Shown here: piece after piece, positions 1-59,664 of the stretch
How positions within the stretch are numbered: the first letter of the stretch is position 1
Layout of the letters: each line of letters starts with the position of its first letter
NCBI GenBank assembly: GCA_944358775.1
Contig: CALVRU010000004.1
Span: 1 to 59,664 of the forward strand
DNA length: 59,664 nucleotides
Direction of reading: 5' to 3'
Origin: an uncultured Bacilli bacterium
GTDB lineage: Bacteria > Bacillota_I > Bacilli_A > RF39 > UBA660
Notes under the pieces: generated by a model
Told to the model about the DNA's origin: nothing
The model's database searches: none
What the model saw: only the letters and a program-made list of their open reading frames with translations
Translations under genes and position numbers: made by a program

Positions 1-270
1 CTTATCTATATTATACCAAATAAAAAGACTACTGTTATGCTTTACAGTAATCTTTGTATACTTTTTCAGTGACTTCAAGTAGAAATACTTGTTTTTTTTG
101 TGTAGAAAAGCAGAAAAAAGGATCTTTAGGGAAGATTCTTTCCAAAAAAGGCAAAAAAACGCCAAATTAAGGACAAGAATACTTAAAAAATGACAAAAGA
201 ACACAAAATCGTTGCAAATCAGGGCATTTTCCGATCGAATAGAAATATCATGTAGTAAGAGAAAAAAATA

Positions 271-279
271 TGCTATAAT
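271..279 (+). promoter_or_regulatory. Extended -10 SigA-type promoter element for murG
   Basis: TG-c-TATAAT at 271-279, 20 nt upstream of ATG 299. Confidence 0.6.
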
Positions 280-298
280 GAATATAGGATGTGATAAG

Positions 299-1387
299 AT
301 GAAAGTAGTCATCAGTGCTGGTGGAACCGGTGGCCATATTTATCCGGCGCTTGCTATTATAAATAAAATCAAAGAACGTGAGCCGAATAGTACGTTTTTA
401 TATATTGGAACAACCGATCGTATGGAAGCAACCATTATTCCACAGAAAAAGATTCCTTATGTAGGAATCAAAATGATGGGCTTGAACCGTAAACAAGTTT
501 GGAAAAATATAGATGTGTTAAAATGTTTCAAACAGGGGATTGCCCAGGCCAAAGAGGAGATCATTAAATTTGATCCAGATATCGTGTTAGGAATCGGTGG
601 TTACATTACCTCACCGGTGATTTATGCTGCCAAAAAAGCAGGTTATAAAACTTTCATCCACGAACAAAATTCCATTCCTGGATTATCCAATCGCTTTTTA
701 AGCCACTATGCGGATAAAATCGGTGTTTCTCTTCCCGGAACAGTCCGTTATTTTCCCAAAAAGAAAGTAGTTTATACCGGTAATCCGCGGAGTGAAGAAG
801 TGATTCGAGCGATCCCAGTCGATAAAAAGAAATATCATTTAAGTGAACACAAAGAGCTTGTTTTAATTGTGATGGGGTCGCTTGGTTCGTTAACGATGAA
901 CACGAAAATAAAAGAGATGCTTTCTTCTTTTCAGGGAAAAAAATACGAGGTGTTGCTAGTAACCGGTAAAGATTATTTTACGGACTTTCAAAAAATGACA
1001 GTTCCGACGAATGTAAAATTAGTGCCTTTTTTAGATGATATGTTGGGTGTCATGAAAAGAACGGATCTAATTGTTTCGCGAGCTGGAGCAAGTACGGTTT
1101 CCGAAATTACCGCCTTAGGTCTTCCTAGTATTTTGGTGCCTAGTCCATATGTGACTCACAATCATCAATGGAAAAATGCGAAAGAATTAGAAAGTCATGG
1201 TGCTACGATCGTACTCGAAGAGTCCAACTTTTCAAAAGAGACGTTATTACCGTTGATCGATGATATTTTAGATCATGAGGACAAAAAGAAAGAAATGCAG
1301 AAACAAGCCAGCAAATTAGGCGTAAAAGATAGTGCTACTAGAATATATCAAGTAATTAAAAGAATAGTTGATGGTGAGACAAAATGA
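299..1387 (+). CDS. murG: UDP-GlcNAc--lipid I N-acetylglucosaminyltransferase
   Basis: GGTGGHIYP, HEQN and SRAGAST motifs. Start moved from ORF-track 212 to ATG 299 (SD-like AGGATGTGA, downstream of the promoter). Confidence 0.97.
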   Translation: MKVVISAGGTGGHIYPALAIINKIKEREPNSTFLYIGTTDRMEATIIPQKKIPYVGIKMMGLNRKQVWKNIDVLKCFKQGIAQAKEEIIKFDPDIVLGIGGYITSPVIYAAKKAGYKTFIHEQNSIPGLSNRFLSHYADKIGVSLPGTVRYFPKKKVVYTGNPRSEEVIRAIPVDKKKYHLSEHKELVLIVMGSLGSLTMNTKIKEMLSSFQGKKYEVLLVTGKDYFTDFQKMTVPTNVKLVPFLDDMLGVMKRTDLIVSRAGASTVSEITALGLPSILVPSPYVTHNHQWKNAKELESHGATIVLEESNFSKETLLPLIDDILDHEDKKKEMQKQASKLGVKDSATRIYQVIKRIVDGETK

Positions 1388-2289
1388 AAGAATTATTAAA
1401 AGAATTGCACACATATAAATTGGGAAAAATAGTAGAACATGTTCCTTTAAAAGAACATACTACGTATCGTGTTGGAGGCACAGCCGACGCTTTTATCTAT
1501 CCGAAAACAGCGACCGATCTTGTGAAAATTATGAAGTTGATCAAAACATACCAAGTACCGTATTTTGTATTAGGAAAGGGTTCGAATGTGCTGTTTAGTG
1601 ATCGACCATTTCATGGTTTGATTATCAAATTAGATGAGTTGGATGAAGTTAAGATCCGTGGTCAAATTGTTACGGTTGGAGCGGGCTACTCTTTAATGAA
1701 ACTTTCTTCCTTGGTTGCCCGGAAAGGACTAAGTGGTTTGGAGTTTGCTTCGGGTATTCCGGGAAGTGTAGGGGGAGCTATCTACATGAACGCTGGTGCA
1801 TATAAAAAAGATATGGGGTATATTGTCACCAAAGTAAAAGTACTGACACCAAGCGGCCGGATTATTTCAATGGTGAATCGAGAACTCAACTTCCATTATC
1901 GTTCTTCTTTTTTTCAACAACATAAGGACTATATTGTCTTGGAAGCAACTTTAAAATTACAACAAGGTGTAAAAGAAGAAATTCTTGCTTTAATGCAAGA
2001 ACGTAAAGAACGACGACTTGAAACGCAACCTTTAGAATATCCATCGGCAGGAAGTGTTTTTCGAAATCCCGAGAATCAATATGCTGGGAAATTAATCGAA
2101 GACATTGGTCTAAAAGGATTGACAAGAGGTGGTGCGATGATTAGTCCGAAACACGCGAATTTCATTGTGAATGTAGGAAATGCAACGAGTCAAGATATTA
2201 AAGATCTGATGGATCTAGTAAAAGTAACGGTAAAAGATAATTATCATATAGATTTAAAAGTAGAGCAAGAATTAGTCAATTGGGAGTAA
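1384..2289 (+). CDS. murB: UDP-N-acetylmuramate dehydrogenase
   Basis: GKGSNVL, GIPGSVGGAIYMNAGAY, PSAGSVFRNP and HANF motifs; 4-nt overlap with murG. Confidence 0.97.
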   Translation: MKELLKELHTYKLGKIVEHVPLKEHTTYRVGGTADAFIYPKTATDLVKIMKLIKTYQVPYFVLGKGSNVLFSDRPFHGLIIKLDELDEVKIRGQIVTVGAGYSLMKLSSLVARKGLSGLEFASGIPGSVGGAIYMNAGAYKKDMGYIVTKVKVLTPSGRIISMVNRELNFHYRSSFFQQHKDYIVLEATLKLQQGVKEEILALMQERKERRLETQPLEYPSAGSVFRNPENQYAGKLIEDIGLKGLTRGGAMISPKHANFIVNVGNATSQDIKDLMDLVKVTVKDNYHIDLKVEQELVNWE

Positions 2290-2295
2290 AAGAAT

Positions 2296-2982
2296 ATGGC
2301 AAGGATCAAAAAGAAAAAAACACGTTTGCGAGTGGGACCGGTTTTGATAGTAATCATTTTATTGTCTTTTCTAGGTTGCGGTATTTATTATTTGCTCGGT
2401 ATGAAAATCGAAAATATTATTATCTTGGGAAATGAACATGTCAGTGACGAAAAAATCATTGAAGAAGCGGGCCTTACGGACTATCCGAGTTTCTATTGGA
2501 CAAGTTCCGGAAGTATTAAACGTAAAGTTCTAGCGGATCCGTTGATTGAAAAAGTGACGGTAAAAAAGAAATTCTTTCATGTGATCGAAATAACGGTACA
2601 AGAGTACAAAATGTTATATAAACAGGCGAGTGACAATAAAGTAGTCTTAAGTGATGGTAGTATTTTAATGACGGATGAAAACATTCCCTATCTGCCAGTT
2701 TTGTTAAATTATGTACCGGATACCAAACAAGAAGCTTTTCACGAGGGAATGAACAATATCAAGGATGATATTCGTAATCAAATTTCGGAAATTACATATG
2801 ATCCGAATGACTATGATAAAGATCGTTTTCTTTTACTAATGGATGATGGAAATAGTGTTTATTTGACTTTAACAAAGTTCGATATGATCAATTACTACGA
2901 TGAAGTGTTACCACAATTAGAAGGGAAAAAAGGAATTTTATATTTGGATTCTGGAAATCATTTTCAGATTATGGAATCTTAA
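2296..2982 (+). CDS. divIB: Cell division protein FtsQ/DivIB
   Basis: Basic N-terminus, single TM, POTRA-like segment (IIILGNEHVSDEKII...IEKVTVKK), dcw position after murB. Confidence 0.85.
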   Translation: MARIKKKKTRLRVGPVLIVIILLSFLGCGIYYLLGMKIENIIILGNEHVSDEKIIEEAGLTDYPSFYWTSSGSIKRKVLADPLIEKVTVKKKFFHVIEITVQEYKMLYKQASDNKVVLSDGSILMTDENIPYLPVLLNYVPDTKQEAFHEGMNNIKDDIRNQISEITYDPNDYDKDRFLLLMDDGNSVYLTLTKFDMINYYDEVLPQLEGKKGILYLDSGNHFQIMES

Positions 2983-3067
2983 AGTAGAGTGGTTATTTCG
3001 AATATATTTTAAGTTTTCATAATGTGAGATACAATAATAAATAGGATAATAATGGAGTGATCATTGA

Positions 3068-4821
3068 ATGAAGAAAAAGGGAAAATGGAAAGTACAGTTT
3101 TTGGTTATGGCATTTTGTGTACTTGGACTAGTCGCTGTATTGGTAGGAAGTAGTTATGCCATTTTCTCGGATGTCAGTGATCAAGGAGATTATAATACGG
3201 TGACCGCGGGAACTCTTCAGTTGTCGTATAAGACACCCAGTCACTTAGTTTAAATAATTTATATCCGGTCTCGGATGTGGAAGGAATGACCGGAGAAGGG
3301 TATACCTTTACGGTTCGTAATATTGGAACACTACCAAGTGATTATAAAGTGATGATTCAAGATGATAGTGCGATGATCCAAGCGGATGGTTGTAGTGATC
3401 ATTTAATGCCGAAAGCAAATATTAAAATTAGTATTGATGGAGGAACTCCTTTTTTATTAAGTAGCATTGAAGGAAGTAATTATATGATTACGACGGGCAA
3501 CTTACAACCAGGGGAAAGTGTAACACATGTTGTCAGAGCCTGGATCGATGAAGCAAGTGGAAACGAAATATTAGGAACGCACTTTCACGGGAAAGTAGTA
3601 GTAGAAGGAGTGCAAGGAGAGTTTGTCTATCGTGATGAAAGTGGAGCGAATCCGCCGAAGTTAGTAGAAGGAATGATACCAGTTACATATAATGGAACGA
3701 ACTGGGTCAAAGCAGATGTATATAATGAATGGTACGATTATAATAATCAAGAGTGGGCGAATGCGGTGACGGTAACGGAGGAGAATCGGGCAACTTATAT
3801 GAGTGCTTCTGCAGGGACCGTAATACCAATGGACGATATCAATACAATGTGGGTCTGGCTACCAAGATATGAATATCAATATGCCAATTTAGGAACTCAA
3901 TATGCAGGTGGCACCCAGGATCTTCCAGGAGAAATCAAAATAAACTTCTTAAGTGGAATAAATACGACTCCAAGTGACGCTGCCAATTACAAAGTACATC
4001 CGGCTTTTACGTTTGGAAGTGAAGAATTAACCGGAATCTGGGTTGGCAAATTTGAAACAGGTGGAACTTTAGCAAGTGCTTGTACGAATGAAAGTTGTGA
4101 TATTTCAAATATAGTAATTAAACCAAATGTAAAAATTCTAAATTATCAGAATGTGAGCACATATTTTTATTCGGCTCGAAGTATGCAAATGAATAGTAGT
4201 AATCCATATGGATTTCGTAGTACTTCAGGAAATGTTCACATGAGCAAAAATAGTGAATGGAGTGCCATTGCCTATTTATCCCAAAGTAGATATGGGAAAT
4301 ATGGAAATTCCAAATATACTGGTGCTGACAAAGAAATCGCAATCAACAATTGTAGTAGTTTTATTACGGGAATTGGCGGTGACACGGTGAGTGCCGCGCC
4401 ATCGAGTACTTCTTGTACTACAAATACTTACACGACAGCGAAAGGACAAGCTGCCAGTACGACGGGAAATATTACGGGAATTTACGATATTTCTGGCGCA
4501 GGAGCAGAAACAGTAATGGGAAACTATAATAATCCAATTGGCTCATCCGGTTTTTCTACTATGCCAGAAACTCAATATTATGATCTTTATACCACGACGA
4601 ATTTATCGACGGCGTGTAATGGTGGAGTATGTTATGGGCATGCGTTGAGTGAAACTTCTACTTGGTACAAAGATGCTTCTGTTCTTATAAGTAGTTCAAA
4701 TCCGTGGATCATGCGGGGTGGGGGTGTGACTACGACAAGGCCTGGTACGGGAGCATTCTACATTTCTTATGACGCTGGACCTGGCATTGGCGTAAATTGC
4801 CGTATCATTGTAACGCCATAA
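3068..4821 (+). pseudogene. Frameshifted secreted surface protein: TasA/SipW-type leader, TasA-like domain and C-terminal CLec/DGR-target-like domain (ORFs 3068-3253 and 3277-4821 are one gene)
   Basis: ORF1 ends ...GSSYAIFSD...NTVTAGTLQLSY. The frame of ORF2 is open upstream as DTQSLSLNNLYPVSDVEG from 3232. One base is missing at 3230-3231 (tat aa gac); total 1754 nt = 585 codons minus 1. The C-terminus has PW..RGG...G.F...R. Confidence 0.75.
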
Positions 4822-4856
4822 TATAATATTTTTTAAGAGCGAAACGTCCAAAAATT

Positions 4857-4884
4857 GGAAAGGTGAAAAAAACTTTCCTTTTTT
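4857..4884 (+). terminator. Intrinsic terminator
   Basis: GGAAAG-loop-CTTTCC followed by a T-run. Confidence 0.6.
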
Positions 4885-4939
4885 GCTAGTTTATTATATA
4901 ATGAATAATAGATATTAGAAAATAGAAAGGCGGCTTAAA

Positions 4940-6181
4940 ATGAAAAAGGTTTATACTGGCATCGACATTGGTAGTCATAGTATTAAAATTGTCGTAAATG
5001 AAGTGATTCATCATAAATTTCATGTATTAGCTGCCACTTCTGTACCAACGAAGGGTGTAAAAAGAGGATTGATTCAAGACCCGGATGTTGTCGTGTCGTC
5101 TTTAAAAAAAGCCAAAGAAGAAATTGAAGGAATGTTAGGGGTTTCCATCGATCAAGCAATTGTAGCAATTCCGTCTTTTGATCTTCATCTGACAATAGTC
5201 GAAGGAAAGGTTGATTTACAAGACGATCCAATTACCTCAGAAGATATCAATCGAGCTCTTCAAGATGCCACGTTGGGTAGATTAGAAGAGCAAAGAGAAT
5301 TGGTTACTTTAATTCCGATTGCGTTTCATGTTGACGATAAGGAGGGTGTCAAAGATCCGCGGGGCTTAAGTGGTGATACGTTAGCCGTCAAAGCAGTGAT
5401 GGCAACAGTTCCGAAAGAGATTTTGACGATTCCATTTAGTATTTTAAGACAAGTCGGAATCGAGCCGATCGATATTGCTTTCTCGGAAACGGGTGATTAT
5501 TATGAAGCGAGAAATAAAAACATAGATAGCAAGATTGGGGCCGTTATTAATATTGGATATGAGACGATTAAAGTATCGGTGTTTAATAAAGGAATTATGA
5601 TCAAATCATCTACTTTAAACGGCGGTTCCAAACAAGTCGATCATGATATTCAATATATGTATCATGTCTCGAAAAAAAATGCTCGTTTCTTAAAAGAAAA
5701 TTTTGCGGTTAGCAATACCAGTTATGCAGATGTAAATGATATTATCGAAGTCGAAGATAAAGAAGGAAAAATCATTTCATTAAATCAACTAGAACTTTCC
5801 TCGGTCGTCGAAGCGCGGATCGTCGAAATTTTGAAGTTGGCAAAAAAAGAAATTAGCCTCTTAACAAACCGTGAAATTAGTTATATAATAGTTACAGGTG
5901 GAATAAGCGAATTAGCGGGATTTCAATATGTTTTAGACAATGTTTTGGGCCGGCTTGCGATAACCTTAAATATTACCTCGATGGGTATAAGAAACAATAA
6001 ATATTCGAGTGCTGCAGGACTTACTCGGTATTTTGATGAAAAACTATCGTTGCGAGGAAGAAATTATTCAATGTTAAGTGAACGAAAATCAGTTGAATTA
6101 GGAACTGTGAAAAGAAAAGAATCGAATGGGTCGATGGTTGGAAAGGTCTTTGGTTATCTCTTTGACCACAAGGAAAATTAA
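4940..6181 (+). CDS. ftsA: Cell division protein FtsA
   Basis: GIDIGS actin-like motif and VTGG; directly upstream of ftsZ. Confidence 0.95.
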
Positions 6182-6192
6182 GGAGGATTTGT

Positions 6193-7326
6193 ATGTTGGA
6201 TAACACACTAGAAATGGATCAATTAGCAAAGATAAAAGTAATCGGTGTCGGTGGCGGCGGCGGAAATGCTGTAAATCGAATGGTCGAATCAGGAATTCAA
6301 GGAGTCGAGTTCATTGTTGCTAATACAGATTTACAAGTATTAAATAATTCAAAAGCAGATGTAAAAATTCAAATCGGGGCATCTTTGACCGACGGATTAG
6401 GAGCTGGTGCAAAACCGGAAATCGGAAAAGAAGCGGCAGTTGAGAGCAAAAAAGAAATCGAAGATGCTTTAGCAGGTGCCGACATGGTTTTCCTTACTTG
6501 TGGAATGGGTGGTGGAACTGGTACGGGAGCTGCACCGGTTATTGCCGAAATTGCTCAGAACCTTGGTGCTTTGACGGTGGCAATTGTAACCAAGCCTTTC
6601 AGCTTTGAAGGAAAGAAAAGAATGGAAAACGCACTTGCTGGATTAGAAGAATTAAAGAAACATGTCGATACATTGATCGTCATTCCAAATGATCGACTAC
6701 GCGAAATTATCGATAAGACGACCCCGATGTTAGATGCATTTAAAGAAGTAGATAATGTATTGAGACGTGGTGTTCAATCGATTTCCGATTTAATTGCAAT
6801 TGTCGGACTTGTCAACCTTGACTTTGCCGATGTTAAAGCAGTCATGGAGAAATCTGGTAATGCCATTATCGGTATTGGTATTGGAATGGGTGAAGATCGG
6901 GCGATCGAAGCGGCCAAACAAGCAGTTACTTCACCACTTCTCGAAACGAGTATTCAAGGAGCAACCGATGCCATTATCAATATTACCGGTGGCGTTAATT
7001 TAACATTGTTTGAAGCAGAACAAGCAGCAGAAGTCGTAAGAGCAGCTGCGAATACAGATATCAATACGATCTTTGGTTCGGTAATCAATGAAAACTTAAC
7101 AGACGAAGTAATCGTAACCGTAATTGCTACGGGTTTTGATAAAAAGAAAGAAGTAAAAGAGCCTCTTTATAACAATGTTCAAAATACAAGACGAAGTGCT
7201 CCACGTGATATCGAAGTGATCGATACACCACAGCCTACGCCAATTCCAGTAATGAGCAGTGATGATGACGACGATGATGATGGAGACTATGATATCCCAT
7301 CATTCCTAAAGAAAAGAAATTATTAA
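6193..7326 (+). CDS. ftsZ: Cell division protein FtsZ
   Basis: [20 protein letters not shown] tubulin signature, DIPSFL C-terminal core. Confidence 0.99.
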
Positions 7327-7361
7327 TAGAACGATAATAATTCTGATTATTGTAAAAATCG

Positions 7362-7390
7362 AAAAGTCTTGGGAAAGACTTTTTTCTTTT
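7362..7390 (+). terminator. Intrinsic terminator after ftsZ
   Basis: AAAAGTCT-tgggaa-AGACTTTT plus T-run. Confidence 0.75.
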
Positions 7391-7432
7391 GAAAAATATG
7401 ATATAATGTTGATATAAGATCGAGGTGGAAAT

Positions 7433-9703
7433 ATGGCAAAAAAGAAAAAACGAAAAGAAACGAAAAAAACAGGATTCGATCATACAGAAGAAATTACAGG
7501 AATCGTTCTCATTATCTTAGCAATTTTGAGTATCGTTCCGAAACCATTTGGATTTGTGGGAGAGATTACGGCATCATTTGCAATGTTTTTGATTGGAACA
7601 GGATATCAAATCTTATTATTAGCAATGTTAATCTTAGGCGGATATCTCGTTTGGAAAAAAGAATGGCCTAATTTCTTTACGAATCGGTTAATTGGATTGT
7701 ATTGTGTATTGATGGGACTAATTGTTCTTGCACATATTAATTTTGTGACCGAAAATCAAGGGGATAGTTTAGTTGTTATCAAAGAAACGGTCAACAATTT
7801 GATGTCTAATTTTAATCATATTATGAAAGGAACACCGTTAACATTAAAAGGAGCCGGGATTATTGGTGCTGCCTTAAGTATCGTCTTTACCAAATTATTC
7901 GCGACAACGGGAACTTATATTGTTTCATCGGTCGTAATTGTTTTAGGAATTGTTCTTCTAACGGGCTTTGATTTGGTGGAATGGATAAAAAGCATATTTG
8001 CAAAAATTCCACGTCGTAAGAAAGAAAAAAGGGCAATTGTAGAATCGGATGACGAAGAAGAAGAAATCGAACCAGTAGTGATGGATGAGCCGACCGAAGA
8101 AAGAAAAAAATATACGATTTCTAGTATGAAAGAGTTAAACGATTTATATAAAGATGATTTGGAAGTGTTAGAAAAAACGAAAGAAATATCACTTGCCGAT
8201 ATGGAGCCGATCGAAAAAGAACAAGAAACAACGCCAGTTATTCGACATCCATATCAGTTGCCACCAATTTCACTTTTAGCTTTGCCAAAGAATAAGAAGA
8301 AACGAAATGATAGTAATATTGAAAAAAACGTATTGGCATTAGAAAAAGTACTACGGGATTTTGGGATTATTGGAAAAGTAGTCGCCGTTACGGAAGGTCC
8401 AGCAGTAACCCAGTACGAGTTAGAGTTAAATTCGGGAACAAAGGTCAACAAGTTACTTTCATTGAACAAAGAAATATCTCTTGCACTAGCGAAAAAAGAC
8501 GTTCGTATTGAAGCACCGATTCCAGGTAAAAGTACAGTCGGTATCGAATTACCAAATGAATCGGTCACGATGGTAGGACTACGAGAAATTTTACAAACCG
8601 TCCCGGCAAACAAAGAGAAAAGTAAGCTATTAGTAGCATTAGGTAAAAATATTATGGGATCTTCGGTGTGGTGTGAGATCGATAAAACTCCGCATTTGTT
8701 AGTAGCAGGTGCAACCGGTAGTGGTAAATCTGTTTGTATTAACTGTATTATTGCGTCTATTTTAATGAGAACGCGACCAGACGAAGTAAGATTGGTTTTA
8801 GTCGATCCAAAAAAAGTAGAGTTGAGCATGTATAATGGGATTCCCCATTTGCTGATGCCAGTCGTGACTGATCCGAAAAAAGCAAATGTTGCACTTCAAA
8901 AAATCGTCAGTGAAATGGAACATCGCTACGACTTGTTCAGTGAGAAGAATGTAAAAAATATTGCAACTTACAATGAATGGGTCGAAAAACAAAATGAGAA
9001 TTTACCGGACGATGCCAAAATTAGTAAGATGAGCTATATTGTTGTAATCGTCGATGAGTTGGCAGATTTGATGTTGGTAGCTAGTAAAGAAGTCGAAGAT
9101 TCGATTATGCGGATTACTCAGATGGCGCGAGCGGCCGGAATCCATTTAATTATTGCAACCCAACGACCATCGACAGATGTCATCACCGGTGTCGTCAAAG
9201 CAAACATTCCATCGCGGATTTCTTTTGCTGTTAGTAGTAGTATCGATTCTCGTACGATTCTTGACCAAACCGGTGCGGAAAAACTACTCGGGAAAGGTGA
9301 TATGTTATTCTTGCCGATGGGAGAAAACTCACCACTTCGTGTCCAAGGAGCATATGTTTCGGACGAAGAACTAGAACGATTAGTACAATATACGGTAAAT
9401 CAACAAAAGGCCCAATACGATGAGAAGTTCTTAAACTTAAGTGAATCGAGTCGTCCAGGCGTAGATGATGTCAAAGACCAAGAAGAAGAATATGATGATC
9501 CACTTTACAATGAAATTGTCGACTTTGTCGTGAATAGTGGAAAAGCAAGTGCTTCGCTATTGCAAAGACGATTCCGTTTGGGATACAATCGGGCCGCCCG
9601 TTGTATTGATTTACTAGAAGAACGTGGGATTGTTGGACCTGCCAATGGTAGTAAACCACGTGAAGTGTTAATTAAGAATGAAAATTCGGCAAAAGAAGAG
9701 TAA
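7433..9703 (+). CDS. ftsK: DNA translocase FtsK/SpoIIIE
   Basis: 4 N-terminal TMs, PHLLVAGATGSGKS, VDELADLM, TQRPS, C-terminal gamma domain (LQRRFRLGYNRAAR). Confidence 0.97.
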   Translation: MAKKKKRKETKKTGFDHTEEITGIVLIILAILSIVPKPFGFVGEITASFAMFLIGTGYQILLLAMLILGGYLVWKKEWPNFFTNRLIGLYCVLMGLIVLAHINFVTENQGDSLVVIKETVNNLMSNFNHIMKGTPLTLKGAGIIGAALSIVFTKLFATTGTYIVSSVVIVLGIVLLTGFDLVEWIKSIFAKIPRRKKEKRAIVESDDEEEEIEPVVMDEPTEERKKYTISSMKELNDLYKDDLEVLEKTKEISLADMEPIEKEQETTPVIRHPYQLPPISLLALPKNKKKRNDSNIEKNVLALEKVLRDFGIIGKVVAVTEGPAVTQYELELNSGTKVNKLLSLNKEISLALAKKDVRIEAPIPGKSTVGIELPNESVTMVGLREILQTVPANKEKSKLLVALGKNIMGSSVWCEIDKTPHLLVAGATGSGKSVCINCIIASILMRTRPDEVRLVLVDPKKVELSMYNGIPHLLMPVVTDPKKANVALQKIVSEMEHRYDLFSEKNVKNIATYNEWVEKQNENLPDDAKISKMSYIVVIVDELADLMLVASKEVEDSIMRITQMARAAGIHLIIATQRPSTDVITGVVKANIPSRISFAVSSSIDSRTILDQTGAEKLLGKGDMLFLPMGENSPLRVQGAYVSDEELERLVQYTVNQQKAQYDEKFLNLSESSRPGVDDVKDQEEEYDDPLYNEIVDFVVNSGKASASLLQRRFRLGYNRAARCIDLLEERGIVGPANGSKPREVLIKNENSAKEE

Positions 9704-9759
9704 TTCATATTGTCGAAACCAAAACAATTTTCTCATGATGAAAACAATGAATTTAAGAT

Positions 9760-9797
9760 AAAATAGAAAGAAAAGACGATTTCTTTCTATTTTTTTG
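9760..9797 (+). terminator. Intrinsic terminator after ftsK
   Basis: AAAATAGAAAGAAA-agacga-TTTCTTTCTATTTT perfect 14-bp inverted repeat plus T-run. Confidence 0.8.
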
Positions 9798-9801
9798 GTA
9801 A

Positions 9802-10290
9802 AAAATACAGATTTTAAAGTTTGCTTTTTGTAAGAAACAAAGATATAATCATGTAAAAATTTACAACCATCATGGTATAAATCCAATTGAAATTAGAGAT
9901 ATCGTTGATAAATATTGGGAGAACAAAGAAGCCATTACACTAGAGTTTTGTCGAACCAACCCATATCGGTTTAATCAGGAAGAGTTAAGTATAACAAGCG
10001 AGTTTCAAAAAGGAATTCGTGGCATGTTTATTGTCGCTCGATACGAATTAGAATATACGGCTTTTATGGAAAGAGATAAAATATATATGGTAAAAGGATT
10101 GAATGATAATATCGATCATATTATCCCATATGATGAGTTACCACATATAGCGATTACGTCAGTGATTCCGTTTAAAGGAAACTTAGTATATGATGGTATG
10201 TTACTTGGAATGCCAGTGAGAATGGGATATGACTTTGACAAAATGGTAGATAAAGAATATGATACGATGATGAAATATTATCATTTATGA
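9802..10290 (+). pseudogene. Probable 5'-truncated remnant of a hypothetical protein
   Basis: The frame of ORF 10024-10290 stays open and protein-like for 74 codons upstream (…INPIEIRDIVDKYWENKEA…) back to a stop at 9799-9801, with no ATG or RBS before 10024. Confidence 0.5.
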
Positions 10291-10400
10291 TAGATATGAT
10301 ATTAGGAAATAATAAGAATGAAAGAGAACTAAGAAAAATCGGAAAATAATGTGTAGAAACCTGATCTTTGCTCATAATATTTATAGAAATGAGGGATATT

Positions 10401-19682: not shown

Positions 19683-21088
19683 TGCCAAAACGTAGTTTAC
19701 GAGAAGAATTTGAACTCGATCAAGAGAAACGAGATCCGATCAAAATTATCTCTGATTATGATATTTTTAAAGATAAAGCATTATTAGATAAATTACGGTC
19801 GAACATTATTCAAAACATCATCGACAATAAAGTGCCGGAAGAGAAACTACTAACCGAATACATTAATGAAGAAATCGACAAGACTTTGGAAGGATACGAT
19901 CTTACTAATTTAGAACGTAGTCACATTTTTAATTTGATTGATAATGAAATCAACGGATACGGTCCTATTACAGAGCTATTAGATGATAAAAATGTGACCG
20001 AAATCATGGTCAATGGACCAGAAGAGATTTACATTGAAATTGATGGTCACGTAATGAAAGATGATACCGTATCTTTTATCAATGCCGATCATATTTTAAG
20101 AACGATCCAAAGAATGGTTCAACCATTAGGCCGAACGATCGATCAAGCAAATCCGATGGTCGATTCGAGATTGCCGGATGGTTCCAGAATTAATGCGATT
20201 ATTCCGCCGCTCAGTTTAAATGGACCAGTACTTACGATCCGGAAATTTAAGGATAGTATGAACGATATTGAGTCATTGATTCGAAATGGTACGTTGACGC
20301 CTTATATGGCCCGTTTTTTAGAGGCATGTGTTCATGCCAAATTAAATATGATTGTCTGTGGTGGTACCGGTAGTGGTAAAACGACACTTTTGAATATTCT
20401 GTCTAGTTTTATCGGTGAAGATGAGCGTATTATTACGATTGAAGATGCTGCCGAATTACGTTTGCATCAAAAACACGTCATCACTTTGGAAACACGGAAT
20501 ATGAATTATGAAAGTGGTGGCGAAGTGACGATTCGAGATCTTGTCATCAACTCATTGCGAATGCGACCAGACCGGATCATCGTCGGCGAAGTCCGTGGCA
20601 AAGAGGCATTCGATATGCTACAGGCAATGAATACAGGACATGAAGGAAGCTTAACAACCCTTCATGCGAACAGTCCGATCGATGCTCTAAACCGTTTGGA
20701 AACAATGGTTTTAATGAGTGGATTAGAAATTCCGATCCGTGCGATTCGGGAATATATAGAAAATGCCATCGATATTGTCGTAAATATCGAACGATTGGGC
20801 GACGGTCGTAGAAAAGTAACGAGCATTTGTGAAGTGATCGGCTTTCAAGGAGATGCCATTCGTTTAAAGGAAATCTTTGCTTTTAAAGAACACGGCTTAA
20901 CTTCGACCGGGGAAGTAAATGGCGAGTTCATATTATATAATTATATTCCAGAAAGTTATAAGAAGATGAAAGCCAAAGGAGTAAATTCGGTTGACGATAT
21001 TTTCGATGAAGTGAAAAAAATATTAGACAAAAAAGCAAAATTAGAAGAAAAGAAAAAGAAAGCAAAACCGGTCAAAGAAAAGAAATAG
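19682..21088 (+). CDS. cpaF: Tad pilus assembly ATPase CpaF/TadA
   Basis: [47 protein letters not shown]. Confidence 0.95.
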
Positions 21089-21106
21089 AAAGAGGGTGAA
21101 GCGAAT

Positions 21107-22117
21107 ATGCCAGAAGGATACAATATTTCTTTGTTTATCTTGCAAATTATCATTATTTTTATCCTATTTGCCATTATGATATGGCTTTTAAAACTAGTAC
21201 GGGCAATTCGCTATGAAAAACGAATTAGTAAATACACGATTGATTCGATTAAAGAAGATTCTCTTTCTTTTTTCGATCGGGTAAATATCGCTTATTTTGA
21301 GATTTGTCATAGATTATCAAAGGCTTTGAAAAAAATTCGAATTTTTGATACGTACAGTAAAAAGTATGAGAAATATATCGATGGTTCGAAACAGATTCGG
21401 GAAGAAGCGATGGATTATATTTCAACCAAAATTCTATGTGGTATTTTAGTATTTTTGATTGTATTGGTATCCGATGTCCTTCAATATAAACCGATCTCGT
21501 TGATTCAAGTGATCTATTCCTTATTGATTGGTTTTTTCTTACCAGACTTATTCTTGATTTCTCGTAACCAATTCCGAAAGAGACAAATTGAAAACGATTT
21601 ATTAAAATCGATTATTATCATGAATAACGCATTTAAATCGGGTCGCAGTACGATGCAGGCAATTCAAATTGTATCGGAGGAACTCGACGGACCATTAGCG
21701 GGTGAATTCAAAAAAATGTATATCGACTTGACTTATGGTCTCAGCTTGGAAACGGTATTCACGCGGTTTGCAAAGCGAGTAAATATCGAAGAAGTGAAGT
21801 ATATTACAACCTCTTTGACGATTTTAAATAAAACAGGCGGCGATATTGTAAAAGTGTTTTCGTCGATTGAACGATCTTTCTTCAATCGGCGCAAGTTACA
21901 ACAAGAGTTGAAATCTTTGACGGCTTCCGCTCGGCTTATTTTTAATATTTTGGTAGTATTACCGTTTGTTTTATTTTTGATGATCTTTATCTTAAATCCA
22001 ACCTATTTTAATCCGTTATTTACAACGCCGATTGGGCTTGTCATCTTACTTGTTATCGTCTTATTGTATACGACATATATTTTTATCATCCGACGGATTA
22101 TGAAAGTCGAAGAGTAA
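21107..22117 (+). CDS. tadB: TadB-like platform protein (T2SS F domain)
   Basis: NAFKSG...GPLAGEF...GGDIV pattern, C-terminal TMs. Confidence 0.85.
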   Translation: MPEGYNISLFILQIIIIFILFAIMIWLLKLVRAIRYEKRISKYTIDSIKEDSLSFFDRVNIAYFEICHRLSKALKKIRIFDTYSKKYEKYIDGSKQIREEAMDYISTKILCGILVFLIVLVSDVLQYKPISLIQVIYSLLIGFFLPDLFLISRNQFRKRQIENDLLKSIIIMNNAFKSGRSTMQAIQIVSEELDGPLAGEFKKMYIDLTYGLSLETVFTRFAKRVNIEEVKYITTSLTILNKTGGDIVKVFSSIERSFFNRRKLQQELKSLTASARLIFNILVVLPFVLFLMIFILNPTYFNPLFTTPIGLVILLVIVLLYTTYIFIIRRIMKVEE

Positions 22118-22129
22118 AGGGGGATATGC

Positions 22130-22837
22130 ATGGCTAAGAAAAAAATAGAAGTATCGCGAAAAATTTATAGTCAAAAGAGTATCGATAAGATGCAAGCAAG
22201 AATCGATTTGCTCGGTTATCGGGAAAGTTATAGTGCGATTATTTTCTTAAATATTCGTCTTCTTTCTTCCACTTTTCTCTTTTTTATGATATTATATCTA
22301 TTCGAATGGGGATATGTTTTAGCACCTTTAATTACGTTTCTTTATTATATTTTTCTACCTAAGATTGCGATTGACCAAAAGGTGGCCAAAAGAGGATCGC
22401 GGCTAGATAAAGAAGCAATGTATTTTTTCGAAGTATTAACGTTATCGTTAGAGTCGGGAAGAAATTTACAAAGTGCTTTAGAAGTAACAGCTTCGAATAT
22501 CGATTCGGAATTATCGAGTGAATTTAAACAAACCTTAGAAGAAGTTCGTTTTGGTAAAAGTCTCAACGAAGCATTGGATGATTTAAAAAGACGAATTCCT
22601 TCCGATACAATTAACAATATTATTTTAAATATTTCCCAGTCGAATATTTTTGGTAATAGTATTATTGATACGTTATATAATCAAATCGATTATATTCGAG
22701 ATAAAAAAGTGATGGAAACACGGGCGAAGATGAGCAAAATACCGATTCAGATCAGTGTGGTATCGGTTATCTTCTTTATTCCAATTTTGTTATTGTTAAT
22801 TTTATCGCCAGTAATCATCAGTTATATTGTAGGATAG
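22130..22837 (+). CDS. tadC: TadC-like platform protein (T2SS F domain)
   Basis: LSLESGRNL...EVRFGKSL...FG pattern, C-terminal TM. Confidence 0.85.
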   Translation: MAKKKIEVSRKIYSQKSIDKMQARIDLLGYRESYSAIIFLNIRLLSSTFLFFMILYLFEWGYVLAPLITFLYYIFLPKIAIDQKVAKRGSRLDKEAMYFFEVLTLSLESGRNLQSALEVTASNIDSELSSEFKQTLEEVRFGKSLNEALDDLKRRIPSDTINNIILNISQSNIFGNSIIDTLYNQIDYIRDKKVMETRAKMSKIPIQISVVSVIFFIPILLLLILSPVIISYIVG

Positions 22838-22847
22838 GAGGATTTTT

Positions 22848-23567
22848 ATGAGTGGACATTCAAAATGGGCAACGATTCATCGTAAAAAAGATTTGCTAGA
22901 TCAAGCAAGAGGTAAAGTCTTTCAAAAGATTGCAAAAGAAATTTATGTGGCAGCGCGGGGAACCGATGGAAATCCGGATCATAATGCATCTCTTCGGATG
23001 GTGTTAGAAAAAGCCAAAGCCGCAAACATGCCAAAAGATAATATTCAAAAGGCGATTGATAAAGCAACCGGTGCATCTGGTGGCGAAGATTTTGAAGCAA
23101 TTCGTTATGAAGGATACGGTCCAGCGGGAGTTGCCGTGATGGTCGACTGTTTAACCGATAATCGAAACCGGACCGCTTCACAAGTAAGAGCAGCGTTTAC
23201 AAAACGTGGTGGAAATTTGGGAACGGATGGATCGGTTAGCTATATGTTTCAAAGAAAAGGTGTCATTGTAACCGATAAAACGATTTCCGAAGATGATGTT
23301 ATGATGACGGCAATCGATGCCGGTGCGGATGATTTTAATGTGACGGACGAAGGATATGAAATCTATACGAGCCCTGAGAACTTTTTAAAAGTAAAAGAAG
23401 CTCTTGAAGAAATCGGGGTAACCGAATTTTTGACAAGTGAAGTTACATTTGTATCCAATATGAAAACTTCAGTAAGTGAAGAAGACAGTGAAAAAGTATA
23501 CGGATTGATTGAGGCATTGGAAGAAATCGACGATGTCCAAGATGTCTATACCAATTTAGATGAGTAA
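22848..23567 (+). CDS. yebC: YebC/PmpR family protein
   Basis: MSGHSKWATI, YEGYGPAG, TDNRNRT, DDVQDVYTN. Confidence 0.96.
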   Translation: MSGHSKWATIHRKKDLLDQARGKVFQKIAKEIYVAARGTDGNPDHNASLRMVLEKAKAANMPKDNIQKAIDKATGASGGEDFEAIRYEGYGPAGVAVMVDCLTDNRNRTASQVRAAFTKRGGNLGTDGSVSYMFQRKGVIVTDKTISEDDVMMTAIDAGADDFNVTDEGYEIYTSPENFLKVKEALEEIGVTEFLTSEVTFVSNMKTSVSEEDSEKVYGLIEALEEIDDVQDVYTNLDE

Positions 23568-23612
23568 GAGTTTTCGGACTCTTATTTTTTTGGTATAATA
23601 ATATAGACAAAG

Positions 23613-24260
23613 GTGATCGAGATGAATTATCAAATGGAATTAGAAAAAATAATTGCGAAAAATCAAGAAGAAGGAAAAGTGCCGACGTTACTGTTGCATG
23701 CTTGTTGTGCGCCTTGTTCCAGTTATGTATTGGAGTATTTGAGCGAGTATTTTCAGATTACGATTTTCTACTATAACCCGAACATTACGATAAAAGAAGA
23801 GTATCAAAAAAGAGTTCAAGAGGAACAAAGACTATTACGTGAAATGCCTTTCCGCTATCCAGTTTCCTTTTTAGAGGGCAGATACGATCCAAGTGAATAT
23901 GAAAATATTGCCAAAGGAAGAGAGGATTTACCAGAGCGAAGTATCCGTTGTTATGATTGCTACTATTTACGACTAAAGGAAACCGCCAAGGTAGCAAAAG
24001 AAAATGATTTTGACTATTTCGGCACGACGCTTTCCGTAAGTCCTCACAAAAACAGTAATTGGTTAAATGAAATCGGTAAAGAGTTAAGTGCACAATATAA
24101 AATTCCTTATTTGTACGCCGATTTTAAAAAGAAGGAAGGATACAAACGAAGTATCTTGTTATCGCAAAAATATCATTTGTATCGTCAGGATTATTGTGGC
24201 TGCATTTATTCCAAGCATGCCCATGATAAAAAAATGTTAGAAAAAGGAGAAACTATATGA
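23613..24260 (+). CDS. queH: Epoxyqueuosine reductase QueH (DUF208)
   Basis: LLHACCAPCS, YYNPNI, C..CY..RL, YRQDYCGC. Confidence 0.92.
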   Translation: MIEMNYQMELEKIIAKNQEEGKVPTLLLHACCAPCSSYVLEYLSEYFQITIFYYNPNITIKEEYQKRVQEEQRLLREMPFRYPVSFLEGRYDPSEYENIAKGREDLPERSIRCYDCYYLRLKETAKVAKENDFDYFGTTLSVSPHKNSNWLNEIGKELSAQYKIPYLYADFKKKEGYKRSILLSQKYHLYRQDYCGCIYSKHAHDKKMLEKGETI

Positions 24261-24787
24261 CCGTTGATACCATAGTAACACAAGGTGCTTTAGCTCAAAA
24301 CTGTTATATTATCAGTGCCGAAGATCTGTGTATCATCATTGATCCTGGAGCGGAACCTTTTAATATAACTTCGCGAATAGCCGGTAAGAAAGTGATGGCA
24401 ATTCTACTTACACATCGTCATTCTGATCATATTGGTGCACTACCATTTCTCCAAAAAGAGACATTGGCCCCAGTTTATGAGATGTCGAACTTGAAAGAGC
24501 AAAATTATTCGATTGGTCCTTTTCATTTTCAAGTGATTTTTACAAAAGGTCACACAGAGGATTCGCTTACTTATTATTTTGAAAAAGAAAAAATGATGTT
24601 TACCGGTGACTTTTTATTTCACGGTGATGTTGGACGATGTGATTTAGAAGGTGGATCGTGGTGGAAGATGCAGGAAAGCATCCACAAAATAAAATGTTAT
24701 CCGGATGATATTAAAGTATATCCTGGACATGAAGAAGCCACAACTTTAGGCGAAGAGAAAAAACACAATCCCTATTTTAAAGATTGA
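24257..24787 (+). CDS. Metallo-beta-lactamase-fold hydrolase (glyoxalase II-like)
   Basis: THRHSDH, GHT, FTGD, YPGH. Confidence 0.9.
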   Translation: MTVDTIVTQGALAQNCYIISAEDLCIIIDPGAEPFNITSRIAGKKVMAILLTHRHSDHIGALPFLQKETLAPVYEMSNLKEQNYSIGPFHFQVIFTKGHTEDSLTYYFEKEKMMFTGDFLFHGDVGRCDLEGGSWWKMQESIHKIKCYPDDIKVYPGHEEATTLGEEKKHNPYFKD

Positions 24788-24860
24788 AAAATATCCCATT
24801 TTTTGATATCATGTTAATAGTAAAATGGCATGGTATTTTTTTATAGAGTGAGGTGAAATC

Positions 24861-26099
24861 ATGGATCGTCAAATAGAACAGAATACTCCGTTTGATCAAT
24901 TAATTTCTCAGCTTGAAACGCTCGGAATTAGTAGCAAAGTTCTAGGCCAAGAGCAAGATAAATTACAGTTAAAAATTCCTTTCGAAAGCAAGAATATGAT
25001 TTATGCCGTGATCGATTTTATAAACCGAATTCCTAGAGCGAATTTTCTTTTTGAAAAAAAAGCTGAAAGCTTTTATTTGACTATGAAAACGCCAGTAATC
25101 GATCTAGATTCTTTTGTTGAGAAAATCAAAGATTACAATCCGAATCATGATTATTGGAATGAATTGTCGATCGACATGAAAGAGATTATGACTCTGTTTG
25201 AACAAGCAAACTTACAAAATGCAAATTTACAAATAGGAGTTAAAATAGGGGAGCAAGAAAAAGAGTATCGGATTCATAGTGATGATCTACAGATGATAAG
25301 AGCCTTGCAAGCACTCGGTATTCCAGAGACAGATCAATTGTTTCACTTTGTATCGAACCATCCCGAAGAAGCTGCTGCCATTTTAAAAGGCGGAGAATTA
25401 AAAGGGACCGAATTAAGTCAAGAAGCAAGAGAAGTACTTGGAATTCACGAGAATAAAGAGGCTGCGGAATTAACTAAAGAAAACTCACTTGTTACCACTT
25501 ATCGGAAGGAAATTCCTGGTCTTGATGGGGCGTATGCCTGGATTCACATTATTACTCCATTTGAGAAAGTAGGAAATTCAGATATAGAAGTACCGACATC
25601 AGATCGTTTTATTGAACTAGCTTTAGAATTTAATGAAAATGGCAAAAAACAAATAAACAGCACGCGTTTTCATTACCAAAATGGTGTAATATTTGATCGC
25701 GATATTTTACCACAGATCGCCGATGAGTATCGTTTGGCTAGTAAAATGGAAGGAAATCATATTGAACAAAGTACCGAGAATCCATCCTCTTATATTATTA
25801 CAGATGAGAACGGCAAACAGTCAGAATACCTGGATGCGGATAATCAAATTCGTTCTACCGAAGCAATCGGCAACTTTATTCATGAGACTGATTTTGGAAA
25901 AAAAGAAGGAGTTCAAAAACAAGAAAAGGAACAGAAATTTGATAAAGAAAATGAGAAAGTATTAGTGAAAGTAAATCAAGTACAGACGACTGGTTCGGTT
26001 GCTGATACTACAGCGGGAAAAGCGAGTTCGATTATTTTAGGAATTATGATAGTCGTTGTAATTGTTTTATTGATTGTAATTTTTGCAATGTTGATGTAG
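24861..26099 (+). CDS. Hypothetical membrane-anchored protein
   Basis: 412 aa, acidic, single C-terminal TM, SD GAGGTG; no recognisable domain. Confidence 0.8.
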   Translation: MDRQIEQNTPFDQLISQLETLGISSKVLGQEQDKLQLKIPFESKNMIYAVIDFINRIPRANFLFEKKAESFYLTMKTPVIDLDSFVEKIKDYNPNHDYWNELSIDMKEIMTLFEQANLQNANLQIGVKIGEQEKEYRIHSDDLQMIRALQALGIPETDQLFHFVSNHPEEAAAILKGGELKGTELSQEAREVLGIHENKEAAELTKENSLVTTYRKEIPGLDGAYAWIHIITPFEKVGNSDIEVPTSDRFIELALEFNENGKKQINSTRFHYQNGVIFDRDILPQIADEYRLASKMEGNHIEQSTENPSSYIITDENGKQSEYLDADNQIRSTEAIGNFIHETDFGKKEGVQKQEKEQKFDKENEKVLVKVNQVQTTGSVADTTAGKASSIILGIMIVVVIVLLIVIFAMLM

Positions 26100-26114
26100 A
26101 AGGGAAGTTTTTAT

Positions 26115-26429
26115 ATGTATTGGGATTTAATTATTATTGTAGCAATTATTTTAGTAGCAGTGATCTGTTTGCGACGGTTTTCTAGTTTTGTCTATATCGT
26201 CGGAATCATCGATATCTTCTTACGATTGGTTACATTTATTGCCAATAATCTAGGTGTACCAGAAATCACACAGCTAGTAAATCGCATTGGCTTTCCAAGT
26301 AGTATTCCATCTCTGATTGGAAAATATACGGATGGTATTTTGACGACTGTTTTAGTATGGATTTTTGTTATAATTATGATCGTATTTGAATTTTATGTGA
26401 TTCGGACGTTTATTCGTAAGAAAAAATAA
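26115..26429 (+). CDS. Hypothetical membrane protein
   Basis: 104 aa, about 3 TM segments, basic C-terminus. Confidence 0.75.
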   Translation: MYWDLIIIVAIILVAVICLRRFSSFVYIVGIIDIFLRLVTFIANNLGVPEITQLVNRIGFPSSIPSLIGKYTDGILTTVLVWIFVIIMIVFEFYVIRTFIRKKK

Positions 26430-26481
26430 TATGTCAAAAAATGGAAATAACTTCCAGTGAAAGAAGTAATTTATCTGTGAT

Positions 26482-26516
26482 AAAATGGAAAGAGAATAGA
26501 ACCTCTTTCCGTTTTT
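26482..26516 (+). terminator. Intrinsic terminator
   Basis: AAAATGGAAAGAG-aatagaac-CTCTTTCCGTTTT. Confidence 0.7.
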
Positions 26517-26537
26517 CGTTGTAAATTAGCCGAAAAT

Positions 26538-26987
26538 TTGGGAGTTTACGATATGTCTGCTGGAGCAGGTGAATATGTGATGGGGGTACTTGCTGATTCA
26601 AGCGGAGCACCAAGAAGTGGGAATAGCGACTCAAGGAATTCTGGATTCAATGGAACGTTAGAAAATGGAAGTAAATATAGTTCAGGAATTGCTTTTCCAG
26701 AAGCCAAGTATTATGATTTATATACTTCAATGAACCAAAGCTCCAATGATGATAGTTTAAGCGCTACGGCATGCAGTGGAGGAATTTGTTATGGACATGG
26801 GTTAAGTGAGACTGCAGGATGGTATCAAGATTATTCCGTTTTTGTTAGTCAAACTATGCCTTGGGTTCTCCGCGGCGGTGGCTGTTCTAGTAGCCCGCCG
26901 ATTGCTGGCATCTTCTACGCCGGCCACAACTACGGTTACACGGACAGCAACGTCGCGTCTCGTGCTGTGTTGGTCCCAGGAGCGTAG
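26538..26987 (+). pseudogene. Orphan C-terminal cassette of a CLec/DGR-target-like surface protein, paralogous to the 3' end of 3277-4821
   Basis: Shares G(I/V)YD(I/M)S, E.VMG, PE..YYDLYT, TAC.GG.CYGH.LSET..WY.D and PW..RGGG with the upstream gene. No leader; similarity begins abruptly at ~26538. Confidence 0.75.
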
Positions 26988-26990
26988 CGA
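26868..26990 (+). other. DGR variable-region (VR)-like segment
   Basis: 29 codons at 26868-26954: 19 end in C, 7 in T, 3 in G, none in A; 54/87 G+C. This is the pattern expected from adenine-specific mutagenesis of AAC/AAT template codons. Confidence 0.7.
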
Positions 26991-27082
26991 TTTATTTCAT
27001 TTCATCAAAGTGATGGAAATAATATTATGATAAGAGGGAACTGATCAATTGTAATTGTGCTGTAATGCAAAATAGAAAAAAG

Positions 27083-27121
27083 AAAAGAGGAATTTCGGAA
27101 AAGATAAGAAATTCTTCTTTT
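27083..27121 (+). terminator. Intrinsic terminator
   Basis: AAAAGAGGAATTTC-loop-GAAATTCTTCTTTT. Confidence 0.7.
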
Positions 27122-27189
27122 GTTTTGAAGAAATTGCGATTTGTAAAAGAATTCTAGTTTTGTTAAAGTGCTTCCTGGAGGTGATTTGG

Positions 27190-28092
27190 TTGAGCCAAGT
27201 CGAAGTAGAAGAAGTACTTACGAAAATTAAAAAGAAGGAAGCCGTCATTCCTGGAACATGGGATCCTGTCTTTAAAACGATTTTAATGGAGTGTCCGAAC
27301 TATCTATCGGATATTATTTATCAAGTCACGAAGATACCGAAAGAATATATTGAAGCAAATCTCGTCTTTAAAAATACTGAGTATCCGATTGATTCGTTTG
27401 ATGAAAAGAAACGAATCAGTGATGTTGTCGTCGAAATAAAGGAAAACCATATTATTTTAGAAATGAATGCGCATTACTATGAAGGACTGATGGATAAAAA
27501 TTTGTCTTATGTCGAGAAATTAAGTAGTATAACGATGAAAATAGGAGCAGAATATCCACGCCGAGAGAAGATCATCGAAATCAATTTTGATGTCGAACGA
27601 AATCGATCATTTCCAGAAAGTGAGAAGACTATCTATGAGTTTGGACTCTATGAGAAAGAAGAACACTTTTTATACAGTGAACATATTACGATCTATCATA
27701 TCGATCTAGAAAAAATCAGGAAGAAGTATTATAATAAAGACAAAGAGATAGATCGGTTTGAGAAAGAGATGCTGTTACTAATGGAGACAGATAAAGAAGT
27801 ATTAAGCGAACTATCGAAAGGAGATGAGACGATGGAAGAAGCGAAGAGGAAGCTAGAGGACTTATCGAATGGAGAGTTATTTACGGAATACGAAAGAGAA
27901 CAAATGAAGGAAGCGGAAGAGCGAGCGATCAAGCGATACGAATTAAAGATGGCACGAGAAGAAGGAAAAGAAGAAGGACTGGAACAAGGGAAATTAGAGA
28001 CAGCGAAGAAGATGAAAGAACAAGGGATCGATTGGAATATCATCGCTGTTTGTACGGACTTATCTCTGAAGGAAATCGAAGAGATCAAATAA
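27190..28092 (+). CDS. Rpn/PD-(D/E)XK nuclease family protein ('PD-(D/E)XK transposase')
   Basis: D.VFK, SDVVVE...ILEMN nuclease core, REEGKEEGLEQGK repeat, TAKKM...IAVCTDLS tail. TTG 27190 follows GGAGGTG. Confidence 0.88.
   Translation: MSQVEVEEVLTKIKKKEAVIPGTWDPVFKTILMECPNYLSDIIYQVTKIPKEYIEANLVFKNTEYPIDSFDEKKRISDVVVEIKENHIILEMNAHYYEGLMDKNLSYVEKLSSITMKIGAEYPRREKIIEINFDVERNRSFPESEKTIYEFGLYEKEEHFLYSEHITIYHIDLEKIRKKYYNKDKEIDRFEKEMLLLMETDKEVLSELSKGDETMEEAKRKLEDLSNGELFTEYEREQMKEAEERAIKRYELKMAREEGKEEGLEQGKLETAKKMKEQGIDWNIIAVCTDLSLKEIEEIK
27832..28092 (+). CDS. Putative in-frame small C-terminal product (RpnS-type antitoxin, 86 aa)
   Basis: Internal SD AAAGGAG at 27817-27823, 8 nt before in-frame ATG 27832 (MEEAKRKL...). 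Confidence 0.55.
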   Translation: MEEAKRKLEDLSNGELFTEYEREQMKEAEERAIKRYELKMAREEGKEEGLEQGKLETAKKMKEQGIDWNIIAVCTDLSLKEIEEIK

Positions 28093-28131
28093 GATTTCTT
28101 CTTTTTCTTTGACATGATATAATAAAAGAGA

Positions 28132-30522
28132 ATGGGCGTGATTACATTGCAAAAACCAGTTTTATATATAATGCCAAGAGAGCAACAACAAGCTTTTCTT
28201 TCTCATATGAAGGACAATTTCGAACCTTGCCAGTTGATGAGTTTAGAAGAATTTCGTAAGCATTTTTATTTTGATTATGATGAACAAAGCGTTTATGCAT
28301 TGTGTCAGGAATATCAATTAAAACCTTCGCTTGCGAAAATGTACCTCAATCAATTTTATTATATGGATCATTGTAATTTTTCAAACGAAAAGATTGCGGA
28401 TTTAAAACAAAAAAAGACGTTTATTGAAAATCAAAACTTACTAAAACGGGATGAGTTTTTTCGGGTATACCTAAAAAAATATCGGATTATCGTAAAAGGA
28501 TATGACCCATTGGATGAGTTTGATTTGACTATGTTTCAAGAGATCTCCGCTTATACCGAAGTAACGATAGTTCCGTGTACGATTCGAAATAAAGAATATG
28601 TTGTTCATACGTTTTCTCATATTGCGCAAGAAGTCTCTTATATTGCCGAACAAATACTAGTATTATATCAACAGAAAGTTCCGTTTTCGAAAATTCATTT
28701 AGCAAATGTGAAAGAAGAATATTACGAGACACTTACTCGTATCTTTCAACTTTATCATATTCCTATTGCCCCCCTTGAAAAAGAATCGCTTTTAGGAACT
28801 TATTGTGGCAAAATGTTGCTTTCTTACTTAAAGGAATGCGATCATTTATCAGAACTTGTGACTATGTTACAAGAAAAGATAAAAGATAGTGGTTCTTTTG
28901 ACTTAGTGATATCGATATTGAATCGATACTATTGGTATCAAGGACCGTGTGAACATTTGCTTCCGATGATTTTAGAAGATTTAAAAACGACATATTTACC
29001 GATCGTTCATCATCAAGACGAAGTAAAAATAAGTTCTATTTTTGGGTCATTTGACGAAGACGAATATGTTTTCGTATTGGGACTACGAGATGGGGCAATT
29101 CCACAAGTATATCAAGACACCGATTTTCTAAATGATAAAGAAAAAGCCCAATTGCATCTTGATATTACCGAAACGAAAAATCAAAAGATGCGTCGCAAAA
29201 CATTGGCAGCTCTTTCGAATTTACCGAACGCTACCTTTAGTTATAGTGCTCAAAGTTCGTTTGAAGAGTTTTCGGTGAGTAATTTGCTAGATGAGATGAA
29301 CGTGAGTTTTCAAGAAGAGGAGTTACCAAGCACGATAAGCTCGAAGATATATTTTGATTTGGAACTGGGCAAACAATTAGATCGTTATTTGAAATATGGA
29401 AAGTTAGAGAGCTCTTTGTCGAAGCTTTATTGGAGTCATCCTTCGATCGCTTATCGGACTTATCAAAATCAATTCACCAAAATATCGAAAGAACACTTAT
29501 TTGCTTATCTCAATCATAAATTAACACTATCTTATTCTAGCTTGGACCAATATTATCGCTGTAAGTTTCGATATTATATTAGCAGTATTTTAAAATTAAA
29601 TATCGAAGAAGAACGTTTCTCTCAAAAGTTGGGAACTTTGTTTCATGCGGTTCTTTCGCAATGCTTTCAACCTGATTTTGATTTTGACTCGGTTTTCACA
29701 GAAGAAATGAAACCGTTTCAATGGGATCAAAAAGAGCACTTTTTCTTAGTAAAATTAAAAGAAGAACTAAAATTTATTATTCAGACTTTATATGAACAGA
29801 AAAGAAAAACAAGCTTTACGGATTCTTTTTATGAAAAACGAATTACTCTCGATCAAAAAAGATCACTTGATATTCGCTTTACGGGGATTATCGACCGGAT
29901 GGATTACCTTTCGGAAAATGGAATTACTTATGTGATGATTGTCGATTATAAAACCGGTCATCCGAATTTGGATTTAGGACTTTGTGAGTATGGGATTGGA
30001 ATGCAATTACCGATTTATCTTTATCTAGTGAAAAAGAGTGGACTATTTGGAACCGTTCGTTTTGCGGGCTTTTATTTACAAAAGATTTTAAACAATGAAC
30101 TTTCGATTGCTCCAGGAAAAAGTTATATCGATTTAAAAAAAGATACGCTTCGCTTAGCTGGATACACTTCGATGGACTATGATGTGATCGAAAAAATCGA
30201 TATTGATTTTCAGGAAAAGAGTTATATTCAAGGCATGAAATTAAGTAAAAATGGCTTTTATCCCTATACCAAGGTTTTAAGTGACGAGAAAATGGAATAT
30301 TATATTTCCCTAGTGAATCGTAAGATCGAAGAAGCGATTCAAAAAATCGAAGCAGCGGATTTTGAAATTGATCCAAAAGTAATCGATATGCAAAATGTCG
30401 GATGTGAATTTTGTCCATATCGCGATTTATGCTATAAGACCCCACGAGATTATATTTATATCGAAACGAAAGGAGGCGAGGAGGATGCCGACATGGACGC
30501 CCGAGCAGCAACAAGCAATTGA
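28132..30522 (+). CDS. addB: AddB-like helicase/nuclease subunit
   Basis: LSYSSLDQYYRCKF, GIIDRMD...VDYKTG, CEFCPYRDLC Fe-S motif; coupled to addA. Confidence 0.88.
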   Translation: MGVITLQKPVLYIMPREQQQAFLSHMKDNFEPCQLMSLEEFRKHFYFDYDEQSVYALCQEYQLKPSLAKMYLNQFYYMDHCNFSNEKIADLKQKKTFIENQNLLKRDEFFRVYLKKYRIIVKGYDPLDEFDLTMFQEISAYTEVTIVPCTIRNKEYVVHTFSHIAQEVSYIAEQILVLYQQKVPFSKIHLANVKEEYYETLTRIFQLYHIPIAPLEKESLLGTYCGKMLLSYLKECDHLSELVTMLQEKIKDSGSFDLVISILNRYYWYQGPCEHLLPMILEDLKTTYLPIVHHQDEVKISSIFGSFDEDEYVFVLGLRDGAIPQVYQDTDFLNDKEKAQLHLDITETKNQKMRRKTLAALSNLPNATFSYSAQSSFEEFSVSNLLDEMNVSFQEEELPSTISSKIYFDLELGKQLDRYLKYGKLESSLSKLYWSHPSIAYRTYQNQFTKISKEHLFAYLNHKLTLSYSSLDQYYRCKFRYYISSILKLNIEEERFSQKLGTLFHAVLSQCFQPDFDFDSVFTEEMKPFQWDQKEHFFLVKLKEELKFIIQTLYEQKRKTSFTDSFYEKRITLDQKRSLDIRFTGIIDRMDYLSENGITYVMIVDYKTGHPNLDLGLCEYGIGMQLPIYLYLVKKSGLFGTVRFAGFYLQKILNNELSIAPGKSYIDLKKDTLRLAGYTSMDYDVIEKIDIDFQEKSYIQGMKLSKNGFYPYTKVLSDEKMEYYISLVNRKIEEAIQKIEAADFEIDPKVIDMQNVGCEFCPYRDLCYKTPRDYIYIETKGGEEDADMDARAATSN

Positions 30523-33500
30523 TCGAGAAGGAACGAATATTATTGTCAGCGCAGGTGCTGGCAGTGGTAAAACAGCAGTGTTGACAGCCCGAGTTTTGCG
30601 CAAATTAAAAGATGGTGTCGATATCGATCGGCTCTTAATTCTAACCTTTACGAAAGCTGCCGCCAAAGAGATGAAAGAGCGGATTCGCCGTGCCATTAAA
30701 AAAGAGCCTTCCTTATCCGCGCAACTATCCAAATTAGATCAGGCGTATATTACCACCTTCGATAGTTATGCATATTCGTTTGTCAAAAAATATCATTATT
30801 TAATCAATGTCTCTGCTTCTTTTGAGATTGGTGAAGCTTCGATCTTCCATCAAGAGGAAGTCGCAATTCTCGATCATCTTTTTATGGAAGAGTACACGAA
30901 GAAGGAAAAAGATTTTCAGCATCTAATGTACACCTTTTTTACAAAAGAGGATCAAGAATTAAAAACAGCTTTATTGGATATGTACCATAAGATCGATTTA
31001 CGTTACGATAAAGAAGAATATCTGAAACATTATTTTGATTTGTTTTATACGGAGAACGTGTTAAAAGATCGGATTACCGAATATTTTAAATTGATTCAAA
31101 AGAAACTTGAGATGTTGTCTAGTATGGGCAATGAACTGGAGCAATTGACAGAAGGTTATGGCGATAAGCTAGCCGAAGTTTTAATTCCTTTGCAAGAAGC
31201 AACCGATTATGACAGTATCCGTAGTCATCTTGATTTTCGCTTTCCAAACTTGCCCAAAGGAAGTAGTGAAGAGGCCAAGTCGAAAAAGAAAGAGATGAGT
31301 GATCTCGTAAAAGAAATCAAACAACTTTGTCGATTTACTTCCCTAGAAGAAATACGAGAGTTATTAGAAAATAGTAAAGAAGATGTCGAATGTCTGTTAC
31401 GTATTTTGCAAAAGTTAGATAAAGAGATCAGCCAATTCAAAGAATTTCATGATCGTTATGAGTTTATCGATATTAGTAAAATGGCCATTCGTATTCTCGA
31501 GACAAGCGAAAGTGTACGTTTGGAAACACGTGATTTTTTCCACGAAATCATGGTCGATGAATATCAAGATACCAATGATTTACAAGAACTTTTTTTAAGT
31601 AAAATCAGTCATTCTAATATTTATATGGTAGGAGATATCAAACAATCCATTTATCGTTTTCGAAATGCGAACCCTTATTTGTTTCAATGGAAATATGATC
31701 ATTATAGTCGTTTCGAAGATGGAATTAAAATCGACCTAAATAAAAATTTCCGGAGTCGTAAGGAAGTACTCGATCCGATTAATGCGATGTTCAATCGGAT
31801 TATGGATCAAACATTAGGGGGCGCAGATTATGCTGATACCCATCAGATGGTTTTTGGCAATCAATTATATGAAACCGTCGGAGCAAATTCTGATAATGAC
31901 CAAGTGGAATTTTATGAATATTGCCAAGCCGAAAATAGTGAGTATTCGAAAGAAGAAATCGAAGCATTTATCATTGCCAATGATATTCAAAAGAAAGTAG
32001 CACACAAGTTCCAAGTGTTCGATAAAGAAGAAAATGTATTACGCCCAATCCAGTATGCTGATTTTGCGATTCTGTTGGATCGATCTACCCAATTTCCACT
32101 CTATAAAAAAATATTTGAATATTTACAAATTCCACTTACCATCGAAAAAGATGAAAGTATTACGAATGAAGTCGATTTATTATTGTTAAAAAATATTTTT
32201 GGTCTTTTACAACAAGAATATAAGAAACAATATGATAACTTGTATCGTTATACCTTTGTTTCTTTGGCCAGAAGTTATTTATATCGCTTGAGTGATGAAG
32301 AAATCTTTCTTTATTTAAAAGAGGAATCTTATCAAAAAGCGCCTTTTTATGACATCGTTCATACCTTAGCGGAAGAAATGGATCATTTCACACCTCATCA
32401 ATTATGGACAAAAGTACTAGAGTTATTCCCGTTTTATGAAAAAATAGTAGCGGTCGGCGAGATAGAAGATCATTTAAATCGCTTCGACTATCTTGGTAAG
32501 TTGATTTTCAATTTACAAGATTTGGGTTATACTTGTCATGATCTCTATTCGTTTTTTGATGAGTTGATCGCTCAAGATCTATCCCTTACTTATGCATCGA
32601 CAAAAGAGAGTAGTGATAGCTGTAAGATTATGACGATTCATAAATCCAAAGGATTAGAGTATCCGATTTGTTATTTTGCTGGTTTGACTGCCAAATTTAA
32701 CTTTGGCGATATTAAAAATCGATTTTTCTATGACAATACATACGGTATTTTAGTCCCGTATTTTAAAGAAGGTGTCGGGGATAGTGTCTTAAAAGAACTT
32801 GTAAAAGAAAAATATCAAGAAGAAGAAATCTCGGAAAAAATACGTCTTTTCTATGTTGCATTGACAAGAGCCAGAGAGAAGATGATATTTGTCTTACCAC
32901 AGACAGAATACTATGACTATGGCTCGACGTTATTATCGCTTTCCGTACGTCGTCGCTATCGTTCTTTTCTCGATATCCTAAAAAGTATTTTAATCCAGTT
33001 TGAAAATCAAATCGTCTCGATTGATTTGAAAGAATTATCTCTTTCGAAAGATTATAATATTTCGAAACAAGTCGATTTACGAAAAACGATTCCAGCATTC
33101 CAGGAACAAGTGGAAATTCGGGAAATTCCTGTTTCTAGTGAAGAGATGCAAAGTTCTAGTTACTCGAAAAAAGTCCGACAATTATTATCGATGGAAGACC
33201 ATAATAAAATCGAATTCGGAAAACGCATGCATCGTATTTTAGAAACGATCGACTTACAAAATCCGAAACTGGATGAATTGACAATTTCGGATTTTGAACG
33301 AAAAAAAGTAGAAGCCTTTTTAAATCAACCGTTACTTGCAAATCGAAACCAAGCAACTATCTATCAAGAACAATCTTTTACAACGATGATCGATAAAGTA
33401 GAATATCATGGAGTGATTGACTTATTACTCGTTTTGGAAGATCGTTGTATCATTGTTGATTATAAATTAAAATATACGGCAGACGAAGCATATCAACGAC

Positions 33501-33616
33501 AGTTACAAGGTTATGCTCAGTTTGTCGAATCGAAATTTCATCGACCGGTAGAAGTCTATCTTTACTCTATTTTAGATGAGGTGATGGAGAAGGAGGAGTT
33601 ATGTATCAAAATTTAA
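30485..33616 (+). CDS. addA: AddA helicase/nuclease subunit
   Basis: AGAGSGKT, DEYQD, GDIKQSIYRFR, TIHKSKGLE, YVALTRA, GVIDLL...DYK. Start at ATG 30485 after GAGGAGG. Confidence 0.93.
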   Translation: MPTWTPEQQQAIDREGTNIIVSAGAGSGKTAVLTARVLRKLKDGVDIDRLLILTFTKAAAKEMKERIRRAIKKEPSLSAQLSKLDQAYITTFDSYAYSFVKKYHYLINVSASFEIGEASIFHQEEVAILDHLFMEEYTKKEKDFQHLMYTFFTKEDQELKTALLDMYHKIDLRYDKEEYLKHYFDLFYTENVLKDRITEYFKLIQKKLEMLSSMGNELEQLTEGYGDKLAEVLIPLQEATDYDSIRSHLDFRFPNLPKGSSEEAKSKKKEMSDLVKEIKQLCRFTSLEEIRELLENSKEDVECLLRILQKLDKEISQFKEFHDRYEFIDISKMAIRILETSESVRLETRDFFHEIMVDEYQDTNDLQELFLSKISHSNIYMVGDIKQSIYRFRNANPYLFQWKYDHYSRFEDGIKIDLNKNFRSRKEVLDPINAMFNRIMDQTLGGADYADTHQMVFGNQLYETVGANSDNDQVEFYEYCQAENSEYSKEEIEAFIIANDIQKKVAHKFQVFDKEENVLRPIQYADFAILLDRSTQFPLYKKIFEYLQIPLTIEKDESITNEVDLLLLKNIFGLLQQEYKKQYDNLYRYTFVSLARSYLYRLSDEEIFLYLKEESYQKAPFYDIVHTLAEEMDHFTPHQLWTKVLELFPFYEKIVAVGEIEDHLNRFDYLGKLIFNLQDLGYTCHDLYSFFDELIAQDLSLTYASTKESSDSCKIMTIHKSKGLEYPICYFAGLTAKFNFGDIKNRFFYDNTYGILVPYFKEGVGDSVLKELVKEKYQEEEISEKIRLFYVALTRAREKMIFVLPQTEYYDYGSTLLSLSVRRRYRSFLDILKSILIQFENQIVSIDLKELSLSKDYNISKQVDLRKTIPAFQEQVEIREIPVSSEEMQSSSYSKKVRQLLSMEDHNKIEFGKRMHRILETIDLQNPKLDELTISDFERKKVEAFLNQPLLANRNQATIYQEQSFTTMIDKVEYHGVIDLLLVLEDRCIIVDYKLKYTADEAYQRQLQGYAQFVESKFHRPVEVYLYSILDEVMEKEELCIKI

Positions 33617-34230
33617 AAGATATGGATGATGCAATTCAACGTACGAGGGAAGTAATGTTAAATCATGAGGGACAATATCAAGAGATCGAGGAAAAAATCC
33701 CTAGTTTACCTAAATTGATGAATCTTACTAAGAAAAATCAAAAACAAGTTCTTACTTTTCTTCCTTATTTGGACCAGGTGATTCAGCTTCCTGTTTACGA
33801 AGTGTCTTTTACAGTGACACTCGCTAGTCTATTAGTAGACGGAAAACTCAATCTCGAGAATTTAACGAAAGAACAATTGTATTTGTTGATCGATATAATG
33901 ATGGATTATCCGAAGGATACGTATCCTTATTTTGTTCGATTATTTAACAACGATGTTTTATCACTTGTTTTGAATAAAGTGCAGACAGAAGCAGAACATG
34001 CAACCGATCGGGAAATGATGGCTGTTTGTTTGGGGCAACGAATAATCGAGGGGGCTGTCCGAATGTTTCGAATTAATTTCGACGATCGAGAAATGGTCAA
34101 AAAATTCCAAGAAGCGCTTGTCCTTTATTATGGTAAAACACCTCTTGAAAAACTACTACAAAATGCTTCGTACTATTCACGCAAAGAAGAAGTTGAGTTG
34201 CAATTAGAAAATGTATTAAAGGAACTTTAA
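33601..34230 (+). CDS. Hypothetical protein
   Basis: 209-aa helical ORF overlapping addA, SD AGGAGG. Confidence 0.75.
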   Translation: MYQNLKDMDDAIQRTREVMLNHEGQYQEIEEKIPSLPKLMNLTKKNQKQVLTFLPYLDQVIQLPVYEVSFTVTLASLLVDGKLNLENLTKEQLYLLIDIMMDYPKDTYPYFVRLFNNDVLSLVLNKVQTEAEHATDREMMAVCLGQRIIEGAVRMFRINFDDREMVKKFQEALVLYYGKTPLEKLLQNASYYSRKEEVELQLENVLKEL

Positions 34231-34231
34231 T

Positions 34232-35104
34232 ATGAAATATCGTTTTAAACGTATTTATATTGAAATTACAAATCGCTGTAATTTATCTTGCTCTTTTTGT
34301 AGTCGTAGTCGCCGTCAAAAAGAAGAAATGGATCCAGTTACTTTCGAAAAAATAATTCAAGAAATTCGACCATATACCAACAATATTTATCTCCATGTCA
34401 AAGGAGAACCATTGTATCATTCCAAATTCGATCACATTTTAAGTATCTGTGATCGCTATCAAATGAGAGTCAATATTACAACTAATGGAACACTGTTAAA
34501 AAAACAGGAACAAGTGTTTTTGATTCATCCTTCGATTACCCATTTGAATATTTCTCTTCATGCCGAACAACATGACCCGAATTATTTTAATAACTTATTT
34601 TCTGTCGTCGATCGACTACCATCGCACATGACGGTTATCTATCGACTCTGGACATTATCTCAAAATAAACTTAGTCCGCGTGGACGAGAAATTTTCGAGG
34701 TATTGAAGGAGCACTATCATCTCGATCACGATGTCATGACATTGTTATTGGAAACGAAAAATATAAAAATAAAAGATGGTATCTATGTCGATAAAGAAAA
34801 TCAATTTGAATGGCCAGAAGTATCAAAATGTACAATCAAAAATGGGTATTGTTATGGTGGCAAAACCCACCTTGCTATTCTAGTCGATGGGACAGTCGTA
34901 CCATGTTGTTTGGATGGAGAAGGAATCATGGCATTAGGAAACTTGAAAGAAATGTCTTTGCAAGAGATATTGCATACAAAACGCTATCGAAATTTGATCG
35001 AAGGCTTTCAAAATCATGTGGCAGTAGAACCACTGTGTCAATCATGCACCTATAAAAACCGATTTTTAAAAACGAAAAGAACAATCGATGATACGAACCG
35101 TTAG
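34232..35104 (+). CDS. Radical SAM protein with SPASM/twitch domain
   Basis: CNLSCSFC (CX3CX2C), GEP, C-terminal C...CC...CxxC. Confidence 0.92.
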   Translation: MKYRFKRIYIEITNRCNLSCSFCSRSRRQKEEMDPVTFEKIIQEIRPYTNNIYLHVKGEPLYHSKFDHILSICDRYQMRVNITTNGTLLKKQEQVFLIHPSITHLNISLHAEQHDPNYFNNLFSVVDRLPSHMTVIYRLWTLSQNKLSPRGREIFEVLKEHYHLDHDVMTLLLETKNIKIKDGIYVDKENQFEWPEVSKCTIKNGYCYGGKTHLAILVDGTVVPCCLDGEGIMALGNLKEMSLQEILHTKRYRNLIEGFQNHVAVEPLCQSCTYKNRFLKTKRTIDDTNR

Positions 35105-35126
35105 ATTGTTCTTTTTTTGGTATTTC

Positions 35127-35155
35127 TTGACAAAACGCCTATTTTGCGATATAAA
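35127..35155 (+). promoter_or_regulatory. SigA promoter of ppaC
   Basis: TTGACA-17 nt-TATAAA. Confidence 0.7.
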
Positions 35156-35189
35156 TTTAAAGTACATTTGAAAAGGCAGTGAGAGATAT

Positions 35190-36812
35190 ATGGATACAAT
35201 TTATATTTTTGGACATCGTAATCCCGATACGGATTCCGTAACGGCAGCAATTTCGCTATCTTATTTAAAAAGTCAATTAGGTTTTAAAACGAAACCAATG
35301 GTATTAGGGAATATTAATCCAGAGACGAGATATGTACTGGATTATTTTCAAGTAAAGGAACCAAAGTATTTGAATAATGTCAGTTTGCAAATTAAAGACG
35401 TCAATTACCATAAAGGATATTATTTAAATGAAAACACTTCGATTTTATCAGCATATCATTATATGTCGGAGAAAGGAATTACAGGTATTCCACTCGTGGA
35501 TGATCATAAAAAGTTGCAAGGACTCGTCACTTTGAAAATGTTAGTAAAACAATTAGTAGAAGGGAATTTCACTCATTTGGACGCATCTTACGATGGAATT
35601 ATGGAAACGATTCAAGGAGAAGAGATTACACGTTTTGATGATACGATTACAGGTGATATTGTCGTTGCATCATTCCGAAGTACCACTTTTTTAAACAATA
35701 TCAGTCTTACCAAAAATAGTATTTTAATTGTCGGAGACCGTCATAGTATTATCGAGTATGCCGTGAATTCCGGAGTTAAGATGGTAATCGTGGTCGGAAA
35801 TGGCGAAATTCATGAAAATCATATTGAAATTGCTCGAAAAAATCATGTTAATATGATTCGGACATCTTTGGATTCCTTTCATGCGGCAAAATTGATCGGT
35901 TTTAGTAATTATGTAAAAAAAGCTGCTTGTGAGAAAGATCCGATTTGTTTCGATGAGACGGAAACATTTGATCAATTTATCGAAATATCGAAAAAATTAC
36001 GTCATAACAATTACCCGGTCGTCGATAAGTCCAATAATTGTTTAGGTCTTATTCGCGTTACGGATATTACGGAGAAAAATAAAAAGAAAGTAATTTTAGT
36101 CGATCATAATGAACTAGAACAGAGTGTCGAGGGTTTAAAAGAAGCGGAAATTTTGGAAATCGTCGATCACCATAAGATCGGAGACTTGACGACTTCGGCA
36201 CCGATTAACTTCCGAAACATGGCAGTAGGTAGTACAAATACGATAATCTATTTCTTATATCAGGAAAATCATATTGCGATTCCCAAAGAAATGGCGGGGA
36301 TGATGATCAGTGGTATTTTATCGGATACCTTAGCGCTTACTGCACCGACAACAACCCAGTTAGATAAAAGTGTCGTCTATGAACTTGCTAAAATTGCCGA
36401 AGTGGATGTCCAAAATTACGCGATGGATATGTTAAAAGCAGGAAGCTCTTTTGAAGGGAAAACAAAAGAAGAAATTTTACAAAATGATTTAAAAGTATTT
36501 CCAATTGCAGATACGAAAGTGGCTGTCAGTCAGGTCTTGACATTTGACATTGCATCATTTTTACAAGAAAAAGAATCGTATCTTCAAGCAATTGAAGAGA
36601 TGCGAACCAGAAATGGTTATGATTCTATGATCATGGTTATTACCGATATCTTGGCACAGGCATCTTACTTGTTTTATACCGAAGAAATGGCTCCTGTTTT
36701 ACAGGAAGGTTTTCATCTAGATGATATTTATGAAGGAGTGTTTGTAGCAGGTTGTGTTTCTCGTAAAAAACAAGTGATTCCAGCCATTGTTACAGTTATG
36801 GAAGAAAAATAG
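35190..36812 (+). CDS. ppaC: Mn-dependent inorganic pyrophosphatase with CBS-DRTGG insert
   Basis: FGHRNPDTDS, VDHNE, DHH, SRKKQV; internal CBS/DRTGG region. Confidence 0.95.
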   Translation: MDTIYIFGHRNPDTDSVTAAISLSYLKSQLGFKTKPMVLGNINPETRYVLDYFQVKEPKYLNNVSLQIKDVNYHKGYYLNENTSILSAYHYMSEKGITGIPLVDDHKKLQGLVTLKMLVKQLVEGNFTHLDASYDGIMETIQGEEITRFDDTITGDIVVASFRSTTFLNNISLTKNSILIVGDRHSIIEYAVNSGVKMVIVVGNGEIHENHIEIARKNHVNMIRTSLDSFHAAKLIGFSNYVKKAACEKDPICFDETETFDQFIEISKKLRHNNYPVVDKSNNCLGLIRVTDITEKNKKKVILVDHNELEQSVEGLKEAEILEIVDHHKIGDLTTSAPINFRNMAVGSTNTIIYFLYQENHIAIPKEMAGMMISGILSDTLALTAPTTTQLDKSVVYELAKIAEVDVQNYAMDMLKAGSSFEGKTKEEILQNDLKVFPIADTKVAVSQVLTFDIASFLQEKESYLQAIEEMRTRNGYDSMIMVITDILAQASYLFYTEEMAPVLQEGFHLDDIYEGVFVAGCVSRKKQVIPAIVTVMEEK

Positions 36813-36890
36813 GACTTAACTTTTCTTGTAAAGTCCTTTTTTTTGTGATAATCTCTATATTAGAAAACTAATATACGGAGGTATCTATTA

Positions 36891-39560
36891 ATGGAATGGT
36901 ATCGAATTTTGAAAGATGATCTATTCGAGAAAACAAATAGTAAAATGACTGGCCTTAGTAGTCAGGAAGCGAAAGAAAGATATTGGAAAGATGGAAAAAA
37001 TGCACTTCCAAAAAAGAAAACGGATAGTCTTTTCAAAATATTCATTCGGCAGATTATGGATCCGATTGTGTTATTGTTAATTGTGACGGTTGTTTTTTCG
37101 TTTTTGATTCATGAAGTAGTAGATGCAATCGCGATTATTTTTATTATTGTGATTGATCTTATTATGGGAACGATTCAAGAATGGAAAGCCGAAAAAAATG
37201 CCGAAGCTCTTGCTAATATGATTCAAGTGAAGACGAAGGTCTTACGTGACGGAGAAGAAATCTTGATCAATGCCGAAGAGCTCGTTGTCGGTGATATCGT
37301 CTTAATTGAATCGGGTGATAAAATAAGTGCGGATCTACGTTTATTAGAAAGCCACAATATTACAGTAAATGAATCGGTTTTAACAGGGGAGAGTTTGAAT
37401 GTTTCCAAAAATGCAGATGATATTCATCAAACACTTCCGTTAGCAGAACGAAAAAACATGTTGTATGCCGGAACGACTGTGGCTACCGGCCGTGGTCGAG
37501 CACTTGTGGTGGCGATCGGTCTGAATACAGAAATTGGAACTATTGCGCATCAAGTAAATACACGAAAAGAAACGAAATCACCACTTACAATTCGGATGGA
37601 AAAATTCTCGCGTCAGATCAGTTTGTTCGTCATTGTGATTGCTATTTTATTAACGATACTTTTAATGTATAAAAATGTCCCAGGAAGTGAAATCTTCTTG
37701 GCCGTAATTGCACTTTCGGTTTCCGCAATGCCGGAAGGACTACCACTCGCTTTGACGATGGCCTTGACGATTGCTTCGAATCGAATGGCCAAAAAGAATG
37801 TCATCGTTAAAAAATTGAATTCGGTCGAAAGTCTCGGTAGTTGTACGGTAATTGCCAGTGATAAAACCGGTACTTTAACTGTGAATGAGCAAACTGCCAA
37901 ACGCATCAAGTTGCCTTTTGGCAAAGAGTTTGAAATTACTGGTACGGGATATAATGATGAGGGAACAATTGTTGGCATCGAAGAAAGCGATAGTGCTCCA
38001 ATTGCGGCGATTGTTCAAGCAGGAGCCCTTAATAATGAGGCCAAAATCGAACAAAAGAAAGGCAAATGGGAATACTTTGGTGATTCGATTGACATTGCAT
38101 TCTTATTTTTAGAAAAGAAACATTCGATCGATTTTTCAAATATCGAAGTATTAGGAATGATTCCATATGAATCGGAAAATAAATATTCAGCAGTATTTTA
38201 CCGCCAGAATAATGAAATTCATTGTGCAGTAAAAGGTTCTTTTGAAAAAGTCGTATCTTTTAGTGATCGAATGAACGCTGGAACGAAGACCACCTCACTT
38301 GATTCTTCTTTGCTAAGTCATCAAAACGAAGAATTGGCTCAAGCCGGATATCGTGTGATTGCAGTTGCCGATGGTATTGTGTCGCAGTTTGAAAAAAAGG
38401 AAAACTATACGGATCAAGATATTCCATCACTTCAATTTTTAGGGTTAGTCGGTTTTATCGATCCGATTCGTAAAGAGGCCAAAGCGTCAGTGGCAGAATG
38501 TCGGGATGCGGGTATCAAAGTAGTGATGATTACGGGTGATCATCCGTTAACGGCCTATAAGATCGCCAAAGAATTAGATCTTGTTCAGAATATGGATGAA
38601 GTGGCAACGGGAATCGAGGTCGATGAACAGTTTCAAAAAGGTTTGGAACATTTTGATGCATTCGTTCGCAGTAAAAAAGTGTTTACCCGGGTAACGCCGA
38701 CCAATAAACTAGAGATTATCGAGTCTTATAAACGCCAAGGAGAATTTGTCGCAGTAACCGGAGATGGCGTAAATGATACTCCGGCGCTTCGTAGTGCCAA
38801 TATCGGAATTGCCATGGGTAGTGGTACCGATGTAGCCAAAGAAACTGCTTCGATGATTGTCGTCGATGATAATTTTAAATCGATTGCCAGTGGCGTAAAA
38901 GAAGGGCGTAATGCGTATAGTAATATTCGTAAAGTAAGTTATATGCTCCTCTCGTGTGGAGTGGCGGAAGTATTATTCTTTGTGCTATCTATTTTATTTG
39001 ATATGCCCATGCCATTAGTTGCAATTCAGCTATTATGGCTTAATATTGTTACAGATGGTCTACAAGATTTTGCGTTATCCTTTGAAAAAGCCGAAACGAC
39101 GATTATGAAAGAACCACCACGCAATCCCAAGGAATCTATTTTTAACAAAGAATTGTTCGGCGAAGTTGCGACCGCCGGAATTACGATCGGCTTGATTGTT
39201 TTTGGCGTATGGACTTACTTAATCCAAGTTGTTCATATGGAAACGGGCTTGGCGCGCGGTTATATTATGGCCCTTATGGTATTTTTACAAAATATTCATG
39301 TATTGAATTGTCGAAGTGAAAAACAATCTACTTTTAAAATATCTTTAAAGAGTAATTGGATGATTTTATTTAGTATTGCATCTTCGATTGTTCTTCAATT
39401 TATCGTAATGGAAGTTTCATTATTTAGTCATTTCTTACAAACAGAAAGTATCCCATTACTTGATTTATTAAAACTATTAGCCCTATCTACAATTATTTTA
39501 GTTGTCATGGAAGTGTATAAGAAAAGAAAGCGGAATCATTTTGCAAAAAAAGGAATGTAA
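36891..39560 (+). CDS. Cation-transporting P-type ATPase (type IIA-like)
   Basis: TGES, PEGL, DKTGTLT, KGS, MITGD, GDGVND. Confidence 0.95.
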   Translation: MEWYRILKDDLFEKTNSKMTGLSSQEAKERYWKDGKNALPKKKTDSLFKIFIRQIMDPIVLLLIVTVVFSFLIHEVVDAIAIIFIIVIDLIMGTIQEWKAEKNAEALANMIQVKTKVLRDGEEILINAEELVVGDIVLIESGDKISADLRLLESHNITVNESVLTGESLNVSKNADDIHQTLPLAERKNMLYAGTTVATGRGRALVVAIGLNTEIGTIAHQVNTRKETKSPLTIRMEKFSRQISLFVIVIAILLTILLMYKNVPGSEIFLAVIALSVSAMPEGLPLALTMALTIASNRMAKKNVIVKKLNSVESLGSCTVIASDKTGTLTVNEQTAKRIKLPFGKEFEITGTGYNDEGTIVGIEESDSAPIAAIVQAGALNNEAKIEQKKGKWEYFGDSIDIAFLFLEKKHSIDFSNIEVLGMIPYESENKYSAVFYRQNNEIHCAVKGSFEKVVSFSDRMNAGTKTTSLDSSLLSHQNEELAQAGYRVIAVADGIVSQFEKKENYTDQDIPSLQFLGLVGFIDPIRKEAKASVAECRDAGIKVVMITGDHPLTAYKIAKELDLVQNMDEVATGIEVDEQFQKGLEHFDAFVRSKKVFTRVTPTNKLEIIESYKRQGEFVAVTGDGVNDTPALRSANIGIAMGSGTDVAKETASMIVVDDNFKSIASGVKEGRNAYSNIRKVSYMLLSCGVAEVLFFVLSILFDMPMPLVAIQLLWLNIVTDGLQDFALSFEKAETTIMKEPPRNPKESIFNKELFGEVATAGITIGLIVFGVWTYLIQVVHMETGLARGYIMALMVFLQNIHVLNCRSEKQSTFKISLKSNWMILFSIASSIVLQFIVMEVSLFSHFLQTESIPLLDLLKLLALSTIILVVMEVYKKRKRNHFAKKGM

Positions 39561-39572
39561 GGTTCCTTTTTT
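39544..39572 (+). terminator. Intrinsic terminator overlapping the ATPase stop codon
   Basis: AAAAAAAGGAA-tgtaagg-TTCCTTTTTTT. Confidence 0.65.
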
Positions 39573-39660
39573 TGTCAACCGTAAAAAAATAGAAAGAATA
39601 CTATTTATTAACAAAACATAATTTGTTATAATGAATTAGTCTAACGGGAGGATCTGTGAT

Positions 39661-40497
39661 ATGCAGAACATGATTTTAGTTTTAAAAGGATTTCTGATTG
39701 GAATTGCCAACATTATTCCTGGTGTCAGTGGTGGTACCTTGATGATTACCTTAGGAATTTATGAGCGAATTATCAATGCAATTAGTCACTTCTTTCATGA
39801 CTTTAAAGAGAATATTAAATTTCTAGTACCATTAGGAATCGGAATGGTTTTATCGATTCTGTTAATGAGTCAATTAATTGGAATGTGCTTAGAAAAGTTT
39901 CCATTTCCGACAACCTTGTTTTTCGTAGGTCTGATTTTAGGTGGAATTCCGCTTTTGTGGCGCAAGGTGAAGGATAGTCCTAAAAAAGTATCGCATGGGA
40001 TTATATTTGGGATTACTTTCTTATTTGTAGCAATGTTTGCTTTTTTGAAATCAGGAGATTATGTCGTTTCGTTTGAAGATATGAATATCATGTCTTATGT
40101 GTTATTGTTTGGTGTTGGCATGATTGCATCAGCGACTATGATTATTCCTGGAATCAGCGGTTCTTTCATGTTGATGTTATTAGGATATTATAAGCCGATT
40201 ATCGATACTTTACGCGGTTTGACAGAGTTCTCTTTGCTCGGACACAATTTGGCGATTTTAATTCCGTTTGGAATCGGTGTGTTAGTTGGTATTGTACTTG
40301 TCGCCAAACTAATTGAATTTTTATTAAAGAAGTTTGAAATTCCTACTTATTATGGAGTATTAGGATTTGTACTTGCATCGATGATTGCAATTATCCTTCC
40401 ATTAATCGGAACGACGATTACCATTTGGCAAGTATTATGTGCTATTTTGCTCTTTGCATTTGGGTTTGGAGTTGCCTACAAATTAGGAGGAGAATAA
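39661..40497 (+). CDS. DUF368 family undecaprenyl-phosphate translocase
   Basis: Two IIPG(V/I)SG(G/S) motifs, multi-TM. Confidence 0.9.
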   Translation: MQNMILVLKGFLIGIANIIPGVSGGTLMITLGIYERIINAISHFFHDFKENIKFLVPLGIGMVLSILLMSQLIGMCLEKFPFPTTLFFVGLILGGIPLLWRKVKDSPKKVSHGIIFGITFLFVAMFAFLKSGDYVVSFEDMNIMSYVLLFGVGMIASATMIIPGISGSFMLMLLGYYKPIIDTLRGLTEFSLLGHNLAILIPFGIGVLVGIVLVAKLIEFLLKKFEIPTYYGVLGFVLASMIAIILPLIGTTITIWQVLCAILLFAFGFGVAYKLGGE

Positions 40498-40498
40498 T

Positions 40499-41317
40499 AT
40501 GGATTTTGGAGTTATTTTATTAGCGATTATTCAAGGAATTTCCGAATTTTTACCGATTTCCTCATCGGCTCATTTAATTATCTTTCGTGATTTATTCGGC
40601 ATAGGCTCGAGCATCACGAGTGAAATGGCTTTGAATTTTGATATTGCGCTTCATTTTGGAACGCTTTTAGCAATCGGGATCTATTTCTTTAAAGATTTTA
40701 TGAAATTGATCAAAGATGGACTTACAAAAGGCCCAAAAGACAAGACTGGTAAGATATTTTGGTATTTGGTAGTTGCGACAATTCCCGCTGGTTTAGCAGG
40801 TGTTTTGTTCGAAGATGTAATTTCTGAAATGATTCGTTCGAATTTTTATATAATTGCCATCGCTTTGATCGTAATGGGAGTTATTATATATTGGATCGAT
40901 AAATATTCGAAACAAAAAAAAGAAATACGTGACATGTCTTGGAAAGATGCGATTATCATCGGTTGTAGTCAAGTAGCCGCTTTAATTCCAGGATTTTCAC
41001 GAAGTGGAACGACAATTGCTGCTGGTCGTGCATTGAATTTAAAACGAGAAGATGCTGCGAAATTTTCTTTTTACTTATCGGCTCCGGTCGTACTAGGAGC
41101 AGTTATAGTACAATTATTAAAAGGTGATACAATTTCGGTAATCACTGCCAATATAGCTCCTTTTGTCATTGGCGTTTTGGTATCTTTTATTGCCGGTTTA
41201 CTTTGTATTGAATTTTTGTTAAAATATTTGAAAAAACATGATTTTAAAATATTTATGTGGTATCGAGTATTATTAGGTATCGTCATAATTTTATGGACTT
41301 TATTTCTCCATTCGTAA
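40499..41317 (+). CDS. uppP: Undecaprenyl-diphosphate phosphatase
   Basis: QGISEFLPISSSAHL and PGFSRSGTTI motifs. Confidence 0.96.
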   Translation: MDFGVILLAIIQGISEFLPISSSAHLIIFRDLFGIGSSITSEMALNFDIALHFGTLLAIGIYFFKDFMKLIKDGLTKGPKDKTGKIFWYLVVATIPAGLAGVLFEDVISEMIRSNFYIIAIALIVMGVIIYWIDKYSKQKKEIRDMSWKDAIIIGCSQVAALIPGFSRSGTTIAAGRALNLKREDAAKFSFYLSAPVVLGAVIVQLLKGDTISVITANIAPFVIGVLVSFIAGLLCIEFLLKYLKKHDFKIFMWYRVLLGIVIILWTLFLHS

Positions 41318-41329
41318 GGAAGTGATAAT

Positions 41330-42076
41330 ATGGGTCTTATCTTGACATTAGTCCTTGGTCTGTTCATCATTTTAGGAGCAGGAATTGTTTTTTTAACAAA
41401 GAATAATCAGAAATTTATCCAGTTTTCGATCAGTTTAGCATTCAGCGTCATGGTTATGCTTATTTTGGTAGATTTATTACCAGAAGCTTGGGAATGTCTC
41501 GGACAAGAACAAACCATGTGGTCGACGATTTTGATTTTAGGAATCTGTATCGTGGTAGGTTTTGTCATTTTATTAGGACTCGATCAATTTATTCCCGATC
41601 ATGAAGAGAAAAAAGGAAAACAAGAAGAACAAAATCATATGAAACATATCGGTCTTGTATCGAGTATTGCCTTGGTGATTCATAATTTGATGGAAGGAAT
41701 GGCGATTAGTTTGCTAGTGACGAATGACTTACGGGCCGGCTTATTAGCGGGAATTGGCGTAGGTCTTCATAACATTCCACTTGGTATGGTAATTGCTTCA
41801 ACCTTCTACGAGAGCAATCATAGTATCAAAAAAACAATGTGGATTATCCTTGGTATTTCTCTTTCTACTTTTGTAGGGGGAATGTTTCCCTTCTTATTCG
41901 AGACGAAAATCCCAGAAATAATCGAAGGAATTTTCTTTGGTATTACGATCGGTATGCTTCTTTATATCGTCATTATGGAGTTATTACCACAAGTACTACA
42001 TACGAAAGAGAAGAAAGTGACTTGGACGGGAATTGCTCTAGGAGTTGTTTTATTACTATTGACATTATTTTTGTAA
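41330..42076 (+). CDS. ZIP family metal transporter
   Basis: HNLMEG and HNIPLG motifs (the second Glu is replaced by Leu), 8 TMs. Confidence 0.88.
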   Translation: MGLILTLVLGLFIILGAGIVFLTKNNQKFIQFSISLAFSVMVMLILVDLLPEAWECLGQEQTMWSTILILGICIVVGFVILLGLDQFIPDHEEKKGKQEEQNHMKHIGLVSSIALVIHNLMEGMAISLLVTNDLRAGLLAGIGVGLHNIPLGMVIASTFYESNHSIKKTMWIILGISLSTFVGGMFPFLFETKIPEIIEGIFFGITIGMLLYIVIMELLPQVLHTKEKKVTWTGIALGVVLLLLTLFL

Positions 42077-42189
42077 AAGAAGAGTCTTCTTCTTTTTTTG
42101 TTTGCTAGTTGCATACAAAAAGGGTTGTTTCAATCAAAAGTTATGCTATAATGAGTTTAAGTAGGGCGTATCATAATTTGGGAGGAAAA

Positions 42190-42636
42190 ATGAAATATTT
42201 AAAAATAACAATGGTGTTATTCGTCATGGCGTTATGTCTGGGGACGATCGGCGTGGATGCCACGCAATATACGCAGCTGACGGATGTCAAGATTTCAGCT
42301 TTCGGAGGAGTATTTGTCAGTGAGCAAGTAGATAAGGGTGATGATAATTTTTATACACAAAAGGTAAAGAAAACAGCAGCTCGTGATGATTGGAGTGGTG
42401 ATGGTCGAGCGATCGAAGGGAGTATTCGTGGTTATTTTGCAGGACATTTTGAACCGACAGGTTGGCAAAATCTCCCTTTAAACAGTATTGTCGATTTTGG
42501 TGATACGACGAAGACACACGGAGCTTATCAACTTCAACTAAAATCGACCAAATGGTTGCCGACAACAGCCACAGCTTCCTTCGACTGGGATCTAGGAACG
42601 ATTGATTATAGCCCATATCCGGTTGTCGGTTGGTAA
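42190..42636 (+). CDS. Secreted hypothetical protein heading an ABC module
   Basis: ATG 42190 after GGGAGG; Sec-type leader ending VDA; TGcTATAAT promoter at 42144-42152. Confidence 0.8.
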   Translation: MKYLKITMVLFVMALCLGTIGVDATQYTQLTDVKISAFGGVFVSEQVDKGDDNFYTQKVKKTAARDDWSGDGRAIEGSIRGYFAGHFEPTGWQNLPLNSIVDFGDTTKTHGAYQLQLKSTKWLPTTATASFDWDLGTIDYSPYPVVGW

Positions 42637-42649
42637 AAAAACAAATAGC

Positions 42650-42681
42650 AGTAAAAGTGTAGTAAAATTGTAGTACAAAAG
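42650..42681 (+). repeat. Three tandem ~11-bp direct repeats
   Basis: AGTAAAAGTGT / AGTAAAATTGT / AGTACAAAAG. Confidence 0.6.
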
Positions 42682-42717
42682 ATACGTCCTACCAAATAAA
42701 TAAAAAAGGAGTAATCT

Positions 42718-43671
42718 ATGTGGAAAACAATCAAATTACATAAATTTTTCATACTTGCTATCATCATCGTTTTATGCTTAATTGGGCATTCGTTTTTTTC
42801 TTATTTTAATGAATACTATTATGAACCAGCGAAAGGATATCATCGAATTAAAGAGATTTGTTATGAACAGCAAGACTGGGATCATCCGTACTGTGAGAAT
42901 TTTGCACACAACAAAGATCATTTAGAAGAATGGTTGGAAAGTCATGATCCCAGTAAAGAGTTTGAGCAATTAGATGTAATTACTCTTACTAGTATTATTG
43001 TCGAACATTATTCTTTTGCAAGTTTACAATATTTTTCACCATTAATTATTGCGATTGCCGTAGCGGGTATGTTTCATTCCCATTTGAAAAGTGGTATGTT
43101 TGAAAATTATCTATTACGAATGGACTATAAAAAGTATTTGCGAAAAATATATCGCATATCGCTAAAAGCTTCCTTAATTATGCCGGTTGCTTTAATTGTT
43201 ATTTTTTTGATTTCTTGTCTGATTACTGGTTTTAATTTTGATACAAGTTCGGTCAATTCAAACATGAGTGTCTATTCTGCGTGGAAGTATGAACATTTCT
43301 TCTTATACGGAGCAATGATATGTCTGATTCAAGTTTTTATGAGTTTGGTATATGCCAATATAACATTATATTGTTGTCGAAAAAACAAGAATTTATTAGT
43401 GGCGATCGTTATGTCGTATATCTTCTTTTTAGTGCTAGATCTATTTGTTTATCTTGTATTATATTCTTTGATTTTAAATCGAATCTTCGGTATCAAAGAA
43501 TTAACGGATTATTTTAACATTGCTGGATATTGGTTTTTTAAAGAAGACAGTAATGGTACGATTCCTCTTATCGTAGCATTTTCATTACAATTAGTCTCAT
43601 TTTTGGGACTTCACCAAATCTTCAAACGGAAGGAACGGCTGGTTTTAGAGTATGAAAAACAAGTATCGTAA
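42718..43671 (+). CDS. ABC-type permease-like membrane protein
   Basis: N-terminal TM, extracellular loop, ~5-6 further TMs; operon with an ATPase. Confidence 0.7.
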   Translation: MWKTIKLHKFFILAIIIVLCLIGHSFFSYFNEYYYEPAKGYHRIKEICYEQQDWDHPYCENFAHNKDHLEEWLESHDPSKEFEQLDVITLTSIIVEHYSFASLQYFSPLIIAIAVAGMFHSHLKSGMFENYLLRMDYKKYLRKIYRISLKASLIMPVALIVIFLISCLITGFNFDTSSVNSNMSVYSAWKYEHFFLYGAMICLIQVFMSLVYANITLYCCRKNKNLLVAIVMSYIFFLVLDLFVYLVLYSLILNRIFGIKELTDYFNIAGYWFFKEDSNGTIPLIVAFSLQLVSFLGLHQIFKRKERLVLEYEKQVS

Positions 43672-44404
43672 TGAATGGAAAATGATCCAATATATTCTTT
43701 CGACAGAACGCTATAAATTCATATTTATTTTATCAATTCTGTTATCCTTGTATGGTGGCTTTGTTTTAGGAGTACCAAGAGAAAATTTTATTGATTCGCT
43801 TTTGAAGCCGTTCACGTTCTATTTCTTTAGCATTTTCTTTTTTGCCCTTGCATTCATCAATAATATGAATGTATGTGCAATTTTAAAAGAAGATTTTCCA
43901 TATTATGTTTTACGCTTAAAAACAAAAAAGGAATACGTCAAAATGGTGATTCGCTTATCGATTATGCTATTTTTCATTTGTTTCATCGTAGTGCTCGCAT
44001 TCTTGCTCATGTGTCTGTTTTTAACAACTTTTCATAATATCGAAATTAGTCCTTATAAGACGTATTCCATTACGAACTTATCTTACTGCCTTTTTCACTT
44101 TCTTCGTTATTTTCTCTATGGAATGCTATTAATCGTTATTTCGTCTTTACTTTATATCAATACCAATACGAAGATTGTAATTGGATATGCAGCACTTATA
44201 TTAGCTTTCATCTTTGTGAATAATGTGAGTATCTCTTTCGTGAATATTGCGCCTTATTTTGCAACAAGCTATTTTTCACAAGTCAATTTTTCTTCTTTTT
44301 CAATCGAAGTGATATGGTCTCTTGGCGTTTTAATTGCTCTCGAAGTAATCGTTCTTCTTCTTTATCGAATTACAATAAAAAATAAAAGGATTGAGGTATT
44401 ATGA
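43652..44404 (+). CDS. ABC-type permease-like membrane protein
   Basis: ~6 TMs; overlaps its neighbours. Confidence 0.7.
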   Translation: MKNKYRNEWKMIQYILSTERYKFIFILSILLSLYGGFVLGVPRENFIDSLLKPFTFYFFSIFFFALAFINNMNVCAILKEDFPYYVLRLKTKKEYVKMVIRLSIMLFFICFIVVLAFLLMCLFLTTFHNIEISPYKTYSITNLSYCLFHFLRYFLYGMLLIVISSLLYINTNTKIVIGYAALILAFIFVNNVSISFVNIAPYFATSYFSQVNFSSFSIEVIWSLGVLIALEVIVLLLYRITIKNKRIEVL

Positions 44405-45084
44405 AGTATATTCTATACAAAGATTTTTCTTATTTCATTCATAACCGTAAGTTTATTTTATTTCTCATTTGGCTCGTCCCCCTTTTAACCGTATTCCTTT
44501 ACTTACCAAGTAATACTACGACACTATATGTATTACAAGTAGGTTTAGGATCTATATTGGAAATACAATTTGAAAATATATTATTATTACTGATGTACTT
44601 ATTCAACGTTTTTAGTTTTATTTATTTTATCATTGAACTTTTTAGCAATGATTTCGATGAATATTTAGAAAATATCTTTTTACGAATCGATGCGACAACC
44701 TATCTTCGAAAGAAAACACTGTCTTTTCTCATTCTATATTTTGGTGTAAAAATAATTCAGTATGCGTTTCTATTAACGTTCGAATTCGTTCTTACTAGTT
44801 CCGGTAGTCTAGATTGGAATATCTTACTACTATTTGTCAGTGATTTCATCTATATTTTATTTTTACAGACGATAGTCTTACTTGTTTACTTCGTATATTT
44901 ATTAAGCAAGAAAAAAATGTCTCTCTTGGTTGTCTTAGCTCTCTTACTAGGCGTGTTGATTCCTAAAAATGTATGGAATCTACGTCATGATCTAATCGTT
45001 CTCAGTTTAATTGTTTTATTGATATATAGTGTCATCTATTTGTTGTTTCGCAAAAATGTAAAATGCTTAATGGAAAATGTATAG
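44401..45084 (+). CDS. ABC-type permease-like membrane protein
   Basis: ~6 TMs; 4-nt overlap with the previous gene. Confidence 0.7.
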   Translation: MKYILYKDFSYFIHNRKFILFLIWLVPLLTVFLYLPSNTTTLYVLQVGLGSILEIQFENILLLLMYLFNVFSFIYFIIELFSNDFDEYLENIFLRIDATTYLRKKTLSFLILYFGVKIIQYAFLLTFEFVLTSSGSLDWNILLLFVSDFIYILFLQTIVLLVYFVYLLSKKKMSLLVVLALLLGVLIPKNVWNLRHDLIVLSLIVLLIYSVIYLLFRKNVKCLMENV

Positions 45085-45093
45085 GAGGATTTT

Positions 45094-45735
45094 ATGAAAT
45101 TAGAAATAAAAAATTTAGAGAAAAAGTTTGGCAAAAACACGATTCTCAAAGATGTTAATTTGACTTTTACCGACGGCAAAATCTATGGCTTCGTCGGCCG
45201 TAATGGTTCTGGAAAAAGTGTTTTTTTAAAACTGATCTGTGGTTTTTATACACCGACCAGTGGCGAGATTTTATTGGATGGAGTAAACTATACTCTTTCC
45301 AATGCATTTCCAGAAAATACGCGGGCTTTAATTGAAAAACCAAAATTTTTACCAGATTTAACGGGATATGAAAATTTAGAGTTATTAGCATCTCTGCAAA
45401 ATAAAATCGGTCAAAAAGAAATCGAAGAAACATTGAAAAAATTAAATCTTTTCGAAGAAAAAGATAAAAAATATAGTAAATATTCGTTAGGCATGAAACA
45501 GAAACTGGGAATTGCGCAAGTGCTAATGGAAGATCCCCAATTGATGATTTTTGATGAACCTTTTAATGGCGTGGAAAATGAGACAGCAGCGAACATTCGC
45601 GAGTTGTTATTGCAAGAAAAAAAGAAGAAAAAGATCATCTTGATTGCTTCGCATATCAAAGAAGATATCACTTCTTTAGCGGATGTAGTATACGAGTTTG
45701 ATGGAGGAAAAATCCAAGAAATTACGAAAAAATAG
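45094..45735 (+). CDS. ABC transporter ATP-binding protein
   Basis: GRNGSGKS, YSLGMKQK, DEPFNG, ASH. Confidence 0.95.
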   Translation: MKLEIKNLEKKFGKNTILKDVNLTFTDGKIYGFVGRNGSGKSVFLKLICGFYTPTSGEILLDGVNYTLSNAFPENTRALIEKPKFLPDLTGYENLELLASLQNKIGQKEIEETLKKLNLFEEKDKKYSKYSLGMKQKLGIAQVLMEDPQLMIFDEPFNGVENETAANIRELLLQEKKKKKIILIASHIKEDITSLADVVYEFDGGKIQEITKK

Positions 45736-45767
45736 ATCGATAATTGAAATATAGAAATAGAAACAAT

Positions 45768-45800
45768 AAGGTAAATTTACGAATTTACCTTTTTCTTTTT
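45768..45800 (+). terminator. Intrinsic terminator after the ABC module
   Basis: AAGGTAAATT-tacg-AATTTACCTT plus T-run. Confidence 0.8.
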
Positions 45801-45842
45801 GGCTTTTTATAAAATAATTGGTATAATAAAAATAGTGATCCT

Positions 45843-46026
45843 ATGAAAGAAAAAAAGAAATGAATACAAATACTTTTTTCATGGCAGGCGAGTACTTATT
45901 TTAGAAGTAGCTTTGTTAATTTTGATGTTAGTCGTTGTGACTAGTACGACTTATGCAATCTATATGGTGGAGTTGCAAGGGAAAGAGAAAAAGAATATCT
46001 TTGCTTTTTATTTTGAACTTTTGTGA
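45843..46026 (+). pseudogene. Orphan, frameshifted N-terminal leader stub of a surface protein
   Basis: TG-g-TATAAT at 45819-45827. Removing one A from A7 (45850-45856) gives MKEKRNEYKYFFHGRRVLILEVALLILMLVVVTSTTYA/IYMVELQGKEKKN, which then runs into the next promoter. Confidence 0.5.
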
Positions 46027-46050
46027 TATACTAACGACAGGAGTGAAACT

Positions 46051-46878
46051 ATGTTTTATAATATTTGTTATTATTTTTTAATCTTTTTCGGTTATTCGGT
46101 CCTTGGTTGGTGTGTCGAGACAATAGCTGTTAGTTTTATAAAAAAGAAAATGATTTGGAATCGTGGTTTTTTAATTGGACCATATTGTCCAATTTATGGT
46201 TGGTCCGCTTTATTTATGGTAGTAACACTACAAGAATATTACTATGATCCAATTGTTCTTTTCATTTTAGCGTGTGTTGGGGCCACCGTAATCGAATACA
46301 TAACTAGCTTTGTAATGGAAAAAATGTTTAATGCAAGATGGTGGGATTATTCGGATAAAAAATTTAATATCAATGGCCGTGTTTGTTTAGAAAATGCAAT
46401 TCTTTTTGGGTTACTAGGAGTAATTTTGATTTATTTTGTTCATCCTGTTTACTCACAGGGATTATCAATGATGCCGATTACTGCTTTAGAAGCACTGGCA
46501 ATTGTTTTATTTGTAATTTTTTTAATCGACAATATTATTTCTTTTAATGTCGTTTCTAAATTAAAATTAGATACAAAAATATTACAAGACTCGACTGCTG
46601 AAATTAATGCCGCGGTGCGAGCTCAGTTACGAAAGGGAAGATTCTTTACGAAACGTCTTTTGAATGCGTTCCCTTCTTTAAAAACCAATTATGGAGATGC
46701 CATTATTGATCGGCTACGCAAAATATTAGATTCGATCGACTTTCATATTCAAAAAGAACGAGATAAAGCCAAACGAAAAGCAGAGCAGCAAAAAGAGAAA
46801 ATAAAAAAACAAAAACAGAAAATGGAAGTCAAAAAAAAAAAGAAAAAACAAGAAAATAAGAAAAAAAAGAAAATTTGA
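46051..46878 (+). CDS. Putative ABC transporter permease (DUF1113/CmpB-like)
   Basis: YSVLGW.VE, RGFLIGPYCPIYG, EY, RWWDYS...NINGRVCL; Lys-rich tail. Confidence 0.85.
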   Translation: MFYNICYYFLIFFGYSVLGWCVETIAVSFIKKKMIWNRGFLIGPYCPIYGWSALFMVVTLQEYYYDPIVLFILACVGATVIEYITSFVMEKMFNARWWDYSDKKFNINGRVCLENAILFGLLGVILIYFVHPVYSQGLSMMPITALEALAIVLFVIFLIDNIISFNVVSKLKLDTKILQDSTAEINAAVRAQLRKGRFFTKRLLNAFPSLKTNYGDAIIDRLRKILDSIDFHIQKERDKAKRKAEQQKEKIKKQKQKMEVKKKKKKQENKKKKKI

Positions 46879-46906
46879 ATAAAAGCAATCTCCTCTTCTC
46901 ACAATA
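46877..46906 (+). promoter_or_regulatory. SigG-like (forespore) promoter
   Basis: GAATA-18 nt-CACAATA upstream of a coat-F-type gene pair. Confidence 0.5.
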
Positions 46907-46927
46907 GTGATGAAAGGAGATTTTTTT

Positions 46928-47146
46928 ATGGAACAAGTACCAAACATTATTTCAACCAAAGACTTTGCATACATCAGTGATATGTTCGAATGGAATTTTA
47001 ATGCCAGTAAACAGTTATCTTGCTTCGCCCAACAAGTAAAGACCGAAGAATTCAAGCAATTATTGAGCGATCTTGCAAGTATGCATAGTCAGCATTGTCA
47101 TTTTTTATTAAATCTATTACAAGGAGGATATCCCGATGAACAATAA
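46928..47146 (+). CDS. Small spore-associated protein (YuzM-like)
   Basis: PNIISTKD..YISDMF.WN...H..H pattern; ATG 46928 after AAAGGAG; precedes a Coat F gene. Confidence 0.65.
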   Translation: MEQVPNIISTKDFAYISDMFEWNFNASKQLSCFAQQVKTEEFKQLLSDLASMHSQHCHFLLNLLQGGYPDEQ

Positions 47147-47453
47147 AAAAATTCAAAATCCAAAAACGGAAGTCGAAGCAACAAAAGAGATGAATGATAA
47201 AGATTATTTAAATGTTGCCCTAGAATTAGAAAAAAACATGTCGAATAATTACTCGATTGCCTTAAATGAAGCGAGTAATGATCAATTATACAACGATTAC
47301 TTCGATATGTTTGAAAATACGAAAGATGCTGCCCGAGAAGTATACGAGGTCATGTTTCAAAATGGATGGTATTCTTTAGAAGAAGAAGACAGTAATAAAA
47401 TCAACCAAAAAATCGATGAAATGACACAACAATTAAAGGAGTTACCAGAATAG
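47136..47453 (+). CDS. Spore coat protein F-domain protein (YusN-like)
   Basis: MNDKDYL...EK.M...Y..ALNEASN..L...MFQNGWY Coat_F pattern. Confidence 0.8.
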   Translation: MNNKKIQNPKTEVEATKEMNDKDYLNVALELEKNMSNNYSIALNEASNDQLYNDYFDMFENTKDAAREVYEVMFQNGWYSLEEEDSNKINQKIDEMTQQLKELPE

Positions 47454-47536
47454 GATGGTCGTCATCCTTTTTTTGTGACTTTTTTTTCATTTTCTTTTCA
47501 AATTTTATCGGTATAATAGAATTATGGTGATGTTAT

Positions 47537-48217
47537 ATGAAAGAAATATTAATTGTCGAAGATGATAAAACGATTTCGTTAGGGCTAGAGTATTATCTAA
47601 CTCAGGAGGGATTTGGTGTTGACGTAGCCTCTACTTGTCGTGAAACCCTCACCAGACTACAAACCCAAAATTATGATATTTTATTGTTAGATTGTGGCTT
47701 GCCAGATGGAAGTGGTTTCGATCTATTTCAAGAAATTCGCAAAATATCGACAGTTCCCATTATTTTTTTGACAGCCATCGATGATGAGGTAAGTATTGTG
47801 ATGGGACTTGATATGGGAGCGGATGATTACATTACCAAACCATTCAAAGCCCGTGAGTTGTTGTCGCGAATAAAAAATGTGTTAAGAAGAAGCAATTCGA
47901 AGAATGCAAGTAATGTGATTCATATTAAAAATCTGACGATCGACACATTACAAGCAAAAGTATTGAAAAACGGTGTTGATGTAATGTTGACTGCCTTGGA
48001 ATATAAAATATTGCTCATTTTGGCCTTTAATCCGAATCGGGTCTTTACAAGAGAAGAAATCTTAGCAGATATTTGGGATGTAAATGAAGAATATGTCAAC
48101 GATAATACATTGACGGTGTACATCAAACGGCTACGTGAAAAAATAGAAGATGACAAAGACCATCCCCAAATTATTCAAACGGTTCGTGGAATTGGGTATA
48201 AGGTGGTGAAAGAATGA
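47537..48217 (+). CDS. OmpR-family response regulator
   Basis: VEDD, LLDCGLPDG, GADDYITKPF, TVRGIGY. Confidence 0.95.
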   Translation: MKEILIVEDDKTISLGLEYYLTQEGFGVDVASTCRETLTRLQTQNYDILLLDCGLPDGSGFDLFQEIRKISTVPIIFLTAIDDEVSIVMGLDMGADDYITKPFKARELLSRIKNVLRRSNSKNASNVIHIKNLTIDTLQAKVLKNGVDVMLTALEYKILLILAFNPNRVFTREEILADIWDVNEEYVNDNTLTVYIKRLREKIEDDKDHPQIIQTVRGIGYKVVKE

Positions 48218-49431
48218 TTCATAGTCGAGAATTTCGATCTCTCTGCAAGAAAACAATCGTCTTTTTCGTCATCTATTTTATTTTCTCTCTTGCTTTTGGT
48301 GCAGCAGTAACGAAGTGGTATGAGAATTATTTGTTTCAACAAGAAAAATTACTTGTTTCCAAAATGGTGGCTGAGATGCCTACCAGTGAAGAAGAATATA
48401 TGCAAATTCTCCAAGAAGAGCCGATCGAAATCAACGAAGCATTATTTGAAAATTATGGTATTGACAAAAATACATTCTCAATGTTCGTACCGAGTCGCTT
48501 TTATTTCACTGTAACCGGTATTACGCTTTTACCAGGAATTATTGCCATCGTCGGGATTTTTCTTTTATATTCTCTCCATCTACGTGAAATCTATCGTAAA
48601 ATCGATGGAATTAATACTTATATCAACGAGATTCTAAATGATCGTTATCCACTCAGTATGAAAGAGTACGAAGAAGGGGCATTTTCCACTTTAAAAGATG
48701 ATATTTTTAAGATTACCAATAAGTTACGGGAACAAAGTGAAACCCTAGAGAAAGAAAAAAAATATTTAGAAACGACATTATCCGATATATCACATCAATT
48801 AAAAACCCCATTGACGAGTATGAATGTAATTAATAATTTATTAGAAGATGACAAGCTGGATAAAAAAGTACGAATGGAGTTTTGCCATAAAAATGCTGCT
48901 CAGTTGGAACGAATCGAATGGTTAGTAACGTCACTTTTGAAATTGTCACGCTTAGAAAGTGGGACGATTCAATTAAAGAAAGAAAAAGTAAAAGTGATAG
49001 AACTCGTCAAACAAGCCTTGGCACCTCTCGAAATACCAATTGAATTAAAAAATCAAAAAGTAGTAATGGATGGAAAGAAGAATGTCGAAATAATCGGTGA
49101 TAAAAATTGGACTGTGGAAGCCCTAGTCAATATTATAAAAAACGCTCATGAACATACTGCTGAAAACGGAACAATTACAATTTCCTGGTCCGAAAATCCA
49201 ATTTATGTTGAACTGATGATTCAAGATAATGGAGAAGGAATTTATGAAGAAGATCTACATCATATTTTTGAACGTTTTTATAAAGGAAGTCATAATACAA
49301 AAGAGAGTATTGGGATCGGTTTAAATATGGCTTATTTGATTATTCATAGACAAGATGGGACCATCGATGTCAAAAGTAAACGGGGCGAAGGAACGACTTT
49401 CTTCATTCATTTTTATAAATCACGGATTTAG
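48214..49431 (+). CDS. Sensor histidine kinase
   Basis: 2 TMs, DISHQLKTPL H-box, NIIKNA, DNGEG, FERFYKG, GIGL. Confidence 0.95.
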   Translation: MIHSREFRSLCKKTIVFFVIYFIFSLAFGAAVTKWYENYLFQQEKLLVSKMVAEMPTSEEEYMQILQEEPIEINEALFENYGIDKNTFSMFVPSRFYFTVTGITLLPGIIAIVGIFLLYSLHLREIYRKIDGINTYINEILNDRYPLSMKEYEEGAFSTLKDDIFKITNKLREQSETLEKEKKYLETTLSDISHQLKTPLTSMNVINNLLEDDKLDKKVRMEFCHKNAAQLERIEWLVTSLLKLSRLESGTIQLKKEKVKVIELVKQALAPLEIPIELKNQKVVMDGKKNVEIIGDKNWTVEALVNIIKNAHEHTAENGTITISWSENPIYVELMIQDNGEGIYEEDLHHIFERFYKGSHNTKESIGIGLNMAYLIIHRQDGTIDVKSKRGEGTTFFIHFYKSRI

Positions 49432-49444
49432 CAAGTGACAAAAT

Positions 49445-49489
49445 TGTCATGATAAAAGTCATATCATTGTCATATTTATTTCTTATAAT
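49445..49489 (+). promoter_or_regulatory. Putative OmpR-type direct-repeat operator plus -10 element
   Basis: TGTCAT (49445), AGTCAT (49457), TGTCAT (49468) at 11-12 bp spacing; TATAAT at 49484. Confidence 0.5.
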
Positions 49490-49503
49490 GAAGAAGAAAA
49501 GAG

Positions 49504-49698
49504 ATGAGAAGTATGACGAAAGAAAGTTTTCAGAAAGTGGGAGTGCCACTTTTGATTTTACTCGTTACATTTATGATTAATTGCGCCTGTATTTATCTAT
49601 ATTTTACGGTTATAGAGTCAGAAAGTGGTTCTGGACAACAGATATCTTCTCATTATGAAAAGAAAGGATGGAATACCTATGGAAATATTGCGAGTTGA
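49504..49698 (+). CDS. Small hypothetical membrane protein
   Basis: 64 aa with one TM; overlaps the ATPase start. Confidence 0.4.
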   Translation: MRSMTKESFQKVGVPLLILLVTFMINCACIYLYFTVIESESGSGQQISSHYEKKGWNTYGNIAS

Positions 49699-50359
49699 AA
49701 ACTTATCGAAATTCTATGGCAAAGGGGATACATTAGTGAAAGCGTTGGATCATGTGAACTTTCGCGTAGAGAAGGGTGAATTTGTAGCAATTGTCGGAGC
49801 ATCGGGAAGCGGGAAAAGTACACTGTTACACATTTTAGGTGGTGTCGATCGACCGACGGAAGGAAAAGTATACGTCGATGGCGAAGATGTATATGAATTA
49901 GATGAAAATAATTTAGCCATTTTTCGCCGCCGCCAAGTCGGTTTAATTTATCAGTTTTATAATCTGATTCCGATTTTAAATGTGAAAGAGAATATGACCC
50001 TTCCAATTTTATTAGATCATAAAAAAGTCGACGAAAAATACCTACACGAATTAATTGAAACCCTCGATTTGCAAGATCGTGTTACGCACTTACCAAATGA
50101 ATTGTCCGGTGGTCAACAACAACGAGTTTCGATTGGGCGAGCACTGATGAATCACCCGGCGCTTTTACTAGCGGATGAACCGACGGGCAATTTGGATTCG
50201 AAAGCGAGTCGTGAGATTGTCGAATTATTAAAGTTGTCTAATCGGAAATACAAACAGACGATTATTATGATTACGCACGATCATAATTTAGCATTAAATG
50301 CAGACCGTATTATTACGATCGATGATGGTAAGATAGTCAGTGATGAGAAGGTGAAATAA
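49679..50359 (+). CDS. ABC exporter ATP-binding protein (MacB/LolD-like)
   Basis: GASGSGKST, LSGGQQQRV, LADEPTGNLD. Start at ATG 49679 after AAAGGA. Confidence 0.95.
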   Translation: MEILRVENLSKFYGKGDTLVKALDHVNFRVEKGEFVAIVGASGSGKSTLLHILGGVDRPTEGKVYVDGEDVYELDENNLAIFRRRQVGLIYQFYNLIPILNVKENMTLPILLDHKKVDEKYLHELIETLDLQDRVTHLPNELSGGQQQRVSIGRALMNHPALLLADEPTGNLDSKASREIVELLKLSNRKYKQTIIMITHDHNLALNADRIITIDDGKIVSDEKVK

Positions 50360-53037
50360 TGAACATTTTAAATCGGTTGACGATCAAACACCTTTGTATG
50401 AATAAACGTCGGACGATCGTGACGATCATCGGTATTATTTTATCGTGTAGTCTAATGGTTGGACTTGGAACGATTGCATCTAGCTTTCGTGAGTATTTAA
50501 TTCACGATGAAGAAGCTTCCGGCGGAAAATGGCACGCCGAAATACTAGGAGTTCCTTATTCCAATTATAAATACATTGCAAATAATGCAATGGTTTCTGA
50601 CAGTTATGTAAAAGTACCACTTGGCTATACTATGTTAGAAAACGGCAGCAACAGCTATAAACCGTACTTATATGTGCTGGCAACGAACGATAGTTATCTA
50701 AAAACGGTTGAGGTGCTACAAGGTCGATTGCCAGAAAACGAACACGAATTACTAATTTCGAATCATATCGAAAGTAATGGTGGCGTCACTTTCGAAATAG
50801 GAGATGAAATCACCCTCGATCTTGGCGTGCGGTATTTAGATGGAATGACCGAAAATGATTTTTTAGGCCAGAATAATCCATATGAACAAGACGAACAATT
50901 CCATAAGACGAACACGAAAACATATACAGTGGTAGGAATAATAGAACGCTTGAATGATGAACCATATAGTGCGCCGGGATATACCGTATTGACGAAAGTG
51001 AATGATACGATTCCAAAAGATGCCCTCAGTGATGTGGCGGTGATTTATCGCGACGTAAAGAATGTTCATGATAAAAGTGAGGCACTTGCGCAAATCACTG
51101 GCGCGAAGAGTTATCTTACAACAAATGAAGACGGTCAAAAAGAAATCACCTATGATATTCAGTATCACGAAGGATTACTAGCGTTTTACGGCGAGAGTTC
51201 TTATACAGGGGTAAATAATACAATTACTGGCATCGTCATTTTAGTGTTAACGTTAGTGTCGATTGGATGTATTTTAGTAATCTACAATTCGTTTGCCATT
51301 TCAGTGATGGAACGAAAAAAACAGTTCGGCTTATTTGCCAGTATTGGAGCGACCAAACGACAAATTAGAAAAACCGTATTATTCGAAGCTTTCCTTGTCG
51401 GAGTGATCGGAATACCACTTGGTTTTCTTGGCGGTATTTTTGGAATTTATGTTGTTATTCAGATTATTAATGCACTATTACCAAGAGTATTTGACATTCC
51501 ACTTACACTCAGTTTCTATCCGATGTTTTTAATTCTACCTTTGATCTATATGATTGCAACCATTTTTGTTTCGGCCTGGTTACCAGCGCGGGCGGCTTCC
51601 AAAATATCTCCGATTGAAGCAATTCGGTTGAACGACGATATTAAAGTCAATAAGAAAAAAATGAAGATCAATCGATGGGTGGAACGCATCTTAGGAGTCG
51701 AAGGATTACTTGCACTAAAGAATCTGAAACGAAATAAAAAGAAATATCGAATAACGATTATCAGTTTAGTCGTCAGCATCGTTTTGTTTTTAGGTTTTTC
51801 GACTTTTCTTCAATTTGGAATTGGTGCTTCAAACGATATATTCGAACTGAATAATTATGATATTTATCTATCACTCGAGAAGCAAGAAGATGAGACGGCA
51901 GATGACATCATTCAGAAAGTAAAAAATGTACCACAGATCGAACAAATGCAAATTGTCCTTCCTGGATATAATCAAGGAATTTATGATGTCGGCTTTTTCT
52001 CTCTTGATTTTAGTCCATTTACCAAAGAATATGGCGAGTATTTAAAAGACGAGTATGGGGAAGAGAAAATGGAATGGTTTTCTTTGCCAGTGTATGTACT
52101 AGACCAAGATACTTATTTTGCTTATTTAGAAGAACTTGGCTTACCACGTTCGAACTATGAAGGACGAGATCCTAAATTGCTATTGTTAAATGAACTTACG
52201 ATGAAAGATTATACAACACAGACGATGACGAACTATCGTGTTTTTCAAAACAATATTTCACACTTACAGTTAGACCTTGCTACAATAAAGCCATTAGAAG
52301 AAGACCAATTTAAAGAAAAGTTCGAAGAAAACTATGACGTCGTTACGCATGAATATCCTGTTACATTGGTAAACAAGTCACCATCTCTATTGGAAAGAAT
52401 CAATATGCCATGTATTTATATTTCAGAAGAAATGTTCGAAAAATTTACAAATGATTTTATTACTTATCAAGGAGAAGTTACTAGCAATCACCAACGAATT
52501 AACATCTACTTAAAAGCAACGGATAGTGATGACGTTGAAAAAGCGTTAAATCAACAATTTCAACTTGATGGAAATAACAATTATCTTTATAACTATGCTG
52601 CTTCCAAAGAACAAGATCGCAATACGGTGATCGTAATTCAACTTTTACTATATGGATTTATTACATTAGTAACATTGATTGGGGTAACTTCCGTTTTTAA
52701 TACGATTAATACTTCGATGGCTCTTCGTCGTCGGGAATTTGCAGTCTTACGGAGTGTTGGCCTTAGTCCCAAAGGATTTAAAAAAATGTTGTGCTGGGAA
52801 AGTATCTTCTATGGTCTTAGTGCACTAGGCTGGGGACTTCCGATTTCTTTCTTGGTCATTCTATTATTCAATAATGTATTTGAACAAATGATTCAAAATC
52901 AGTTTTTCTTTCCGACGAAGGAATTGATCATCTGTATTATTGCAGTTTTTGCAATTGTATTTATGACAGTCCTTTATGCAACCAAAAAGATTAAGAAAGA
53001 AAATATTTTAGATGCCATTCGCGAAGAGAACATTTAG
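50359..53037 (+). CDS. FtsX/MacB-like ABC permease (duplicated, 892 aa)
   Basis: Two FtsX-type halves (ERKKQFGLFASIG; RRREFAVLRSVG) with large extracellular domains. Confidence 0.92.
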   Translation: MNILNRLTIKHLCMNKRRTIVTIIGIILSCSLMVGLGTIASSFREYLIHDEEASGGKWHAEILGVPYSNYKYIANNAMVSDSYVKVPLGYTMLENGSNSYKPYLYVLATNDSYLKTVEVLQGRLPENEHELLISNHIESNGGVTFEIGDEITLDLGVRYLDGMTENDFLGQNNPYEQDEQFHKTNTKTYTVVGIIERLNDEPYSAPGYTVLTKVNDTIPKDALSDVAVIYRDVKNVHDKSEALAQITGAKSYLTTNEDGQKEITYDIQYHEGLLAFYGESSYTGVNNTITGIVILVLTLVSIGCILVIYNSFAISVMERKKQFGLFASIGATKRQIRKTVLFEAFLVGVIGIPLGFLGGIFGIYVVIQIINALLPRVFDIPLTLSFYPMFLILPLIYMIATIFVSAWLPARAASKISPIEAIRLNDDIKVNKKKMKINRWVERILGVEGLLALKNLKRNKKKYRITIISLVVSIVLFLGFSTFLQFGIGASNDIFELNNYDIYLSLEKQEDETADDIIQKVKNVPQIEQMQIVLPGYNQGIYDVGFFSLDFSPFTKEYGEYLKDEYGEEKMEWFSLPVYVLDQDTYFAYLEELGLPRSNYEGRDPKLLLLNELTMKDYTTQTMTNYRVFQNNISHLQLDLATIKPLEEDQFKEKFEENYDVVTHEYPVTLVNKSPSLLERINMPCIYISEEMFEKFTNDFITYQGEVTSNHQRINIYLKATDSDDVEKALNQQFQLDGNNNYLYNYAASKEQDRNTVIVIQLLLYGFITLVTLIGVTSVFNTINTSMALRRREFAVLRSVGLSPKGFKKMLCWESIFYGLSALGWGLPISFLVILLFNNVFEQMIQNQFFFPTKELIICIIAVFAIVFMTVLYATKKIKKENILDAIREENI

Positions 53038-53093
53038 TTCGACAAAAATAGATGCCACGCTCTATTAAAATATTAGAGTGAGGTGATCTTTTG

Positions 53094-54314
53094 ATGAACA
53101 GAAAAAAACAGATGGCAGCAGTAGCCGTATGTGTGGTTGCTGCTCTTTTTTTGTTTTTTCTTTTTCAACCAACTGAATCGAAAAAATATCAAGATGCCGA
53201 TCTTTCGACGATGTGGCAGGAGGAAAAACGTGGCGTTTTTATTTCCTATTTGGAATTGCAAAGTAATCTGTTAAATCAGCAAGAGAAGGGGAAAGAAATT
53301 ATAATTGATATGCTCGCACGGATTCAGAATGCGAATTTTAATATGATTCTATTACAAGTGCGGAGTTTTTCGGATGCGATTTATCCCTCGGAGTATTTTC
53401 CAAGTAGCCGTAGTGTGGTGAGTAAGGAAGGAGATCCATTGCCATTCGACTATTTACAATTTTTTATTGAAGAAGCGCATCATCGGAATATTGAAGTTCA
53501 TGCGTGGGTAAATCCATATCGGATTCGTAGTAGTGAAGATGCATCGACCATCTCGATAAAAAACCCTTGCTATAAATGGTTTGATTCGAATCGTGTCAAA
53601 GTAATTCCTGGAAAAGGCATTTATTATAATCCGGCGGACGAAGAAGTACGCGCTTTAATCGTAAAAGGAATTGCCGAAATTCTCGAAAATTATGATGTCG
53701 ATGGAATTCATTTTGATGATTACTTTTATCCGGATCCGTCAATTGACGATCAAAATTATGAAGATTATAAAAATCAAGGTGGTACATTGAGTCATGACGC
53801 TTACCGCCTGGAACAAGTGAACTTATTGGTGCGTGATGTCTATGAGCTAGCTCATCGTTATCAAAAAGTATTTGGAATTAGCCCGGAAGGGAATATTTCG
53901 AACAATTATGAAAGCAATTACATCGATACCAAACTCTGGATGTCACAGGATGGTTATATCGATTATATCATGCCACAGATTTACTTCGGCTTTGAAAATG
54001 AACGACGTCCTTTTTTAACGACGTTGGCCGAATGGAATGCTTTGATTACGGCAGAGCATGTGACCTTAATGCCGGCACTTGCTTTCTACAAAACAGGACA
54101 AGAAGACACGTATGCTTTTTCTGGAAAAGAAGAATGGATCAAGCACCAAGATATCATTATGAAACAAATTATCGCATCGCGCTCCGTCGGTAAATATCGG
54201 GGATTTTCTTTGTTCCGTTACGATTATTTTTTTGGAAATCAGTATGAAACGGAAGCTACTTTGAAAGAAAAAGAGAACGTTTTGAATTTGTTGTTGACGA
54301 ATCGACAAAAGTGA
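53094..54314 (+). CDS. Family 10-like glycoside hydrolase (DUF187/GHL10), membrane-anchored
   Basis: QVR..SD, HAWVNPYR, DGIHFDDYFY, IMPQIY; N-terminal TM. Confidence 0.88.
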   Translation: MNRKKQMAAVAVCVVAALFLFFLFQPTESKKYQDADLSTMWQEEKRGVFISYLELQSNLLNQQEKGKEIIIDMLARIQNANFNMILLQVRSFSDAIYPSEYFPSSRSVVSKEGDPLPFDYLQFFIEEAHHRNIEVHAWVNPYRIRSSEDASTISIKNPCYKWFDSNRVKVIPGKGIYYNPADEEVRALIVKGIAEILENYDVDGIHFDDYFYPDPSIDDQNYEDYKNQGGTLSHDAYRLEQVNLLVRDVYELAHRYQKVFGISPEGNISNNYESNYIDTKLWMSQDGYIDYIMPQIYFGFENERRPFLTTLAEWNALITAEHVTLMPALAFYKTGQEDTYAFSGKEEWIKHQDIIMKQIIASRSVGKYRGFSLFRYDYFFGNQYETEATLKEKENVLNLLLTNRQK

Positions 54315-54397
54315 CAAGTTTACCGTAAAATTATTTGCTTTCGCTTGAAAATGATAAGTTCCCTTTGTATAATGAATATTAGAATAGGAGGCAAGAA

Positions 54398-54913
54398 ATG
54401 GGGAGGAATCGGAATGGTTTTACTTTAGTGGAATTGTTGGCAGTCATCGTGATTTTAGGAATTATCATGTTGATTGCAGTTCCAAATGTGGTCGGTGTGA
54501 TCGATAATAATCGTAAGGAAACTTATTTATCGGATGCCAAAAAGATGGTCACCATGGCCGAGTATGCAACGCGCACGAATACTTCAATCTTAATGCCCAA
54601 TAACGGGGAAGTAACGGTGTTACGCCTTTCTTATATTAACAATGGAGATCTTACAAAGGATCCAGAAGGAAACAATTATGATACGTATCGTAGTTATATT
54701 GCGATTAAGAAAGGTACCGATGGCTTTGATGAGTATTATGTTAATTTAGTAGGTGGGACAACTGAAAAAAACAGAGGAATTAATTTGACTAAAGTAGATG
54801 ATCTAAATGGCGATAATCGCTTTAAAATGGTTGTAAAAAACTTTACAATTCGCTCTAGTAATGACGAGATAAAAAATGCACTTGGTGTTAGTACGGTGCA
54901 TGAATATCAATAA
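54398..54913 (+). CDS. Type IV prepilin-like protein
   Basis: G/FTLVELLAVIVILGII N-methylation motif. Confidence 0.9.
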   Translation: MGRNRNGFTLVELLAVIVILGIIMLIAVPNVVGVIDNNRKETYLSDAKKMVTMAEYATRTNTSILMPNNGEVTVLRLSYINNGDLTKDPEGNNYDTYRSYIAIKKGTDGFDEYYVNLVGGTTEKNRGINLTKVDDLNGDNRFKMVVKNFTIRSSNDEIKNALGVSTVHEYQ

Positions 54914-54984
54914 ATTAATAATATTTTATTGATGAAATTTGTCGATTATGATATGATGAATATGAAAATAAGGAGGAAAAGTAT

Positions 54985-55554
54985 ATGAAGTTAAATAAGA
55001 AAGGATTCACGTTGATCGAACTATTAGCAGTAATTGTTATTTTGGGAGTGGTTTTAGCAGTTGCGATTCCAAGCGTCAACCGTCTTTTAACGAATGCCAG
55101 AAAAGATACCTATATTGACAGTGCCAAAACGTATATTTCTGGGGCAAGAAACGCCGCTGCTTCTGGTCAATTCTTTTTACCGATCACTTCAGGAGAAATC
55201 ACAGTGATTCCACTTGAGGCAATACCACTTGAAAATGACACTTACCAAAGCTCATTTGGAAAAGCTTGGAACTCAGCAGTTAGTTATGTCGTGATTGCGA
55301 ATGAAGGAACGGAAGAATATCCAACATATGTTTATTATTATGCATCATGTGATGCCGATGGAAACTATGTTAATCTCACAAAAGAAAGTGATCTTGTAAG
55401 AACAAGCGTACAGCGTGGTACTCATAACATTACATCAATGACGGCAACAAGTGCAGAAGAAAAAAGAGAGAATGTTACTTTAAAAACTGGTAGTGGAAAT
55501 TTGACGATTGGTACGAACTCTACTTTTACAGCATATATTTATCAAGCGTCTTAA
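54985..55554 (+). CDS. Type IV prepilin-like protein, tandem copy 1
   Basis: KG/FTLIELLAVIVILG motif. Confidence 0.9.
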   Translation: MKLNKKGFTLIELLAVIVILGVVLAVAIPSVNRLLTNARKDTYIDSAKTYISGARNAAASGQFFLPITSGEITVIPLEAIPLENDTYQSSFGKAWNSAVSYVVIANEGTEEYPTYVYYYASCDADGNYVNLTKESDLVRTSVQRGTHNITSMTATSAEEKRENVTLKTGSGNLTIGTNSTFTAYIYQAS

Positions 55555-55605
55555 TTTGATTTAAAATAGGCAAAAATAAATGTGACAATAGGATAGGAGA
55601 AATTT

Positions 55606-56181
55606 ATGAAATTAAATAAAAAAGGGTTTACCCTAATTGAATTATTAGCAGTAATCGTTATTTTAGGTGTCGTATTAGCAGTGGCGATTCCAAGTGTCAA
55701 CCGACTTTTGACGAATGCCAGAAAAGATACCTATGTTCAAAGTGCAAAAACTTATATTTCAGGAGCAAGAAATGCCGCTACTTCGGGTCAGTTCTTCTTG
55801 CCAATTACGACGAGTGAGATTACGATTATCCCACTTGAGGCAATTCCACTTGAAAATGACACTTATAAAAGTTCGTTTGGTAAAGCTTGGAATTCATCAG
55901 TTAGTTATGTCGTAATTACAAATGAAGGAACGGAAGAATATCCACAATATATTTTCTATTATGCTTCTGCAGACGTAGATGGAAACTATGTTGATTTGAC
56001 AAAAGAAAGCGAACTTACTCGAACAAGTGTAAAACGTGGTACTCATAAAATCACTGCCATGACGAATGAAACAGAAAATGTAGAGGAAGTAAAATCAGGA
56101 GTAAAACTTACAACTAGTAGTGGTGATTTTTCAATAAATGGTGTGACTACTTTTACAGCTCATATCTATAAAGCTTCTTAA
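55606..56181 (+). CDS. Type IV prepilin-like protein, tandem copy 2
   Basis: First 43 aa identical to copy 1; diverged C-terminus. Confidence 0.9.
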   Translation: MKLNKKGFTLIELLAVIVILGVVLAVAIPSVNRLLTNARKDTYVQSAKTYISGARNAATSGQFFLPITTSEITIIPLEAIPLENDTYKSSFGKAWNSSVSYVVITNEGTEEYPQYIFYYASADVDGNYVDLTKESELTRTSVKRGTHKITAMTNETENVEEVKSGVKLTTSSGDFSINGVTTFTAHIYKAS

Positions 56182-56186
56182 TTGCG

Positions 56187-56213
56187 AAAAAGCTGATTGA
56201 AATCAGCTTTTTT
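56187..56213 (+). terminator. Intrinsic terminator after the pilin genes
   Basis: AAAAGCTGAT-tgaa-ATCAGCTTTT plus T-run. Confidence 0.8.
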
Positions 56214-56265
56214 ATTTTCTTTGAAAAGTCGATATTTTCTGATAAAATAGGAGTGAGGTGAAATT

Positions 56266-57150
56266 ATGCTTATTATCGGTTCTCATGTATCGTTTAATAA
56301 AGAGACACAATTATTAGGTAGTTTAGAAGAAGCACTCAGTTATGGTGCAAATACATTTATGTTTTATACGGGTGCACCCCAAAACACAATGCGTTATCCA
56401 ATCGATGATCGTCTCACTTGGAAAGCTTTAGAAAAAATGAAACAGACAGATGTCGATTATCGTAACGTCATTGTTCACGCGCCATATATTATCAATTTAG
56501 GAAACACGGATCCAGATAAATATGCTTTTTCGATTCGGTTTTTACAAGAGGAGTTAGAAAGATGCGAACAATTAGGAGTGCGCTATCTTGTCCTTCATCC
56601 TGGTAGTCATGTTGGAAATGGAATGGAATCAGGAATTCGTGCCATCGGTAGTGCATTAAATCAATTATTGGTCGGAAAAGAGAACAAAGTGATGATTTTG
56701 TTAGAAACGATGGCCGGTAAAGGAACGGAAGTTGGCAGCAAGTTTGAAGAATTGAAAGCAATTATGGATCAAGTCGAAGAACAGGATCGAATTGGTGTAT
56801 GTATGGACACTTGCCATATGCATGATGCCGGCTATCACACCGAAGATATCGATTCTCTACTAGCTGAATTCGATCAGGTGATCGGTTTAGATAAACTACA
56901 TTGTATTCATGTGAATGATAGCAAAAATCCATTTGCATCACACAAGGATCGGCATGAGAATATTGGTTTTGGCGATTTGGGATTTGAACAGATATTATCT
57001 TATTGCTATCATCCCAAACTAGAAAATATTCCAAAGATTTTAGAAACTCCTTATATCGACCATACTTATCCGCCATATCGTTATGAAATTGCTATGATTC
57101 GGTCTAAAAAATTTGATCCGGAATTAAAAGAGAAGATTATTGCGAATTAA
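56266..57150 (+). CDS. nfo: Endonuclease IV
   Basis: GSHVS, HAPYIINL, HPGSH, ETMAGKG, DTCH, HVNDS, DRHE. Confidence 0.97.
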   Translation: MLIIGSHVSFNKETQLLGSLEEALSYGANTFMFYTGAPQNTMRYPIDDRLTWKALEKMKQTDVDYRNVIVHAPYIINLGNTDPDKYAFSIRFLQEELERCEQLGVRYLVLHPGSHVGNGMESGIRAIGSALNQLLVGKENKVMILLETMAGKGTEVGSKFEELKAIMDQVEEQDRIGVCMDTCHMHDAGYHTEDIDSLLAEFDQVIGLDKLHCIHVNDSKNPFASHKDRHENIGFGDLGFEQILSYCYHPKLENIPKILETPYIDHTYPPYRYEIAMIRSKKFDPELKEKIIAN

Positions 57151-57397
57151 TCTTCTCTTTTGCTAATTGATAGAGCTCTAGTGTTTTTTGATAAACAGTA
57201 GGGGATAGATTGTTTTTAAGATCTTTTAAAACAGAAGTTGCGTCACCATGATATAACGTGCTCCAATGTGTTTTTAAAGTATTTAATAAAACCTGCGCTT
57301 CTTGTTCCGAAATAGCAATATTTTGTTTTTCAGCAAACGCAATAATATCTTCTTTGGAAAGTGTTTTTAAATATTGCATAATTAAATAGTCGTACAT
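57137..57397 (-). CDS. DUF2624 family (YqfT-like) protein
   Basis: L..EDII.FA.KQNIAIS..EA..L pattern; SD AGGAGG; convergent on nfo, the arrangement recalled for Bacillus. Confidence 0.7.
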   Translation of the reverse strand: MYDYLIMQYLKTLSKEDIIAFAEKQNIAISEQEAQVLLNTLKTHWSTLYHGDATSVLKDLKNNLSPTVYQKTLELYQLAKEKINSQ

Positions 57398-57413
57398 TTT
57401 TTCCTCCTATCAA

Positions 57414-57442
57414 AAAGTATGTGATAAATCAAAAGATTATGA
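57414..57442 (-). promoter_or_regulatory. SigE-like (mother cell) promoter
   Basis: Minus strand TCATAAT-14 nt-CATACTTT upstream of the DUF2624 gene. Confidence 0.5.
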
Positions 57443-57467
57443 TACAAACTATAATGGAGGCAAAATT

Positions 57468-59540
57468 ATGAAAAAAGGCAAAAAAGGAAAAAAGAAGCAA
57501 AAAAAAAATAATTTTTCTAATATTCGCCGGAATCGTTTAACGATTTTTACTGTTTTGCTATGCTTTGCTTTTGGCCTTCTTGCTATCTCTTTAATAAAAA
57601 CAATATTTTTGGACGGAAAAGTATATCAAGCAAAATTATTGTCATTAACAGACAAAATAGTCGAGGGACCTTCTGCTCCACGTGGTCGGATTTATGATCG
57701 AAATTATAATTTACTCGTCGATAATCAGTTGGTTCCGACAATCTATTATGAAAAGGATAAAAGCCGTTCGACAAAAGATGAAATCGAACTCGCATATTAT
57801 GCCAGTCAGCATATTTCTTTAGATTTATCGAAATTGACGATTCAGATGACAAAAGATTTCTATTTATTATTGTATCCCGAAATTGGAGAATCTAAAATAA
57901 CAGAAGAAGAACGACAGTTACTTGAATACCGAAAAATTACGAGTAGTATGATATACCAATATAAAATCGATCGAATTACGGAAAAAGATTTAGCGGTCCT
58001 TCAAGAAGAAGATCGAAAAGCAGCCTATTTATATAGTCTAATGAATACCGGTTATTCTTACGAAGGAAAGATTATAAAAAGCAAAGATGTCACGGAAAGC
58101 GAAGTGGCTTTTATCGCCGAGCATCAGGAAGAAATGCCTGGTTTTTCCGTCCGGTCGAATTGGGATCGGGTTTATTTATATGGCGATACCTTTCGTTCTA
58201 TTTTAGGAACGGTTTCATCGATTGAACAAGGATTACCATATGAATCAAAAGAAGAGTATTTACAAAAAGGATATGCATTAACGGATCGTGTGGGATTGAG
58301 TTATTTGGAAAAGCAATATGAATCCATTTTGAAAGGCCAAAAGGAAAAATATCGAGTAGTATCGAATCATAAGACAGAACTCATTCAAGAAGCAGTACGA
58401 GGTAACGATATCGTTTTAACGATCGACATTACGTTACAACAAGAAGTGGATCGAATTTTGAGTGAGGAATTGTTAAAAGCAAAAAAAGAGCCAAATACCG
58501 ATTTGTTTAATCGAAGTTTCGTTGTAATTCAACAACCCTATACGGGCGAGATTTTAGCTATGTCTGGCAAACAAGTCATTTTAGAAAATGGAACATATGT
58601 CGTCACTGATTATACACCAGGTGTTGTCACTTCGCCGATGACGCCGGGAAGTGTAGTAAAAGGGGCATCGATGTTGGTTGGATACAACACCGGAGCAGTC
58701 AAGATCGGCCAATATCAGTTAGACGAATGTGTTAAGATTGCCGGCACACCAAAGAAATGTTCACATGAGACGTTAGGAATGATTAATGATATTACAGCTT
58801 TAGCACAATCATCGAACGTATATCAATTTAAGATTGCCATGAAAGTAGGTGGCGCCAATTATGTCTATGGAGCCCCTTTACAGATCAATCCAGATGCATT
58901 TGAGATTTATCGGACGACGTTACGAGAATTTGGATTAGGAATTAAAACCGGAATCGACTTACCAGTCGAAAGTGTCGGTTACATCGGCACAAAAACAGAC
59001 CCTGGATTATTGTTGGATCTTGCGATGGGGCAATATGACACCTATACGCCCATTCAACTTTCACAGTATATTAATACCTTTGCCTCGAATGGATCACGTT
59101 ATCAACCACATCTATTAAAAGAAGTTTATAAAAGTAGTAATACAGCGGAGTTGGGAGAGTTAGATTATCGAGTTGAACCAGTCTTACAAAATAAAGTAAA
59201 TACTCGTCAAGAATATTTAGATCGGATTCAACTGGGTTTTCGTGAAGTTCTGATTTCTGGAACCGGTCGCGGAATCGTCAATTTAGATTTTCGTCCGGCC
59301 GGTAAAACAGGAACAAGTGAAAGTTTCCTAGATACAGACGGAGATGGAATCATCGATACAGAATCGGTCAGTAATGCTTTTGTAGGATATATGCCGTATG
59401 AAGATCCAGTGATGAGTATTGCAGTTACTTCACCGGACGTTGAAAATCCAAATACGAGATATAGTTATCATAGTTATGTCAATCGTCGGATTGCCAAGAA
59501 CGTGATCAATAAATACTTCGAGTTATATCCGATGGAATAA
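57468..59540 (+). CDS. Class B penicillin-binding protein (PBP2a/PbpA-like)
   Basis: N-terminal TM, APRGRIYDRN, GSVVK (SxxK), SSN, KTGT. Confidence 0.92.
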   Translation: MKKGKKGKKKQKKNNFSNIRRNRLTIFTVLLCFAFGLLAISLIKTIFLDGKVYQAKLLSLTDKIVEGPSAPRGRIYDRNYNLLVDNQLVPTIYYEKDKSRSTKDEIELAYYASQHISLDLSKLTIQMTKDFYLLLYPEIGESKITEEERQLLEYRKITSSMIYQYKIDRITEKDLAVLQEEDRKAAYLYSLMNTGYSYEGKIIKSKDVTESEVAFIAEHQEEMPGFSVRSNWDRVYLYGDTFRSILGTVSSIEQGLPYESKEEYLQKGYALTDRVGLSYLEKQYESILKGQKEKYRVVSNHKTELIQEAVRGNDIVLTIDITLQQEVDRILSEELLKAKKEPNTDLFNRSFVVIQQPYTGEILAMSGKQVILENGTYVVTDYTPGVVTSPMTPGSVVKGASMLVGYNTGAVKIGQYQLDECVKIAGTPKKCSHETLGMINDITALAQSSNVYQFKIAMKVGGANYVYGAPLQINPDAFEIYRTTLREFGLGIKTGIDLPVESVGYIGTKTDPGLLLDLAMGQYDTYTPIQLSQYINTFASNGSRYQPHLLKEVYKSSNTAELGELDYRVEPVLQNKVNTRQEYLDRIQLGFREVLISGTGRGIVNLDFRPAGKTGTSESFLDTDGDGIIDTESVSNAFVGYMPYEDPVMSIAVTSPDVENPNTRYSYHSYVNRRIAKNVINKYFELYPME

Positions 59541-59592
59541 AGAAAAGATGTATTTATTTTTTCGAAATTCCAATAACTTCCAACAAGTGATA

Positions 59593-59664
59593 TGAACCCC
59601 GTTTCTTGGACAAAATAGAAACGAGGTTTTTATATGTCAAAATTAAGTTATGAAGATAAAATAA
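59593..59664 (+). mobile_element. Probable left end of an IS3-family element (truncated by the window edge)
   Basis: TGAACCCCGTTTCTTGGACA terminal-repeat-like start, inverted repeat with GAAACGAGG, and an ORF from 59634 beginning MSKLSYEDKI. Confidence 0.5.

Follow-up and report, generated by a model that had tools for sequence, protein, structure and literature searches.

Three incomplete gene copies in the window

The window, that is the whole 59.7-kb stretch of DNA analysed here (59,664 nucleotides), contains three pieces on the forward strand that a first-pass annotation had assigned to one protein family. All three are present and related beyond chance, as judged by alignments, shared motifs and a leader profile, and none of them is intact, as the annotation had also stated: the first is a frameshifted gene (gene 1), the second a tail-end fragment and the third a leader stub. 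Sequence comparison indicates that they are remnants of one multicopy family, with more than 5000 members (5271 matches), of surface proteins that low-GC gut Firmicutes are predicted to secrete.

Gene 1 (3068-4821, + strand) is the copy at the dcw locus. The loss of 1 nt at 3229/3230 breaks its 584 codons, and the ORF of the body (3277-4821) is in a different frame from that of the leader (3068-3253). One G is absent at codon 55 relative to intact alleles (TATGAAGAC -> TATAAGAC); the reference for this call is the intact allele P0168, which reads ...LQLSYEDTQSLSL... at the same position. The deletion lies outside any homopolymer tract, and the resulting frameshift causes the premature stop at the end of 3068-3253. 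The repaired product is 584 aa long; 584-aa homologues without the break occur at 81% identity, together with one intact allele from the same species. The frameshifted 61-aa product recurs on six contigs (P0156, P0163). Some strains carry intact alleles at the dcw locus (P0168, P0019, P0020), and the family is therefore not entirely dead in the species.

The 5' part of gene 1 (3068-3253) encodes a K-rich start, a hydrophobic segment and the motif GSSYA-IFSD, together with the opening strands of the N-domain. Against a profile of family leaders, built from 46 of them with the gene-1-like ones left out, it scores E 2.9e-21. The rest of a beta-sandwich N-module follows (3232-3651) and ends at the linker DESGAN (3634-3651); the strands of the module lie at residues 6-110 of the AF2 model. 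The remainder (3652-4821) is predicted from AF2 and Foldseek to form an FGE-sulfatase-like lectin-fold body of ~390 aa. In its VR-homologous end (4711-4807), the two alleles found in the population differ 15 times, between flanks that are ~99% identical.

The tip-only fragment (26538-26987, + strand) corresponds to the C-terminal 149 codons of a P0031-like paralogue, which cover the latter half of the lectin fold, and is 80% identical to P0031. It shows 38% identity to residues 401-514 of gene 1 (E 1e-27), with which it has the GxYDxS, CYGHxLSET and PWxxRGG motifs in common. Stop codons are found in every frame upstream; having neither leader nor first fold half, the fragment is a fixed pseudogene remnant. 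It sits at one common locus on at least 21 contigs, and in 31 blocks of the collection, a fixed decayed pseudogene across strains of the kind that the first-pass annotation had named as evidence against its own proposal. Extra frameshift or deletion variants occur in some strains (P0123, P0124). In the last ~100 nt of the fragment the GC content is 0.55-0.59 versus ~0.3 in the flanks, and A and C make up 16% and 32% versus 34% and 15% in the window. The former DGR VR (26868-26984, + strand) is this A-poor, GC-rich patch between the A-free anchors CTCCGCGGCGGTG and GCGTCTCGTGCTGTGTTGG.

The leader-only stub (45844-46026, + strand) reads MKEKKK and a stop, then a frameshift in an A-run, then ...RRVLILEVALLILMLVVVTSTTYAIYMVELQGKEKKNI...; its ATG at 45844 and the hydrophobic part are in different frames, the offset lying within the A-run. 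It ends after ~60 codons, shortly before the next gene (46051). The frame fragment 45847-46023 matches the family leader profile (22.8 bits, E 4.8e-6) and ranks second among the six-frame matches in the window, behind the gene 1 leader and ahead of a match at E 0.07. The promoter-like site upstream (45799-45827, + strand; TTGGCT, 17-nt spacer and TG-TATAAT, a TG-extended -10) is no more than a fit to the consensus; sites of its kind are no more frequent there than in shuffles.

Architecture and fold of the family

An intact member starts with a hydrophobic-(S/T)(Y/F)A-x(F/Y) signal or anchor sequence, which is followed by an exchangeable beta-sandwich N-module of ~170 aa. Behind a DESGAN-P-LV-GMIPV linker, modelling predicts a ~390-aa body with an FGE-sulfatase/C-type-lectin fold, the last ~35 residues of which would be a ligand-binding VR. 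The AF2 model of the gene 1 body has a pLDDT of 91.3, and its top three PDB matches in Foldseek are all chains of TaqVP from Thermus aquaticus (5vf4; E 2.4e-9 to 8.6e-9). Since TaqVP is the best structural match, the body is a DGR-type lectin fold, in agreement with what had been predicted for the tip. The match reaches probability 1.0 over ~450 aligned columns, but sequence identity is only 13%, the TM-score is 0.34-0.45 and the N-terminal parts are different. PF03781 matches 9 of 52 family members as well as the target of locus L060, and the gene 1 body and the DGR-linked target of locus L066 share 45% identity across 315 aa.

The leader resembles that of Bacillus TasA/CalY (Peptidase_M73, camelysin): a hydrophobic segment precedes (S/T)(Y/F)A-x-F-(S/T)-D, and a beta-sandwich lies behind it. 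Scores, however, stay below the curated cut-offs (for the gene 1 leader ORF, 17.6 vs 22.5 with PF12389 and 16.3 bits vs 19 with TIGR04088), and there is no sipW or tapA neighbour. Across the family, PF12389 matches 13 of 52 members at E<=0.01 (best 1.1e-5) and TIGR04088 matches 6 of 52 at E<=0.1. A crude scan for the S26-peptidase motif SxSMxP found no ORF in the window or in 100 fetched related loci, and no Pfam match to Peptidase_S24/S26 is present among the listed neighbours of family loci. The N-domain model is of low confidence (pLDDT 66, residues 26-70 disordered) and retrieves from the PDB only generic beta-sandwiches (Foldseek, E>=8e-3) and no TasA. The full model weakly matches the TasA-like bundling pilus of Pyrobaculum (7ueg, E 0.029). 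A further difference from TasA is the appended 390-aa lectin-fold domain. The GSSYA-IFSD leader of gene 1 would be either a SipW-like or an ordinary Sec signal sequence; SipW dependence and TasA-type fibre formation of the family are unproven.

DGR cassettes in related organisms

Full-length members on related metagenome contigs form part of complete DGR cassettes, consisting of the target, TR, a MutS-like gene, Avd and RT (bAvd 1.5e-20, MutS_I 4.5e-9, RVT_1 1.5e-17). DGR-type RTs adjoin family members at L015, L016, L060, L061 and L066, and one lies ~9 kb off at L079. In the TR/VR pairs of L060, L061, L062 and L066, 81-86% of mismatches fall at TR adenines, and the targets of L060 and L066 possess the leader class and lectin-fold body of the family. 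These cassettes and the adenine bias identify the family as a DGR target, and in related organisms its members are genuine targets of this kind. The VRs of L060, L062, L066 and L042, which come from strains with a cassette, all differ from one another (four of four).

The cassettes of L060 and L066, with target, TR, MutS_I-domain gene, bAvd and RT, are of the Legionella type; the accessory set of Avd and a MutS-like protein (MSL) has been described for 16 DGRs, the Legionella one among them (Wu et al. 2018, PMC5758913). Unlike the DUF1566-type lipoprotein LdtA of Legionella, the targets here are FGE-sulfatase-like, and the window holds no cassette gene. The family also resembles TvpA of Treponema denticola and the remote targets paralogous to it: the C-terminus has an FGE-sulfatase-like lectin fold whose last stretch is the VR, and the family is multicopy and chromosome-scattered, in a cellular, non-phage setting. 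In the TvpA-type DGR, several targets can be served by one cassette (PMC5758913). TvpA is a lipoprotein, whereas the N-terminus here is a SipW-like signal sequence with a swappable beta-sandwich module; moreover, the window is without RT or TR and its VRs are static, and targeting in trans is only a candidate mechanism for this family.

Variable regions without variation

The DGR machinery anticipated by the first-pass annotation is absent from the 59.7-kb window. No RT-like ORF is found there or within 10 kb of the same-species loci L007-L014, and the window contains no TR: neither VR has a second copy, the best ungapped match being 55/136. The window VRs do not match TRs recovered from relatives' loci, and anchor scans for a TR returned none in IMG/VR and two chance matches only in GTDB representative genomes. 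As the window VRs are without a matching TR, their DGR origin rests on position homology, composition and codon-position bias. In position, the tip VR is homologous to the VRs proven for L060, L062 and L066. Compared with P0031, 16 of its 20 mismatches affect the first or second position of a codon, against 20 of 52 upstream (p = 0.003), while mismatch density is not significantly above that upstream (p = 0.21). The window VRs keep the footprint of a past DGR, in the form of an A-poor, GC-rich patch and of differences mostly at codon positions 1 and 2.

The signature in the tip had been described as fresh, which is at odds with a VR identical across all strains sampled: it is shared unchanged by all 16 protein variants of the cluster and by six independent contigs compared as DNA. 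Gene 1 has two tip/VR alleles only, across ~13 or more contigs. The differences between them include third-position and non-adenine-compatible changes, and they imply a TR of an atypical kind, with adenine in the third position of codons; gene conversion, and not retrohoming, may be their source. A paralogue in MAG GCA_964312905.1, where the tip fragment is also present, carries W262*, and the L100 paralogue carries G76* and a deletion; the nonsense codons of L098 and L100 are both internal to long contigs. Other paralogues have thus acquired independent nonsense mutations, and the variable tips no longer vary in this bacterium.

Exchange of modules at a conserved linker

The DESGAN linker (3634-3651) is a recombination junction between modules. 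Homology of gene 1 to L097 (94% nucleotide identity) ends at 3651 and homology to L002 begins at 3643, and the L014 allele is unrelated to gene 1 upstream of ~3615. Mosaic alleles with junctions at the linker are present at both the dcw locus and the HisKA-valS locus. P0025 and P0026 are 44% different overall, yet their tips differ at only 4 residues. The comparison of alleles and paralogues shows that leader/N-modules and tips are swapped at the conserved linker, and the exchange of modules proposed earlier is upheld. In silent-cassette variation of the pilE/pilS type, promoterless partial copies supply sequence to an expressed locus. Partial copies and mosaic alleles are likewise present in this family; no expressed allele bearing tip-fragment or stub sequence was found.

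Origin and fate of the remnants

The three loci are relics of a familiar type of system and not parts of a working two-tier scheme, and the earlier reading is only partly supported. Given a window with neither RT nor TR, a fixed tip, two alleles of gene 1 and paralogues carrying nonsense codons, such a scheme does not appear to operate in this genome. Probably the loci are inactivated remnants of a DGR-target lectin-fold family that is decaying in this lineage with its VRs frozen. In relatives, the VR is rewritten by a directly downstream DGR (TR, MutS-like gene, Avd and RT) through adenine-specific mutagenic retrohoming. Here, the dcw-locus copy has taken the 1-nt deletion, the P0031-like copy has been reduced to its last 149 codons and a third copy to its leader, and a further paralogue of the same MAG has gained a nonsense codon. 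The VRs are frozen in the present population with the footprint of the past DGR retained. DGR writing may have ceased some time ago, either with the loss of the retroelement or because the copies were no longer targets. N-modules and tips are shuffled by linker recombination among paralogues and alleles, as the population alleles show.

It is rather unlikely that a DGR never acted on this lineage's copies, and that they were shaped by diversifying selection and gene conversion between paralogues, the GC-rich patch having been horizontally acquired or converted. Such a history would accommodate the synonymous third-position changes between the gene 1 alleles with their atypical implied TR, the movement of tips between genes by recombination (P0025/P0026) and the mismatch density of the tip VR. 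It does not account for a patch situated exactly where homologues have their proven VRs and flanked by invariant A-free stretches, for the depletion of A expected after adenine mutagenesis, or for the skew towards codon positions 1 and 2. We also regard as unlikely, and slightly more so, that a trans-acting DGR elsewhere in the genome still retrohomes into the dispersed tips, with stubs and cassettes as working parts of a two-tier scheme. Non-phage DGRs with remote targets have been described (PMC5758913), an adjacent RT is missing from ~90% of the family loci whose flanks are long enough, as fits targets in trans, the anchors of the tip VR are GC-rich and resemble the 3' end of proven VRs, and module exchange is clear. 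However, an active DGR is hard to reconcile with an unchanging tip VR and two gene 1 VR alleles when four cassette-bearing relative strains have four distinct VRs; the copies are broken by ordinary point mutations and not by switchable tracts, and no TR for the window VRs is found in the window or the fetched loci. Although near-identical repeated modules can break assemblies and a few of the short cluster members may be partial copies at contig ends, it is extremely improbable that the fragments arose from intact genes through errors of assembly or sequencing. Such an origin is refuted by the recurrence of the frameshift, the truncated tip and their flanks on long contigs in many assemblies made independently from different samples, and by the L098 and L100 nonsense codons within long contigs.

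In the preferred reading of a decaying DGR-target family, intact members may serve in adhesion or ligand recognition through a variable lectin head on an N-terminally anchored or polymerised stalk. A bolder version, which we consider doubtful and less likely than either living alternative above, is that intact members are TasA-like, SipW-processed donor-strand-exchange fibres with DGR-diversified heads, that a chromosomal DGR elsewhere in the species still serves the intact paralogues in trans and that the fixed tip fragment and the leader stub form a recombination reservoir. If this were true, the family would represent two-tier adhesin variation in gut Firmicutes, by retrohoming and by module shuffling.

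Three loci of one family

The window is chromosomal DNA of a low-GC Firmicute, carrying a dcw cluster (murG, murB, divIB, ftsA, ftsZ), a Tad/Flp pilus operon, addAB and other genes, and it shows three relics of an adhesin-like protein family targeted by diversity-generating retroelements (DGRs). The first-pass annotation had recognized all three, and ORF frames, an alignment and a profile search confirm them. Gene 1 consists of a leader ORF (3068-3253, 61 codons) and a body ORF in a different frame (3277-4821, 514 codons). Compared with the intact same-species allele P0168, one G has been lost at 3229/3230 (TATGAAGAC to TATAAGAC), at a site outside any homopolymer. The tip fragment (26538-26987) is 38% identical to residues 401-514 of gene 1 (E 1e-27), and all frames upstream of it contain stops. 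The leader-only stub (45844-46026) scores 22.8 bits (E 4.8e-6) against a profile of 46 family leaders, gene-1-like leaders left out, and ranks second after the gene 1 leader in the whole six-frame translation. Its ATG (MKEKKK*) is not in frame with the hydrophobic segment, the shift falling within an A-run.

Gene 1 is flanked by divIB (2296-2982) and ftsA (4940-6181), a surface-protein gene interrupting the otherwise conserved dcw cluster (interval 2983-4940). The same placement occurs in the same-species loci L013 and L014; family members on other contigs lie elsewhere. A complete Tad/Flp-type pilus operon (17896-22837; also at 1321-6286 in L007-L012), encoding a Flp pilin, a TadE-like protein, a CpaE/ParA-like ATPase, a TadA/T2SSE ATPase and two T2SSF proteins, lies immediately upstream of the region around the tip fragment. 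All same-species contigs have, ahead of the tip fragment, a conserved 412-aa ORF (24861-26099) that carries a hydrophobic anchor at its C-terminus and matches no Pfam family. A PDDEXK_2 (Rpn/transposase_31-like) gene directly follows the tip fragment (27160-28092; L008 10638-11860). Synteny in L008 is lost right after the PDDEXK_2 gene, where hisS and aspS replace addB and addA, and a SNP cluster is found nearby at 27043-27151. This neighbourhood looks like a rearrangement hotspot and may be linked to the truncation of the tip fragment. Three tandem type IV pilin-like genes (54398-56181) have the prepilin N-terminus KGFTL(I/V)ELLAVIVILG; the second and third arose by recent duplication (300-nt repeat D1, 82% identical).

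Predicted fold and leader

The repaired 584-aa gene 1 protein has 5271 relatives, none of them named; among these are intact proteins of 584 aa that are 81% identical to it. No Pfam model covers the full length of the family protein: weak matches to PF12389 (camelysin/TasA) appear in 13 of 52 members (best E 1.1e-5) and to PF03781 (FGE-sulfatase) in 9 of the 52. A sequence search of the PDB likewise returned no significant match (best 6nav, E 0.69). The AlphaFold model of the 511-aa ORF in the window is confident (pLDDT 91.3, pTM 0.79), and its only significant structural matches in the PDB are three chains of TaqVP, the DGR variable protein of Thermus aquaticus (E 2.4e-9). On these matches, the region from residue ~195 to the end is predicted to form one DGR-type lectin fold. 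The lectin-type C-terminus proposed earlier is thereby supported, though the fold spans more than the 'tip', which is its second half, so that the tip-only ORF at 26538 would be unable to form the fold alone.

The N-terminal ~170 residues are modelled as a beta-sandwich. Modelled separately, this domain gave a poor structure (pLDDT 66) that matched generic sandwiches only and no TasA, and the suggested TasA-type fibres find no support here. Nor does dependence on SipW: the gene 1 leader is SipW-like yet, at 16.3, falls short of the cut-off of 19, only 6 of the 52 members reach E<=0.1 with the SipW-type leader profile, and a motif scan of the window and 100 related loci revealed no S26-type peptidase motif. 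An ordinary Sec signal and an uncleaved signal anchor are equally possible readings of the leader. A phage origin was dismissed, as none of 50,697 phage genomes was matched in a tblastn search with the gene 1 body. In L004, an 824-aa gene (12265-14739) adjoining family member P0007 has a similar ...SRAVLV tip and no recorded Pfam match; it is probably another, longer family member.

DGR cassettes in relatives

The family is a DGR target in relatives. An alignment of the tips, used to scan IMG/VR and the JGI metagenome collection, yielded 82 loci, six of which encode a reverse transcriptase (RT) with the DGR motif PIGNY(T/S)SQYFANI ... R(Y/F)MDD; an RT is within reach in 4 of the 41 metagenome loci having at least 3 kb downstream. 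In L060, L061, L062 and L066, a 142-145-nt repeat of the 3' end of the gene lies just downstream. The repeat pairs have 21-28 mismatches, 81-86% of them at adenines of the downstream copy; AAC codons occur in runs in that copy. The template repeat (TR) is followed by genes with MutS_I (4.5e-9), bAvd (1.5e-20) and RVT_1 (1.5e-17) domains. An accessory set of MutS-like (MSL) protein plus Avd was described by Wu et al. (PMC5758913), and the L060/L066-type cassette has the same accessory genes. The small MutS domain I protein between TR and avd (L060 10890-11285, L066 10885-11253) belongs to the 'MSL' class of Wu et al. 2018 and in this case comes from a gut Firmicute.

The L060 and L066 targets, 697 and 689 aa long, carry a leader of the family's class (MDKKKKVMGVLFTLTIIFTIIGSTFAYLSW...), a GMIPV...WANA...VWIPRY segment and the lectin-type tip. 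Over 315 aa, the L066 target and P0168 are 45% identical. The variable region (VR) differs in each of L060, L062, L066 and L042, which represent the same locus or related loci in different samples. The L060 organism is a fairly distant relative of that of the window (Obg 61% identical). More TR-like copies are present in L015, L016, L026 and L042. Both copies in L042 (1937-2081 and 2258-2402 of a 3.8-kb contig) differ from the L060/L062 TRs mainly at adenines (84-96% of mismatches); because of this bias in both, the copy at the TR position looks mutagenised itself, or is a second VR.

Probable past diversification and its arrest

The tip fragment ends in ~100 nt that are GC-rich, with 16% A and 32% C against 34% A and 15% C in the window, and the A-poor patch coincides exactly with the position of the homologues' proven VR. 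This region (26868-26984) is bounded by the A-free anchors CTCCGCGGCGGTG and GCGTCTCGTGCTGTGTTGG, identical in P0031 (L002, L003), the closest full-length relative, which is 80% identical to the tip fragment. Mismatches between the two fall at codon positions 1/2 in 16 of 20 cases within the VR and in 20 of 52 upstream (Fisher p = 0.003). We take the signature, as read from composition and substitution pattern, to be a real but old DGR footprint. Neither IMG/VR nor the GTDB representative genomes nor the fetched loci yielded the TR behind this footprint, and alignment showed that L004 does not carry a VR from the tip fragment's TR lineage.

Nothing says that a DGR is active here, and there is much counter-evidence. 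The window contains no RT-like ORF, and neither a general repeat search nor ungapped scans using the two VRs revealed a TR in it. The two-anchor pattern and the 19-mer anchor each gave 0 matches in IMG/VR, and the 19-mer gave two chance matches only in GTDB representative genomes (a Noviherbaspirillum MAG and a Lentisphaeria MAG). The tip fragment, credited with a fresh DGR signature in the first-pass annotation, is instead a fixed, decayed pseudogene, an outcome which that annotation had itself named as refuting its proposal. At least 21 contigs (31 blocks of the indexed collection) have the identical truncated ORF at the identical position, between a 104-aa membrane ORF and the PDDEXK_2 gene, on the downstream side of the Tad operon, and its DNA is identical across six contigs. 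Its 90% cluster holds 16 protein variants with the common VR CSSSPPIAG(I/V)FYAGHNYGYTDSNVASRAVLVPGA and few, scattered differences; two variants bear an additional frameshift or VR deletion. An operating DGR in this genome and a 'fresh' VR are not supported.

The VR-homologous end of gene 1 (4711-4807) exists in two alleles only: the window type (P0157, P0166, P0159, P0161, P0169) and a second one (P0168, P0019, P0020), which differ at 15 of 97 nt between flanks that are ~99% identical. The differences include third-position changes, and the implied TR would have A at third codon positions; because such a TR is unusual, gene conversion is no less likely than retrohoming as their source. Ectopic cDNA insertion as the source of the tip fragment was rejected, because the fragment reaches ~320 nt upstream of the TR-covered region in relatives. 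Phase variation was rejected as well: contig look-ups assign the 261-aa and 75-aa members of the 90% cluster not to gene 1 but to a paralogue at the HisKA-valS locus, with true nonsense mutations and no repeat-tract slippage. MAG GCA_964312905.1 carries both the tip fragment (L009) and this paralogue with W262* (L098); in another strain (L100) the locus has G76* plus an internal deletion.

Module exchange

At the level of populations, the proposed exchange of modules is borne out. The gene 1 allele at the dcw locus is intact in L013; in L014, gene P0019 at this locus has an unrelated leader and N-module joined at the DESGAN linker to a body 98-100% identical to the window from 4095 onward. The HisKA-valS locus varies by contig: two tandem intact paralogues in L001, disrupted versions in L098 and L100, and in L097 a single 388-aa chimera, its N-module 94% DNA-identical to window 3067-3651 and followed by a different short tip. 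N-modules are 85-96% identical where bodies are only ~70% identical, and certain tips are nearly identical although the rest of the proteins differs by 44%.

Implications

The evidence supports the DGR link at the family level, as well as the lectin fold and modular recombination. DGRs and lectin-fold proteins as their targets have been well described, and so have targets that are remote or multiple. The main text of two large DGR surveys (PMC5758913, PMC8144416) mentions no TasA, camelysin or M73 N-terminal part, and our literature search found no paper coupling DGRs with TasA, SipW or camelysin. Given this silence, in the surveys' main text and the literature searched, the architecture of SipW-like leader, swappable beta-sandwich and DGR-type lectin head may be undescribed. 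The contribution is modest but concrete: a family of >5000 proteins in gut low-GC Firmicutes that has no name. The loci in the window should be annotated as pseudogenes or fragments rather than as a working variation system. For DGR targets in which diversification has stopped, this single species is a natural case study: a frozen, still A-poor VR, alongside truncations, frameshifts and nonsense codons in the same species.

Follow-up and report, generated by a model that had tools for sequence, protein, structure and literature searches.

A single-base deletion splits a probable surface-protein gene in the strain-variable divIB-ftsA interval of an uncultured Bacilli bacterium

Introduction

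Surface variation in bacteria takes several described forms. Opc and PorA of Neisseria are phase-variable surface proteins of host-associated bacteria, and the Vlp proteins of Mycoplasma hyorhinis form a phase-variable multigene surface family with a homopolymer in the promoter spacer. Variation by recombination has its precedents in pilS, vls, MgPar and the msp2 pseudogenes, where silent cassettes are involved. Mtd and TvpA are DGR variable proteins with a C-type-lectin fold. The same fold is found in another DGR variable protein, TaqVP (PDB 5vf4; PMC6328139). In Bacillus, TasA makes up biofilm fibres that are built by donor-strand exchange (PMC9674648), and TasA-like bundling pili are known in archaea (PMC9245690). 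No description of a family joining a TasA-like part to a lectin fold, or of DGRs in the lineages considered below, was found in the literature.

The locus described here lies in a 59,664-nt stretch of DNA from an uncultured Bacilli bacterium of the chicken gut (contig CALVRU010000004.1; hereafter the window), in which a broken gene stands between divIB and ftsA (Table 1). With a probability of about 0.72, we read it as a recently inactivated pseudogene that belongs to a multi-copy family of secreted surface proteins and occupies a strain-variable slot.

Table 1. Features of the divIB-ftsA interval and its flanks, in window positions. A slash marks the inferred cleavage point.
Feature	Position	Strand	Remarks
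divIB/ftsQ, 228 aa, left flank	2296..2982	+	POTRA_1 / FtsQ_DivIB_C on the identical protein of other contigs
Strain-variable segment, 1871 nt	2978..4848	+	includes the upstream region and all of the broken gene
Upstream region	2983..3067	+	putative promoter; RBS GGAG 3053-3056; no poly-G tract
ORF1, 61 aa	3068..3253	+	signal peptide and first 24 mature residues, then 6 out-of-frame codons and TAA
Signal peptide, SipW/TasA class	3068..3160	+	MKKKGKWKVQFLVMAFCVLGLVAVLVGSSYA / IFSD
N-terminal extension and Ig-like N-domain	3161..3636	+	residues 32-58 of low model confidence; beta-sandwich ~59-190; holds the lesion
Lesion site	3229..3230	+	one G lost, GAA to AA, frame -1; DNA alignment, paralog contigs and L088 have the G
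ORF2 frame	3232..4821	+	ancestral residues 56-584 and stop; mechanical ORF call begins at GTG 3277
C-type-lectin / FGE-like domain	3655..4818	+	residues ~197-584; AF2 and Foldseek
Hypervariable C-terminal tail	4699..4818	+	NPWIMRGGGVTTTRPGTGAFYISYDAGPGIGVNCRIIVTP; most divergent part between paralogs
Hairpin with A-run and T-run, terminator-like	4849..4885	+	-9.8 kcal/mol, z -1.6 (RNA fold)
ftsA, right flank	4940..6181	+	SHS2_FTSA / FtsA Pfam matches on the identical protein

Results

One gene with one base missing

The second reading frame opens just after a TAA at 3229-3231 and runs to the stop codon at 4819-4821. Since the frames of ORF1 and ORF2 are offset by -1, restoring one base joins them into a protein of 584 aa. 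Intact colinear homologs of 581-617 aa cover 100% of this length at 68-81% identity, and both ORFs map onto a single intact homolog with neither overlap nor gap. The junction is LQLSYEDTQSLSL in all close homologous proteins (also written LQLSYEDTQSL). Five homologous DNAs read TCGTATGAAGAY at the lesion, where the window reads TCGTATAAGAC; in the alignment, TCGTAT-AAGACACCC in the window faces TCGTATGAAGA(T/C)ACCC in 5/5 others. Because all five homologs carry the G, a single G has dropped out between 3229 and 3230, and GAA (Glu) is the codon that was lost. PF12389 behaves in the same way, scoring 17.6 bits on ORF1 alone, failing to match ORF2 alone and reaching 24.5 bits (gathering cut-off 22.5) on the joined protein, with a match at residues 16-91 that spans the junction. 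ORF1 and ORF2 are therefore one gene that has lost one G, as the initial annotation had proposed, and they belong in one pseudogene record, not in two records of hypothetical proteins. By that annotation's own account, two separate proteins in sister genomes would have spoken against the join; at the same locus in another sample, a single intact protein (P0020) is encoded.

As a result of the G loss, translation from ATG 3068 stops after 61 codons, and the other 529 codons are left without a signal peptide. Programmed -1 ribosomal frameshifting or slippage during transcription might bridge the split; alternatively, each ORF might give a product of its own. Both frames are indeed open over 3232-3250, where a shift would have to fall, and the upstream region and the start codon are still intact. 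However, inspection of 3221-3253 revealed no homopolymer, repeat, X XXY YYZ slippery heptamer or downstream structure, and the relatives all encode the junction in a single frame by means of the extra G. As separate products, ORF2 would have no signal peptide and ORF1 would amount to a leader with ~30 further residues. Bridged expression and separate products are thus close to refuted. The lesion lies outside any homopolymer, in the context TCGTAT[G]AAGAC, in agreement with the first description, and the window has no run of G or C of eight or more. The break itself is an ordinary pseudogene lesion: the copy is dead, off in the window strain, and gives no leader-bearing product.

The deletion in independent metagenomes

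The region is rich in repeats, and short-read assemblies break at ~3134-3374 (L089, L094, L096), as might be expected if the base had been lost in the sequencing or assembly of the window's source. This was addressed with Logan contigs of four chicken-gut metagenome runs from three studies (X1, X3, X4 and X5). Contig pieces cross the lesion in each of them (3154-3309 in X1 and X4, 3166-3309 in X3, 3185-3309 in X5), and in 4/4 runs they have the window sequence without the G, X4 differing by one mismatch. Their depth is about that of the single-copy contigs on either side, and a little above it in X5. As the G is absent from independent contigs of window sequence, misassembly is not the cause of the deletion, and an artefact of the source data can practically be dismissed. 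The pieces that do carry the G show 10-14 further differences and are paralogs; Logan contigs omit rare variants, and a minority of G-containing molecules at the divIB-ftsA locus is possible. Portions of the 3' half are represented in RNA contigs, which continue into ftsA and leave the lesion uncovered. The region of the broken gene is accordingly not transcriptionally silent, which has no bearing on translation.

Architecture of the intact protein

The intact 584-aa protein has three parts, namely a signal peptide of the SipW/TasA type, an Ig-like N-domain and a C-type-lectin-fold domain of ~390 aa. The initial annotation had compared the N-terminus with TasA and SipW substrates, and this part of it is borne out to a limited extent: PF12389 passes its cut-off marginally on the joined protein, with an alignment restricted to profile positions 12-78 of 196, while TIGR04088 (cognate_SipW) stays at 16.2 bits, below its curated cut-off of 19 (E 0.009; residues 18-50, profile 3-34 of 34). 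PF12389 is found at E <=0.01 in 11/48 family members. Y30 and A31 are nearly invariant across the family, and residues 7-32 are modelled as a helix by AF2. The AF2 model of the N-domain has a pLDDT of 67; its best PDB matches in Foldseek are donor-strand pilins and MSP domains, all weak (E >=5e-3), and TasA is absent from the top 50 structural matches. A profile of the N-domain matched no PDB sequence, and NCBIfam returned nothing useful on the whole protein. A PDB sequence search with the joined protein returned antibody heavy chains only, at E >=0.025, and these were set aside as chance matches.

For the C-terminal part, the lectin-type assignment made at the outset agrees with the predicted structure. 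Block-mean pLDDT values of the head are mostly 90-98, with the lowest blocks at 84-89, and its best PDB match is TaqVP (5vf4; E 1e-9, probability 1.00, target TM 0.45-0.47), at a sequence identity of 13-14%. A comparison with BFVD gave matches at E 1e-8 to tail collar fibres and to an FGE-like protein of phage origin, and the FGE-sulfatase domain PF03781 is weakly present in 10/48 family members. Over about 60 residues at the C-terminal end, identity to close homologs is down to 12-48%.

The divIB-ftsA slot

Sister strains were found by exact-protein look-ups of DivIB, FtsA and the homologs; a scan of genome contigs found none from this species, the best identity being 53%. In strains with an identical FtsA, divIB and ftsA are just 96 nt apart (L095, L100), and blastn of the window against these two contigs loses homology at 2977 and regains it at 4849. 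Seven nucleotides (AAATAGA) take the place of the 1871-nt segment in the empty-site strains. There, divIB ends in ...ATGGAATAA and encodes 227 aa; in the window, the last codon and stop of divIB (TCT TAA) come from the variable segment. According to the strain, the slot is thus empty, or holds the broken window allele, or has an intact allele of 568 aa whose N-domain is different, the intact alternative allele at this locus in L101 being P0020. The two alleles have the 3' 1250 nt in common (88.6% identity), with unrelated 5' modules. The interval is therefore an insertion or variable site, as first suggested. Because GC content and skew of the segment resemble those of the surroundings, a foreign origin was discarded.

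The promoter candidate of the window allele is a weak sigma-70-like match at 3024-3053 (9/12). A poly-G tract is present in the alternative allele at this locus and absent from the window allele. At the other end, the broken gene had been credited with its own terminator. The sequence of the hairpin also occurs in the empty-site contigs L095 and L100, and because homology with the empty site returns at 4849, the hairpin pre-exists there: it is a resident element of the divIB/ftsA intergenic region and not part of the insertion. A consensus terminator scan over 2700-5100 called nothing, this hairpin included.

A repeat of ~90 nt occurs in 8-10 copies and also follows divIB in the alternative haplotype. 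Directly behind a copy of this repeat, the window also contains an orphan 3' fragment of a paralog, at 26538-26987.

A large and mosaic family

Among the candidates scored, the family comprises more than 5000 unnamed proteins, with more than 25 copies in single MAGs at most, in uncultured gut Bacilli from rabbit, human (Hadza) and chicken. At three or more other loci, a close paralog stands alone among housekeeping genes; the paralog loci are prs-priA, HisKA-HD/valS (a tandem pair) and NTP_transferase-ligA. Between TTGACA and TATAAT, 30/74 family genes in related MAGs carry a G8-G11 tract.

Further broken copies exist. At the divIB-ftsA locus, L088 has the G and a premature stop in the N-domain, Q183*; the L088 sequence is one megahit contig that crosses repeat-rich DNA, and its N-domain stretch is like P0002, so its nonsense codon possibly comes from a chimeric assembly. 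Runs X5-X7 show a third allele in this stretch, with C at 3613. In L082, a neighbouring paralog has E136* in its N-domain, and L083 differs at 3/2475 nt. With the G restored, the window allele compared with L088 gives a dN/dS of 0.13, a value that indicates purifying selection until recently or refreshing from live paralogs.

Mosaicism is strong: residues 1-240 are 92-100% identical to P0001, whereas residues 320-560 are 95-100% identical to P0019. Between L082 and L083, the flanks and the N-half are identical and the whole C-half is different, and paralogs at separate loci share ~97% identity over their first ~260 nt. This mosaicism, together with clustered substitution tracts, would also fit a silent or archival cassette, in which the broken gene serves as donor or recipient for gene conversion and is re-activated by conversion of its 5' module. 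The near-identity of the first ~260 nt between loci, the common 3' end and unrelated 5' modules of the slot alleles, the low dN/dS in spite of the lesion, and the orphan fragment behind a repeat that also follows divIB in the alternative haplotype all point the same way. A low dN/dS, an intact upstream region and an intact signal peptide would be expected equally of a copy that still takes part in recombination. On the other side, no recombination event was caught happening, several samples share one and the same window allele, and most of the copies seen are full-length with promoters of their own, unlike the classical layout of one expression site and many silent cassettes. An archival role is accordingly an improbable competitor of the recently inactivated pseudogene.

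Is the tail a DGR target?

The initial annotation had taken the tail for that of a DGR target, in an older and drifted copy. On this reading a DGR acts, or acted until recently, in trans and rewrites the tail from a template repeat that lies at some other place in the genome. The resemblance of the predicted fold to DGR targets is real: the head has a C-type-lectin fold, with TaqVP as its best PDB match and FGE-like tail-fibre proteins as its best viral ones. The hypervariable stretch is C-terminal, as in DGR targets, and NNC codons abound in the tails of some paralogs (C at 18-22/42 third positions in L082/L083, and at 20/46 in the window fragment 26850-26987, against 12% gene-wide). The broken gene's own tail, however, has C at 8/41 third positions, hence no NNC bias. 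Neither 4560-4830 nor 26538-26990 is repeated within the window, and no A-biased imperfect repeat was detected on either strand of 1.07 Mb made up of the window and 101 loci. In four metagenomes, no other contig was >=80% alike over 4657-4870, and a crude regex found no DGR-type reverse-transcriptase motif in the window and 85 loci.

The differences themselves do not follow a DGR pattern either. The tail differs from the L101 allele by 16 nt and 10 aa (the preceding 300 nt by only 6 nt), and these 16 changes go in all directions, are not linked to adenine and fall at third positions in seven cases. Differences go in all directions also in an 87%-similar contig over the tail of the 26538-26987 fragment, and those between L082 and L083 fill the whole C-half and not a VR of ~100 nt. 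The window allele's tail is stable, with synonymous SNPs only, across the runs and L088 and in five studies. What holds of the DGR proposal is the likeness of fold; that the tail is a DGR target is very unlikely.

Discussion

A recently inactivated member of a surface-protein family accounts best for the broken gene. In intact members, a SipW-type signal peptidase would cleave at SYA/IFSD after Sec export. The N-domain, which is Ig-like and TasA-like, might with its floppy N-terminal strand serve for anchoring or polymerising, possibly by donor-strand complementation as in TasA fibres, and the head with its C-type-lectin fold would bind ligands through the surface of its hypervariable C-terminal ~40 residues. 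Diversity would arise from module exchange between paralogs combined with on/off switching, and not from a DGR; possible routes of switching are the promoter poly-G tracts of many relatives and the recurring stop lesions in the N-domain. This model of a fibre stalk with a lectin head draws on fold and family resemblance. Taken together, these features may represent an undescribed variable-adhesin system with a TasA-like stalk and a lectin head, in which dozens of paralogs exchange modules without a DGR, poly-G tracts and stops act as switches, and a repeat-flanked cassette slot is empty or filled with one of two alleles (empty/A/B); this wider proposal is tentative and, on present evidence, rather doubtful.

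What is of interest here is the family and its slot, not the frameshift. The family is very large and unnamed, and it pairs a leader and stalk of the TasA type with the lectin fold that DGRs use for hypervariation, yet no DGR was found in the window and the loci searched. If its members are surface fibres or adhesins, they probably form a main host- or phage-facing interface of uncultured gut Bacilli with small genomes. In that case, module swapping, poly-G promoters, recurrent knock-outs and a cassette slot in the division cluster become directly testable.

Comparison with known systems

The leader of the broken gene has the ...SYA/xFSD motif of TasA and camelysin (CalY, PF12389), and PF12389 matches over the leader and the first ~60 mature residues. 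The N-domain is modelled as a beta-sandwich with a low-confidence N-terminal strand, as a donated strand would look, and in sister contigs a stand-alone 216-aa protein consisting of the N-domain adjoins murG. The family protein departs from TasA in the partial coverage of PF12389, in a TIGR04088 score under the cut-off, in the place of TasA outside the top 50 structural matches of the N-domain, and in its lectin-fold head, which TasA does not have. No sipW, tapA or S26 peptidase gene appears beside the family loci in the neighbour tables of the loci looked up.

With DGR variable proteins, the family protein differs in that no template repeat, reverse transcriptase or adenine pattern was found in the window and the loci searched, in that its variation covers whole modules and tracks paralog exchange, and in its low sequence identity to TaqVP. 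It is like them in its Foldseek fold match, its C-terminal hypervariable stretch, the weak PF03781 matches and the landmarks GxYDxSG...W..RGG...GF...

The present family, in which switching is a proposal, differs from phase-variable families of the Mollicutes type in that its proteins are not lipoproteins and have another architecture; moreover, neither the promoter nor the coding sequence of the window copy contains a homopolymer, and the lesion is a plain deletion. The likeness to these families lies in the many paralogs per small genome, scattered among housekeeping genes, in the promoter G8-G11 tracts of the relatives' genes, in the frequency of broken copies and in presence or absence according to the strain.

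A Single Missing Base Splits One Gene

ORF1 and the ORF2 frame (Table) are the two halves of one 584-aa gene. The ORF2 frame is -1 relative to ORF1, and the overlap in which both are open is restricted to 3232-3250. At the junction the window reads TCGTAT-AAGACACCC, exactly one base fewer than the TCGTATGAAGA(T/C)ACCC of five homologous genes (DNA alignment, n = 5). Thus, a GAA (Glu) codon has lost its G, which stood between 3229 and 3230. The sequence ...LQLSYEDTQSLSL... spans the junction in 12 of the 12 close homologs retrieved. Moreover, the PF12389 score (cut-off 22.5 bits) is 17.6 bits for ORF1 alone, with no match for ORF2, and 24.5 bits for the joined protein (residues 16-91). The alignment, the homolog junctions and this gain bear out the initial annotation, which had joined both ORFs into 584 aa by restoring one base and had placed the lesion outside any homopolymer. 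Inspection of the site indeed revealed no homopolymer, repeat or slippery heptamer. Recoding, or a split function of the two products, is highly improbable.

Features of the studied gene, its flanks and its closest intact relatives
Feature	Position	Strand	Remarks
divIB	2296-2982	+	left flank of split gene
ORF1	3068-3253	+	61 aa, open reading frame
ORF2 frame	open from 3232, stop 4819-4821	+	head to tail with ORF1
Signal peptide	residues 1-31	+	ends ...GSSYA|IFSD
Hairpin	4849-4885		-9.8 kcal/mol; also in empty site
ftsA	4940-6181	+	right flank of split gene
Closest intact relative	between prs and priA		neighbour genes
Closest intact relatives, tandem pair	adjoining histidine kinase gene		neighbour genes
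Closest intact relative	between NTP-transferase gene and ligA		neighbour genes

The window sequence is present in chicken-gut metagenomes, where the lesion, for which a read pile-up had been proposed as a check, could be followed in independent data. Logan contigs cover it in four sequencing runs from three studies (3154-3309 in X1 and X4, 3166-3309 in X3, 3185-3309 in X5). All lack the G and are identical to the window except for one mismatch in X4; their depth is close to that of the single-copy contigs on either side, and slightly above it in X5. Contigs with a G after 3229 carry 10-14 additional differences each and are paralogs, not the studied gene. The lesion is real, and the recurrence of G-less contigs leaves a sequencing or assembly error barely credible. 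As assembled contigs lose rare variants, a minority of G-repaired molecules is possible.

The divIB-ftsA Interval Is a Strain-Variable Slot

The interval had been described as an insertion site, and it is a strain-variable slot. In L095 and L100, two contigs with an empty site, FtsA is identical to that of the window and the divIB-ftsA gap is only 96 nt. Window positions 2978-4848 (1871 nt) take the place of 7 nt (AAATAGA) of the empty site, and homology restarts at 4849. The hairpin is therefore a resident intergenic element, and not the gene's own terminator as first proposed. In L101, which carries an alternative allele, the slot behind a 228-aa divIB holds P0020, an intact 568-aa family member encoded as one protein rather than two. 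The murG-divIB region of L101 shares 98.9% DNA identity with the window; the N-domain of P0020 is a different one, and the 3' part of its gene matches window 3626-4875 at 88.6% identity. Upstream of P0020 lie a ~90-nt repeat and a promoter in which TTGCAA and TATAAT flank a G10 tract. The start of this haplotype is common to L086, L087, L091, and L092. The base composition of the segment is native.

A metatranscriptome contig from RNA run X24, representing an allele like that of L088 (a DNA contig of the same locus), extends from the gene tail through the hairpin into ftsA (window 4651-4993). This suggests that transcription reads through into ftsA, at low depth and with DNA carry-over possible.

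Leader, N-Domain, and Lectin-Fold Head

An AlphaFold2 model was built from 48 family members (mean pLDDT 84.8). It comprises a low-confidence N-terminal stretch containing the lesion (residues 29-55), a beta-sandwich up to residue ~185 followed by a linker, and a large high-confidence domain (residues ~197-584). The initial annotation had seen a TasA/SipW-type N-terminus. PF12389 passes its cut-off, whereas TIGR04088 (SipW-dependent-type signal peptide), aligned over its full length, reaches 16.2 bits (cut-off 19). Structural matches of the N-domain modeled alone (pLDDT 67) are all weak (E >= 5e-3) and include many donor-strand pilins (CS20, FimA, PapA), and TasA is absent from the top 50. The TasA label thus draws on marginal sequence evidence. 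Donor-strand exchange assembles TasA fibres (PMC9674648), and archaea also have TasA-like pili (PMC9245690).

The proposal of a lectin tip, for which structure prediction of residues ~200-584 had been suggested as a check, agrees with the whole model, which best matches TaqVP, the Thermus aquaticus variable protein of a diversity-generating retroelement (DGR) (PDB 5vf4; Foldseek E 1e-9, probability 1.00). Further structural matches come from phages, namely an FGE-like protein and tail collar fibres (E 1e-8 to 1e-5), and PF03781 (FGE-sulfatase) weakly matches 10 of the 48 family members. Judging by their fold and their family likeness, intact proteins would combine a stalk or fibre module with a ligand-binding head.

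Just 5' of the counterpart of the window's murG, L095 encodes (2338-2988) a stand-alone protein of 216 aa that lacks the lectin head and is made up of the family leader and N-domain only (MEEKRNKKKESLAVFLLLLSLALVTVSTTYAFFTY...). It is also found in L086, L087, and L101, has no Pfam match, and is a candidate for the main subunit of a stalk or fibre. In the window, a putative Tad/Flp-type pilus assembly cluster (18173-22837), judged by translations only, comprises two TadE/TadG-like small proteins, a CpaE-like ATPase, a CpaF/TadA ATPase, and TadB- and TadC-like membrane proteins. At 54398-56181, three tandem genes encode N-termini of the type IV prepilin type (KGFTLIELLAVIVILG); genes two and three are close paralogs.

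A Mosaic Family and Its Inactivated Copies

Homology searching scored 8000 candidates, of which 5271 proteins reached E <= 1e-3, none with a name. A genome scan found many copies per MAG, under uncultured Bacilli, Mycoplasma or Tenericutes labels, in rabbit, Hadza, and other guts, with more than 25 loci in a single MAG. The closest intact relatives (68-81% identity) are at other loci (Table). Members are mosaic: residues 1-240 of the window protein are 92-100% identical to P0001, and residues 320-560 are 95-100% identical to P0019, whose N-domain is unrelated. Roughly the last 60 residues show the lowest identity (12-48%) to every close homolog. At the prs-priA locus, two samples (L082, L083) have identical flanks and N-halves, with differences spread throughout the C-half. 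Two short forms, P0082 and P0084 (381-388 aa), lack residues ~195-420, an N-domain 92-100% identical to the window's being fused directly to the last ~190 head residues.

Further alleles and copies are also broken. In L088 (same locus, 97.1% identity) the G is present, but window 3613 shows CAA>TAA (Q183*); as a single megahit contig through repeat-rich DNA, L088 may be chimeric. A neighboring 824-aa member differs at 3 of 2475 nt between L082 (8255-10729) and L083 (8265-10739). One difference, GAG>TAG (E136*) in L082, leaves 135 + 685 aa and is a very recent N-domain knock-out. All three stops fall in the N-domain, suggesting that knock-outs are frequent and possibly favored. Comparison of L088 with the window allele after restoring the G gives a dN/dS of 0.13, with dS at 0.13 in the gene versus 0.046 in the adjoining divIB. 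This dN/dS implies purifying selection until recently, or refreshing by conversion from live paralogs.

Within the 59.7-kb window that forms the genome scope of the analysis, the studied gene would be, with a probability of roughly 0.7, a member of a variable adhesin-like family, inactivated recently and lying in a strain-variable slot. Mosaicism, an orphan 3' fragment (26538-26987) and the ~90-nt repeat shared with the alternative haplotype would also fit a broken copy used as recombination donor or recipient, which we regard as unlikely.

The orphan fragment encodes a 149-aa C-terminal paralog piece (38% identity to residues 471-584), starts abruptly at 'GVYDMSAGAGEYVMG' and has a tail rich in NNC codons. 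Directly 5' of it lies a ~90-nt element with two hairpins (26427-26516), at 8-10 times the depth of its flanks in metagenomes; a version with 89% identity follows divIB in the alternative haplotype (L086, L087, L091, L092, L101).

Comparison With Known Systems

DGR variable proteins are usually built on a C-type-lectin fold (PMC6328139). The fold, the C-terminal position of the variable tail and the NNC-rich codons of some paralog tails would fit a DGR target, and the tail had been taken for an older, drifted one. However, neither the studied tail nor that of the orphan fragment is repeated within the window, no adenine-biased imperfect repeat occurs in 1.07 Mb (window plus related loci), and a crude test found no RT motif there. 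The studied tail differs from that of the L101 allele at 16 nt, with no link to adenines and with 7 of the 16 at third positions, and in five studies and L088 its only SNPs are synonymous. A DGR acting in trans from beyond the window is conceivable, but nothing supports it. The evidence against a DGR is stronger than that for it, and such a target is very unlikely.

Related loci (1.0 Mb, ~35% GC) contain 51 poly-G tracts (G8-G13), in L005-L081 and at L092:1156-1164 and L101:5958-5967. Most lie between TTGACA and TATAAT, ~50-70 nt 5' of family genes, within a promoter of conserved sequence (...AAAAAGTTGACATG9TAGTTTTATAAT...). A tract accompanies 30 of 74 family N-termini, and its length, mostly 9 (range 8-11), varies the spacer. 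In the window, no run of G or C reaches 8 nt.

A literature search found no description of a TasA/SipW leader-stalk combined with a DGR-type lectin fold and a poly-G promoter. The lesion is ordinary, and the family, rated as a variable surface-protein multigene family, is a combination of known parts. Its leader and stalk type recur from the TasA/SipW system and the fold of its head from DGR variable proteins. The poly-G spacers of its relatives recur from contingency genes, with the layout of classical phase-variable promoters, in which tract length sets spacer length.

What the first reader, a model, noticed from the sequence alone, without database searches (positions are those of the whole stretch)
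26538..26990. Orphan cassette ending in a fresh DGR variable region, with no RT or template repeat in the window
The ORF uses ordinary A/T-ending codons until PWVLRGG, then switches abruptly: of 29 codons (26868-26954) 19 end in C, 7 in T, 3 in G and none in A, including nine consecutive NNC codons (ggc atc ttc tac gcc ggc cac aac tac), with 62% G+C in an AT-rich genome. This is what adenine-specific mutagenic retrohoming of AAC/AAT codons leaves behind. Back-substitution predicts a template reading roughly RGGNYNNN..NAGIFNANNNNGN.NNN..SR. The cassette lacks the leader and stalk of its paralog at 3277-4821. It could still be expressed from ATG 26553 (GGGAG 8 nt upstream; TGaTAAAAT at 26478-26486), or be a silent donor or deletion scar.
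Basis: partly seen in the sequence, partly recalled or inferred. Interest (0 to 1): 0.85.

Follow-up and report, generated by a model that had tools for sequence, protein, structure and literature searches.

The report
Fossil DGR variable region, truncated gene
The G+C-rich tail of this small ORF is very probably the footprint of a diversity-generating retroelement, but it sits in a truncated, decaying gene copy and no longer varies between strains, so it is a fossil and not an active hypermutation site.

Summary
Positions 26857-26980 are the G+C maximum of the whole window (62-63% against 35%). In the 29 codons at 26868-26954, 19 end in C and none in A.

The DGR reading is supported at family level. 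The ORF is a 5'-truncated copy of a surface-protein family that is hugely expanded in uncultured gut Bacilli. In relatives this family sits in canonical DGR cassettes (target, TR, MutS-like gene, bAvd, RT). In those relatives the TR-VR mismatches fall at TR adenines. Their VRs show the same G+C-rich, A-poor footprint.

"Fresh" is not supported. In five independent assemblies and 15 protein variants the VR is invariant except for one A/G site. Some alleles carry a frameshift, a 145-nt deletion that removes the VR, or loss of a conserved Trp. An active relative changes 20-23 of 138 VR bases between samples whose RT region is 99% identical.

No RT, Avd, MutS-like gene or TR lies in the window or in any fetched locus of this species. 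No cognate TR was found in the public collections.

Verdict: a fossil or orphan VR in a pseudogene remnant; a new member of a known kind.

The parts
26538..26987 (+). 5'-truncated copy of a surface-protein family gene. It is 149 aa from TTG 26538 and 144 aa from ATG 26553. It holds only the C-terminal part of the FGE-sulfatase/C-type-lectin-like domain.
   Evidence: ORF list. Alignment to 21 homologs and to the paralog. Relatives are 568-632 aa with an N-terminal membrane anchor. Population alleles include a frameshift, a VR deletion and W->L.
26866..26985 (+). Fossil DGR variable region: G+C 63%, A 13-14%, NNC codons, ending in GGAGCGTAG.
   Evidence: Composition. The same non-A skeleton occurs in L004/L113 with 21 differences, 17 of them at codon positions 1-2. 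The footprint matches VRs of proven DGRs in relatives. It is invariant across samples except 26910 A/G.
26487..26510 (.). Hairpin GGAAAGAG(A)..(C)CTCTTTCC followed by a T-run. It is terminator-like on both strands and marks the 5' junction of the truncated unit.
   Evidence: Terminator scan. DNA fold -9.3 kcal/mol, z -4.8. The 26-mer 26483-26508 is shared with the truncated copy at another locus, L113/L115.
26457..26486 (+). Promoter-like site (GTGAAA, 18 nt, TAAAAT, with TG). It lies upstream of the hairpin, so read-through into the ORF is doubtful.
   Evidence: This is a consensus match only.
26992..27021 (+). Weak A+T-rich hairpin 5 nt (four intervening bases) after the stop codon (26985-26987). 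It is not comparable with the strong 4-nt-loop hairpin behind active VRs.
   Evidence: DNA fold -5.3 kcal/mol, z -1.7. The hairpin behind the L106 VR gives -11 kcal/mol, z -7.2.
27063..28110 (+). PD-(D/E)XK family 'transposase' gene (ORF 27160-28092) with its upstream region. In another genome the same unit, 97% identical, follows a full-length family gene.
   Evidence: Pfam PF12784, E 2e-12. blastn to L112 12068-13115 at 97%. L112 gene order.
3068..4821 (+). Full-length paralog, frameshifted at about 3230-3250 (leader ORF 3068-3253, body 3277-4821). Its VR-equivalent is 4705-4818 (G+C 53%). It lies in a strain-variable 1.87-kb insertion between ftsQ and ftsA.
   Evidence: P0162 reads through the frameshift site. 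The insertion is absent from L120 and six other strains with an identical FtsZ, and has a different N-terminal module in L119/L121.

Best explanation
Positions 26866-26985 are a variable region written in the past by a diversity-generating retroelement of the TR / MutS-like / bAvd / RT type found in related gut Bacilli. In such an element an error-prone reverse transcriptase copies a template repeat rich in AAC codons. It misincorporates at template adenines, and the cDNA replaces the 3' end of the target gene. The invariant template positions avoid adenine and are G+C-rich. Half of the mutated adenines become G or C. The product is therefore a G+C-rich, A-poor, NNC-codon patch in an A+T-rich genome.

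The gene that carried this VR later lost its leader, stalk and the first half of its ligand-binding domain. What remains is a remnant of about 450 nt next to a PD-(D/E)XK transposase-like gene. The remnant is no longer rewritten. Its VR is fixed in the population and the locus is accumulating inactivating mutations.

Shown here: the composition anomaly, the homology to proven DGR targets, the truncation, the invariance and the broken alleles. Inferred: that this particular VR came from adenine mutagenesis (its own TR was not found), and that the truncated ORF has no function.
For: (1) The anomaly is unique in the window.
(2) The family tail is hypervariable on a conserved scaffold.
(3) Four VRs within one MAG share an invariant non-A skeleton, with variable sites 17/14/8 at codon positions 1/2/3, against 14/10/20 in the adjacent scaffold. 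Window against L004 gives 9/8/4 in the VR and 5/4/12 in the scaffold.
(4) L105 carries a canonical DGR: a 622-aa family target, a TR, bAvd (PF22296, 1e-21) and an RT (RVT_1, 2e-18; Brt E 1.6e-45).
(5) L106-108 carry an active DGR. They have 15-22 TR/VR mismatches, 82-100% of them at TR adenines. Their VRs differ at 20-23 of 138 positions between samples with 99% identical RT regions. VR G+C is 0.54-0.57 and A 0.14-0.17, against TR 0.49 and 0.27 and locus G+C 0.28.
(6) L116, from a rabbit-gut Bacilli MAG, has target, TR, Avd and RT in order.
(7) The cassette VR is invariant but for 26910 A/G in the window, L002, L003 and L088 and in 15 protein variants. L088 has a 1-nt deletion at 26824. L087 lacks 26819-26963. 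Four variants have W->L in the conserved PW motif.
(8) L112 has a full-length gene at the equivalent position, upstream of the same PD-(D/E)XK gene.
Against: No TR matching this VR was found in the window, in any fetched locus, or by skeleton-pattern scans of the viral, genome and metagenome collections. Adenine-specificity is therefore not shown for this VR itself.

No RT, Avd or MutS-like gene was found in the window or in about 1.5 Mb of fetched loci outside the DGR loci themselves. The rest of this species' genome could not be read.

The same truncated unit, with the same 5' hairpin junction, is kept at a second locus in other assemblies (L113-115). That is unexpected for a random scar.

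The C-type lectin fold could not be confirmed. Both structure models were poor (pLDDT 39 and 34). Only 2 of 20 family members reach Pfam FGE-sulfatase at E<=0.1.
Confidence: 0.7

Rival explanations
1. It is an active remote target. A DGR elsewhere in the genome still rewrites this VR in trans, and the 144-aa product from ATG 26553 is expressed.
For: Remote targets are known for DGRs (stated in PMC5758913 and PMC8144416). An RBS-like GGGAG lies 8 nt before ATG 26553 and a promoter-like site is at 26457-26486. The VR has not drifted toward the genome's A+T-rich composition. Stand-alone TR units detached from any RT exist in a related MAG, L070.
Against: The VR is invariant in five assemblies and 15 protein variants whose flanks differ. 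An active relative changes 15% of VR bases at 99% flank identity. Frameshift and VR-deletion alleles are tolerated. There is no strong hairpin behind the VR. A terminator-like hairpin sits between the promoter-like site and the ORF. The product would lack the anchor and half of the domain.
Confidence: 0.08
2. It is a silent donor cassette. Truncated, promoterless copies store DGR-written VRs, and recombination moves them into expressed full-length paralogs. This would resemble pseudogene reservoirs for antigenic variation. The adjacent PD-(D/E)XK gene might help.
For: The same truncated unit with the same 5' hairpin junction lies at two different loci, the window and L113-115 upstream of recD2. 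P0161 combines the window-type scaffold with the other type's VR. Family genes are mosaics: the first 1 kb of P0162 is 85% identical in DNA to the window paralog (about 93-95% at the protein level) but carries a cassette-like C-terminus, and L119 has another N-terminal module on the same body. A PD-(D/E)XK gene 97% identical follows a family gene in two contexts. L004/L113 keep an older A+T-rich VR tail right after the new stop codon, as if the G+C-rich VR had been pasted in.
Against: Alleles that delete the VR or frameshift the unit are common, and a conserved Trp is lost in 4 of 15 variants. P0161 is on a 902-bp metagenome contig and may be a chimeric assembly. No transfer from this cassette into an expressed gene was seen. 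No role of the PD-(D/E)XK gene was tested.
Confidence: 0.1
3. The patch has nothing to do with a DGR. It would be a fragment acquired from a G+C-rich donor, or the product of G+C-biased gene conversion among many paralogs.
For: No cognate TR or RT was found. The family recombines. VR G+C across about 100 copies ranges continuously from 0.34 to 0.66.
Against: The patch starts exactly at the RGG motif where the TRs of relatives start, and ends at the stop codon. Third positions are fixed while positions 1-2 vary. Proven TRs in 28-29% G+C genomes already have 49-51% G+C and give 54-57% G+C VRs. Relatives' TRs carry AAC at the variable positions.
Confidence: 0.05

Closest known systems
DGRs with a MutS-like (MSL) accessory gene plus Avd: 'architecture D' of Wu et al. 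2018 (PMC5758913), which includes the Legionella DGR
   Same: The relatives that diversify this protein family (L106-111) have TR, a MutS_I-domain gene, bAvd and an RT. Mutagenesis is adenine-specific and a hairpin follows the VR.
   Different: The window has none of these genes. It holds only a VR-like patch in a truncated target. L106/L107 carry two tandem TR copies, and L070 has TR units with their own promoter and terminator away from any RT.
Treponema denticola TvpA DGR, with several related target genes scattered over the genome (as summarised in PMC5758913)
   Same: One element with multiple dispersed paralogous targets. The VR is at the C-terminal end of an FGE-sulfatase/C-type-lectin-type domain of a surface protein.
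   Different: Here the family is far larger, with at least 21 loci of one MAG among the best 80 of 337 matches. The window copy is truncated and not diversified.
Bordetella phage BPP-1 Mtd/TR/Avd/Brt
   Same: The RT of L105 matches Brt (E 1.6e-45, 33% identity). The VR lies at the 3' end of the target. A hairpin with a 4-nt loop follows active VRs.
   Different: The elements here are chromosomal, not phage-borne. There is no sequence similarity between this family and Mtd.
Silent pseudogene cassettes for antigenic variation in Mollicutes (MgPa repeats, vlhA pseudogenes; from general knowledge, not tested here)
   Same: Truncated, promoterless copies of the variable part of a surface protein, present at more than one locus in reduced-genome Bacilli relatives.
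   Different: No donor-to-expression-site transfer was shown here. The variable part bears a DGR footprint and not ordinary paralog divergence.

Membership tests
Diversity-generating retroelement (as a complete system) | A reverse transcriptase of the DGR clade is present | tested here: not met
   tblastn and phmmer with BPP-1 Brt and with the L105 and L106 RTs find nothing in the window or in any locus of the window's species.
Diversity-generating retroelement (as a complete system) | A template repeat matching the VR except at TR adenines | tested here: not met
   The adenine-tolerant scan of the window finds only poly-A-like sequence. Skeleton patterns found nothing in the viral, genome or metagenome collections. 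No A-specific pair was found among 105 VR-like segments.
Diversity-generating retroelement (as a complete system) | An accessory gene (Avd, HRDC or MSL) next to the RT | tested here: not met
   No Avd or MSL homolog is in the window. Both are present in relatives L105, L106-111 and L116.
DGR target gene / variable region | Homology to targets of demonstrated DGRs | tested here: met
   tblastn of the cassette against the targets in L105 (E 2e-22, 43%) and L106-108 (E 1e-15 to 8e-20). L116 has the target next to TR, Avd and RT.
DGR target gene / variable region | The VR lies at the C-terminal end of the ORF and is A-depleted, with variation confined to codon positions 1-2 of former AAY codons | tested here: met
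   The VR is the last 40 codons, with A 0.13-0.14 and NNC codons. Window against L004 gives 17 of 21 differences at positions 1-2, against 9 of 21 in the scaffold.
DGR target gene / variable region | The VR is hypervariable between strains or within populations (activity) | tested here: not met
   One variable site in 120 nt over four assemblies and 15 protein variants. The positive control shows 20-23 of 138.
DGR target gene / variable region | G+C-rich IMH at the VR 3' end, followed by a stable hairpin with a 4-nt loop | tested here: inconclusive
   The G+C-rich end GTCCCAGGAGCGTAG is conserved in relatives. Only a weak A+T-rich hairpin follows (z -1.7), against z -7.2 in L106.
DGR target gene / variable region | The VR is displayed on a C-type lectin / FGE-sulfatase fold | tested here: inconclusive
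   Pfam FGE-sulfatase hits P0018 (25.2 bits, cutoff 23.3), L064 (21.6) and L105 (14.2), but not the window proteins. AlphaFold models were poor (pLDDT 39 and 34). No PDB sequence match.
Intact, expressed gene | Complete domain architecture, own promoter and purifying selection | tested here: not met
   It lacks about 430-480 N-terminal residues present in relatives. A hairpin lies between the promoter-like site and the ORF. Frameshift, deletion and W->L alleles occur.

The most novel reading that the evidence does not exclude
In these reduced-genome gut Bacilli, DGR mutagenesis may be coupled to a cassette system. VRs written by the retroelement would be archived as short, promoterless 3' gene fragments, bounded by a conserved 5' hairpin and ending at the VR. 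Recombination among the many mosaic paralogs would then move them, possibly aided by the adjacent PD-(D/E)XK transposase-like gene. The window's ORF would be one such archived cassette and not mere debris.
Probability: 0.1. Interest if true: 0.7.

Novelty: new member of a known kind. Interest (0 to 1): 0.35.

Why it matters
The result shows that composition alone (a G+C-rich, A-poor, NNC-codon patch at the end of an ORF in an A+T-rich genome) can flag DGR-written DNA when RT and TR are far away or lost. Contig-based surveys state that they miss this situation (PMC8144416).

The result also shows how to separate a fossil from an active target without reads. One compares the patch across independent assemblies and uses an active relative as a control.

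The wider context may be more interesting than the cassette itself. Uncultured gut Bacilli carry dozens of mosaic paralogs of one DGR-target family. Some have duplicated or free-standing TR transcription units.

Tried and rejected
- Adenine-tolerant scan of the window for a TR: only A-rich noise at about 46.8 kb.
- VR-skeleton pattern TCCGCGGYGGT..TG..GG....TTC..GGT....CG..C: no hit in viral, genome or metagenome collections, not even the VR itself.
- One viral scan was wasted on a mistyped reverse complement. The corrected pattern gave 13 chance hits in G+C-rich phage contigs.
- A strict regex for DGR RT motifs in 85 loci found nothing. tblastn and phmmer with Brt also found nothing.
- All-against-all search for A-specific TR/VR pairs among 105 VR-like segments found none.
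- Structure prediction of the cassette and of the paralog's C-terminal 254 aa gave pLDDT 39 and 34, unusable, so no fold search was run.
- PDB sequence searches with the family profile and with P0018 gave no hits. hhalign against Mtd gave no similarity.
- I guessed that window ORFs at 48-53 kb were orthologs of L113 genes, to date the divergence. That was wrong; the proteins are unrelated.
- The idea that the L112 gene after the PD-(D/E)XK gene is AddB, as in the window, was rejected.
- The paralog's 3' end (4705-4818) was considered as a template for the cassette VR and rejected: too many non-A mismatches.

Full report
**1. The observation**

The ORF is 26538-26987 on the + strand. It is 149 aa from TTG 26538 and 144 aa from ATG 26553.

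Its first 110 codons end in T48, A34, G16, C12. The 29 codons at 26868-26954 end in C19, T7, G3, A0. Fisher tests give P=8e-9 for C and P=1.5e-4 for A.

An 87-nt sliding scan puts the G+C maximum of the whole 59.7-kb window (0.632; mean 0.354, sd 0.062) at 26870. The only stretch reaching 0.62 is 26857-26980. In 8086 sliding runs of 29 codons from 14 long ORFs, the largest count of C-ending codons is 11.

**2. What the ORF is**

The window is chromosomal: murG, murB, ftsQ, ftsA, ftsZ, ftsK, a Tad-pilus cluster and addBA.

The ORF aligns with the C-terminal 140-150 residues of a protein family. Full-length members are 568-632 aa, with an N-terminal membrane anchor and a long stalk.

Homology begins at NLGVYDMS (about 26532). 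An in-frame stop lies at 26481, and the sequence upstream is unrelated to the family. The ORF is therefore a 5'-truncated copy.

Pfam finds nothing in the window proteins. Some family members do reach FGE-sulfatase, the C-type-lectin-like fold typical of DGR targets. P0018 scores 25.2 bits against a cutoff of 23.3, and L064 and L105 score lower.

A protein-pattern scan of one genome per species found 337 relatives. Nearly all are in MAGs titled 'uncultured Bacilli bacterium', from rabbit and human gut. At least 21 loci from a single MAG appear among the best 80 matches.

**3. Is the tail a DGR variable region?**

Across about 100 copies the scaffold keeps 0.35-0.41 G+C. The last 40 or so codons range from 0.34 to 0.66 G+C and are hypervariable in protein sequence.

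Within one MAG, four VRs share an invariant, almost A-free skeleton (CGC GGC GGC nnC TnT ... GTG TTC nnC TTC nAC nnC ... TCG TTC CGC CTA GTG CTC). Variable sites number 17/14/8 at codon positions 1/2/3, against 14/10/20 in the adjacent scaffold.

The window VR and its closest relative (L004/L113, 80% protein identity) behave the same way. They have 21 differences, distributed 9/8/4 by codon position, against 5/4/12 in the scaffold.

A skeleton pattern then found L105 in a metagenome. L105 is a 7.8-kb contig of 29% G+C. It carries a 622-aa family member and a non-coding TR translating to LRGGNYNNNTNAGVFNFNASNN..SFRLVM. It also carries a bAvd gene (PF22296, E 1e-21) and an RT (RVT_1, E 2e-18; BPP-1 Brt E 1.6e-45; LPIGNYTSQFFAN and YMDD motifs).

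Homologs of that RT led to L106-108. These are three samples with an identical RT. They hold two tandem TRs, a MutS_I-domain gene, bAvd and RT, and an 1108-aa target on the other strand.

In L106-108 the TR and VR differ at 15-22 positions, and 82-100% of these are TR adenines. The three VRs differ from one another at 20-23 of 138 positions, although the RT region is 99% identical. The TR has G+C 0.49 and A 0.27. The VRs have G+C 0.54-0.57 and A 0.14-0.17. The locus has G+C 0.28. A 13-bp hairpin with a 4-nt loop follows the stop codon (z -7.2).

L109-111 and L116, a rabbit-gut MAG from the same project as the expanded genomes, show the same cassette type.

This architecture (MSL plus Avd) is already described as 'architecture D' (PMC5758913).

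The mechanism explains the composition. The TR avoids A wherever the protein must stay constant, so it uses C-, G- and T-rich codons. It uses AAC where variation is wanted. Mutagenesis then turns about half of those A's into G or C.

**4. Is it fresh or active?**

It is not.

The same locus was recovered from four other assemblies: L002 (a 109-kb contig), L003, L087 and L088. In the window, L002, L003 and L088 the 120-nt VR has one variable site (26910 A/G, Ile/Val). The rest of the cassette and the flanks carry several differences.

L088 has a 1-nt deletion at 26824, which frameshifts the ORF upstream of the VR. L087 lacks 26819-26963, which is the VR itself, and also lacks 18 nt upstream.

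The 90%-identity cluster holds 25 members. The 15 listed variants all have the identical tail CSSSPPIAG(I/V)FYAGHNYGYTDSNVASRAVLVPGA. Changes elsewhere include W->L in the nearly invariant PW motif in four variants. There are also calls starting at a later Met or fused to the upstream ORF, which point to further indels.

The L004/L113-type VR is likewise fixed among six members.

Set against the active control in L106-108, this is a frozen VR in a decaying locus. The hairpin behind it is weak (z -1.7). A strong terminator-like hairpin (26487-26510, z -4.8) lies between the only promoter-like site and the ORF.

**5. RT and TR**

None is in the window. None is in the loci of this species, which together extend a few kb beyond the window. 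None is in the flanks of 80 family loci.

Patterns built from the VR skeleton found nothing in the three public collections. The VR itself was not found either, so this species' cassette is simply not in those collections.

Whether the genome still has a DGR is therefore open. This is the main gap in the analysis.

**6. History of the remnant**

In L112 a full-length family gene (P0162) sits directly upstream of a PD-(D/E)XK transposase-like gene. That gene is 97% identical to window 27063-28110, although the surrounding genes differ. The window cassette thus looks like the 3' remnant of such a gene.

The same truncated unit also occurs upstream of recD2 in L113-115, at 82% nucleotide identity. 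It includes the 26-nt hairpin junction at its 5' end. At that same locus L004 has a full-length version.

L004 and L113 keep an older A+T-rich VR tail (GIFYSGNSNGSANKYYTSRFALGL) immediately after the stop codon of the G+C-rich VR.

Family genes are mosaics of exchangeable modules.

These facts leave room for a recombination-based cassette role, which I rate as unlikely but not excluded.

**7. Comparison and verdict**

The thing works, or worked, like a DGR target VR. As a system it fails the membership tests for RT, TR and accessory gene within the data at hand, and it fails the test for present-day hypervariability. It is best filed as an orphan or fossil VR of a known DGR type, in a pseudogene remnant.

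Contig-based DGR surveys acknowledge that they miss remote or orphan VRs (PMC8144416). Interest is modest for the cassette itself. It is higher for the family context: dozens of paralogs per genome, duplicated TRs, and free-standing TR units.

Noticed in passing
window 2978-4848 (paralog 3068-4821): The paralog between ftsQ and ftsA lies in a strain-variable 1.87-kb insertion. Seven assemblies with an identical FtsZ have ftsQ directly followed by ftsA. Two others have an intact 568-aa gene with a different N-terminal module. In the window the gene is frameshifted near 3230-3250: leader ORF 3068-3253, body from 3277.
   Followed up: yes
window 27063-28110; L112 12068-13115: The PD-(D/E)XK family transposase-like gene (PF12784) with its upstream region is 97% identical in a genome whose neighbouring genes are unrelated. 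In both places it directly follows the 3' end of a family gene, so it looks mobile or recently exchanged.
   Followed up: partly
window 26483-26510; L113 about 6293-6320; L115 about 3775-3800: A 26-nt sequence forming a 9-bp hairpin (GGAAAGAGA..CCTCTTTCC) marks the 5' end of the truncated cassette at two different genomic loci. Why the same junction occurs twice is unexplained.
   Followed up: partly
L070 10420-10700 and 15290-15570: Two free-standing TR units in a rabbit-gut MAG. Each has a TTGACA/TATACT-type promoter, a conserved leader (AATAGACGACAAACGGTGAT), an Asn-codon-rich TR, a conserved 3' hairpin and a terminator-like hairpin. No RT lies within 5 kb. The flanks are homologous to the TR next to Avd-RT in L116.
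   Followed up: partly
L106 8465-8584 and 8863-8982; L107 8463-8582 and 8862-8981: Two tandem TR copies lie upstream of MSL-Avd-RT. In L107 the two TRs differ at several positions (AAC/GCC, AGA/AAC). One sample's VR fits TR1 better, so the TRs themselves vary between samples.
   Followed up: partly
L004 1095-1170; L113 about 6795-6870: An A+T-rich partial VR (GIFYSGNSNGSANKYYTSRFALGL*) lies immediately after the stop codon of the G+C-rich VR. It looks as if a complete G+C-rich VR with its own stop had been pasted into an older gene end.
   Followed up: no
Genome-contig loci L006-L085: The family is massively expanded. There are 337 matches, and single MAGs contribute 21 (CANQIE01), 16 (CANRHM01) and 13 (CANQDB01) of the best 80 loci. 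Some loci hold 2-3 tandem copies (L025, L038, L078).
   Followed up: partly
P0161 (902-bp ENA contig): This protein has the window-type scaffold but the L004/L113-type C-terminus from FISQTIPW onward. It is either a real recombinant between the two cassette types or a chimeric assembly.
   Followed up: no
window about 17900-22840: A Tad/Flp pilus gene cluster: Flp, TadE, ParA-like, CpaF-type ATPase and two T2SSF genes. It was identified through the Pfam labels of the syntenic L002.
   Followed up: no
L058 10313-11941: One family member continues about 500 aa beyond the VR-like segment into repeats rich in Thr, Ser and Cys, so the VR-like segment is internal and not C-terminal.
   Followed up: no
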